Below, in pieces: positions 1-64,000 of a stretch of DNA of 64,000 nucleotides. Position 1 is the stretch's first letter. Each line of letters opens with the position of its first letter. Origin of the DNA: Phoronis australis (Eukaryota; Animalia; Phoronida); assembly GCA_002633005.1 (NCBI GenBank), contig NMRA01000594.1:194541-258540 (forward strand), in the 5' to 3' direction. The position numbers and the translations under genes were made by a program. Under the pieces are notes generated by a model. It did no database searches and was not told the origin of the DNA. It saw nothing but the letters and a program-made list of their open reading frames with translations.

Positions 1-3000
1 AACCCGTTTACCAATATGAAAAGGAATTCCTCAAAATTGTAGGAGAAATTACATATTTATTTTTGATGACCTTTCCACTAATTGACCTCTTCCGGTGCAT
101 TATGACAACGATGAGTGAGTAATTGTTAACTCGATTAAAAGTGTGGTTAATGCTAATAATCACAGATGTTTTACTTTAAGCACTTCAGAATACAAGATGA
201 ATGAAGTCGTCAAACTTTCAGAAGAAAAATGCACCTAATGACCCCATGGATGCACCAGATGACCTGAAAATTTAGAATTCAAACTCAATCGCACTTAGTA
301 AACAGATACGTAATTCTGAAGTCTCTAACTCAAAATTTTAGTTTGCACTCAATGATCTTGACCTATTTTTTCTGATTGGTTAGGCCTATTGCAAAGTAAA
401 GTAGGGTATTTACTTGGCATGTTGACTTACACCAGTGTGCTGAAATTGAAAAGAATTCCTTGAAAAACTAAAGAGATATAACATTTTGAACGTTACATGA
501 CCTTTGCACTAATTGACGTCATCCGGTGCATTTTAAGCATCTTTAGGAGAGTTATTGTAAAGCCCATGGAAAATGTGTTAAACGCAGAGAATCACAGTTG
601 TCTAACGGTTGACACATCAGAATACTTGCTGATTGAAAAGGTTAAATTTTAAGAAGAAAAATGCACCTAATGACCCCATGTTTGCACTAAATGACCTGAA
701 ACTTTGGATTCCGATTTGATTTACCTGTGGCAATCAGACTTGTCAATTTGAAGTGTCTAGCTCAAAATTTTAGTTTGCACCTAAAAACCTTTGACCTATT
801 TCACCTGATTGGATGACCCGATTACTTAGAAAAGTAATTGTTTAAATTGTCATGTTCACCTTTACCAGTGCACCGAATTTGAAAAAGATAGCTTTAAAAC
901 TGAAGGGGGAGTAGGATTTTGAAAATTATTTGACCTTTGCATCAAACGACCTCTTCCGGTGCAATATGAAATATGATTATATAACCAATCAAAATTTATA
1001 TACTTTCAAAAGTCATATGCTGAATTTAAAGTCGTACCTGCACCCAATTTGGAGTTATTAAGTCTCAAAGTTGGTCGGAAGAAGAATAAGAAGAAGAATA
1101 AGAAGAATAAGAATAAAATTGAAGAAAACCCAGGAACAACAGTACTCTGCGCTTACACGCGCAGAGAAACAAGAAAGATTATTGTCACGGCGTGGCAATA
1201 ACGGACCCTGCGCGTGCGTATTACTGGAATTGTTATGGGAAGTTACTGACAGCAACTCGTTTACCAATATGAAAAAGGAATTCTTTAAAATTGTAGGAGA
1301 TATTACATATTAATTTTTTGATGACCTTTCCACTAATTGACCTCTTCCGGTGCATTATGAATTTAAAGACCGTACCTGCACCCATTTTGGAGTTATTAAG
1401 TGTCATAATTGTTCGCAAGAAGAGTAAAAAGAATAAGTATAAAATTGAAGAAAACCCAGGAACAACAGTACTCTGCGCTGCCACGCACGTAATAAGAAGA
1501 ATAAGAACTAGAAAGATTATTGTCACGGCGTGACAATAACAGACTCTACGCGTGCCTATTACTGGAATTATTATGGGAAGTTACTGACAGCAACCCGTTT
1601 ACCAATATGAAAAGGAATTCCTCAAAATTGTCGGAGAAATTACATATTCATTTTTTGATGACCTTTCCACTAATTGACCTCTTCCGGTGCATTATGAGCC
1701 CCGATGAGGGTGTACATGTAATTGTTAACTCGATAAAAAGTGTGGTTAATGCTAATAGTCACAGATGTTTTACTTTAAGCATTTCAGAATACAAGATGAA
1801 TGAAATGGTCAAACTTTCAGAAGGAAAATGCACCTAATGACCCCATGGGTGCACCAAATGACCTGAAACTTTAGAATTCAAACTCGATCACACTTAGTAA
1901 ACAGATACGTAATTCGGAAGTCTCTAGCTCAAAATTTTAGTTTGCACTCAGTGACCTCTGACCTATTTTTTCTGCTTGGTTAAGCCTATTGCGAAGTAAG
2001 GTAGGGTATTCAATTGGCATGTTGACTTACACCAGTGTGCTGAAATTGAAAAGAATTCCTTGAAAAACGTAAGAGATATAACATTTTGAACGTTACATGA
2101 CTTTTGCACTAGGTAGCCTTATCCGGTGACTTTTAAGCATATTTACGAGAATTATTGCAAAGCCCATGGAAAACGTGTTTAACGCTGAGAATCACAATTG
2201 GCTAATGGTTGACACATCAGAATACTTGCTGATTGAAAAAGTCAAATTTTCAAAAGAAAAATGCACCTAATTACCCCATGTTTGCACTAAATGACCTGAA
2301 ACTTTGGATTCCGATTTGATTTACCTGTGGCAATCAGACCTGTCAATATGAAGTGTCTAGCTCAAAGTTTTAGTTTGCACCTAATGACCTTTGACCTATT
2401 TCACCTGATTGGATAACCCGATTCCTTAGAAAAGTAATTTTTTAAATTGTCATGTTGACTTACACCTGTGCATCGAGTTTGAAAAAGATCGCTTTAAAAC
2501 TGAGGGAGGAGTAGCATTTTGAAAATTATATGACCTTTGCACCAAACGCCCTCCTCCGGTACAATATGGAATATGATTATATAACAAATCAACATTTATT
2601 TACTGTCAAAAGTCATATGCTGAATTTAAAGACCGTACCTGCACCCAATTTGGAGTTATTAAGCCTCAAAAATGGTCGGAAGAAGAATAAGAAGAATAAG
2701 AACAAGAACTAGAAAGATTATTGTCACGGCGTGACAATAACGGACTCTGCGCGTGCGTATTACTGGAATTATCATGGGAAGTTACTGACAGCAACCCGTT
2801 TACCAATATGAAAAGGAAGTATTTAAAATTTTTGGAGAAATTACATATTAATTTTTTGATGACCTTTCCACTAATTGACCTCTTCCGGTGCATTATGAGC
2901 TCCGATGAGGGAGTAATTGTTAACTCGATTAAAATTGTGGTTAATGCTAATAATCACAGATGTTTTACTTTTAGCACTTCAGACTACAAGATGAATGAAG

Positions 3001-5097
3001 TGGTCAAATTTTCAGAAGAAAAATGCATCTAATGACCCCATGAGTGCACCAAATGACCTGAAAATTTAGAATTCAAACTCAATCGCACTTAGTAAACAGA
3101 TACGTAATTGTGAAGTCTCTAGCTCAAAGTTTTAGTTTGCACTCAATGACCTTTGACCTATTTATTCTGATTGGTTAGGCCTATTGCAAAGTAAAGTAGG
3201 GTATTTAATTGGCATGTTGACTTACACCAGTGTGCTGAAATTGAAAAGAATTCCTTGAAAAACGTAAGAGATATAACGTTTTGAACGTTATATGACCTTT
3301 GCACTAATTGACCCTATCCGGTGCATTATAAGCGTCTTTAGGAGCATTATTGCAAATCCCATCAAAAATGTGTTTAATGCTGAGAAATCACAGTTGCCTA
3401 ACGGTTGACACATCTGAATACTTGCTGATTGAATAGGTCAAATTTTCAGAAGAAAAATGCACCTAATGACCCCATGTTTGCACTAAATGACCTGAAACTT
3501 TGGATTCCGATTTGGTTTATCTGTGGCAATCAGACCTGCCAATTTGAAGTGTCTGGCTTAAAATTTTAGTTTGCACCTAATGACCTTTGACCTATTTCAC
3601 CTGATTGGATGACCCGATTACTTAGAAAAGTATTTTTTTAAATTGTTATGTTGACTTACACCAGTGTGCTGAAATTGAAAAGAATTCCTTGAAAAACCTA
3701 AGAGATATAACTTTTTGAACGTTAACTGACCTTTGCACTAATTGACCCTATCCGTGCATTATAAGCGTCTTAAGGAGAATTATTGCAAAGCCCATGGAAA
3801 ATGTGTGTAATGCTGAGAATCACAGTTGTCTAACGGTTGACACATCAGTGTACTTGGAGAATAAAAAGGTCAAATTTTCAGAAGAAAAATGCACCTTATG
3901 ACCCCATGTTTTCACTAAATGACCTGAAACTTTGGATTCCAAATTGAATTATCTGTGCCAATCAGAACTGTGAATTTGAAGTGTCTACCTCAAAATTTTA
4001 GTTTGCACCTATTGACCTTTGACCTGTTTAACCTGACTGGATGACCCAATTGCTTAGAAAAGTAAGTTTTTAAATTGTCATGTTGACTTATACCTGTGCG
4101 CTGAAATTGAAAAGAATTCTTTGAAAAACGTAAGAGACATAACATTTTGAACGTTACATGACCTTTGCACTAATTGACCTTATCCGGTGCATTTTAAGCA
4201 TCTTTTGGAGAATTATTGCAAAGCCCATGGAAAATGTGTTTAACGCTGAGAATCACAGTTGCCTAACGGTTGACACATCTGAATACTTGCTGATTGAATA
4301 GGTCAAATTTTCAGAAGAAAAATTCACCTAATGACCCCATGTTTGCACTAAATGACCTGAAACTTTGGATTCCGGTTTGATTTACCTGTGGCAATCAGAC
4401 ATGTTTATTTGAAGTGTCTAGTTCAAAATTTTAGTTTGCACCTAATGACCTTTGACCTGTTTCACCTGATTGGATGTCCCGATTACTTAGAAAAGTAATT
4501 TTTCAAATTGTCATGTTGACCTTTGCCTGTGCACCGAATTTGAAAAAGATAGCTTTAAAACTGAAGGAGGAGTAGCATTTTGAAAATTATATGACCTTTG
4601 CACCAAATGACCCCTTCCGGTGCAATATGGAATATGATTATATAATCAATCAAAATTTATATACTATCAAATGTCGTATGCTGAATTTAAAGACCGTGCC
4701 TGCACCCAATTTGGAGTTATTAAGCCTCAAAGTTGGTCGGAAGAAGAATGAGAAGAATAAGAATCAGAATAGGAATATGAAGAATAAGAATAAGAATAAA
4801 ATTGAAGAAAACCCAGGAACAACAGTACTCTGCGCTTACACGCGCAGAGTAATAAGAATAAGAATAAGCATAAGAATAAAATTGAAGAAAACCCGGGAAC
4901 AACAGTAATCTGCGCTTACACGCGCAGAGTAATAAGAATAAAATTGAAGAAAACCTAGGAACAACAGTACTCTGCGCTTACACGCGCAGAGTAATAAGAA
5001 GAATAAAATTGAAGAAAACCCAGGAACAACAGTACTCTGCGCTTACACGAGCAGAGTAAAAAGAATAGAATTGAAGAAAACCCAGGAACAACAGTAC
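1..5097 (-). mobile_element. Helentron-associated non-autonomous element (HINE/DINE-1-like) concatemer with ~433-bp tandem monomers; runs off the window start
   Basis: tgacctttgacct recurs at 3147, 3581, 4013, 4446; (AAGAAT)n microsatellite; hairpin tactctgcgc-ttacac-gcgcagagta repeated at 4800-5097; palindrome ttattgtcacg-g-cgtgacaataa next to ctag at 1508-1539 and about 2709-2740. Confidence 0.8.
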
Positions 5098-6606
5098 ACA
5101 GATAAGTCAGTTACAGGGGAGTAACAGAGGATTCCTTTCCTCCATTTAGATCTATCAGGTCATCTGTGAATACGTTCAACTATAATCTTGCTAAGTCCAT
5201 TTGTACTACTCAAACCACATACACATGGAGATTACAGAGCAGGTGATACATTCTCGTTTGTTCCTGAAGTTTGAAGTCAAGTTCTCATTAATCGGTTCTT
5301 GGCTTCTAGTGATAATGCGAGTTTGTTTACTAACCTACCGGCTATGGACGAATGTATATCTTGGCTACTGGCTGTATCATTATAAACGGACCTAGCATAA
5401 AAATCACATTATATGAATTGATGGAGCTATTTATTTGCCATCAGCAAAACCCATTTTATATTCAATGGTACACCTGTATAGCAATGAGTTCACTTTTGGC
5501 TCCCATATTACTCGGCATGTGTTTAGGTCACCATGAGAAAACATGGATTGAGACATACGCTGGTCCTCATGTCTATTTCTATTGACGATATGTTGACGTT
5601 GCGTTTTGTATTTCAAAGTCAGCAGGCAGCCCAGGAATTGTTGTATAGTTAAACTCGAGGCATCCTTACTTGAAATTCAGTATGGAAATAGAGGTTGAGA
5701 ACATAATTGCCATTTTTGGACGTGTTATTTGAATGTGAAGGTACCTCGCAGGGTTTTACACTTGTTTTCATAGCTTGACATCTTTTGTTTATATGGCGGG
5801 TCGCAGTAAAACTCTAATAGACACTGTGTATCGCATTCACAACAATCGGGCTAGATTTCATTCTGATGTTAAAGAACTTACATCAAATTTGCAAAAGAAT
5901 AGCTATCCCCTTAAACAAGTCAATAGTTTGCAGATATCAAAACTGCAACGTAACGCTGGTGATATTCGTGATATTCGTCCTGTAGTCAAAACTAACTACA
6001 GGTTTGTCAAAATACCCTATGTTAGTTGTTAAGCCAAGATTGCTCACCGAAAACTCAAGAAACTGGTGAATTATTACTGTGTTAAATTAAAATTTGTATT
6101 AACATTCAAGTCTCTAAAACTGTCTAATTTATTTAATCCCAAGGACAACATTCTTATAGTCAGGTCTACAGTCTAAGGTAGTGTACACATATATTTCTGT
6201 TCTGGACGAGGCTCCAGTTATATAGGCGAAATTCTTTGCCACTTGAAAACCTGTACCAGAGAACATCTAAATTCTCACTGAAGTTCACATTTTTTATTTT
6301 CATCTGCAGCGCTCCAGTCGTTTGTTACGAGCAATGCTCTTTCAATGACTTTTTTGTAATAAACCAAACAGAAACAGCAGACGAGATGAAAATTCGTGAG
6401 GCTCAGTCTATACATAAATTGGTGCAAGCCCAGACTCAATAGGCAACTGGCACACCACAGGTTGTCATTGTTAGTATAGTCCACTGTTACTCCACTGTAA
6501 CTGACTGTGTCTGTGTACCAGTACTTGTTGTTGGGTCTTGCAAGGTGGACACTGTTTTTTTTTTCTTCTGAGGATGTTGTTTTAATAAACGCCGAAACAT
6601 GTGAAG
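5094..6606 (+). mobile_element. Degenerate 5'-truncated Penelope-like retroelement (RT + GIY-YIG endonuclease)
   Basis: Frameshifted motifs ASLFTNLP, FYIQ..IAMSSLLAPIL, FY*RYVD, LIDTVYRIHNN..LQKNSYP and VVYTYFCSGRGSSYIGE..HLKT.TREHL; inverted copy of 3' sequence at the 5' end; hammerhead-like motif at the 3' end. Confidence 0.85.
6565..6606 (+). ncRNA. Minimal hammerhead ribozyme-like motif, probably inactivated
   Basis: ctt-CTGAGGA-(weak helix II)-GAAA-catgt-g-aag; CUGANGA and GAAA cores, palindromic ACATGT helix III; cleavage triplet reads GUG instead of NUH. Confidence 0.55.
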
Positions 6607-6964
6607 CCGGTTTAAATCCATCGTTGTTTTATTAGCATTAGTACCTTATGTTGTAAGTTGCTCCTCGACGACAATTTGCACACTGTATACTTTATGATGG
6701 GAATACTTACTGATACCCCTTTGATTCGTAATTGAAATTTTACGACACATTCAGTCCTATACGAATTGCATTCCCCAGTGGATTTGGAAGTCCTCAAGAT
6801 ACCTTTAAAATCTAAATTTGGTCTAAATTACGTCGCATTATTTGTAAATCTTTGACAAACAGATGTGTGTGATAATGCGACAAACAGACGTACACAACAA
6901 TAACAAAAGTCTCCAAAGTTTATACAAAACAACGTTATTCCATTGCAAACAACAGATGTCTAAC

Positions 6965-7147
6965 CTTGAGTGGTGGAATACACGGTTAGCATATCCGCGT
7001 CAGGGGGTTTCATGGCATTGATACGAATGCGACTATCTCTGTCCATTTTAACTTCGGTAAACGCATCGTGGCTTCCGCTGTCTGGTTGGACTGCGATATT
7101 AACCGTAGATCCACGGCAAGCTTGAAAAATAAAAACCTTTGGGAATC
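6965..7147 (-). CDS. Caspase exon with catalytic Cys (QACRG), linker and start of p10
   Basis: ttttcag|GA TTC CCA AAG... translates (G)FPKVFIFQACRGSTVNIAVQPDSGSHDAFTEVKMDRDSRIRINAMKPPDADMLTVYSTTQ(G)|gttaga; 183 nt, phase 1 to 1; QACRG at 7110-7124. Confidence 0.95.
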
Positions 7148-10100
7148 CTGAAAAGGAAAAATGTTGAATTCAGACTTCTTTCCTCTGCTCGACCCAGCCG
7201 TCAGGTTATCGTTAACGGGTACGGTCTACACCTAGCGCCCCCCACGCAACGACACGAGTATGGATACAAGTATTCAACGCTCACTATCTTGAGAACACAG
7301 ATTTAACAAAACTGCTGGGAGACTGATACTTTGCTTAGTTTTGCAGAAGCATTAACTCGCATTTCCAATAATGAACACTCATGCATTGTCTTACAGATAA
7401 TGTACACTGTACGTGCTGCGTAAAACGATTTGCATATTGCCTTACATCAAACCCTAACTCACACTATAACGGTTTATAGGTACGGCAAGCTGGAATTAGA
7501 AATAGTTAGTAACCGTCGAAATCCGTAAGTGAAACCGGCCGCAAATTCATTCCACACGTGATAGGACCTCGAAACACCGCAGTTCGCTACAGAACACTAG
7601 CCTCGTCTCCACAGAATTACTATATAGGCTACCGAGGTGAACCGCTGCCATATGATAGTGACCTTAAAGGATATCAACACAATTTATTGTGCCTGAAACA
7701 CAGCCTTAAAAAGCCCCAGTGTTGAACTGGCGTTGTGTTCGCATCGGTTGATGGACCATTACCGTGTGGCTGTCATTAATGAAAGTTGCCATTTGCAGGA
7801 CCGTAGCCTAGGGGGTTGTTGGGGGGGGGGGTTCGACTGAACTCCCCGCGGAAAATGTCCAGCCCCGGCCTTTCCGTTAAAGATGGGATATAGATGGACA
7901 ACAAAATTGTTGCAGCTACTGGTACTACTAATTACCATGATAACTAAGTCAGTAATACTTATGAATTTACTTCACGTAATCATCGGGCCGTACCCGGATA
8001 AGTACTTCGCCCGAATGGTGCTTGATGATAGGATTGTGTAGATGATTAGAGAAGTTTCATCGACATTGAACGCGCGTGGTGGCTACATAAACAAAACGTA
8101 CCGAGAGTGGCGTACATGAAGTAATATACCAAAAGACATTATTCCGCGGTCTCTGTCGATACGCGAGATAAGGTCGAGTGGGGATATTACTTCATGTACG
8201 CCAGTCGAGGTACGTTTTGTTTTTATCCCATACGCATGGAATTCGTGAGTTGCTTTTGTTTTCTTTCGGCATTTTATAAATACTTCACCCTGACTGTTCA
8301 CTTGGCTAATCACAGCCTGTTTTGTATGGACGTGAGCATTATGTTGCTAACTTAATATACATGTAGTAAAAGAAAACAGTTTTAAATGTAACGGTTTATT
8401 ACTTGAACTTGATAAAAAGTGTGAAAACGACATATAAAGTGCACTGAACGTGTATCATATTTCGAAAATAAATAAATAACAAGAATGTTTATAACATTGT
8501 AAAATCCTCATCCGGTAGAGCTAAGCTCATTCATGAAACTAGGTCATTGACCGGAGCGCGTAGCCTACACGTCGTCTGCTTTCACGAAGATGTTAAAAGT
8601 GCCACCGTTGATGACATCTCCGGCGAATAAGCCTGTTGTAGCGTTGTTGCAGGTACGTTGTCGCATTTCTACGGATTATGTAGCCTTGGTGTAAAGCTGT
8701 ATACTAAATATACGAGAGTGTGTTGATGCAGGTAGCTGGCTGGCTACGGACTCTGTAGCATGGATAGGTTCACGTGTTGCTGGGACGACCGTCGTTGCTG
8801 CTCGTGTAATATACTGGGGAGCCCAATGTTCGTCCGCCTAAGCATAAAACCGACTTGCTGTTGTACTCACCGAATTATTCCACTTCAAAGTTATGATCTG
8901 AATAGGATTCGATTTAACTCTCACAGATATACCGCATTCATCGATTCGGAAGTTTTCTTTAATTTGTGCCGAGTTATTTCAAATGTGCACTGCCTTCGGC
9001 AGCCATTTTATTGTGACACCTAAGTTCGTCATATGCTGCCCCCTTTTGTAAAAACTGAGAAACATGCAGAAAAAGGCCAACGAAGTAATGAAAATTGCAA
9101 CAGCCTGTTTTTATTGACATAAACTCGATTTGAAGTTTTGATGTTGAGCTCTGCACTGTGGTTTCCAATAAAAGCCAATTGGTCAACATTTCAATGCAGT
9201 TTAATGGTGAACGTGAGGCAAAAATGTTAAGAACCCAGCGTATCGCATTTGTCTGCGGATTTTTCCTTTGGCCTTCTAGATCCTACTAGTGCCTGGGACA
9301 AACAGATACATTGCATAAACAAACCCTGGATCATGTTTTGTGTCCCGTCGGAAGAAAATTTAAATTCGAAAACATCTTCTGAAAACGCACAAAAAAGTGT
9401 ATTAGTAAAATCTACTGATTTTTAAGTGGTTTTAAAAAACAATCGGTAAACTCACCGATTTTTGTCTCATTACTTTGATACGTGTCTCTTCCGATAAGTT
9501 AGTACCTAACGTGCAGACGAGAACTCCAAATTGGAACGCTAAGTCCCGCGTGGTTGCGCTGCACGCGAAACAAGATGGCGAACGAACTTTGGAGCCTGAC
9601 GGAAATAGGTAACCGGACGATACTGTCGCCGATAGTATCGGGTGCTGTCATCGCCAGTGACAACAAAGTTTAATATTGGCGAGGAATCGGTGCCTGAGTT
9701 GCAGACGATATATTTTAGCAATTGAAAACTGAGACAGAACTGTAATATAATTAACAGCTGAGTCCTGTTTCAGAAGTTACGATTGCATGTTGAATGGTAT
9801 TTACACTGCTACAATTGTATTACTTTAAGCGAGAGAGCTGCAAAAATGTAGTGCGGTGTGAATGCCGTAAAATTGATCAAGAAACAAAATAGCTGAAAGT
9901 AAGTTTGTTATCTGCTATTTTGATATTGCAGAATACGGTATAAGTGTAGACAATTTCTATTTTCCACTTTGGTTGTGGAATGGGAGATGCCATGCATGTG
10001 TGTACACGTGTGTGCGTTTCCCTTTCTTTTAAATCCAGTACATGCCAATAATAATTAAGTTCAACCTAATAGGCAGTCCTCAGTCTTCGCTCAAAATTAT

Positions 10101-10823
10101 ACATTTAACCAAGGAGATAAGTACAATACACTCCTTGATTCAATTATATGGGTGGCGCACCATGGGGTTGGGGGGTATAGCTCCCACTTTTTTCACTGCG
10201 GCACCGCCCATGAACTACCGTATTTTCTTGCACTAAGAAAACCCCGACGAGCATGTTCATTTTATTAGGGAAAAGTAGGTCTAGACTTATCAAAAACTTT
10301 GTGTCGCAGTATGTGTACTTGTGCTTTTGCTTCATTTAGTTTAGTCATCGTATTTCGTAACTTTCTATTGTTGTTAATCGCCACTTTCTTAGAGCAGAAA
10401 ATGAGTAATACTTCCTATTCCTAGAACTGTTTGTTCGTGAGCACAGAGCATCCTTTGCTTGTTCATCGTATTTGATTGGTTAATTCGTGTCTCTCTAGTC
10501 TCTATATACATGTACAATGTATATAACTTTCATTTGTATTTCGAGTAGTAGCTTCAGCATGAGTTGATTAGTAGGTGTTTCTCCCCATTGAGATCTGTTC
10601 CTACTCATGTAACGTTTGCAGTCTTCAATATACTCGTCAAGACTCATCTCTTGTTCTGTTCCAACGAACCACCTCGTACACCGTTGAACCGCATTTTTCC
10701 GTGTACCTCACGCTTTGGTCAAAGGAGAAAGTCTCTTCTTGTCAACCAATATCAATGGCGCACAGCCTCGCAGGCGTCATACGATCAGTAAACGTGATGG
10801 AAAAGATTCCCAAGGTTTCATGT

Positions 10824-11320
10824 CACTATTCCGAAGGTTCACTACTCCATGCTATTGAGTCGGAACTTACATGAGAAAAGTATTGTCCATTTAGTAACTA
10901 CTTGAAGTGTGCAAAAGTTGGATTAGTTCTTAAATCATTGATTACATTGTTTACAAATGAGCTCAGTTCCAACCACTGCCAATCGTGAATCTTGATTCTA
11001 ACTAACGACTCATTTAGTCTTAACCATGAACAACATCGGGTCAGGATTTTGATGTATTATGGTTGATAATTCATCATATTCCTACTTCCTATTCTCTCAA
11101 AAACTCAAGTACGTACTCATTTTCCTTATTCGAAAGACAAGCGGGCAATTTCACAAGCGCTTGAAGTCCGCGCGTTGTTTGTGCATCTAATAACCGAAGT
11201 GCCGCTTATTGAAGGTAAAAGTATATTTGATACACCGAAATTTTAGATATTTTCGGAGTAGTGAACCTTCGGAATAGTAAACCTTCAGAGCAGTGAACCT
11301 TTGGAACACTGGGCTGTTCC
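10824..11320. mobile_element. MITE remnant with 16-bp subterminal repeats in inverted orientation
   Basis: cactattccgaaggttcactactcc near 10825 is the reverse complement of the (ggartagtgaaccttc)n array at 11255-11310. Confidence 0.45.
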
Positions 11321-13814
11321 CATTTCCAGAGATGTAAGCAAGTTAAGTAACACGCAAAATACAACCAGATTAAATATTCAAGTCGATCATTCTCCGATTA
11401 AATTGTTCCGTCCGAGTATGTAATGAGGTATAATTACCCATTTAAGCAGGTCCGGTTTCAAAGTTTGGCAGGGCCGGGGTAACGTTCTCTTACTGGAGCA
11501 CATTACATCTGAATTTGGGTCGCATGCTTTGTGAGCAACCGTCATTTCTGTTATTACGAATTCCGAGTGATCTTGGGAACATAGAGATAAGACTCGTCAA
11601 TGTGTTTATAGATTTCCCTCCCACCTAGTTAAGCTGCGTCAAGGGCCTTACCGAAAACTATAGAGTGTCGACGATTGCAAGATATCAAATGTCCACCGTA
11701 CTAGATATTCGAACCACGCCTCGCGCAATGCTGGCTACGGGACTGTTTTGATTGTGATTAGCTGACGTCAGATGTTGACTATCAATGACCTGGGTATAGT
11801 CCAATAACAGTATCGTGGTGACAAAAATTTAGCTCCAATCACGTTGTCTAATTAAGGTTTTCTGCAGTGAAGATACACAATTTCTGAGAAAAATATCAGG
11901 GATTATAGATATATGTTCGATACTAATTTGCCATTATTATTATTACTTTAAGGTGAAAATTACATTGCACATTCATAGCAAAATAACTCCTCTGTTGATT
12001 TTCATGTACCTTTTTTAAATGAAAATTTCCCGTTACCTCAGGGTGTAAAGAAATTTCGATTAACCTTTTCGTATGATTGCTAGTACAAATCAACTTACAA
12101 AACGCATTCGTCTTTGTTACATTGTGCAAGAGCCGTTTTCGAGAACACGTGTTCCTAAGTTCATATTAAGTGGATTTGCCGAAGTCAATAAAAAGCAGAT
12201 TAAATTGGGAGGAGTGAAAATCTCCGTCGTCCATTAATTATACGGTGAAAACTTATTTTCGTTCAATATAACTTATACATACCTAAAGCATGTTAGCTAT
12301 ATCAACATTCACACCCAATGACAACTGAATTTGCAGTGCGTTATTAACTTAATTATCATTAAAAATACGTTCCTTGGCTACGAGGTAAGACCAATTGTTA
12401 CTGTTATTTGACCCTTAAAAGTATGACATAATTCATTGTTATTAACAGTCTGTACACATCACCTGCCTGGAGACTGACCGAGTAAGAAAAGGATAATAAC
12501 ATTGGTAAAACATGTCGTTAGAGATCGAAACATCGAAATCTCAATTTATTAACTGAATTAAGGAATTTGGGTGAGGCTTTATCTCCTTTCACAACTTGCT
12601 GTGTTAATGGCCACAGAGGCATAGAGCGACTTGTGGCATACAATCTCAATGTCGTATGCGTGTACGCGCTCAATTCCCATAGTATCAAAACTACGTTTTG
12701 TCTTTGTTTTCCTCGACACCATTCTATCATAAGTACACCTCGTTGACTCGATTACAGCAACTCTGTGAATGAAAGAATTTAGGATACCTACGAAGCTGCA
12801 ACTGTACCTTGCGGAGATTCGATTTGAGTAACCTCCCTGTAATCATGCGGTTGCGCGGTTCCAATGTGGTTCTGCTAATTTTCTTTCTCGCTACACTGTA
12901 TATATTTTGTTGAAGTTTCCCGAGAACGGATATAAGATATTTTGCAAGACACGTGTGAAATATAGTAAAATGGCAACTATTTGCGAATAAGGTTGAGATA
13001 TCCTGAAAACTGCTCGGCGTATCTTCCAGAGTATCGCGAGATCTTACTTTTGTACATGTAGATGTACACTAGCGATACTGAGCACTCGTTCGCCCCTTGG
13101 ATCGCTAAGGGCGTGGGAAAATATTGGTGGCCATCCCAGTTTTCGTGTATTACCTTGATGTATCCTTAGTTTGTCGCAGGTTATAGTTGTCGAATATAGC
13201 GGAGAGTTCAGTAACGTTAGAGACTCACTGAAATCTAGCCAATATCACGTATTTTCATTTAAATTATATGGCAATGTGTTACAAAATCTCAAAAGTCTTG
13301 CTTTTTAGCGAGGTCGTGGTGTTATTGAACTATACGGAGATGCAATTAACTACCGATATTCAAAACCTTAAAAAACGCATATTTTACATGTTTGTTATAT
13401 TTTGCAGGAGACTATTTAAACATTATGTATTTGATGTTCGGATTTCATTTTTGTCAAACGAAATTATTGAACTAAGTGCTAGACAAACTGTAGCATTTGG
13501 AATTGGTGCATGTAGCAACCCACTTTGTCCTTCAACATGATTTCGAATTTGGGAGGGATTGTCATTGAATGTTGACTCATACGTGAATGACGTTAACCAT
13601 CAAGAATTCTAACTGCCTGTTAGTATTGCAATTCAAACATCTCATAACATGTCATAATAGAGCGACTTAGTGTCTTCACTGGTTTCCAGTTGGGTGACTC
13701 AGAAAAGTATTTCATTGACCCAATTCTTCTGCTGATAACGTTATACCATATTGTCACCACTTTTACTTTTGAATGGGTTAAACACCACCTTAGCACAGGA
13801 AAGTAAACACTTAC

Positions 13815-13902
13815 CTATCATTTCCTTTAAGGAATGGCCATCGAAGCTACGAAGGATTTCATCCTGTGTGATGTGGTTCTGATCATACGTCAGTATTCCT
13901 TT
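13815..13902 (-). CDS. Caspase exon (p20, between catalytic His and Cys)
   Basis: ttttccag|KGILTYDQNHITQDEILRSFDGHSLKEMI(G)|gtaagt; 88 nt, phase 0 to 1, joins the flanking exons in frame. Confidence 0.92.
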
Positions 13903-14439
13903 CTGGAAAACGGTGATTTTTTATTTTTGACGTATTATTACATATGTTTTTCATACTACAAAGCTCTAAACTCATGAGCAGGTTAATGTATTTCAAAAAC
14001 TACTCTATAAAAAGTACTGGAAATTGCATCGGGATTTGATCCTGGCATAGCTATTTTAATTCGTAAGCTACTCCTTTACCACTGCACTACAAGCACTGAT
14101 ACCAAGGGGTGCTCTACATATAGGAGAGTTCACTTGTGAATTCGCTGTTATCGTTACTACTAGCGCCGCCAAGTGGTGAATAAGCAATAGGCAAATTGGA
14201 AACGCAAGAACAATAGGGAAGGGCGCATTTTGCAGTGCCATAAATTGAACTAATTCATGGTAATATTGGCAATAACATTGATATTTCCAAAGTTGTAAAT
14301 CGATCCTCACGTACTCTCACTAATGATGAAACCTAGCATCTCGGAAGAGCTCTAAAATTCAGTCATCCTCCACGACAACTTGGCAACATTGGTGTTGATA
14401 AAAAACAGCTTTAAGACGAGTCTGCAAGGTCACACCATT

Positions 14440-14800
14440 ACAGACAAGAATCAAATTAAGCATTGGTTGCTTAAACTATTTTTCGCTACGTCTACAACCG
14501 CAGACACCACCCAGAACAAAACCTCTCCTCTAATGAATTAGTAGCATTTAAAACTCTACGTAATGACCCTAAAATTGTTATTCGTCGACCAGACAAAGGG
14601 AATGGTGTAGTCATACTTGATAAAATAGAGTACATCTCTAAAATGAATAACATTGTACTAGCTAATATGTGAATGGTTTATTTAGATGAGCTGACATTTA
14701 AAAGCTATGCCACCGATCTATCATTGTATTTCAAACGTTATGTTAATGACATTTTCCTAACTGCCATCACAGTCAGGCTAAGCCATTTCTTGAAAGCATG
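14440..14800 (+). mobile_element. Internally deleted Penelope-like fragment
   Basis: NLSSNELVAFKTLRNDPKIVIRRPDKGNGVVILDKIEYISKMNNI (PLE DKG motif) followed closely by YFKRYVNDIF (YxDD-like). Confidence 0.75.
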
Positions 14801-15529
14801 AAAACTTCCTGCCCAATTTTCTTAAGAGTTCGTGTAATGAATAAGCCAATAACTCCAGCAGAATTACATATTTTTCTAAAAAGTATTATTTCTGATACCT
14901 CAAATGAATATATTTTACAGAAAAATAATTGGGTGTGTGAAATTTATTATGATACCTTTTCTGAAAAACACACTAACTTTTTTGTTATATAATCTAAAAT
15001 GTGATTAAAATTCCACAATAAGTATCTCAATCTTAAAAACAAATTATAGACACAATCAACTCATTAACCCTGACTGTAGATTGTAAAATGTTGTTGTGTA
15101 AAAGCCTATCTGGTTACAAACAATGTTTGCAGTACGTAAATGCGGTAAATTGGGGTTTAGTGAATTGGCGGCCATTTTGGCAACCATTTTGTAAGCCATC
15201 TTCATTTTTTCTAGCCAACCAGTGACCAGTTGAAAGGTAGAGATATTTTCAATTGTCTAACTTACAAAAGAATAAAAAAATTGCCATTTTCAGGGCAAAA
15301 TATCAAAAAAATATCATGTCAGAAAGCAGTAAACACCGGTTTATGCGACCATTTTTTTCCGCCATCTTAAAAAACCGACTTCCTCCACTCCGATTTCGGT
15401 AGAATTTTTTTCTAGCACCAAGGGATAATTGAAGATGCCATATGTGCAAAAAAACTTCAGATGCAATTTTTTTCTAGGTTGGGCCCTCTGGAGCCCTAGA
15501 ATGACTGGACTATAAATGTGGTTAAGGTT

Positions 15530-18500
15530 AAGAATCACTGATGTTTTCTTTAACCACTTTAGAATACAGTATGAATAAATTGGTCAAAGTTTCAGAAGAA
15601 AAATGCACCTAATGACCCCATGAGTGCACCAAATGACCTGTGAATTTGAAGTGTTTAGCTCAAAATCTTACAACTAATAACCTTTCACCTGTTTAACGTG
15701 ATTGGATGACCCAATTACTTAGAAAAGTAATTTTTTTAAATTGCCTTATTGACTGATATCTGTGTAAATAATTTAAAAAGTATAGCTTTTAAAATAAAGA
15801 AGGAGTAGCAATTTGAAAATTACATGACCTTTGCACCAAATGTCCTACTCCGGTGCATTATGGAATATGATTATATTATGAACAAAAAAATTATGTACTG
15901 TCAAAAATCATATGCTGAATTTGAAAAACGTACCTGCACCCAATTCGAAGTTATTAAGTGTCAAAGTTGGTCGGAAGAAGAATAAGAATAAGAATAAGAA
16001 GAACTGGAAAGATTATTGTCACGGCGTGACAATAACGCACTCTGCGCGTGCGTATTACTGGAATTATTATGGGAATTTACTGACAGCAACCCGTTTACCA
16101 ATACGAAAAGGAATTCTTTAAAATTGTAGGAGAAATTACATATTCATTTTCGATAGCCTTTCCACTAATTGACCTCTTCCAGTGCATTATGAACCCCGAT
16201 GAGGGAGTAATTGTTAACTCTATTAAAAGTGTGGTTAATGCTAAAAATCACAGCAGTTTTACTTTAAGCACTTCAGAATATAAGATGAATGATTTGGTCT
16301 AACTTTCAGAAGAAAAATGCACCTAATGACCCCATGGGTTTACTAAATGACCTGAAAATATACAATTCAAACTCTATCGCACTTAGTAAACAGATATGTA
16401 ATTTTAAAGTCTCCAGCTTAAAATTTTAGTTTGCACTTCATGACTTTCGACCTAGGTTTGTGATTGGATAGGCCTATTGCATTGTAAAGTAGGACGTTCG
16501 ATTGGCATGGTGACCTACACCAGTGAGATGAACTTGAAAAGAATTCCTTGCAAAATGTAGGGATATAACATTTTGAACGTAAGATCACCTTTGCACTAAT
16601 TGACCCTATCCGGTGCATTATAAGCGTCTTCAGGAGAATCATTGCAAAGCCCGTGAAAAGTGTGTTTAATGCTGAAAATCACAGTTGTCTAACTGTTGAC
16701 ACGTCAGTATACTTGGTGAATGAATAGGACACATTTTCAGAAAAAAATGCATACAATGACCCCATGGTTGCACTAAATGACCTGAAACATCGTATTTCAA
16801 ATTGAATTAGACGTACCAATCAGACTTATGAATTTGAATTGTCTAGCTCAAAATTTTAGTTTGCACTATTGACCTTTTTTGATTGGTTAGGCCTATTGCG
16901 TAGGGTGTTCAATTGGCATGTTGACTTACCCCAGTGTGCTGAAATTTAAAAGAATTCATTGAAAAACGTGAGATATAACATTTTGACAGGTAGATGACCT
17001 TTGCACTAACCGACCCTATCCGGTGCATTATAAGCGTCTTGAGGAGAATTATTGCAAAGCCCATGAAAAATATGTTTAATGCTTAAAATCACAGTTGTCT
17101 AACAGTTGACTCATCAGAATACTTGGTGAATGAAAAGGTCAAATTTTCAAAAGAAAAATGCACCTAATGACCCCATATTTGCACTAAATGACCTGAAACT
17201 TTGCATTCCAAATTGAATTACCTGTGCCAATCAGACCTGTGAATTTCAAGTGTCTAGCTCGAAATGACCTTTTATCTGTTTAACCTGATTGGATGACCTG
17301 ATTACTTAGAAAAATATTTCTTTTAAATTTCTTTGTTGACTTATACCTGTGTACGGAATTTAAAAAGAATAGCTTTTCAAATAAAGAAGGAGCAGCATTT
17401 TGAAAATTATATGACCTTTGCCCCAAATGACCTCTTCCGGTGCAATATGGAATATGATTATATAACGAATCAAAATGTATGTACTGTCAAAAACCATATG
17501 CTGATTTTAAGGAATGTACCTGCAACCAATTTGGAGTTATTAAGCCTCAAAGTTGGTCGGAAGAAAAATAAGAAGAACTAGAAAGATTATTGTCACGGCG
17601 TGACAATAATGGACTGGAATTGTTATTGGAAAATACTGACTGCAAATCCGTTTACCAATACGAAAAGCAATTCTTGAAAATTATAGGAGAAATTACACGG
17701 TAATATCTTGATGACCTTTCCGTTAATTGACCTCTTCCGTGCATTATGAGCCCCGATCAGGGAATAATTTTGAACTCGATTAAAAGTGTGGTTAATGCCC
17801 AGAATCACAGATGTACTTAAAGCACCATCAGAGTACAAGATGAATGAATTGGTCAAACTTTCAGAAGAAAAATGCACCTAATGGCCCCATGGGAACACTA
17901 AATGTCCTGAAAATTTAGAATTTAAACTCAATCGCATTTAGTAAACAAATATGTAATTTGAAAGTCTCTAGCTCAAAGTTTTAGTTCGCACGCAATGACA
18001 TTTTACCTATTTATTCTGATAGGTTAAGCCTATTTCGTAGTAATGTAGGGTGTTTAATTGGCATGTTGACTTACACCAGTGTGCTGAAATTGTAGGAAAA
18101 GTTAAATTTTGAACGTTATATGAGCTTTGCACTAATTGACTCTGTCCAGTGCATTATTAGCCTCTTTAGGAGAATGAATGCAAAGCCCGTAAAAAGTGTG
18201 TTTCAAGCTGAGAATCACAGTTGTCTAACGGTGTACACATCAAACATGTCCGTGGTGAATGAAAAGGACAAATGTTCAGAAGAAAAATGCTCCTAATGAC
18301 CCCATACTTGCATCAAATGATCTGAAACTTTGAATTTAGATATGAATTTCATGTACCAATCAGATGTGTGAATTTAAACTGTCTAGCTCAAAATCTGAGT
18401 TTGCACTTAATGATCTTTGACCTCTTTAACCTTGTTGGATAACTCGATTTCTTAGAGAATTATTTTTAAATTCCCTTGTTGACTTATACCTGTGCATCGA

Positions 18501-18968
18501 ATTTGAAAAATATACCTTTAAAACTAAAGATAGAGTAGCATTTTCAAAGTTATATGACCTTTGTACCAAATGACTTCTTCCAGTGCATTATAAGCCTTTT
18601 TGGTAAAAGTATTGCGAAGTCCGTGTAACGTGTACTTTATGGTGAGAACCACAGCCGTCTAATTTTTTACACATCAGAATAGTTGGTAAATGAAAAGGTC
18701 AAATTTTCAGAAGAGAAATGCACCTAATGACCTTATAGTTGAATTCCAAAAGCCAATCAGATGTGTGAATTTGAAGTGTCTAGCTCATAATTTTAGTTTG
18801 GACCTAATGACCTTTGACCTGTTTAATCTGATTGGATGACTCGATTAATTAGGAAAGTATTTTTTTAAATTGTCATGTTGACTTATACCTGTGTACCGAA
18901 TTTGAAAAAGATAGCTTTAAAACTAAAGGAGGAGTAGCATTTTAAAAATTATATGACCTTTCCACCAA
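15530..18968 (-). mobile_element. Second block of the ~433-bp HINE satellite family, truncated
   Basis: Same monomers as 1-5097; 3' palindrome ttattgtcacggcgtgacaataa at about 16013 and 17587; stops abruptly at the CR1 fragment. Confidence 0.8.
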
Positions 18969-18969
18969 G

Positions 18970-20200
18970 TTTCCAGTTCGAAGGAAATTTTCCAGATTGT
19001 AGTATTTTGTTATATAATGTTGTCAAAGGAGCTGTATTGGTTATGAGATTGGTACCGTCGTTTTTGTTTTCGTCAATATTGTCTAGTAGTTTTCGGACTT
19101 CAGATGGCGGGCTCGTATGTCAGAGAGATGTTCTAATGTCTTGTTTGGGAATTCGGGAAAGCTTGTTGTTGGTGCAACGTGACTCTTGGCGGTGACGTAT
19201 TCTAAAAATAACTTACTTTTTTCAGCTTTGGGTGACGCCTGAGTGTTGGATTCCTTTGAGTGGATGGTGGGGTATGAAGATCGCTTTACTTGTCCTCGAA
19301 TTTTGTTTATTATATCCCAATATTCCTTTGAATTTTTGGGGACATTGTTGATGTTGGAGATAATTTTCATCTTATTGTCTTGTTTCGTCTTTTTAATTAT
19401 TTCTTCCACTCGCTTGCATTGTTCTTTGTAGCACTTAAAGGTGCACGGGCTATTTTGATTTTCTGAACGATTTGTACAGTTTGATTCTTTTATATATTTT
19501 AGTTTTGATGTTATTGTTAAACCACGGGTTGTCCTTGTTTTTTATTGTTTTCATGGTTGATGGGATATTATTATTTAGTTTGTTGTAGAGTGACTGTGTG
19601 AATGTTGAGACTGCGTCATTTATGTTACTTTTGCTCACTATTTCAGTCCAGTTAAATGTGGTTATGTCAGTGCGCAGTTTGTCGATGTTAATGAGGTTGT
19701 AAATCCAGATCTCATTGATAACGTCTGGTTCTTTAGGTAAGCAGTTCAGTGTGAATGATGTTTCTATAACGTGGTGATCCGAATTACCAATGGGAGGCCT
19801 TACAGAAATGGATTCAATTAATCCGAGAGTGTTAGTAATACATAAATCAAAGCAAGTATGTGAATACTCTTATAAACGTGTCGGTTCGTTTATTAGTTGT
19901 ACACAGTCATTTGAGAGGAGAATCTCGAATAATTCGAGACCAGCTTGGTTGTCATTGTCTTCTGAGTACCAAGTATTATTTCTTGCGTTGAAATCTTCTT
20001 TGATAACAATTGTTTTATTAGTTCGTGAGAGTTCTTGCAGTTGTTCTGCAAAGGTCTTGATGAAATGTGCTTTCCTGTAAAGGGACGTCAGTGAGGGTGA
20101 GCGATAGAAAAAAAACATAATATACCTTCTTGTGGTTGACATAAAGTTCAACCCAACAGTTATTCATTGATTGTATAGTTTTAGTATCAATTGTTTCGTA
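18970..20200 (-). mobile_element. CR1/L2-group LINE fragment: AP endonuclease plus linker, no RT
   Basis: FYRSPS, IVIKEDFNARNNTW (GDFN-like), QLINEPTR, CFDLCIT, PPIGNSDHHVI, PWFNNNIK, SKEYWDIINK. Confidence 0.8.
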
Positions 20201-20299
20201 ATTTACGGAGTTGTGGCATTACATTGCATAGAAGTTGCATCCTTTGTGTGAAAGAGAGAGATGTCCCTGGTAACTACTAAGGACCAAGAGTAAAGAGTA

Positions 20300-21752
20300 A
20301 GAATATCAAAGCAAAACTGCACCTAATGAGCCCAAAGTTTGTTATCGAAATTTCTTTACCAATGAAAATTATTTACCCGATTATGTAAGATCTAGCTAAA
20401 CATCACTTTTGCTCTTAATGACCTTTGACCTGGAAACTGGGTTCCCTTTATCCGATTTAAATTCCACGTAAATTTCGGGTGCATTTCTCAATTATCTGCT
20501 TGTTTTCGAAATTAGGAGAGGCAATCAAAAAACCTGTAGAAGAAGAAGCAATTTGACGGATTGCACTCCTTGACCCACTTCAGGTCATTCCGGTGCATTT
20601 TGAGTCATCAATGGACTGAGATTGGCAATTGGTTGAACCACGATAAATATGAACCATCTTCACAATGAATGGTGCAAGAGCGAGCTGAATTAAAGAGTCT
20701 TAAATTTAAAAGAAAACTGCATTTAATGACCCCATAGTTGCAACTAGTGACCCCAAAGCTTGTGACTGAATTGCCTTAATAAATGGTAATCATATGCATG
20801 ATTATGAAACGTTAGCTCAAAAATCACTTTTGCACTTACTGACCTTTGACCCGGTAACTCCATTTCCTTAAAACGATAGAAATTCTAAGTAAAATTCGGA
20901 AGAAAGGTCTCTAGTACCTGCTTATTAACAAAATTCGAAGAGACTATCTAAAAAGCAGTAGAAGCAGAAGTAATTTGACGGAATGCACTTCTTGACCCAT
21001 TTCGGGTTAATCCGGTGCATTTTGAGTCAAATCATGTGATCAGTAGAATTTGATCGGTTGAACCACCATGAATTTAAGTACAAGCTGATTGAAAAAGTTT
21101 TAATTTTAAAAGAAAAACTGCACTTAATGACCCCAAAGTTGCACCTATTGACCCCAAATTTTGTGACCGAACTTCCTTGATGAATGGTAATCATATTCAT
21201 GATTGCAAAAGGTCTAGCTCAAAAATTACTTTTGCACTTAATGACTTTTGACCCGGAAACTCAGTTCCTTCATCCATTATGAAATGCAAGTAATTTTCGT
21301 ATGCAGAACTCTATTGTCTACTTGCCACCAAAATTCGAAAAGTCTATCTAAACACCTCTAGATGAAGAATAGTTTTGTAAAAATGCACTCCATGACCCGT
21401 TTCGGGTCAATCCTGTGCATTTTGGGTCAAAACATTATAATCAGAAAAACACAATGATGAATCTATGAACCACAGTGAGTATGAATGTTGTTAGCGGATC
21501 GAAGTAAAAGTACTAATAATCTTAAAATGAAGGAATAATAATAATAAGAAGAAGAAGAATAAGAAGAATAAGATGATAAAATACGTAGAACAGTAAAACT
21601 CTGCGCTTGAACGCGCAGAGTAATACGAAGAACAAGAATAAAATTGAAGAAAACCCAGGAACAACAGTACTCTGCGCTTGCACCCGCAGAGTAATAAAAT
21701 TGAAGAAAACCCAGGAACAACAGTACTCTGCGCTTACACGCACAGAGTAATA
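20300..21752 (-). mobile_element. Divergent HINE subfamily with ~400-bp monomers and the same terminal hairpin
   Basis: aaaactgcacytaatgaccccawagtt-like motif at about 20313, 20713 and 21115; three ctctgcgc..gcagag hairpin termini at 21595-21750. Confidence 0.7.
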
Positions 21753-22158
21753 ACAAACTTGTTTATTTGATCCTGGAGACTCCTTTTGTATGGACATGAA
21801 AATGCACAAGGTACATTTTAACCAAACAAAGAAACTGTGTTCAAAAACAATTGAAAGCACATCATCACTTTCTTGCCAGGTTAGCCTTTTAATGTCGAAC
21901 CTGATAAATGGGTTCATTTTGATAGATACATTAACATGTAAATCATGTTGGTGGAAATACACCAAAAAACAAACCGGGATGATAGCGGTGTCTACCTGGG
22001 ACTAGGATATGATCAATTAATCTTTAACTACACCTGACATTCACCAATACAATTAGGGTGAGTGATGGATGTAAAATTGATGGCACGTTAATCAGTTTAC
22101 CTATACTGATGTTGAACCTAATCCTGTGAAGTAGTTTCCAAAATGAAAGTTTTGTTAC

Positions 22159-22355
22159 CTCGTCTCCATGAGAAAAGATGAAAAATAGCAACTGTTGGTG
22201 TCTTTTCTCTTTCAGCGTATTTTTCGTGTGTTGTACTATCTCTCGAATTCTCTCTAACGAACAATCACGATATCCTTCACCAGAGAGAACTTCATAGGGT
22301 CCAGTCAAAGTCTTCTCAAACAAATTCTTAACATTTTCTTCATCCATTTCAGAGC
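22159..22355 (-). CDS. Caspase exon with catalytic His (SHG)
   Basis: tatttcag|(G)SEMDEENVKNLFEKTLTGPYEVLSGEGYRDCSLERIREIVQHTKNTLKEKRHQQLLFFIFSHGDE|gtaaca; 197 nt, phase 1 to 0; SHG at 22165-22173. Confidence 0.93.
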
Positions 22356-23489
22356 CTGAAATAAGACCGACACAACTCTTTAAATGTCTAGCATACTCCT
22401 AAATATGAAGTAGGGACTAGATGCAATTTTCACCATAGACGGTTTGTGCAGGCATAGATTATAGACAACAATTTCGCAACTCCGATATTTTCTTGCGTAG
22501 TATCATAGAGGTGGAGCCACTATCCTAAATTATATGTTTCAGTTTCCGGTTAGTGTACTGTGACGGGAAATTCTCGCATCGACTTTACTGTCCAGTACAA
22601 CAAAAAAGTAATATCGGCATTGAAACGCTGTCCAAAGCCTTCCAATATAGTAGTACTGTTGATATTGTGAGTAGTTTTAGCAATGGTACAACCACCCGAA
22701 AACACAAGAGCTGACCATGATTAGCAGACTACGCTCTTGCCGGATATAAAACATCTTAATTTGGCCTGGTGTCGTTAGTGAATAACGACGTAACGGCTTG
22801 TGCCTTAGAGCACAAATTTCGTCTATTGAAAATATACGGTGTTGGCGGTCCATCTGCTTTAGTCTTTTAGACGACTCATATGCGAAAACGTGCAGCAAGT
22901 AGTGATATGCACCTAACGTGTACATACTAATATGCCACTTACACTACCATACCGACCACTCTATATTATAGGGTAATTCCGCAATAAACAGCGTGAAAAT
23001 ATCTCAAAATGTAATAAGAATTATCCAAAGTTTAATATCTCATGGTAGACTACCAATCGAAACTACCAACCTCACGGTAGTTTGTCCATGACTTTCACAG
23101 ATTCGACTGGCATTGGCAGTAAACGTGTATGTCCACGGTTTTGTCCACCAACCTTGAATACGTGTTCATACATGTATGTTGGTAGAGTAAAAACCTGAGC
23201 ACGTATAAATTTACGTATTGATATCATCACTTCATTTTCAAGTGCTTTCTTCATTATTTACTTAAGCTATATTTTCGTATTCATTTTGCACTTTTCGTAT
23301 CCACTCCCTGTCTGCACAAAAATCAGGATATCAATATAAATTATAAAGATTTCGACTACTGCTTTGAGGGCACACCTGTGTGAACGAAGATTGACCAACC
23401 GAGACTATAATTTTGAGACTGGGTACACCAAAGACAATAGAGTCGAGCTTGCTAGTGCGGCTGAACCTATGTTAACACACATGTTTGTG

Positions 23490-23533
23490 TAGGCAATGAC
23501 CATCGGGCCAACAGAGGCGATGGTCATTGCCTA
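23490..23533. mobile_element. 44-bp minimal TIR element with 9-bp target-site duplication
   Basis: atgtttgtg | taggcaatgaccatcg ggccaacagagg cgatggtcattgccta | atgtttgtg: perfect 16-bp TIRs, perfect 9-bp flanking direct repeat. Confidence 0.75.
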
Positions 23534-23672
23534 ATGTTTGTGGGCTCCCTGCAAGACCTGTAAATGGAAGAGCAGAAACCTATGCACGTGCTGGTGGCGC
23601 TTCGAAACATGGCAGGTGTGTTTTAGAATTCAAGAACATAGCCTGCAAAAATATCAGCCCTAAAGCCTAACC

Positions 23673-24400
23673 ATGGAAGTGAACACATTTATTCAAGGCA
23701 TGAAATCTACACTCCAGGACTCGGATATAAAGGGACTGTTCATTGAAATGTTTGAACGTACTCTCAATGAAGCCTGTATTCACTTAACCGAGGGGTGCAG
23801 AGATATGCTACAGAAACAAAAGGACGAAATTGACAGCCTAAATAGAAAACTGAGCGCACTGGAGGAGCGTTTAGACGACAGCAATCAATATTCCAGACGA
23901 AACTGCCTGATAATACATAGTGTAGAGGAAAATAATGGGGAGAACACTGAGGAGCTAGTCTTAAACATAGCCAAGAAGTTGGAATTTAACCTGTCTGTAA
24001 CTGAATTAGACCGCACCCACAGGCTGGGTGCTTTTAACAGAGATGCCAGGGGTAAACCTAGACCTGTCGTTGCTAAGTTTACTAGTTATCGTAAGCGAAC
24101 AATTTCTAAAGAAAAGATCGACACTTGCGGTTAAAGAGATGGATCAAGGGCGTGCCTCGGTGCGAAAAATATAAATCAACGAAAATCTCAAAAAGAGGAA
24201 AGCTGCTTTTTTGCAGAGACTCGCAGATTAGTGAAACAGGGACACATCAAGTCGCCATATATGAGAGATGGGAAGATCTTCATCAAGAAGATCAATGATT
24301 CTTATCAAGAAATGATGCGAATGAAACAAGTAAACGAGTTTGTGGAAGGTCTTTGGAAGAGTCAGCGCCAGACGCCAACGCCGGAACGGATTTTAAACTG
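23673..24400 (+). pseudogene. LINE ORF1 (coiled coil + RRM-type), frameshifted near 24100
   Basis: LEERLDDSNQYSRRNCLIIHSVEE..ELDRTHRLG..KPRPVVAKF; INENL downstream in another frame. Confidence 0.85.
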
Positions 24401-25208
24401 TGGGTAAAATGACGGCGTATGGTTATTTAATTTAGGTAGTCGTGCGGAATTGGGTTAATATTTTAGGCGGCGTTTAATTGTTTTGTATTAAATACGTTTG
24501 CGTAGAAATATCAGTGTTATCTTGTAATTTGATACTAATACTTTTACATGTATTTCATTTTAATCTGGTGTTTCAGTTTCTCTATTCAGCTATCTGCCTA
24601 TCTGCTTATTTAATTGCATTTTTTAAGTTTTAGTTCCAATTTGAATCTTTTCCTGGGCTAGTTATCGCTTGTAATTACGAGCTTTAAACTGATTTTTTTC
24701 TTTGTGCCAATGCTGAACATCTGGTACATGTAGTAACTAAATCAGGGTTGTAACCAATGGCTTGTGCTCTAATGCAGTGTTTTCATTCGGAGCGCGCTTC
24801 TATTGTTCTTCTATTGTTCTTCTATTGTTCTTCCTTTGGATTGCCATTCCATGGGGTATACCTTTATAAATACAGTAACTAGTCAAATGCCCAGGGCTTT
24901 AGCATGCACAGGATGACTGTCGATGCGGGCTGCCTTCTCAGATTCAGGGCTCCTGCCGTCTGCGGTATATGTTGTGGGCGCTGTTACAGCTCACTCATTT
25001 AGTGCTTGTTTTTTTTTCTTTGTTTTGATAGCTTTTTGACCATTGTGTTTCTTCTCTTATACGAGTTTTTATGTTCAACACTGTGCAAATATTCACTGGT
25101 AGCCTGTGCAGAAAAATTAATCAATCCACTTGAATACGTTAAATATTTAATGTCACTGAGAGCAGTACTTGAATTTAGTCGTAATCCACAAATTAAATTT
25201 CAACAAGA

Positions 25209-28200
25209 ATGGAAATTAAAACACTTTCTTTAAAGTGTCAGGGAGATTCCGGGAAAAGACTTGATGTTCTAAAGTACCTTAAAGATAAGTCATGCAATAT
25301 TTATTGTCTTCAAGACACCCATTTTGTGAAGGCTTTGGAGGATCAAGTCCAATTACAGTGGAAATTTTCGCTATTTCAGTTCATTCAAGAGTAATGCAAG
25401 AATAGTTGCAATAATGCTGAGTAATAATTTTGAACATCAAATACACGGTTGGAGAGGTGACAAAGTGGGAAATATATATTACTTGATATAACAATGGAGG
25501 GTGAGAGAATAACGCTTGTAAGCTTGTATGGTCCAAACGAGGACAAACCTGACTTTTTTGAACCTTTTTAAAGAAATTGAGAAGTTGAGTAATGAAAAAA
25601 TTATTGCATGTGGGGATATCAATCTTGTTTAAGACCAGTACAAAGACACGCGATACTATGAGCAACGCAATAATCCAAATGCCAGTGAGAAATTAGAAGA
25701 ACAAATGCAAATGTGGGACCTCGTAGATCCATTTCGGGAATTACTCCTGAATTCCAACCGTTATACATGGAAACGCAAAAATCCTTTAAAGCAGGCGAGA
25801 CAAGACTTTCTTACTTTCAGAAAATTTACTTCAATGTGTGTGTAAAATTAACATAATAAATAGTTACAGATCCGATCATTCAGGTGTCCTACTGAGTGTT
25901 AAATAAAAAACATTAAGAGGGAGAGGCTTTTGGAAATTCAACAATTCCCTGTTGAATGACTTGGAATATACTAAAAAAATTAAAGAAAAAATTACTGAGC
26001 TAAAACTTCAGTATGCTGTTCCAGTTTACAATTATCAAATGATCGATACGTTTCTAACATTGAAATTCAATTCGTAATTAATGACCAGTTGTTCTTAGAC
26101 GTTCTGTTTATGGAAATCCGTAACACCACTATAGACTAATCAATAAGAAGAAAAAACATCAATTATGACCGTGTTTTAGAAGAAGCCAAATAGGCTGGAA
26201 AGCAAAGACAACCTGACTGAAGGTGATCTAAGAACTTAAGAAGAAAAAAGACCAATTTACAAGAATTAAGAAGAGAAACTTTGAAGGGCTATGTTTTCCG
26301 ATCAAGAGCAAACTGGATTGAAAGTGGAGAACGCCCGATCAAGTATTTTTGCAACTTAGAATCAAGAATTTTTTTAGTAAATTGATATATACTATAGAAA
26401 CAGAAGAAGGAGAAACTATTACGAATCAAAAGGAAATTTTATGCGAGACGATAAATTTTTATAAGAACTTAATATTCTTCGAGGTGTGAGAGCGAAGAAA
26501 TGTTGAATAGTGTACTCGGACATTGTCGGTTCCCGGTACTTTCGGAGTTGGAGGGAATCCAACTAGAAAATGAAATTAATGTTGATGAATTCTTTGATGT
26601 TTTAAAAAATACAAAAAATGAGAAAAGTCCAGGCTCTGATGGCTTTACGATGGACATTTTGGAGTTCTTTTGGGAAGAAATAAAATATTTTGTATTGCGG
26701 CACATTAAATGTAGTTTTGAAAAGGGACAAATATCCACAACTCAATTGACTGGGATTATTACATGTATTCCAAGACAAGACAAGCCGAAACAGTTTCTGA
26801 AAAACTGGCGACCAATAACTTTACTGAATAGTGTATACAATCTGGCTTCGGGATGCTATGCAAACAGAATTAAAAGTTCTAGATAAACTGATTTCAAATA
26901 CCCAAACTGGATTTATTAAAGGAAGATTCATGGCTGAGGACACAAGACTAATTCATGATATTATGACGTATAGAGACAACTACAACATTCCAGGACTACT
27001 TTGTTGTTAAATTTTGAGAAGGTTTTTGCTAGTGTTTCCTAGGACTTTACATTCAAAGTCCTGAATAATTTCAATTTCAAAGCCAATATCACTCGATATA
27101 CCAGAACTTTTTATAATAAACCAATATCCCGTGTCATACAAAATGGATTTCTGTCAGACAACTTTATACTAGAACGCCGATATCAACAAGGTGATTCTCT
27201 CTCCACTTGTATTTTTATACTGTGTGCTGAAATTTTGTCCATATTGATTAAACATGATCCTGACGTGAAAGGTATTAAAATCGGCGACGAAGACTTCGTT
27301 ATAACACAACACAAAGATGACACAACTTTCACATTAGACGGAACTCCAAGATCCCTTGCAGCCATTATGAATAACCTAGAGTTCTCTGCAGGGATGTCGG
27401 GGCTGAAGATAAACTATTCTAAGACAAAAGTAGTGTGAATTGGAGGTAGAAAATTCTCTCAAGAAAAGTTTCACCGCACGCGTTGGAAACTAAAATGGGG
27501 TGACGTTGATTTTAAGCTTCTGGGTATTGATTTCAGCGTGAACTTGGATACCGTGTCCAAAGAGAACTTTGATACAAAAATAGTGGAAATGAAGTGTCTG
27601 ATTAATATATGGTCTCGTAGAAAGCTAACTATCTTTGAAAAGGTCACAGTATTAAAAACACTTGTGCTTCCAGCTTACTCAAATATTATTCAATTGTCAG
27701 TGCAATAAAAAATACCTGAAAACTAAAAAAGATATATGGACCACTTGTACCTAAAAAATATTATTTTGACGAAAAAGCGGTGTCGGGATTCTTAACCCAT
27801 TCTGTTCAAAAATGACATAATACCTTCGGCTCAAAGAAATTCGAAGTATTGGGATTTTCGCCGTCACGGAAGATGTGGAACTTCTAATGCAAACTTCCAT
27901 ATGAAAGTACGAATGACACCAGCTTACCTTTCATTCAGTTCCGCTTACTGCACAGAATTCTACCTACTAACTACTTTTTAAATAAGATTAGATACGTGGA
28001 CTCAATTTTTGTCCTTTTTGTAAATGCTTTCCCCAAATTCTAGAACATTTTTTTCTTTGAATGTGAATATGTTAATTCTTTCCGGCACGGGGTACATGTA
28101 CGTCTCTGGTTAACGACTGCAGTGCAAGTAAATTTTGAAATAGACAAAACCACCATAATATTTGGTCTTCAAAACTAAAAAAATAAAATTTTGAATTGCT

Positions 28201-28375
28201 TTCTTTTACAAACTAAAATTTTTATTTTTAAAATGAAATTTGCAAACGTCAAACCTAATTTAGGATGTCTCAACAAATTTTTGAATGAGTGTTTTAATGT
28301 TGAAGTTAGTGCTTCGTTAAACACACGGAAATTTTTATGATACAAAAAAAGAAGAAGATTGGAAAAGTGTTTTTG
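25209..28375 (+). pseudogene. LINE ORF2 (APE + RT) with many stops and frameshifts
   Basis: IYCLQDTHF, SLYGPNEDKPDFF, YRSDHSGV, KSPGSDGFT, KNWRPITLLNSVY, QGDSLS, QHKDDTT, FQFRLLHRILPTN, LEHFFFEC-like tail. Confidence 0.9.
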
Positions 28376-29597
28376 AAACATGAGGGGATCCAGAGAGTTG
28401 ACCAGATGCCAGAACAGAAATTGAAGTGGAACCTTTTAACTTCGAAGTAACAATGAAATGCTTTCTCTTTATTTTTTGCACAGTTCTCTACGTTGTTGTG
28501 TTGTGTATATTTTTATATGTATCTGTCTTTTGTAATAAATATATTAATTGTGAAAAAAAAACATTTGCACAGATGACATTTTACTCAGGGACAGAAACAG
28601 ATTCATTGAAGTAAAGTTGCTCCCACCTCCTTCTGCACAATTGGATCGGTAGACATACGTGTTTCGATGACTTTGTAAGTTTTGTTCTAAAATCCCCTCG
28701 ACCCCAACACCCTTATACCCACGACCCCCTCGACAAACCACCCCCTCGACCCACGACCTACATTACCCAAGCCCGGCTTCGGCTCCGTCAAATTATCGAT
28801 TCACCTTCGGCTTCGCTGGGTCTGGCTGGTATTAGGAACACTGTACAGCTGTGCAAACCGGCACGACCAGCAGCAGAAAATCCCCCGTTTCAAACGCACC
28901 AAAAACACGGCGTTCGCCATTACACAATCGAAACCGCAACACCGCACCTTTTGTGAGAGAAAGGGAAGACGGACCTCCGAGGCACCGAAAACACGCTTAT
29001 GCCCCTTTCGTCTATAGCAGGACTGGAATGCCGGAGATGACCAAGAATCACGAATATTTTTTTCGGCTTCACGGATCAGAGTACACTAGGCCGGGGAAGT
29101 TGGCACGCGAGATAGCACGCCTTCTTTCTGCACAAGGCCTGCTGTGCAGAGCCAGAGTTTACACTATTGAGTTCGTCTGCTGTAACAATGTCTCATGCAA
29201 TAAAACTCAAACTTCGAATTTATTACATCCACCTATAGGATGTGCACTGAAATAAGTGGGGGTACAGCCCCCCCCCCTCCAGCCCTTATAATGCGCTGCC
29301 CATGCAAGATCATTTTTTTCATTAAAGACTTCTCTCACTGCATATTCTTAGTTTTTTAATTTTTCGGTTAGGTAATATGAAAATAAATATCGTAAAATCA
29401 AACTAAATCAGCATTTTTATGCCAAACAGTCGCGAATTTATTTCGTTCTGAAGAAAAATTAGTAATTTCCAACTCTCCCAACAAATGATATAAGGGTTGG
29501 AACTCGTTTTGTGCTGCGGAACACAGCAGATAAGAAGACGGTGACAATTTTGAGCGACACCTGGACAACCATTATTAGTCCGGGAACCAAATGCTGA

Positions 29598-30660
29598 TTT
29601 TAATCTAACCTGAGCTTGGTGGATATCCTAGGCATAGGTAATCATGATTTGAGAGGGTGAACTTTGGCAACCCTTGAGTATTTTTTAATTATGCAAACTA
29701 AGGCCGTCGTTATGCAATTTTCTTTTTTTACCTATAATTCCTTACTAAGCGCTGCAAGCAGATTATTTAGATGTTTTCATGCACCCATGTTTCAATTAGT
29801 GTACGTTTTGGGAGGTATGTAGTGAATGTACATAATTTATGCAAATTAAGACCGCTAATATTCGAAATATTTACTTGTTTTAATAGCTATGTTATCAATC
29901 ATCACAAGTGATTCATTATATTTGCACCAATGATCCTATGGTAAATTAGTTTAATGAAATCAGTTTGCATGTTGTTGCTTGATAAATTTGCATAAATCAC
30001 GCAAACTAAGGCCACAGTTATTCAAAATTATACTTTTGCTCATAACGCCCTTACCAAGTACTGCAGACAGGTTACTTTAATGTTTTAACTTACGCTTCTA
30101 TGGCCAGTGAATTCAATGGAGCTCGTTTGTAGGTGTTTACATCGTGGATTTGCTTAATGCATGCAAAGTAAGTCTGTCATTTTGCAAATGTTTTACTTTT
30201 GCTTATAGCTGAAGTACCAGGCACTAAAGGTAAATAATTTTCACGTTTGTACCAATGTTGATGCGGTCATTTCATTTAATGAAATCAGTTTGCAAGTTGT
30301 TGCTTGATGAATTTTCATAATTGATACAAAAAATGACACCAGTATTTCAAACATTGCTTCTAGCAATATTTTCCTTACAACAGTTACATGTAGATTATCG
30401 TCGAATATGTCTCATGTCTTCATGGTCAGCATGAATTTGCATATTAATTGATAAATTACACAAATTACAGCTGTAATATTCAACAGTCTACTTGTGGTTA
30501 GTACTGCTGCATCAGACACCAGAGGTTAGTTATCAATATTTGCACCCATGTCTCTGTGTCAATAAATTAAAAGAAATCTGTTTGCAAGTTGTAGAATGAT
30601 AAATTTGCAGATTCTGCTTTTGAAGATGAAGTACGAAAATGTTTTGGTGTAATGTGAGCT
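29598..30660 (+). repeat. Old ~160-bp diverged tandem array, possibly another HINE family
   Basis: atgcaaaytaaggcc-like motif near 29691, 29839, 29999, 30161, 30324, 30458; starts with ttttaatctaacctgagc, resembling Helentron left ends. Confidence 0.55.
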
Positions 30661-31299
30661 CTTCAGTTTGAGATCTTAAATTCAGTTGACGATATTGCTC
30701 CCTATAAGAGCTGATCAGTCTAACTATTACCTCGGGGAAATAATACGCTGTGCTCTACAGCTAATTCATATGGTAGGACCAAAATACAGAAAAAACTTTG
30801 CCTTTGGAAATCTTCTGGCCGCACCAAATAGATTGTGCAATCAATCTAGCTAAAACTTTGCGATATTTTGTTTTCCTAATAACAGTCACAAAGACGACCT
30901 TTACAATTTATATTTGAAATCAATGTTATTATTTACTAAATAATCTTGGCTAAAATACTGCACAAGAAGAAGTCACTTCCATATAAAATTCTCTGTGAGC
31001 ACATGGGCTCGTCTTCTGCCTTTCCTCATTTTTCTTCATTTCGCGCTAGCCCATCAATCCCATTTTGCAGGACCACACGCGATACTCACTGTAAAATTTT
31101 GTCTAGATGAATCACTTAACGGCAAAAATCCAATACCGACTCGGCTAGAATGCAGTGCTTCATGTTTTTTATTGCTGGAGCGCCAAGACGCGGACCAAAC
31201 ATAACCTTAAATTCAGGATGTATAATCACAGGGAAAATTTATTCATTTTCATCTGGGAAGCAATAGAGGGTTTTGGTTCTCTAAAAATTCATTCGCCGC

Positions 31300-31380
31300 C
31301 TGGGCGACCAGCAAGTGAACTTCGCCCACCCTCATTTTTAATCGCATTGGCGACTGGGCGAGTGGCTAAGTATATCCCTG
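31300..31380 (-). mobile_element. Single end of a hAT-like MITE
   Basis: Minus strand begins cagggatatacttagccactcgcccagtcgcca (CAGGG terminus); partner end not found. Confidence 0.3.
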
Positions 31381-31659
31381 ATTAAGTACATACTGAATGA
31401 GCGATGACAGCCTCAGGTTGAATGCAAGCACATTTGACTAATGTTGGTAGACTGGAACTTGTTGCGAGAAAAGCGAGACCATACAAAAGCATGCTCGGGA
31501 ATGGGAGGCAACCAATTTGACGGCTGTTATTCAGAGCAGAAATCTAATTCTCAAATTGCGGGACCCTGGGAGTGGTCACATCATTTTTAAACAACAATAT
31601 ACTATGAATGAGAGCTCCTCAAAGGCAAAGGGATATATCCAAAGGCACATCACTAGGAA

Positions 31660-33453
31660 TGTCAGATGATTGACTGTGAGTTTGTTTAAAAGGTAGCCAT
31701 GTTTTGAGATTCTGCGTAGATGGAAAGTGAATAATCAAATCCAGTAATTAATGTATTATATTTTAAGCCCTAATTAGACAAGTGAAAAATGTTGTTAATT
31801 AAGTGAACAACACTAGCGCCGTCTTTAAAGATTACCTCAATCAATCAACCAAAATAATTGTCAGAAATTGACTGTGGATTTGTTTAAAAGGTAGCTACGC
31901 TTTGAGATTGTGCGTTGATGTAGAGTGAATAATCAAATCCAGTAATTAATTAATTTATTATATGATAACCCCTAATTAGACCAATGAAACCTATTGTTAA
32001 TTCAGTAATCAACTACAGAGAGTATCTATACGCTAGCGCCTTCTTTAAAGATTACTTTAATCAATCAACCAAAATAATCAAATAATGTCTTATCTGCTAT
32101 CCAAGCTAGGACTCTCCACTTGTTGGATGTCTGTCCTGTTGGTGAATCTTCGAACTACACACACTGTATAGCGACAGTGTACTTGCTGGTCAACGTCTCA
32201 GGAGATGCAACACTTGCAGCCAATTTCTTCTACCCGCGATTCTTCTTGCTGGTCACAGTCTCTGGCTGATGACGCAAGACTTCAGGTAGTATCTTACTAC
32301 CCACGATGCAAGTGAAAAGCTCTTAGTTAACTTCATGTTCGTTAACACTTGACTTTGCCAAGATCCTTTCTAGAATCTTCCACGTGATGGCTCTGTCGTA
32401 CAATTTCCTCTGTACACTGTTGCAAATCTTTATGCTTCAACTACTATAGCGCATCTAATTATATTGTTGATTTCAGCCCATAATATAACATTCTACTTAT
32501 TTAGTGATTGGCTAATAAAAACCACATGATCGTATCCAATCATATTTTTGGCAGTTACAATTTGTTCTCAGACTTTTCTAGAATCTCTAGAGTACTTTGA
32601 CCCCAGAACCTAAAGTAGTAAACACCATCTAAATATAGATTTTGACGTTAAAGTACATATCAACAAGTCTTACCCCATGATTTAAAAGTACATATCCACT
32701 AATTTTGGGCAACTTAAAATGGATCTATTCTTACTAATTACTTAATCAATACTTATTCTCACAATAAACAAATGTCTTATCTGCTATCCAAGCTGGACTC
32801 TCCTTTTGTTGCATGACTGTCCTGTTGGAAAAAACCTTCAAACTACATACACTGTATTGTGGCAGTGTAATTGCTGGTCACCGTCTCTGGTGACGCAACA
32901 CTTGCAGGCAATTTCTTCTACCCGAGATTCTTCTTGCCGGTTACGGTCTCTGGCTGGTGACCCAACACTTCAAGTAGTATCTTACTACTCACGATGCAAG
33001 TGACAAGCTCATAGTTAACTTCCTGTTCGTTAGCCCTTGCCCTTGCCAAGATCCTTTCTAGAATCCTAAAAACGAGATGACTCCTTCGTACAATTTTCCT
33101 CTGTACACTGTAACATTTTTTATGCTTCAACTACTACAGCTCATCTGAATTTCTTTTTGACTTAAGCCCATATCATAATATTCTACTTATTTAGTGATTG
33201 GTTAATAAAAACCACATGATCATACCTAATCATATCATTGGCTGTTACAGTTTGTGCTCAGAATTTTCTAGAATATCTAGAGTACTTCGACCCCTGAACC
33301 CAAAGTTGTAAACACCAATTAAAAATAGATTTTTATGTTAAAGTACATGTCAACAAGTTTGAACCCAAGATTTAAAAGTACATATGCGCACATTTTGGGC
33401 AACTTAAAATGGATCTATTCTTACTTATTATTTAATGAATACTTATTCTGACA
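31660..33453 (-). repeat. 3' LTR, interrupted by a solo LTR
   Basis: 31660-31858 plus about 32769-33453 reconstitute one LTR collinear with 37335-38217. Confidence 0.88.
31859..32763 (-). repeat. Solo LTR of the same family inserted in the 3' LTR
   Basis: tgtcagaaattgactgtg...tattctcaca flanked by ataat/ataaa. Confidence 0.88.
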
Positions 33454-36400
33454 AATATACCGCGCCTCAAGAAAATACTTCTCAAGATTTTCTCAACAAA
33501 GAAGACTTAAATGTTGATTGACCCTTAGATCTACTACCCAATTTCCATGAATCTTCAATGCTCTAACCTACTCAGGTAATCAGCACCAACATTCTTTGTG
33601 CCTCTGATAGCTTCAACCTTAAATCGATAGTTTTGCAAAAAACAGGCCCACCTCATCATGCGTCCATTGACTAACTTACTTTTATAATGTAAGCCAGGGG
33701 TTGATGGTCAGTATGAATGATAAGTTCTTTACTATACAAGTACATTGCAAATTTTCTAATGGCAAATACAATAGCCAAACATTCCCTCTCTATGACAGAG
33801 TAATTCCGTTCCCGAGGTAACAATTCCTTACTGGCACAAGGTACTAGGAACCTGCAATCATCATACTCCTGTAACAAAATACAGCCTATACTAGTATCTA
33901 ACGCATCAGTCTGAGCAATAAAAGGTTTACTTAAATCGGGCATTCTCAGTATGGGTGCTCTCGTCAGCATGTCTCGAAGACTGTCGAATGCAATGCTGCT
34001 GAGCTACTTCCCATTGCACGGTGTTAGGCTGTTTCTTCTTTGTGAGCTCAAAAAGTGGGACGGCGATTTCAGCGAAGTTTGGGATGAACGTCCTGTAGTA
34101 GCCAGCCAACCCAAGAAAAGAACGAACTTGTGTCTTCGTTCTGGGTCGTGGTGCATCTCGGATGCCTCCCAGCTTCTCTTCATCCGTTGCCAGGTGCCCT
34201 TCACTGACCACATGTCCAACAAAATCTACGGAACGAGATCCAACCGAACATTTGGTGGGTCGAATCATTAGTCTACCCTCTCGCTCACGTTGGAAGATGT
34301 CTTGCAATGTGGCAAGGTTTTCAGTCCATGTCTTATTATGGCACAGAATGGCATCCACAAAGTGTTCTGTGTTATGTGCTCCTGCCAACATCTTCCTCAT
34401 CATGCGGTTGAAGGTCACTGCCCAATTTGCAGACCAAATGATTTCTTTACGAACTTGAAGCAACCACTTAGTACTACAAACGAGGTCTTGGGTCGTGATT
34501 CTTCTGCGACAATGACTTGCCAGTATCCTTTACTTAGATCAATCTTGGTAAAATACTGGTCTTTACTGATCTCAGCCATGATGTCACCGGGATTGCCCAT
34601 CGGTTCCGAGTCAAACTTGGTGATGGCGTTCCAACGACGAAAATCGATGCAGAATCGATTTTAACCGTCCTTCTTCTTCACTAAGACCACCGGAGAGTTG
34701 TAGGGAACATCGGATGGTTCCATGACTTCACACTTGAACATGTCAACTTCCTCCTGCACAATGGTCTGGGTGCCATATGACAGGGGATATGGCTTGACTC
34801 TTACCGGCTCTTCACTAATGGTCTCAATCTTGTGCTCAACTAGATGGGTCGTACCCGGTACCTCACTAAAGATACCAAAGTACTTTTCTAGCAGACTTAT
34901 CACCTCCCTTTGTTGACCAGTAATGAGCTCGGCTGATATCTTGACATCTTAGTATGTTTCTTTTTGGTTTGTCGATCCCAGCTCTAGTAGATGTTTATCA
35001 TCGAAAACCTTAATTTCATTGTCCATTTCAGGCTGCAGTACAGCTATGGGTGCAATGTCAGAAGTTTGATCCGCATCATCTTTACTTGCAGACCCACTTT
35101 GGTCGCGAGATATGTAGAGTTATTACAGGTTGGCATGGTATGTCATGGTCTTTCCACCAACCCTTACTCGGTAGTCCATTTTATTGAGTACCTCGGTCAC
35201 TTTGTAGTGACCCCTCCACTGCAGTAGCAGCTTTTTACTGTCGGTTGGTAACAATATCAAGACTTGATCTTCTACTTTGAAGCGACGATGTCGTGTCTTA
35301 TTGTCATAATTATGCTTATGTGCTTCACCAGCATTTCGTGAGTTTTCCCGCACCAGTTCACATGTCTCTTCCAGACGATGTCGCAAGTCGAGGACATACT
35401 CAAAAGTATTCCGTACGTCTGGTGTTTCATTGCCAGTCCACAACTCTTTAAGAACCTGCATGGGCCTTCGCACGGTTCTACCATACAACCGTTCAAATGG
35501 CGTGGAACCTGTGCTCACTTGTGGTACCTCTCGGTAGGCGAACAGTACTGCTGGTAAGTACCGGTCCCTATCTTTTGGACGCTCTTGGCACATTTTCTTA
35601 AGCACACTCTTCAGTACACCGTTATTACGCTCACACAATAAACTGCATTTCGGATTGTACAGAGTGGTGAACAGATGCTTCATGGATATTAGCCTTGCAA
35701 CTTATTCCAGTACTTCTGAGATGAACTGTGTCCCAGAGTGACTAAGCACCTCTCATGCAAAGCCGATTCTACTGAAGGTTTCAAACAATGCTTCTGCGAC
35801 TCGCTCAGCTTCTATTCTGGGTAGAGCGACTACCTCTGGGTATCTTGTGGAATAGTCTACGATGGTAAGAATGAACCGGTACCCTCTGTCTTTGATTAGC
35901 GATACAGGACCAATCAAATCAACAGCTATGCGCTGGGACGGTCCTTCCATTAGCGGCGTCTCACCCAATGGCAATTTAGAGATCCTGACTTTATGAGTTG
36001 TTCGCTGGCATATGTCACATGATCTACAGAAACGATTTATGGCACTGCCAACTCCTGTCCAATAAAAGCTACTGGCTATTCTATCACTGGTCTTCTTTAC
36101 ATCAAGGTGCCCGCCAACGATTGACTCGTGAGCTAGCGTCATAACCTAATGTCGATATTTGACAGGGAAAACTATCTGACGCAACTATTTGGAGTTATCA
36201 GCATACATTCGGTACAGGAACCCTTTTGCTTTTCATACAAGTATTGACCTGTACCACGTATTCTTGCTGATTTGTCTTTCTCAACAAGTTCCATGAGCTA
36301 ACGTTAGGAAGGATCATGCTGTTGTTCGTCCTTCAACTTGCTGAAGTCGAGACTTGCCACTCCGTTTGGTGTTATCGCCAAAGGCTTAATAAGTTTTTCG

Positions 36401-37334
36401 CTCTTCTTCCTGTGCTCTAGTGTTTTGACTGCGGATGTGACACTGCCTTGTGGCAGCCAATTGGTATCAGGATCCTTGCTGACGCCAACAGCATTCTCTA
36501 TGATGAGGTCGTAGATCGGTGTTCGAATACACATCGCCTCGATTTCACCAACGAAGTAAGGAGTGTCTACCTCAATCTTGGCTATGCGAAAGGACCGTGC
36601 TGTCCCATCTATTAACACACAGATGTGTTGTTTCCCAGTCACTTGACTTTCTTTGACTAGGGACGTCTTCACCGCTGCACTACAGCAACCAGTGTCACGC
36701 ATCATGCGTACTTTTATTTCGTTGACGTAACTGTCACAGACGGGCATATTGTGGTTAGCTGGAGATTCTCTGTGCTTTTCACAGGTCCCTGTCTCTACGG
36801 ATATTGATGTCCCATCGACTATTTGCAGACAGCCATCAACTATGTGCCGCTATATCGGACTAGCTTTCGCTACCACAGCTTGACACATAACCGTCTTCTT
36901 GGTGTCTTCTGTCTTGGCCCGTTCCGAGACGACTGCTAACCTGTAGCGAATCTTTTGGACTGGAAGTCTTCCATTCCACATACCCTGGCTAGATGACCTT
37001 TCCGATGACAATTGAAACACTCTTTGTCACCCTTGTTTCTGGTCATCGATGACCGACAAGTCTCTGTTCTGCGTTCCTCTTTCCGTTTATGGGCGCGCTC
37101 TTCACGCTCCAAGGCCTGCCGCAAGAGCTCCTCTGCGCACTTCCTAAAATCTCCACCGGTATAACCGAACTGTATCGCTTGCGCAATATACTTTTCAAAA
37201 CCCATTTGAGAGGAGGGGTTTTATTCCCATAATGCATATTATTAATTATTATTCAAATGGTAATTACAGGGTTCAAAACAATACACCACAAACACGTAAA
37301 CCTTTATTTAAACTCTGTAGGACTGTCCCCCAAA

Positions 37335-38217
37335 TGTTAGATGATTGACTGTGGGTTTGTTTAAAAGATAGCTATGCTTTGAGATTGTGCGAAGTTGGAA
37401 AGTGAATAATTAAATCCAGTAATTAATTTACTATATGACAAGTTCTAATTAGACAAGTGAAACCTGTTTTAGTTAAGTAATCAACTACAAAGAAGAATAA
37501 CCACACTAACGCCCTCTTTAAAGATTACCTCAATCAATCAACCAAAATAATCAAATGTCTTATTTGCTATCCAAGCTAGGACTCTCCACTTGTTGGATGA
37601 CTGTTGCTTGGTGAATATTCGAACTATACACACCGTATTGTGACAGTGTACTTGCTAGTCACCGTCTCTGGTGATGCAACACTTGCAGGCAATTTCTTCT
37701 ACCCGCGATTCTTCTTGCTGGTTACAGTCTGTAGCTTGTGACGCAACACATCAAGTAGTCTCTTGCTACCCACGATGCAAGTGACAAGCTCTTACTTAAC
37801 ATCCTGTTCGTTATATCTTGCCCTTGCCAAGAACTTTTCTAGAATCTTCCACGAGATGGCTGTCGTACAATTTTCTTCTGTACGCTGTAGCAAGTCTTTA
37901 TGCTTCAAATACTATAGGTCATCTGAATTTCATTTTTATTAAGCCCATATTATAATATTCTGCTTATTTAGTGATTGGTTAATAAAAACCACATGATCAT
38001 ACCCAAGCATGTCATTGGCTGTTACAGTTTGTTCTCAAAATTTTCTAGAATCTCTAGAGTACTTTGACCCCAGAACCCAAAGTTGTAAACACCATTTAAA
38101 ATAGATTTTGACGTTAAGGTAAATGTCAACAAGTTTGACCCCATGATTTAAAAGTACATATGCACAGATTTTGGGCATCTATTCTTACTTATTACTTAAT
38201 CAATATTTATTCTGACA
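37335..38217 (-). repeat. 5' LTR (883 bp)
   Basis: tgttagatgattgactgtg...tattctgaca; adjacent to PBS-like sequence and gag. Confidence 0.9.
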
Positions 38218-39082
38218 AGGAGCAATAATAACAGTTGAGCAGGTTACTGGGTAGTTCAGCTACTTTTACAGAAATCTCCGGCCTTATGAACACACGGTGT
38301 AAAAGAATTCTTTGTCAACCAAGTTAATTACAATGTGAACGTGCAATCGCAACTATTCGAAGGACATTTGTGTTCTTTCGACGTTTACCAAAATACTATG
38401 CCAATCACTGTTCCGTAAATTCATTGCTGAATTTGGAACACAAGGGCCGAGTTGCATAAATATTTACGCCCTATAGCAACCATTACGTCGCATTATCACG
38501 CGTCACGTTGTTATTGTTGAAAAGTGCTGCTGCAAGACGTCATGTAACAATCAAACTTATCCATCGGATAACTTTTGAAGGTTTATGCAACTCAGTCTAG
38601 ACCAATGGAAATGAAGTCCAAGTATTGAATCTTTGTTGCGTGTGGTTTTTACTATGTTACACTTCCAAATGGTTCCCATTCTGCGATGTAGTTCTGTGAC
38701 AATGATTGAACAACATTGTCATCTATCCAACTTCAAGGTTACTTCGCGAGAGTTTCAAGATGAACATGAGACATGTCTCAATTATTTCAGCAGTCAATCG
38801 AAATGGAAAGGGCTTCAGTTTCAGATGGCATTCGTCTGTGCCATAGACTAACTAGCTTGAAGCGTCAGTAGTTCTGCTTGTACATGTACAGTGTATATGT
38901 AGTACACACTTAGCAGACTTATTCGAAATCTCCAAAATTACTCCTATTTTTAGCAGAGGGTAGTCACAGAGCATTTTTTCATTCATAGGCTTAAGTGAAG
39001 TATTTAATTGGCAAAAATGGTATAGATCCCTTCCAATGCATCAAATCGAACATACGACATACAAGTTATTATGATGAGTTAC

Positions 39083-39181
39083 CATAACGCTTCTGCTTCT
39101 CCATCCCCTGCGGTGTGTCAGCATAGAAGTTGATGTTGTTGATTATGACAACAAGCCCTTGACCGATGTTTGGGTAACACA
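39083..39181 (-). CDS. Caspase exon (start of p20 domain)
   Basis: tttctttctttctag|(x)CYPNIGQGLVVIINNINFYADTPQGMEKQKRY(G)|gtaact; 99 nt, phase 1 to 1; G.xxIINN..F and R.GS..D caspase motifs across the junction. Confidence 0.92.
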
Positions 39182-42100
39182 CTAGAAAGAAAGAAATCTG
39201 TAGAACAAAGCGTGTCATGTCAATAGCAGCAGCTACAATGCGTAAACCTTTTATTGTACATCGAATTAAAATTTGAAAATATGCACACTCCTTGCATTAT
39301 TTGTAAAAACACTGAACACTTTCCCAGAGATATATCTGCTAATAATAGAATTTTCATAATATAGCGGCACCTCGGAAAAAGCCTAAATTTTTCACAAGAT
39401 GCGGCAACATGTTCCCAACAATATCGCAACCTATGTAATCTATAGTACCTATCATATGGTAACAGAAAAAAAAAACGTCGGCAGCCCTTTCGCGAAACGG
39501 TAATGTCGTTCGAAATTATTGGATGGTCTCCAAATGAGACCTTTGCTAAAACAAGTAAAAAATACAACGAAATCTGACGTCTGGACTTGGAAATACATTG
39601 TAAAGTTATGTGTGTACAATCGATTTCTCAATTATCAGTAAAGGATTTATAGGACAATACTACCAAATACCGCAATTACTTTCTCTCAGGGAATTTTCCG
39701 AAACGCTACAAACCGTTTTGCTCTTCACGTTTAATTAGTGAGTATTTGTGAGTAACCAAATAAAAGTCCAATCCATTTGTTTGATTGCCCACGACTTCAG
39801 TGCCTTTGTTGAGCTACGGAGTGATATGCTGAATTTTAGATATTTAGTTAAACAATTTTAAAATATTCTCCTGGCAACCGATGTTTGCCCAGTTCGTTGT
39901 TAGGAAGCGCCAAAGGGTTCTTGCTCTCATCACTGTTTATGAGCGTCTCGTGCAGTGCATTAAAAAGTACCGCGTGGTTTAGAATTGACGCTTACGCAGT
40001 CGATACATGTAGTTAGTCAAACTCTGTTTCTACGCAACAACAAATTCATTTCTAAAAGGAACCGTCTTTTGTCAATGTTTAAAAGCCACATCCCGTACTT
40101 TTTGTGCCTCCGAAGCAGTACTATTAATAGTGGCAAGCAAGACAGGGTCACTCAATGAGTTTGGCTGACCGTTTTTGAAATATACGACACTATGACATAT
40201 TTCATCCTAAGGGACCAAACTCGAATCATTTTCTAATTGAAACCTGCACGGAGTTGGAATATTTCGAGGATTTTGCAAGTCATGAAAAAACTAATTTTTG
40301 AAAATGTGGAAAGCATAAATCACAAAATTTGTCTTAAGTTTACACCGAATTGTTCCCATTAATATTCTATGTCATTATTGACAGGGGAATGATTTCGAGT
40401 TTATTTTCGATAATGTTATTCAATCATTCACGTTCCAAATTTTGGACTATGAAGAAATGGAGAAAATTTGCTCATTTAACGACTTTGATCACAATCATAT
40501 AGCAGGTCAACGCTAGAAGTATATTCTTATATTTCAGGTTGCACGTGCCGGTTAAACTGTAGAGCGCTGATTCAATTTTAACATCGGTAGCTATCTTTGT
40601 GACAAATTCTTTGAACACGAAGTAGGGAAAGGGTGTAGGGCTACCCGATGTAACTGAAGATTTACAAAATCTTTATGGCAATGTCGAGTGGCACAGCATT
40701 GGTTCGCATTACAACATGTGCCTCCAATGCGTTTTAATGGCTGTTGAAACGATTGAGAACTGGTAGGTGCATGAAATGGCTCAATTTTGCGACCTGACAA
40801 TTTGGCGATATTTAACTCTGCAAGAAAGAGCATAATCTAAATATCTCCTCTCGATTTTGGCCGCGGGTAAAATGACAGGAGATTTTTGCGATCAGAAATT
40901 TATGAATGCGGTCTGCATTTGAAATTGCGACCTAGAATTTTGGCTAAGCAGCAAATTGCAATGTGTCGATTTTCATGGCGCCGAAAGCTGTAAGGGGATA
41001 TTTTTTCAACTTTTTCGCCTGTTATATGTATATGAGAATTATCTAAAAATGGAGAATTTTGGGTGCACACTAATCCAGAAAATTCATATCAAAAATGATA
41101 AAAATGGTTTATGAAGTTAAAATTATATCCGTATGGCCACTCAAGCGGATACTGCCTACAGTTCTTTAGGCTAAAACGTATTGTCGCTGCATTAAGAACG
41201 CAACTCTTAGAAAACTCCTAAATAAGAGACGATTTCATAAACCTGTTGAAAGGTAAATGTTACATGTTATCCAGTTACATACTACACTGTGATATTATAC
41301 CCGCAGACTTCGTTGTATGAGAATAACCACGTTTTGTACTTTGTTGAGGGACCAAAGTCACCCCTAGGAACCACCACAATCGCCAAAATTCTCACTGTTG
41401 TTATTATACACTTCACTACTAGTCCATAAGTACTAAGAATTTAAAGAAAATGTTTTCGCCAGGCAACATAGATATATCGCTAAAATTAAAAGAAGGGGCA
41501 TAACGGCTTCCCCATTCTTGGGCTGATGACGGTCCCAAGGCTCTCTAAATCAAAAATACCTTCACACCCACTTTATATATACAAAGCATGGAAGTTGTAG
41601 TGCATTTTTGTGAAAATGTTGTCAAATCACTGTTACCTAAGAAGCCAAATAGGGCAAGGCATAACAGTTGGATCCAGGATTTTAGTTGGGGGGACATAGC
41701 AAAGCATTAGCCAGGATTTTGCCGGTCAGATATTCGCACCCCTGCCAATCGAGTCTGGGAGAATTTGAGAAAGATTCCATATAAAAACCATATGAAAATG
41801 AAAAATTACTATATACTCAAAAACTCATACAGAGCTAATATTTTGTGCATGTGTTGGGATGCTGGCCCAAAGTACACTGCTACAATATTTGCACTCAATG
41901 ACCTTTGCTTACCGAGATATGCCCTATTTGGCTATATAGGCACATTTTGCATTTTTTCATGTCAGTAAAAGTGCATTTTTTGAACGGCAAAAAATCAGAC
42001 TTGGAAAACTGGTGACAAAGTTTGACATAGATGGTCACTAATAAAGGCTCATGTAAGATTAGTAAGAAAATTAAACTTAAAGGTACAATTAAATCTCCAG

Positions 42101-42294
42101 CAGGGGAGAAAACTCCGAGACCACTTTTCAGGCCAGTCAAAAGTGGCAAGATGTTGCTTAATCTTGCTTTCTTATATATTAAGTGCTAAACGTGGCCCTC
42201 GAATTTGGGCATTTTTGTGATGTGGCCTTACTTTGACTGACAAGAGAATTGAGGCTACACTTTTAGTTCAGAGATATCACCTAAAATATATGAT

Positions 42295-42701
42295 CTGGGC
42301 CCGGTCTCTAATCTTTGTACTCCAAACGAACTCGAAACTATTTTTGGCAATTTCTCTGCTCCTTTTGTGCGAACTTAAGAAAATTGGTTATCAGACTGTG
42401 CTCGAATACATTATAGTTTATGCATAGGAGTTTCTAGTTCAAGTTTGCCCTTGAAGACCCTTATATTCGTGTTACAAACTCGAGTAAATACTCGAAATTT
42501 CGAGTTCAAACTCGAACTTATTGTTTTAATATTGGGTTTACAAACTGTGAACCAAGGGCAATAAATTATCTACGTAAGTTATTGCGTACTCGAGCATAGA
42601 ATAATAGACACTTATCTTGAGTTCGCCCAAAAGTAGAGTAGAAAATGCCAAACCTAATTTCGAGTTCCATTTCGAGTAAAAAGATTGGAGACCGGGCCCA
42701 G
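42295..42701. mobile_element. PIF/Harbinger-like MITE
   Basis: TIRs ctgggcccggtctctaatcttt / aaagattggagaccgggcccag (one mismatch in 22), CWG-type ends, internal ctcga repeats. Confidence 0.8.
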
Positions 42702-42758
42702 GTATCAACAATGCAATATCACATAAATTTAAGTTTCACATTTTGAATCCCAAATTTT

Positions 42759-43250
42759 GTGAAACATCTCCATAGTTTTTGTAACTTTACCAATAGCACT
42801 TTAGGGTTCGAGATTACATGCACTTCCTGTCACTGCAAAGAATATGGTCAATTTTCGTTACAAAAGTGTGATCGCAGAGGAAATGTGGCCTTCATTAGCT
42901 GTGTCAAAGACGTCAGAAGTCATCTGAGGTCGTGCAAAGTGCCACAGAAGTTTGAAATTATTTCGGAACTACAGTTGATTCTTGCCAGAGCTGGAGATAG
43001 GAGGATGGACTGGCAAACCAATGGAAATGCGCCGTTATATGTTTTACACATCGACATGAGTTTGGACTTGGCTTTAAACAAAAATTGACGAGCTGTTATC
43101 CAGAACTCACAGCTAGAACGAAGCGGAAGATTGAACGGGGCGTTGACTTTCGCATGTGGCAATGGATTTTTCGCCAGTTTGATTTGTTGGTCACTGTTGT
43201 ACATCGCCGTGGATGCCGCAGGCATACTGGGGCGATAGTACATCCCCACA
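42759..43250 (+). pseudogene. Cys/His-rich N-terminal fragment of a DNA transposon protein (Sola2-like, tentative)
   Basis: SCVKDVRSHL..ISELQLILARAG, then after a frameshift VICFTHRHEFGLGFK..CYP..RGVDFRM; family assignment from memory only. Confidence 0.4.
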
Positions 43251-43779
43251 AAAAGTTACTCATTTCAAAATACTGGAAATAAAGTCAAATGAAACATTCA
43301 TATATGCACATGGAGTTATAAACAACTCATACCATAAGTCTGGAAGCGATTTAATCGAGATAATCTGAACAAATGGAAGAAAATCTGTGGCGGTTTGCTC
43401 GAGTCTCTCTTACCGGGTGCCATTTTGACGAGGTTACATGAAATCACGCATGCTGACGAATAAAAAGTTTAAGGGACCCAAATCTTACAAATTTCACCTG
43501 ATACCCTTTCATGCTATTTACAAATGTCACGCGCTTCGCTCAGTCTTGTTCTAGCCTTTTGCCTAACTCACGTGACTCAGTTGACATACTTTGTGATTTT
43601 CGTGCGCGGTGAAAAAGTTAACGGCAACTAAGAAGTGGAGTTGGAATTCTTCGTCAAAGTCAACTTAATTCACACAACTAAGCTTCATTGAAGATATGTA
43701 TAGAAGGACCATTGATGAAAGTAAGCGCTTTTTAAATGATAGTTTCAAGTGTGGAATGTATTTTTGACGAGGTGAAAAC

Positions 43780-44750
43780 TCAAAATCGGTGGCCGGATAT
43801 GGCCTACGCCCGTTTGAAATGCATTTAGGACAAACGAAAGCGAATGGAAGTATTGTAGTCCCTAAATGGCCAACCGAGGGGCTACGTGTTGCATATCCCT
43901 GTTTGTGCAGGTAAGATATTAGTAACAATTGCTAAAAAGTTACTTCATATTCATCACAACTGTTGGCCTGGGTCAACAGGTCATGACTTCAGTTCAGAAT
44001 GTAGCTCTCGCTGACAACTTTCGACTTACTGACTCCCCAGGAGCACAAACCTGATAGGCCTATCCGGTTAGCGGGTTAGGATGGCCTGCATGATTGATTC
44101 TAAAGGTATTGAAACTACTTAGATTTTTAAAGGAGTGGTTATCTAGTTTTGAGACATGTTTAGTGATCAAAATAAAAGGACATTGTGTTTCAGGAGCTCT
44201 TGTTTTCTTCAAACAAAATGAAGTTTTTTGAAGTGTTGTGTGGAAATGCATCATACGCTAAACCTAGCATACCTTCAAGAAACTGGTTTTGAGTCCGCCG
44301 CATGAACGGAATTTACATAATGTGAAACTTTTTGCTGTCAAGTCGCAACAACACCCAATTGCTTAAATACTAGTTTGGAAAGCCGGTAACTTGGATATCA
44401 CTGAAAGTATTATGTTTTCAGTCCTAAATATCCGTACCTCTTATTTTTCTGAAAGTACAAATTCCATTGGCGCACTGCCACCATGCTTGGCCGCTTTTGC
44501 GTAGTACAAGAAGCATTGCGTGTCCCCTTGTATATTCAATAACATGACACCTCTGCTCGAATCCACCGTCCTCTTTCAACTTGTGATCTCGAAGATCTTG
44601 ATTAGTTTTAGTATAAACTTTGCTAATAGTTTGAGAGGTCTTTTTCAAGCGCATATACAGGGATTTGTCCAGGACGTCTGAAAATGGGCAAGCATGCACT
44701 GTAGGCAGTGCGTGGGATTCTTTGTCCATTGCGGTGTTCGAAAACTGACC
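43780..44750 (+). pseudogene. Possible highly degenerate DIRS-like retroelement fragment
   Basis: MHLGQTKANGSIVVPKWPT resembles the DIRS methyltransferase-like motif; downstream recombinase-like traces are weak. Confidence 0.28.
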
Positions 44751-46599
44751 AAGCAAGGGGAATGGGTACCCTTAATAAGAATAAAGCCTGCTCCTCAGAA
44801 GTATGAGATGGTGTTGGGGGTTATAATATAACTCATTTTCGAGTTCTGTAATCCTGTAATAGATTTTTATTTTCGCACAAGCAAAACTGAAAATTCACGA
44901 AGAAAAAATCTCTGATACAGCTTCTCGTGATTTCCTTCGTTACTGATGAAGCAAAACGACTGATATTTCTTCTATTTGGCATCGTGGTCGACAGATAATT
45001 GCACAATCGAGTAGCGCCTCCTATAGTCTTTTAATCTAACTGACAGTCACAGATTGGCAGAAAAGTGTTTACGTGAGTTATGTAAAAACTGACTTCACAA
45101 AAACTATGAAAGAGACAAGATCTTTTTTCGTGCTTTGGACTGAAAAAAAGACAACAGTAATAGATGGAAGTTGACTCATGTTCCAAAAGAATCTGATATA
45201 GATTTGGGAAAGCGATAAATATGCGTAAAAATGGCCTTAATAATAAGCAGTGAAAATTATATTTTGTAGGCTAAAATGGGAGGGCATAAAGAATCAATAA
45301 ATCCATACGAACTAGTTTTACTTGTATGTTATTCTTTCTTCTACTTCACCTACTTCGCAGTACTTTTATTTGCTATTTTTCAGAAAAAGTACAAAGTGGT
45401 CGTAAAAAGGGTTAAAAAAAACTCAGAAACTCTTAAAAAATCATGCTCAGGTTTCTTTTGACAAGGCCAGCTGATGTACTAAGTTTAAAAAAAATGTTAA
45501 TTTTGCATATATAGCCCACCATCTGGTTTTTATGTGGAATTGATCTTAAGTGGGGGCATGGCCTCCTTGGCCCCTTAAATCCGAAACTGGTATATTCATA
45601 ACAGTTCATGTTAATCACTAATCAGACAAATGACCAAACTTTTGACTCAATGCATGTATTAAACTAGCCCATTGCTACCTAACCACACTGGTTTCATATT
45701 CACAAATGCTATATCCTTTGCTCGCTTTCTTATCAGAATTACCAAAATTAGCCAAAATCAGCATGGTGAAACTTTGAAACAATTCTCAATTTCCGAAAAG
45801 CTAATACTTATATACTAAAATGGCTATCTTAAATACCAAACCTATTCCTGTTTCTAAAGTTAAGATAAATTCATCAAACATTTTAAGCATTCCTGACTTG
45901 TAAGATGTCTCAATGTTCTTGCAAAGTTGGCAGCTTTTTACTGAAATTAGCGTCGAAAAAGCCATTTTTGCAATATCATCGTAAAAATGGAAACGAGGCT
46001 TGTGTCAGAAAAAGCGAAGGTGTGTATTTCGGGAAAGCCTAAACTCTCACAAAGTTTCAAGAAAATTGTGATCGTCAACGTAAAGCCATCCGTAAGTGGT
46101 CCAATCTTTTTTCTTAGAAAAAGTCGTTCTAGAATTTTTATTCATTTCAGTGTCCAAAATCAAGCATTCTTAATGCTTACGTAGGTTTTACAAACATTGA
46201 ATGTAGCAATATGTATGTGTGTCTATTAAGCAGTATTTTAAATTGATTTTTTAATTTATTATTATTCGGTGAATAGTACGACTTTTTATTTACTGTTGAA
46301 TTGTTTTTATTTATTTCGCATTATTGTTCCTACACTTTCCTTTAGTTCTGGCTCAGCATTAATCCTGTTATTCCACACTGTCTATAAAAACAACGCATTC
46401 TTTTGGGGGTTTTCATATCCATTTATGTTGTTCATAGATGTATCAAGGGAGTACGTTTTGACAAATCACCCAAGACAAACACAAAGGAAATCAAATTTTT
46501 CACCAGTAAGCGAATTTGGCATAGATTCTTCCTAAATTGAACTCGAAGATTCATCGATGCTATGATAGATATTAAGCCAGGCGAATATTGATCATGAAG

Positions 46600-47210
46600 A
46601 AAAGGTGCGCTACAGGAGTCGGAATCAACTAAAAATCATCAGCGGTACGAACACGTTTTCCATTTAGACTTGTTAGGCCGGTACAAAGGCGGACCATGGA
46701 CGTCCAAAATTAATCCCAACCATGTTCTTTTCAGTGGTGAACACATCTGCTAGTTTTATAAAGATTCTTTCATGGTACGCCAAAACCAATAAGAAGGGTA
46801 CACAAAATTCGTAGTCGCTTCAAACGGTATGGATAATTTACGCTCACCTAATGAACATAGGTACAGTAGATTACACCCTTAACATCGAAAAGTCATGTAT
46901 ATTATGAAGGGTGTGCTCAACATATATGAACGTTAACTACTTCTGCCAGCTCTCGCCACTGCTTGTAAAGCAATTAGGTGGGAAGGGATCAGGACTTTTT
47001 GAAGAACAGTTTCGAATTGGTTTCTAGAAATTCCATGTATGTAATCTAAGAAGGCCTGAAGAGTATGTGGGAATGTAAATGGATTTCTCAGAATTCGTAC
47101 GAGCTAATACGCAACTTTCCACAGATATGTGATTGTGTTAAGAGCATCCAAAATCATAGAAGTCGAAAGTGTGAGGTATGGCTGTGGATGATTTTTTATG
47201 TATAAATTAT
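46600..47210 (+). pseudogene. Possible ancient CR1 ORF2 3' end
   Basis: Only faint, frameshifted resemblance to CR1 C-terminal motifs. Confidence 0.22.
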
Positions 47211-47701
47211 ATAAGTCGTGCTTCGTCAATTAAATTAGCTTGCTTACATAATGAATTTTATGACGGGCATGTCAGCTGGATACAAAAATGCAATTGCCAA
47301 GTTAGCTCAATAAGCTATCATGACCTTTGAGCAGGTATCTCGCGCTTTTGCTTTGTAAAGTGAGGCTCATTTAGAGTTCACGTCCACTAGTGGTGGACGC
47401 GGGATAGAAAACTGAAAGGCTTCATCTTCTCGCTAGTTCATGTAGACATATTATTACGAAAATTCTCGAAAATACAAAGAAACTAAAACATGTGTCAATA
47501 GGGTGTACAACGGTAATCGGTAAAAAAAAATCCCTGGGGCATTGTCATGCATTATAGAAACATCTTTGTAAATGTACACGTACATCCAGGATTGCATAAA
47601 CTGTAGCAAACGTCAGACGGACGAACCGACGGCGATGACAGCATAATGCGTTGACATACACATGTACATGTATGTTTATATGGAGGGATAGTTATGCTCG
47701 C

Positions 47702-47756
47702 CTTGTAACCAGCTCTGCTTTGTACAGTGCTTTAAACCCGTGACAGTCAGAGGTAG
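47702..47756 (-). CDS. Candidate linker exon between the UPA and caspase domains
   Basis: cccctgcacattacag|LPLTVTGLKHCTKQSWLQ(G)|gcgagc; 55 nt, phase 0 to 1, exactly the phase change needed; requires a GC donor. Confidence 0.3.
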
Positions 47757-48808
47757 CTGTAATGTGCAGGGGTGCCGGAACAATAAATGTTTTCCATCGC
47801 ATCATGGATAAAACTCGTAAATTTCGTCGAGAGTTTTTAGCCACTGCAACATTTGCAAAGACACCATAATTTGTCACAAGACAATTAGAATTTTAGTATA
47901 CATGCACATTGATGTAAGGCGCGCAAGTTCATTGTCGCAATCGGAAATCCGGCAAATAGCATGCTCCGATTTAAAACAAACGATATCAGAACACAAGTCG
48001 GACGCGCCTACATGTAAATGAAAAATTGCATCGTTCGGTGTATTTCTCATTTCTATTTTCACCAGAAAGTTTCGTCTTGCAGGACTGGGCGTTTTTTTCT
48101 TAGATACAGCGCTAAACACCAGCTAAACGTACGCTAGACTCGAAAAGCAAACGAGTTAGGGTAGCATCATCATTAAGACACGGAAAGCATTAGACTGGCG
48201 TATCTATTGGTGACTTTGTTTTTCTTATAATGCAGAAAATGGCAAACATTTATCGCATTGCGACCTGACTTGCTATGACCAACAAAATGCAGCATAGGAA
48301 AACAACCTATAGGTGGAGAATAGGTTCGTAATATAGGTGATAACCCCAAAACGCGCTTGCGCCGGTCGCATGGATGTCACAAGTTAAGCATATCTTACGA
48401 ACTCAATACGACGTCATTTGGTATGGGTAGCTAGGGATATCAATTCTCATCGGCCTTATAGAATAGTCCAGTAATCAACCATTGGATGCTTTAGGGGCAT
48501 GAGAGTTGCGTCTGTCAGAATATAGCGTTCACATATAGATAATTCGTATTAACAAAACAACGCAAGTACTTAGACAGTTTCAGCTACTCACAGCAGCCAT
48601 CTGCGAAAGCTATTGGACAATAGGTGGTGTGGTGATGACACGGTTCCAAGTTTTTTATAATTTACCCCCATAGTCCATGGTCACATCTGAGCCACTTGGT
48701 TGTGTTAATAACAATTAATCTATGTGTACTCTACCAACTTTGAACTGGCTGAACTTCGGGAGCAAGCTTTCGGTCATACAAAATTAGTTCAACGCACACC
48801 ATTTTTCA

Positions 48809-51800
48809 TTGTTACTCTGCTCGTGTAAGCGCAGAGTACTGTTGTTCCTGGGTTTTCTTCAGTTTTATTCTTCTTATTCTTCTTATTACTGTTCTACGTA
48901 TTTTATCTTCTAATTCTTCTTATTAATCTGTGCGGTCAAGCGCAGAGTTATACTGTTCTACGAATTTTATCTTCTTGTGCTTCTATTACTCTGCGCGTTC
49001 AATCGCAGAGTATTTACTGTTTTACGTATTTTATCTTCTTATTCTTCTTAATACTCTGAGCGTGCAAGCGCAGAGTACAGTTGTTCCTGGGTTTTCTTCA
49101 ATTTTATTCTTCTTATTCTTCTTATTTTTATTCTTCTTCTTCTTCCGACCAGATTTAAGACTTAATAACTCCAAATTGAGTGAAGGTACGGTCTTTAAAT
49201 TCAGCATATGATTTTTGACAATATATAAATTTTGATTCGTGAAAAATGATCTTCCATATTGTACCAGAAGGGGTCGTTTGGTGCAAAGGTCATCTCATTT
49301 TCAAAATACAACTCCTATTCTTTTCAAATTTGGTACAAAGGTATAAGTCAATAAGGCAATTTAAACAATTACTTTTCTAAGTAATCGGGTCATCCAATCA
49401 GGTAAAACAGGTCAAATGTCATTAGGTGCAAACTAAGATTTTGAGCTAGACACTTCAAATTCACAGGTCTGATTGGCATAGATAATTCAATTCGGAATCC
49501 AACATTTCAGGTCATTTAGTGCAAACCTGGGGTCACTAGGTGCATTTTTCTTCTGAAACTTTGGCCTTTTCATTCTCCAAGTATACTGATGTGTCAACCG
49601 TTAGACAACTGTGATTCTGAGTATTAAACACATTTTTCATGTGCTTTGCAATAATTCTCCTTAAGACGCTTATAATGTACCGAATAGGGTCAATTAGTGC
49701 AAAAGCCATCTAACGTTAAAATGTGTAATTTCGCCTACAATTTCAAAGAATTACTTTTCATATTGGTAAATGGGTTGCTGTCAGTAACTTTCCATAATAA
49801 TTCCAGTAATACGCACGTGCAGAGTCCGTTATTGTCACGCCGTGACAATAATCTTTCTAGTTCTTCTGATTCTTCTTCTTCTGACCAAATTTGTTACCTA
49901 ATAACTCCAATCTGGGTGCAGGTACGTTTTTTAAATTCAGCATATCATTTTTGACAGTACATAAATTTTGATTTGTTACACCATCATATTCCATAATGCA
50001 CCGGAAGAGGTCATTTGGTGCAAAGGTCATATATTTTTCAAAATGCTACTACTTCCTTCTTTTAAAAGCTATTGTTTTTAAATTCGGTAAACAGGTATAA
50101 ATTAATAAGGCAATTTAAAAAATTACTTTTCTAAGTAATCTGGTCGTCCAATCAGGTTAAATAGGTCAAAGGTCATTAGGTGCAAACTAAAATTTTGAGC
50201 TAGGCACTTTTTAATACACAGGTCTGATTGGCACAGGAAATTCAATTCGGAATCCAAAGTTTCAGGTCATTTGGTGCACACATGGGGTCATTAGATGCAT
50301 TTTACTACTAAAACTTGACCCTTTCAATCAGCAAGTATTCTGATGTGTCAACCGTTAGACAACTATGATTCTCAGCATTAAACACATTTTTCATGGTCTT
50401 TGCAATAATTCTTTTAAAGACGCTTATAATGCACCGGATAGGGTAAATTAGTGCAAAGATCATGTAACGTTCAAAATTTTATATCTTACATTTTTCAAGG
50501 AATTCTTTTCAATTTCAGCACACTTGTGTAAGTCAACATTCCAATTGAATACCATACTTTTGAGCTAGAGACTTCAAAATCACATATCTGTTTACTAAGT
50601 GAGATTGAGTTTGAATTCTAAATTTGCAGGTCATTTGGGGTACCCAGGGGGTCATCGGGAGCATTTTCTTCCGAAAATTTGACCATTTCATTCATCTTGT
50701 ATTCTGAAGTGCTTAAAGCAAAATAACTGTGATTCTTGTCATTAACCACACTTTAATTCGAGTTTAAAATTATTCCCTCGTTGGTGTTCATGATGCAGCG
50801 GAAGAGGTCAATAAGTGGAAAGGTCATCAAAATATTAACATTTATTATTAATTTTACTTTTCATATTGGTAAACGGTTTGCTCTCAGTAACTTCCCATAA
50901 CAATTCCCGTAATATGCAGGTGCAGTGTCCATTATTGTGACGCAATGACAATAATCTTTCTAGGCTTATTCTTATTCTTATTGTTCTTCCGACCAACTTT
51001 GAGGCCTAATAACTCCAAATTGGGTGCAGCTATGTTCTTTAAATTCAGCATGTCAATTCCATATTGCTCTGGAAGAGGTCATTTGGTGCAAAGGTCAAAT
51101 AATTTTCAAAATGCTACTTCTTCAATTTTTATAAGCTATTCTTTTCAAATTCGGTACACAGGTATAAAACAATATAGCAATTTAAAAAATAACTTTTCTA
51201 AGCAATCGGGTCATCCAATCAGCTTAAACGGGTCAAAGGTAATCAGGTGCAAACTCAGATTTTGAGCTAGACACTTCAAATTCACAGGTCTAATTGGCAC
51301 AGCTAATTCAATTCGGAATCCAAAGATTCAGGTCATTTAGTGCAAACATGGGGTCAGTAGGTGCATTTTTCTTCTGAAAATTTGAGCCTTTCATTCACTA
51401 AGTATTCTGATGTGTCAACTGTTAGACAATTGCGACTCTCAGCATTAAACACATTCTTCATGGGCTTTGCAATAATTCTCCTCAATACTCTTATAATGCA
51501 CCGGATAGGGTCAATTAGTGCAAAGGCCATCTAACGTTCAAAATGTAATATATCACGTTTTTCAGGGAATGTTTTTCAATTTCAGCACACTGGGGTAAGT
51601 CAACATGCCAATTGAACACCCAACTTTACTACACAATAGGCCTAACCAATCAGAAAAAAATAGGTCAAATGTCATTGAGTGCAAATTAAAATCTTGATCT
51701 ATGCACTTCAAATTCACAAGTCTGATCGGTACGTCTAATTCAATTTGAAATTTGAAGTTTCAGGTCATTAAATACAACTATGGGATCATTAGGTGCATTT

Positions 51801-52531
51801 TTCTTCAGACAAGTTGTCCTTTTCATTCACCAACTATTTTGATATGTCAACCGTTAGACAACTGTTATTCTCAGCATTAAATATACTTTTCATGGACTTT
51901 TAAACGGGCTTGTAATGTACTGGATAGGGTCAATTAGTGCAAAGGTCGTCTAATGTTTCAAATGTATATCTCTAAAATTATTCAAGGAATTGTTTTCAAT
52001 TTCAGCACACTGGTGTAAGTCTAAATGCAAATTGAACACCCTACGTAACTACGCAACAGGCCTAACCAATCAGAAAAAATAGTTCAAAGGTCATTGAGTG
52101 CAAATTAACATTTTGAACTAGAGACTTCAATATTACACATCTGTTTGGTAAATGCTATTGAGTTTGATTTCTAAACTTTTAGGGCATTTGGTGCATTCTT
52201 GGGGTCATTAAGTGCACTTTTCTTCTGAAAGTTTGACCAATTGATCCATCATGTATTCTGAAGTACATAAAGTAAAACATCTGTGATCCTTAGCATTAAC
52301 CACAGTTTTAATCGAGTTTACATTCATTCCCTCATCGGGGCTCATAATGCATGGGAAGAAGTCAATTAGTGGAAAGGTCATCAAAATATTAACTTGTAAT
52401 TTCTCCTACAATTTTAAAGAATTCATTTTGGTATTGGTAAACGGGTTGCTGTCAGTAATTTCCCATAACCGTTTTAATAATACGCACGCGCAGAGTCCAT
52501 TATTGTCACGCCATGACAATAATCTTTCTAG
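48809..52531 (+). mobile_element. Complete HINE element, inverted relative to the other blocks
   Basis: 5' subTIR plus IR (actctgc..gcgcagagt) in several copies, (TTCTTA)n microsatellite, central ~433-bp monomers, 3' subTIR acgcgcagagt, stem-loop ttattgtcacg-c-catgacaataa, ends ctag|ttttt. Confidence 0.85.
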
Positions 52532-54349
52532 TTTTTACAGTTTTTGTTCCGTTACCTTCATACCTTCGGAACAAAACTCTACTCTCAACTGAACATAGAT
52601 AAAGTAACTGACATACTTGTTTCATTCTTGAGTGAAGATAAAATGACGCAGTAACGCCACCACTGAGCATAAGCTGATGACACACACAGTGGGACACGGG
52701 GGGGGGGTGGAAAATACTGCAAAGAATGACTACTGAAGGGGGGTAACAGGAAAGTCACGCAATTAAGTGCAACGTACGGCGCGACCCTGTTTGATGCTCA
52801 ATCAAAACAGGCTTCTCAAAAGCAATTAAAAGGGACTCTAGTACTCTCAATTGCAGCACATCGTGCTCCACGTAGCGAATTGATGTGTTTTCCACAATTC
52901 CGTGACGGTGATTGTACGTTCGTGGCATTACAGAAAATGATCTTGGATGGCGCCATTTTGAAGATACATAGATAACAGACGGGAAAGACTGCAAACCGTG
53001 CGATCAATGTAACATTGTTTGACGTTTGAACGAAGACATTCATTAATAGGGCATACAAACTCAAAAACAACACTGCACCGTGCAACGGGGCGGACTTTCG
53101 CTTTAGAAATATTATTTGTCATGTCCAAATTGGAGGAGTTCCTATTCCGTTAATAAATAATAACGTCATCAGGCTTACAAACTTTAACATTATCCTAATA
53201 ATTTTCTTAATGGCATGTTCGTCCTGGAGGTAATTATTAGACTTGACATTTTTGTAAAATATATTTTTGGTTACACCGGTCCGACGTGCAGGGATTACAT
53301 AGCTATCTCTGGACACGAATAGCTTAACATGGAAGGCTACTTTATCTATGTTCAGTCGAGAGTAAAATTTTTTCGAAGGTATGGACGTAACGGAATAAAG
53401 ACTGTCAACAATGAAAAGTGTCGTGCGTTTAACCAATTGTACTAACCTTATGAAATTATTTAGAGACGAATATAGCGTTCCTAACACATTTCCTTGTCAG
53501 AAACTTGCAGGGCAAAAATTCCGTATTTAAGACAATGTCCGAAGTTCCTGGACAATTAAATAAACAGTTTTGGGACTTGTACGCATTTTTAGACAATTAA
53601 AACTCATTTTTGTAATTTCATTTTTTTTCCAATATGGCAGGCCGTCCAAATATGGCGCAAATTCATCGTAATAATTAAACCAAATCAAGTACTTACAAAA
53701 TGTTGTTATTTTGCTTAGTGTAATATTACCTTCACGTTTACGTTCTTTAGGTTTAATCTGAAACGAAAATTGGTATTCAAGTTAAGTACATAATCAACTA
53801 TAATTTCGAGTTTTGGACATTGCAAGCTGAAAAAATTGGAACTCAACGACCTCAACCCAGCAATAGACGAATGGTGTCTTTTCATACGAATGCTATGGAC
53901 ATGAGTGCCAGAATATGACACAAATGGTAAAACACAAAACTGAAATAGAAGAAGAATTTAGAATGACAAAAATGTAGGCTTGACAAGTTTCCATGAGCTT
54001 AATGCTCGCAGTTCATTGCAATCGTACCAAAGGTTACCATACATGTATATGCATCTTACTGGAATCGAAAACTAGCTTAACTGTGAGGTGACAAACATCG
54101 TCCAGCGAAGCTATAATCTTCCTTAATTTTATCATACATGTATAATAAATCAGATGAGATTGCTTCAAGGCGAACTACAATTACTTATGTTATCCCTCAC
54201 CGATTTATTGTACACTTTCTAGACATATGACCAGTTGATAAACCTTTTATTTAAAGTCACGGACTGGCATAATTATGGATTTGGCTCAAAATTCGAAACT
54301 TGGATTATGAGGGATTTGAGCATGTGTCTCAGAATTTGCAAGCCAATTA

Positions 54350-56391
54350 TTAGGTCAAGTGCGACGTAAGTCAGATTTATACCAAAATATCAGCCTCGAA
54401 TGGCAAATACAACCGTGTAATAACCCATTTAGCTATCTCACTAGTGAGATATTATTTTGGCGTGAAACCGAGGCCGGTTTCGAACCCGGCCGTCAAGAGT
54501 TTCGGGTCACCGACTTTAGCACTACACCACTTAGCGGCTGACGTCATTGAGCGTGAAAATAGAATGTGTAAATGACCACGCGCAATAATTCCATGTTCAA
54601 CAAAGGACTTTGTTCTGCCATTTATACTCTGTGAAAAGTCAGACGCTTAATTTCCATAAAAACGATATCTTTTTTTTTTTATTGAGATATTTATTAACTC
54701 AACCAACCAGTACATAGTTGTGCGACAATATGACATCTAGTTTAGTGTACATCAGACAAATTACGAACATTATCGATATCTTAATTCAGTGAAAGTTTTT
54801 CCTCCTATTCGCGCTTGTAAATCACCGATCTCCAATTTGAATGCGGACGTGCGTTCAATAGACGCCTACGCTAGGACCTAGCTAAAATCTAGTCAAGGTC
54901 ACGTGTTCTCATTTAAAATACACGGCAATATCTCACGTAATCTCGCGAAATCTTGCTTTTTAACCAGGTCCTTGCGTTACCGAACGGGCGGCAGGTATTG
55001 TGTCGACGGGATTCTTTGACTTGAGAATTATAATCAGTTACCACTGGTAACCTACTTTAGCAGACGATAGTTTCCTGGTCAAACCCTAGCGTCATAAAAT
55101 ATGTTTTAAGGTATACTGGTTGGCAAACCTTGATTTATCAATTCACTTCATTTCTATTTTGATTAAATTTTCAATTGTTTCTAGTAAAAGTATTATTTGA
55201 CAGGAATGGCTCGGCTTTTCTTAAAAGGTCACGACCCACAACCCCGGGCCTCTGACATAGAAAGTGGTTACAAAGCCGAGGCGAGTCGAGAAAGGTAAAT
55301 GTAGATATCTTCATAGCAATGTTTCTCGTTTAGTATGACTTTTGTGGTATAAATAAATTATTACATGTTTTCAGCCGTTTAACGCCCCTCGGGCGATAAT
55401 TCTCTAAAACCCACTCGGGTTCTAGGTAGCAGGGGATAACGACTTCGCCATGTAATAATCTACATTTATTACTGTAATAAGTTTTTAGCGAATGAGAAGA
55501 GACGGATTTTAACTGCAATATATAGATTATTACATGGCGAAGTCGTTATCCACCGTTATCTAGAGCCCGAGTGGATTTTGGAGAAATCGCCCGATGGGCG
55601 TTAGCCCCGAGGATGATAATTCTGCAAAATCCACGAGAGCTCTAGATAAGGGGGATATTGGCTGAGAACATGTAATAATCTATTCATACCGCAAACTAAA
55701 CGAGAAACATTGCAATGAATCGATTTACCCTTCTAGAATCGCCTCGGCTTTGTAACTACTTCCTATGTTAGAGGCCCGGGGTCGGAGGTCGTGACCTTTT
55801 AAGAAAAGCTTAGCGATTTTTGTCAAATAATACTTTTACTCAAAACCAATTGAAAAATTAAACAAAACAGAAATATAGAGATTTTATAAGTTAAGGTTTA
55901 ACAACTATTATAGCTTAAAACACATTTTATCGAGCTAAGCTTCGACCGGGAACTGCCATCTGCTAACTGAGTATAATTCTCAAGTCAAAGGATCCCGACG
56001 ACACGATACCCGCATTAAAATTGGAGAACCGTGATTTACAAGTGAGAGAACATGACAGAAAAATTTCACTGAATTAAGATATCGTTTTATGGAAATTATG
56101 GGTCTTATTTTTCATAGCGTATAATTGTCAGTACATTGTACCTTGTTGAACATGGGATTATTGTGCGTGCTCATTTAATTATTCTATTTTCACGCTCGAT
56201 GTCGTCAGCCGCTTAGTGGTGTAGTGGTAAAGTCAGCAAACCTAAAATCTGGAGGCCCTGGTTCAAAATCGGTCTCGGTTTCCCGCCAAAATGTTATCTC
56301 ACTAGAGAGACAAATAAATGGGTTGTACATGTATTTGCCATTCGAGACTAATATTGTGGTATAAATAAGATTTATTTCGCACATGGCCTAA
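54350..56391. mobile_element. ~2-kb foldback (palindromic) element, Harbinger-like ends
   Basis: Arms are reverse complements from ttaggtcaagtgcga / tcgcacatggcctaa inward to a ~55-bp spacer near 55465-55520. Confidence 0.85.
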
Positions 56392-56426
56392 CTTACAGCT
56401 AAGCCACTGAACGCACACTACACATG

Positions 56427-56429
<3 letters not shown>

Positions 56430-56486
<57 letters not shown>
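56430..56486. repeat. (TA)n microsatellite
   Basis: Pure TA run. Confidence 0.98.
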
Positions 56487-56489
<3 letters not shown>

Positions 56490-56564
56490 ACATGCACGTG
56501 TGTCAAAACATATGCATTTTGATCTTTAGACAGCAGCTTCGGGAGAAACTACGAAGCACCTCAC

Positions 56565-57355
56565 TATAACATTTTGATGGACATGACTTAAGAATCTACT
56601 TGCCTCTACGCTGTCACTTAAAATGCAGTCGACATCTTCCTCATTTCCTTGCCGCACCTGAACAGTGACTGAAGAACCGTCTACAGATGTTTTACCAGAT
56701 GTTCCTGCAATACGTTCGCCGGTTTCCTGCCATATGTTCATGTTAACTTTCTTTAGCGTGAACGATGCTTGAGCTTCCTGACCTTCCACTGTGGACCAAT
56801 AGAACTTAATGTTCATTTTCCGATCAATGTGCAATTCCTTTAGATAGTTAAGATGAACTGGATGATATGGCCATTCGCCATATTGAGTGTGACACACTAG
56901 GGCTAGATCCAAACAGTTTCCGTTTTGGGTTGCCGAAGGGCAAAGGTATGCAAAGAATGTCCTTGACCACAGTGCATATATTTTTTCGATGTTTCTCTTG
57001 AATGTGCTATAGCCGATCAAGAAAAAGGAGAAATGATGACAAGAGAAAACAAGCTCTTCGCCCTCCAGCCGAGGATTGCTTTCATTGGTGATGTTATCCA
57101 CTTGTCCGTTTGATTTGCGTAGAATGAAAAAGCCGGCTTCGTCACAACTTGTTACACCCATCTCTCGTAAAATGCTGTTCACGTTTACTTTAACTGTCAC
57201 GGGAGTTTCGATTTTCGCGGGTTCGAATACTACCACACTAATCGTTTTCGTAAGCAAGTACAAAGAACCTGTGACAAGTTCGTCCTTGGCAAGTTTCATC
57301 ATCAAAGGATGTTCAACCTCTATCACTTCATATGACATGCCTGCACCTTCAATCG
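56565..57355 (-). CDS. Large exon encoding ZU5 domain (HFS motif) plus UPA-like domain
   Basis: Stop-free 270-aa ORF; ISVVVFEP..ETPVTVKV, VDNIT, LVFSCHHFSFFLIG (HFS at 57027-57035); acceptor ctctttctctttag at 57356; candidate phase-0 donors ata|gtgagg (56565) or gag|gcaagt (56604); unspliced stop at 56526. Confidence 0.75.
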
Positions 57356-57787
57356 CTAAAGAGAAAGAGTAATATCATACAAAACATACTCATTAAGCAG
57401 ACTGTTACAGTTTAAGACAAAAGAGAACTAAAACGAACCGTAAAACATGCTGACATCTTTATGTCAACCGAATACTACTGCCGAGCAACAATGCATCAAA
57501 AATCCCATCTCTTTCAAAGTGTGGAGATTATGCATCTTGAACATGGCATCTGGTTTCCCTAAACAGGCTAGGAGGAATGAACTCTCATGGAAGCACAATT
57601 ATTGAAGAAAAATTCACCTGTGATCCAATTTTTTTCTGAATGTCTTTTCCATTTTAGAGACTGTTGCCTCTCCAGTATTTAGACCAGATGTCCATTTTAT
57701 GAAAGCTAAGCAAAACTTAAGCGAAATGTTTGGTATTGTTCTCCCGCGTCAGCATTGCTGTGTAAAAGTTTAGCTAAACATTATCTG

Positions 57788-58915
57788 CCGATTTCATAAA
57801 GGTGGTTAACAAAACCAAGTTTAAAACTTAAACCTGGTCTTCCTAATCCTGGTCTACTTTTAGATCCACAACTTGGTTTAAAAGTCCGGAAGCCTGGTTT
57901 TCTTAATCCATAGACCGGGTTTAGTAAAAGCAGGTTTAAAGTATTCAATCACCCTGCTGTGTCTATCTGGATTAACCCATCAGAGAAACTATTGGAGTGC
58001 GTCAACGAAACCTTGATCATGTGAGTATGCAATGGCACACACTAGTGGAATCATATAAGACATTTGCAAAGAAGGAGGAAAAAAAGTAATGTTTGAGTCC
58101 AACGCACGTACACACGTTCAAGTAAATGCTCACGGGTAGCCCCAACAGGATAAATGTCCGAATTTATTTTAGTGACAATTTTTGAGGCTAAAGGGGAGGA
58201 GGCAGGACCCCTTCTAGGCAACATTAAAACGGGGACCAGTGGCGGTGTATCTCATCCAGAAGAATAAGAAGGTGCTATCTTCACTCAAACCCGTAGCGCT
58301 TACGACGATGACGCCCTGCTCGACCAATCGTATTCTGAGGAATCCGAATTACACCCTCCAACACTTACTGTCTAAGAAAAAGTGGATGCAAGAGGCCCAA
58401 GACGTCGGGACCCCCTTTTTCCCGTGATATTAATGATATCAAATCTATAAGTTTCAAATTGTTGGATCTGTCCATTTCATTTAAAAATCCTTGACCAATA
58501 CCCCTCCCCTTAAAGACTCCTGGATATACCCCTGCTATGTTTGATCCTGTGTCGTCGTTAAACTGAATATTGAATGTAGTCCATTCTGACTCTAAAATTA
58601 CGTCGTATATGTACTCCGCAGCATCATTCAGTAGCACCTATATTATGCAAGCCTTGCATATTTAACAGTTACACCTGGGTCTGAGCAATTTTAAAGTTAA
58701 ACCTGGTTTAAAATCTTAATACAAGACTAAGGAATATAGACTTCATTGGTGAGATGAAAATTGATTGAGACCAGGCCTAAACTTGAGTTAAACCAGGTTT
58801 TACTAGACCAATGGTCCAGAAGTTTAACCACCTTTATCAAATGCCGATTATCTTTAAACCTGGTTTATTTCCAGTTTAAACCAGGCTTAACTTAAACCCA
58901 CCCTTATGAAATCGG
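57788..58915. mobile_element. PIF/Harbinger-like non-autonomous element
   Basis: TIRs ccgatttcataaaggtggttaa / taaacccacccttatgaaatcgg; identical CTG TSD; subterminal aaaccaggttt repeats. Confidence 0.8.
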
Positions 58916-59841
58916 CTGTATAAGTGCAGCGTAGTCTAACTCAATAAGTAGCAGTTCTGTATATTCTAAAAGACTTTGCACTTCTACTCAAGTGAGAATT
59001 AAGTATTTCGGAAACTTTTCTGGGGATCGTGAGGCATGAATCGACTTTTCGAAAAAGACGCTTGGACTTAGACATATTTTTTGTCTCACGTTTCCAATTC
59101 AGAATTGCTGTATAATGGTTAAGTCAAAAAACAAGCGCATTTCAGTCCATAAAAATTGATAGAAATTGGCTCAGTAACTGGCAGGTATGCCTATATTTCC
59201 AAGGCTGAACTTTGGTTTCAGTGAAATAAAGTTATTTTTCGATTTCTGGGCAGTTCATCCTTTTTTATCTACGGTACTGAACTGAAGAGTGATAAATTTT
59301 TTTTTAGATAATAGTTGCATGGAGCAAAAATCCAAATTTGTGATGTCTGAATTAAATTTTCATGAAAGATACTGATGCTATCTAAAAGATTTTCTTTCGG
59401 TCTCCCCGTTCAACATAATACTGTTCAAGCATAAAACCTTACATGTAAGTAATGCCTTCTCAGTTATCGGCCCTTCCTGAATCTCATGTGAATACGATGT
59501 TAACACTTGATTTTCCCTTTTCACCTACAAACGAAAAACAAATCATAAACGTAACATAGTTGTGGCAGTTACAAATCATGTGTTTGGTCGTTTCATGTTT
59601 CATCAAATAACGTTTAACACTTCAGTACAAAATTGTGTATACCTCCTGAATTCCGCATGAGTGAAACTTCTGAATGCATGCCTTAAACGGTAAACAACCA
59701 TTCCTAACCACAGATTACCTTTCATTTGCAGTGCTCGAATTAAGCGACGTACAGATAGGTCGCTGATGCAATTACAGATTGTTTTGGCAACCTGAGAAAA
59801 AAGTCAGCACTGTTCGCACAGATACGCCGTATAATGTAACA

Positions 59842-59997
59842 ATTTCGTAAAATGTAACAACTGGTACATTTTACTTCATTGTAACATTTTACATTGCTAA
59901 GCCTCTCCTAAAGTGTAATGAGTTGTTACATTTTAGTACTTGTTACAGTTCGTCGAATGCACATGCGAAAAATGTACCATTGTTACATTTTACGAAA
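59842..59997. repeat. Small inverted-repeat element with tgtaac repeats
   Basis: Perfect 18-bp IR tttcgtaaaatgtaacaa / ttgttacattttacgaaa. Confidence 0.6.
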
Positions 59998-60053
59998 CCA
60001 ACTTGATGTTACAAAGAAATGACCGAAATGACGAACAAGTGGTGTCTGACACG

Positions 60054-60330
60054 GCCGAGGGGTACTAGAGTATTTTTGGACGAGGGATGCTGCCCGAAAA
60101 AATTTGGATACCTACCCGATTAGAAAGTGGTCTCGGAAAAATTTGACCCATTTAGAGACTAATTTTGGGTTAAAATCCACATTTTCGCACAGTTCTGCTC
60201 CAGAAACTCTGAAAAGGCACCCTTTTAGACAGTATTTTGTCAAAAGTGGCACCATTTTGGAGAGTATATTTTGCGGTGAAAAAATCCGTTTTGGGCGCCA
60301 CTTTCCGTATACCTCTTCTGGAATGCCCAA
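60054..60330. mobile_element. Degenerate MITE with ccgggggggtact-type end
   Basis: ccgaggggtact start, repeated accc-attttagag motifs. Confidence 0.35.
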
Positions 60331-62149
60331 TATCATTTTTATTAGTATCGCATTACTATTACTACTATTACTTACTACTATTACTGCTATGACTAGTATA
60401 TCTACCATCATTAATATTACTCGTTATTGTTATACCATGTAATTATTAGTATTAATAGTTTTAAATTCATTTATGCTTAGAAAAGTTGGAATAAAACACG
60501 GTCTGCAAAGATTTTAAAACCATCTCATGTATGATTTATTATTGTTCCCAGGCTTTCCATAGTGGACAGCGAGAGCTGTTACAAAAGAATTTTAAAGGAG
60601 TTCCTATGCACAGCCTTAACGTTACTGTGAGAAGCGTCTTGGCAGCTGTGGATACAGAGTAAGTTTACTTTTTCGAAACGAGGAGGGTGAGATTTAAAGT
60701 TTTGTTTAGACGTGCACTAACATAAAAATTGATTATTTCTAAACTATCAAAAAGCATTGCATTGTTTGTAATAGTCTAGTTGCCAGTCCAATAGCCCCCA
60801 TAATGAACCCTGCAATGTTGATTACTGTAAAGTTTTTTGTTGAAAGATATTTTATATGATCAGGAGAACAAAATTAGCTTGGTTGCATTTGGTGAAACTT
60901 TGAGCATTTTTTGCAATTCAATATGGCTGATTCTGCCATTTTGAATTTAGACTCACCCATTACTTTTCATTTTCTCCGTTAACCTCTTCAAAATGTATTT
61001 TCAAAATGCTCACTATTACATAAATGTACAATAGTAGGCCAAACATTTTGCTCAAAAGTTTCATGAGGGATGTATCGGCACAATAGAGAGAGCATATGGC
61101 ATGGAAATGCTCATACGCTCAGCAGTTCAGTGCTGGTGCGTCCAGTATGGTTGCTGCCTATTACTCCAAAAAACACTACTCCGAAAAACCTCTACGGCGA
61201 AAAGAAAACACTACTCCGAAGAAACCCACGCCTCCTCCAAATATGAACACATTTATTTCATTTTATAACACTAATACGTGCGCGAACCCATATGGGGAAC
61301 TCGAATTCTTGGTAATGTGGACCTTTTACAAACAAAAACATGGGACTAAAGAGGGATATCACGTTCAGGGCTATGCTGTGTGCATTCGCGCCTTTTTAGT
61401 AGACTTTTGTCACGTTTTCTCGGACTTTTTGTTGTTTTGAGGCGGATCTTTTTGCCCTTTACGCTCAAATGAGCAAATGAGCCCTCTCCTGAGCTCCCCC
61501 CCCCCCGGGAGCGCGCATGTAAAATGATAATTTTTCTCTCCTTCAAGATAACTTCAAAGAAGATAGAATAGAAGAGGAATTAACAACAAAGACAGTAATA
61601 ATGACAGTGATAAATCATCGGACTTCATTGTCCAAATTTATTTTTGAGTGGGTATTTTGTTAGTAAGTAACAAGTTATTAAACCATTCGGGAAATTTTGA
61701 GAAAATTTAGGAAGATCGAGTGAAAAAGATGCACTGTAGGTATACACTCTCATCACAGCCATGCTGTTACTTAATGTCTACTCAAATGGGACCAAGTCTT
61801 ATGAAGAGCTGATGGTGTACATGTACATGGAGATGGTCAATAACCACCCATATCGGTAGATTGGCTTTGTAAGTAAGCACTGCTCTCTCTCATGTTTCTG
61901 CCTTCGCTTCTTCCTTCAGCAACCTTGTCTCAAGGAGATATTGACATATTTCATTGAAGCAGGGCACCATAAACGTGGAAATTCTTTTCGACTAGAATAT
62001 GATAGCGCCTCCATGTACATGTACGTTGTCTTAATTTTCACAATTTGCACGTAACTCCATTCATAAATAAACAATTAACGGTTAGGTGCCATAACGTCAA
62101 CCTAAACTACGACAAAAATTCGACAAACGTGCGATAAGTGTTCGACTAA

Positions 62150-62384
62150 TATAAAAAAATAATTGCAGGCGGTCTGATACTCGTTGTATCAGACGTGCGC
62201 AGGCCTCGCATGTGAGCCCATTGCACTGATCACCTGGAAGTATTTTTATGCTTTATTGATATAACCGAGCTGAGGAGCTTGAAACCTGGCTCAAGGGTTT
62301 AGCAGTGTGACATGGTGGGACTTGAACCCACGACCTCGAGTAAAGAAAGCGGGCACTTATCAACCAGGCCACACTGCCTCCTCC
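62150..62384 (-). mobile_element. tRNA-derived SINE with 13-bp TSD
   Basis: Head ggaggcagtgtggcctggttg (A box) and ggttcaagtcc (B box); 3' hairpin gtctgatac-aacga-gtatcagac; T-rich tail; TSD agtgttcgactaa at 62137-62149 and 62385-62397. Confidence 0.88.
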
Positions 62385-62439
62385 AGTGTTCGACTAAGGT
62401 GCCAAACACTTCTGGCAAGAAGTTTATACCAATTTTAGC

Positions 62440-64000
62440 AGCTTGACAGAGCTCTTTTGAAGTTTATATTGAAGTTTGCTGGGCGTGGAGCACCTGTCCA
62501 ATAGTCAAACAGTTCTACTCGAAGCTGCGCACAGCTGTCAACACTTGGATGACAAGGCTGTAGTACCAGCTGGTCAATTCGAAGAACAGGGATACTGTAT
62601 ATCAAACAAGTAAAAGGTTCTGATATCGTAAGGGGCATTTTAATGAGAGCCGAGCAATTTTAAAAGTGGACATGTGGATATAGAGTTTCTGTGGGTGTAC
62701 CCACTTTGATACTCCCATGAAGAACATAAGTAATGTGGAACAAAGGTGTAGTAGAGCGACAGAAAAAAAGACTTAAGCACAAGGAGGGAGGAGAGGACTT
62801 GAACGAGGAAGACTAGAGCAAGATTGCGGAGGAGATGTAGAAAAACAGATACCCGCTCATTGACCAGCAATCATATATCCATAACATCTGCAATCGCCGA
62901 GTAAATTCCAGTACGAGCTGGTCATTGGGCATGAGCAAAGTAGTCAGCTTTTTAGTATCGGTAAGCAGTGAGTGTTACAAAGCGATTTAAGAAAAAGTAA
63001 AAATGCTTGAGTTGCTGAAAAAGCCTGTACTGTCGAGGGAAAGCCACTGCGTTGAGACAATGTTCAGTTGCCTGTTAGTCGTAAGACAGCAATGTAACAT
63101 TAACATAGCTGATATCTTTCAGTATGAACTTATTGAGTCCACTCCCTACAGCCCATATCGACAAATACGACAGTCTGAGGAAGGGTCACAAAGCCATTTT
63201 GGTCAAATCTCTTCGCGTTATGTCCCAAATCATTCAGCTCCGGAGGTGGTGTTGGTTGCTGTTGCCCATGTTTTGTACCTGGTCGTTTGCAGTGTTTCCA
63301 GAACTATAAGAGATTCAGGTAAAACCTCGGCACTCCACTAGCTCCCTGTCTTCCGGCTTGTGAAACAATTATTCGCTTTAAAAATGTGACCACTAAGATC
63401 GCTACACAAAGGACCATGAGACGATAACATGAGGGAAAGTTGAGGAAATCATGCTAACCCCAGTTCCCAAACATCCTTTTTGCAGCTAAAGTATTCTAAA
63501 TAACGCTATGTTAAACAACCTTCTATGTGTATGAAGCTATTCCCGTCCATTGAACATCGAGCGGGTCAAGAAGAGCCACTGTGTAATTACACATGCTGAA
63601 GCAGAGCTTGTATAGGTAAATGTTGAAAATGGTGGAAGAAGGCACGCACCCCGTCAGAATCACTTGTGACAACACTGACGTCTCCGAGCTCTTCATTTAT
63701 GGGGCGTATAAGATGACAGTTGACGTCAAGACTCAAATGAAGAAATGGAATGGTAGAAATTGGTGACATTATGGAACATTTTAGATAATTGACCTGACAA
63801 AGTGCCGCCAACACGAGAGGTCACAAGACGTGAGGGTATTGGATAAAGAAAAGTTCTTTGTTTGAACGAGTCTCCAGACATGCAAATAACCCCTCTCTGA
63901 GTAGACACGAAGGTATCAAGTTGAACTTCTCTCTCAGTCAATGACTCTGGCCCACTCCTTTGAAGCTGTTCTCTATGAACGCAGACGCAGACGGGGGGGG
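62440..64000 (+). pseudogene. Degenerate Academ-type transposase fragment (XPG/PIN-like nuclease region)
   Basis: MFSCLLVVRQQ..IADIFQYEL, SLRKGHKAILVK, KDHE, THAEAE, VRITCDNTDV, H..T....GIG*RKV in the expected order. Confidence 0.6.

Follow-up and report, generated by a model that had tools for sequence, protein, structure and literature searches.

A ZU5-UPA-like exon upstream of a divergent caspase on one strand of the Phoronis australis genome: probably two neighbouring genes, possibly one self-cleaving fusion

The 64,000-nucleotide stretch of Phoronis australis DNA analysed here (the window) carries on its minus strand a large exon with a ZU5-like and a UPA-like half and, 17 kb downstream on the same strand, the first recognised caspase-domain exon of a divergent caspase. 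We read these as two neighbouring same-strand genes, a view to which we give about an even chance, slightly likelier than one gene: the large ZU5-UPA-like exon of an expressed gene would end at its own stop (56526), and the caspase would start from a short exon lying unrecognised in the 17-kb gap. That the two parts form one gene, with the ZU5-UPA exon spliced over 17.4 kb to the caspase, perhaps in just one of two splice forms, is a reading that we rate somewhat short of even.

The large exon (56526..57355, minus strand) lies in the longest open frame of the window, which has 282 codons (57374-56529; chance of about 5e-8 per start); its ZU5-like half runs to about 57030 and is followed by a UPA-like half of 167 residues, open to the TAA at 56528-56526, and this open frame argues for two genes. 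RNA shows the acceptor at 57355 in use: in three raw runs (X1-X3), of which 18-19% was read, a GT-AG joint 59443-57355 is crossed by 6 reads in run X2, which have 6 starts, and by none in X1 or X3. The intron so defined (2,087 bp) is the sole RNA-proven intron of the ZU5 gene. The joint fixes the 3' end of an upstream exon (59443..59524, minus strand, 82 bp, phase 0 to 1), while its 5' end near 59524 is placed by an acceptor score of 6.4 and the open frame; this exon likely encodes the first strands of the ZU5. By way of it the ZU5 gene extends upstream of the original finding. A further exon candidate at 59791-59719 was dropped because its phase does not suit the exon that follows and it is not coding-like, and a bacterial promoter scan is uninformative for animal DNA.

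Two moderate lines of evidence, from the Atlas and from Foldseek, identify a ZU5 beta-sandwich in the large exon. In the Atlas the first match scores 0.96 to ZU5/UPA clusters with 184 shared features, and one clan accounts for 10 of the 10 best family matches, at a recognition of 2040, below the 2300 mark; the top cluster is a 292-residue ZU5/UPA protein, which favours a gene ending with the UPA. Foldseek places ankyrin ZU5 structures at ranks 1, 2, 4, 6, 10 and 12, with ankyrin-B ZU5 in the first two places (E = 6e-3 and 1.2e-2; no E value was below 1e-3); the VIA Z of 5.3-6.3 for the ZU5 match is level with that of unrelated sandwiches, and the model of the full exon is poor (pLDDT 38, best Foldseek E = 0.14). 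For the UPA-like half (residues 108-275) the first Atlas match, at 0.88, is to a cluster in which 16% of the members have UPA and serves as a lead only; its model has a pLDDT of about 30, and the PDB sequences gave one chance match and none that was useful. The large exon has no match in Pfam, and no relatives of it were found in PDB sequences, 5.8 billion proteins, 1.84 billion representatives or metagenomes. The HFS motif (57027..57035, minus strand, residues 107-109, Ser codon 57029-57027), a predicted F/S self-cleavage site, is flanked by predicted strands 100-105 and 110-114 and lies between the ZU5 and UPA-like halves. By itself the motif is uninformative, as there are 42 copies across the six frames; its ZU5-UPA context is supported, and the ZU5-UPA protein is predicted to cleave itself at HF/S. 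The original prediction had described a ZU5(HFS)-UPA-like exon and had named the lack of any predicted ZU5 fold as grounds against its fusion to the caspase; because the ZU5, HFS, UPA-like and caspase calls held in blind tests, with matches to ZU5 in both the Atlas and Foldseek, this objection fails.

Among known systems, UNC5CL cleaves itself at F/S in its ZU5-UPA module, and PIDD recruits caspase-2 in trans via RAIDD. Like PIDD1 (LRR-ZU5-ZU5-UPA-DD) and UNC5CL, the Phoronis exon has a ZU5, then HF/S, then a UPA-like domain; unlike PIDD1 it shows one ZU5 and no death domain after the UPA, and no sequence similarity to PIDD1 or UNC5CL was detected in Pfam or PDB sequences. PIDD cleaves at an HF/S following each ZU5 (PMC3210808). 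The ZU5-UPA layout is also common to the FIIND of CARD8 and NLRP1 (ZU5-UPA-CARD), and FIIND clusters are among the Atlas matches (0.92), but the FIIND motif is SF/S rather than HF/S, no CARD was found here, and the caspase of CARD8/NLRP1 is a separate protein. If there are two genes, the cut at HF/S would leave the 167 residues that precede the stop as a UPA piece that remains bound to the ZU5 and, carrying no effector, would act as an oligomerising or decoy tail; N-terminal domains outside our view would carry the signal of the protein. Shuffled invertebrate proteins provide precedents both for ZU5+UPA termini, which favour two genes (Death+Death+TRADD-N+ZU5+UPA in Strongylocentrotus and HEPN+TRADD-N+ZU5+ZU5+UPA in Orbicella), and for a ZU5 directly before an enzyme, which favours a fusion (ZU5+ZU5+GT4 in Acropora and Branchiostoma; PMC8195603 supplement). 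File 4 of the same supplement has no row in which UPA, ZU5 or FIIND is joined to a caspase, and no ZU5-caspase fusion was found in the literature searched.

The strongest donor-like site of the large exon (56652..56657, minus strand, phase 0, score 5.5) fits the caspase acceptor at 39197 but would remove 43 residues from the UPA-like half; a second site (56559..56564, minus strand, phase 0, score 1.0) fits the same acceptor and, sparing the whole UPA, is the likeliest fusion donor of that kind. The most plausible fusion splice would run from 56564 or 56657 to 39197. Donors that spare the whole UPA score at most 1.0, against 1.8-6.7 for five others, and this weakness favours two genes. So does the coding-like, GC-rich character of the tails: the 43 codons beyond 56657 are open, and against 3,422 background stretches free of stops their codon-position bias ranks in the top 0.2%, while that of the 12 codons beyond 56564 ranks in the top 4.4% of 17,731; GC in the 36 bases after donors 56657 and 56564 is 0.50 and 0.56, whereas the other intron starts (5 of 5) have 0.33-0.39 and the sequence beyond the stop at 56526 has 0.36. 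The sequence tests lean towards the large exon ending at its own stop, although one exon can be terminal and internal alike. An inverted-repeat element (54350..56391, with 322-bp arms that are 81% alike) begins 135 bp past the stop and contains the nearest AATAAA (56376).

The RNA coverage is uneven. About 21 reads lie on 56992-57355, whereas 56741-56991 has 0 bases where about 2,080 would be expected, a gap not accounted for by a terminal exon, and 15 of 15 reads carry a different letter at position 57095. These features suggest a third reading, which we regard as improbable: a broken or partly silent locus. On this view either transcription of this copy is confined to the ZU5 half, or the reads derive from a close paralogue or allele whose sequence departs from it below about 56990; the caspase would be a relic, or else part of a gene that has additional exons, not recognised as such, within the gap. 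Two reads less than 90% alike on caspase exon 1, pointing to a related transcript, would fit such a locus, but some ZU5-half reads have 0-1 other differences, the dips in depth may be an artefact of the read filter, and none of the five large exons is damaged, their splice sites are canonical and the two catalytic residues are present.

The caspase is encoded by four minus-strand exons whose phases match throughout. Exon 1 (39083..39197) opens at the start of the caspase domain from an acceptor at 39181 (phase 1, score 4.6) or 39197 (phase 0, score 4.0); exon 2 (22159..22355) holds the catalytic His in SHG (22173-22165) and matches Peptidase_C14 with E = 0.007 (7e-4 for the longer ORF); exon 3 (13815..13902, 88 bp, phase 0 to 1) fits by splice sites and frame; and exon 4 (6965..7147, acceptor score 8.6) carries QACRG (7124-7110), the inter-subunit linker and the small-subunit start, ends at a phase-1 donor, and matches Peptidase_C14 with E = 2.8e-5, a match that clears the curated cut-off, and caspase-3/7 structures with E = 0.002-0.08. 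Exons 1 and 3 by themselves have no Pfam match, and no relatives of the QACRG exon were found, one of the searches being weak with 2 candidates only. The protein has the His-Cys dyad of a caspase in SHG and QACxG, and Asp-specific protease activity is predicted. It shares SHG, QACRG, an Arg before a GS motif and an Asp-site linker with animal caspases (Peptidase_C14); it is very divergent, with caspase-3 and -7 as its best structure matches. The linker has two Asp sites that we take to be spaced as in caspase-8, in keeping with a fusion. As a gene of its own, it would encode a short-prodomain enzyme activated by linker cleavage. A motif search found no fitting exon below 6965 within the window for the end of the small subunit, a point for the broken locus, but this end may lie beyond the window edge, the last 7.0 kb before which include 5.1 kb of satellite.

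Caspase exon 1 had been said to have an acceptor and no start codon; the acceptors at 39181 and 39197 bear out the first part, while the frame also contains an ATG at 39218, 37 bases upstream of acceptor 39181, which goes against the second, although the stretch from this ATG is not coding-like and the acceptor that precedes it scores poorly (-0.8). The phase-0 acceptor 39197, which agrees in phase with donors 56657 and 56564, is favoured by a branch-point-like motif at 39223, a point against two genes. The three caspase introns measure 16,727, 8,256 and 6,667 bp, in agreement with the earlier 16.7, 8.3 and 6.7 kb; the argument that the 17-kb gap resembles them and so belongs to one gene does not hold, because mobile elements have swollen the long caspase introns and the proven ZU5 intron is far shorter. 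What leans towards a fusion is that the two parts are adjacent and that no prodomain is visible. They share a strand, in a domain order that suits a fusion, and the first coding exon recognisable beyond the ZU5-UPA exon on that strand belongs to a caspase without a 5' end, which would be a rare coincidence if the two were unrelated; moreover, 6 of 6 donor-acceptor pairs give a stop-free fusion of 407-485 residues within the window. None of 100 gap ORFs matches a death-fold family; such a scan should reveal a DED or DD prodomain because these are single exons in oyster (PMC7836458), although split or divergent exons could escape it. Gap exon candidates at 44677-44438 and 53939-53730 were dropped as not coding-like and scoring no better than controls; exon scores of 8 or more number 2 in the gap and 0-2 in each of 7 control regions. 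Against a fusion, no read in the 3 runs joins the ZU5-UPA exon to the caspase, a test that used loose read ends at a depth too low and patchy at both ends, and caspase exon 1 has 0 close-matching reads in these runs (about 10 expected), which is weak evidence since the RNA also misses 56741-56991 entirely. No two-domain relative was found either, by searches that found no relatives whatever.

If the two parts are separate, the locus pairs a divergent protein ending in ZU5-UPA with a divergent caspase; both sequences would be new, though of kinds already known, and of modest interest. If they are fused, the protein would, by analogy with the CARD8/NLRP1 UPA fragment that clusters on release, cut itself at HF/S with the pieces staying associated, and once the N-terminal piece is lost, a UPA-caspase would be set free, its protease dimerised by UPA clustering without an adaptor; in support, UPA alone aggregates and lowers the CARD filament threshold (PMC7794386). 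Such a one-protein PIDDosome or CARD8-like tripwire, perhaps with a caspase-free splice form as a brake, falls a little below an even bet in our estimate. Prodomains in 46 bivalve caspases are CARD, DED, DD, DSRM or none, the oyster DSRM-caspases being animal caspases with an unusual prodomain (PMC7836458); a fused Phoronis protein would have a prodomain type for which we found no description in the literature searched. In it UPA clustering alone could do the work of the CARD, DED or DD in activating the caspase, and it would be a single-chain model, outside vertebrates, of the functional-degradation switch of CARD8/NLRP1.

The 282-codon frame at 57374-56529, the longest ORF of the window, belongs to a large exon (57355-56526, TAA stop at 56528-56526) that lies, like all the exons discussed here, on the minus strand. 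No relatives of this exon were found by sequence in Pfam, PDB sequences, or large protein and metagenome databases. In the ESM Atlas, where its recognition is 2040, below the 2300 mark, the top match (0.96, with 184 shared features) is a 292-residue 'UPA domain-containing' cluster, 47% of whose members carry ZU5 and in which Echinodermata are commonest; ZU5, FIIND and UNC5 clusters follow. When the first 130 residues were modelled from the single sequence (pLDDT 53), Foldseek placed ankyrin ZU5 structures at ranks 1, 2, 4, 6, 10 and 12 (best E 6e-3), while VIA gave them Z 5.3-6.3, level with unrelated beta-sandwiches. These two blind tests (ESM Atlas; model plus Foldseek) point to a predicted ZU5 domain, as originally proposed; the UPA half of that proposal is a lead only, the part after HFS matching a UPA cluster at 0.88. 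The HFS motif (residues 107-109) is at the end of the ZU5, flanked by two predicted strands, as HFS is at the ZU5 end of PIDD1 (PMC3210808); cleavage at HFS is predicted.

The acceptor at 57355 is used in RNA: in run X2, one of the raw RNA runs of the same species (X1 to X4), six reads with six different starts span a joint from 59443 to 57355, a GT-AG intron of 2,087 bp on the expected strand; runs X1 and X3 contained none. The joint reveals a further exon upstream, about 82 bp long and absent from the original prediction; it has no in-frame ATG, so the start of the gene lies further up. An exon-like stretch at 59719-59791 on the minus strand, 195 bp above it, was rejected despite a splice score of 9.9, because its phase would stop the frame. 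Of the 128 ORFs listed outside the 7-57.3 kb interval, 43 lie in satellite; the other 85 were scanned with Pfam and gave nothing relevant. Repeats at 61400-61450 and 62150-62385 dominate the alignment: they draw RNA reads of other loci by the hundred.

The prediction of a caspase on the same strand held: four exons (39181 or 39197-39083, 22355-22159, 13902-13815 and 7147-6965) join in frame through canonical splice sites, with phases 1, 0 and 1 between them, and carry SHG and QACRG motifs. Pfam recognizes Peptidase_C14 in the last exon (E 2.8e-5, above cut-off) and, at E 0.007, in the second; exons one and three, each alone, gave no match. The last exon ends in a donor, and no exon for the remainder of the small subunit turned up within the window.

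The window is AT-rich (GC about 0.38), with many satellites and retroelement remains. The first caspase intron holds a degenerate LTR retrotransposon (31658-38218). Its direct repeats measure about 0.9 kb and are 85% alike, with partial duplication at the left end, and stops interrupt the fragments of RT, RNase H and the integrase zinc finger. Remains of two LINE-type elements (23664-27705, plus strand; 19086-20163, minus strand), with ORF1-like coiled coil, endonuclease and RT, also occupy caspase introns. Four arrays (1-5097, 15504-18974, 20318-21757 and 48801-52606) belong to one satellite family, whose period is about 430 bp and whose spacers are rich in AAG/AAT; the last array lies inside the gap of about 17 kb between the large exon and the caspase. 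A 2-kb element (54350-56391), whose inverted arms measure 322 bp and enclose an imperfect palindrome about 1 kb long, is placed directly past the large-exon stop and a 57-bp AT run.

The central question is whether the two parts, both real, belong to one gene. We consider it an even prospect that they are two neighbouring genes; the splicing of the ZU5-UPA exon to the caspase, as sole form or as one splice form, which was the original prediction, we regard as a serious possibility at somewhat below even chances. Scored with splice matrices, the large exon offers minus-strand donors at 56657 (5.5, phase 0), 56782 (3.7, phase 1), 56695 (1.1, phase 1) and 56564 (1.0, phase 0), against 1.8-6.7 for the other five donors. 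All six donor-acceptor pairs tried are free of stops; this carries little weight, because the first caspase exon offers acceptors in two phases (39181, phase 1; 39197, phase 0; minus strand). Splicing finds an argument in the gap, where no other source of the caspase 5' end was found: Pfam at E 0.1 on 100 ORFs of at least 38 residues gave four with any match and no death fold, and exon-like candidates are as frequent as in control regions; that a caspase should come next by mere coincidence is, moreover, presumably unlikely. A short first exon, however, would be missed by both tests, and an in-frame ATG stands at 39218, above the first caspase exon. Sequence past the donors argues against splicing: the 43 codons past 56657 are open (chance 0.08) with a codon-position bias in the top 0.2%, and the 12 past 56564, a small test, are in the top 4.4%, under a model whose training set was no more than about 1.3 kb of exon. 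GC drops to intron level only past the stop, not after the donors, and an AATAAA lies 150 bases 3' of the stop, within the inverted-repeat element.

The RNA had been aligned with the large exon and the first caspase exon on separate stretches, which puts a direct joint outside what the listing could show. Within the large exon, about 21 reads fall on 56992-57355, none on 56741-56991 in three runs, and about 100 bases of X3 on 56490-56740; an alignment filter, a divergent allele or paralogue, or an early end are candidates for the hole. The first caspase exon, where about 10 reads would be expected at equal depth, has none in X1, X3 and X4, a dip of a kind that the alignment filter can make and that resembles the drop within the large exon. 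X2 has two reads there (one pair) on the same strand, covering about 40 bases (39127-39164) at less than 90% likeness, which suggests a transcript of a related caspase. A broken locus, or one confounded by a paralogue, seems to us improbable.

No ZU5- or FIIND-caspase fusion was found in a literature search at title and abstract level that covered few subscription papers. Proteins ending in ZU5+UPA, ZU5+UPA+Death and ZU5+GT4 are on record in the supplement of PMC8195603; among the matches listed there (for 'ZU5', 90 of 96 places in file 4 plus 30 of 66 in file 6; for 'caspase', 30 of 139 places), in a table of TRADD-N and GT4 proteins only, none has Caspase next after UPA, ZU5 or FIIND.

With either arrangement, the predicted cleavage of the ZU5 at F/S would proceed through a Ser-driven acyl shift, the pieces remaining bound, as PMC3210808 describes for PIDD and CARD8. 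According to PMC7794386, UPA by itself aggregates, and it makes CARD filaments form at a lower threshold. In a fused protein, the freed UPA-caspase might cluster through UPA and dimerise the protease; with two neighbouring genes, the freed piece would be a bare UPA, a putative tail for oligomerising or a decoy.
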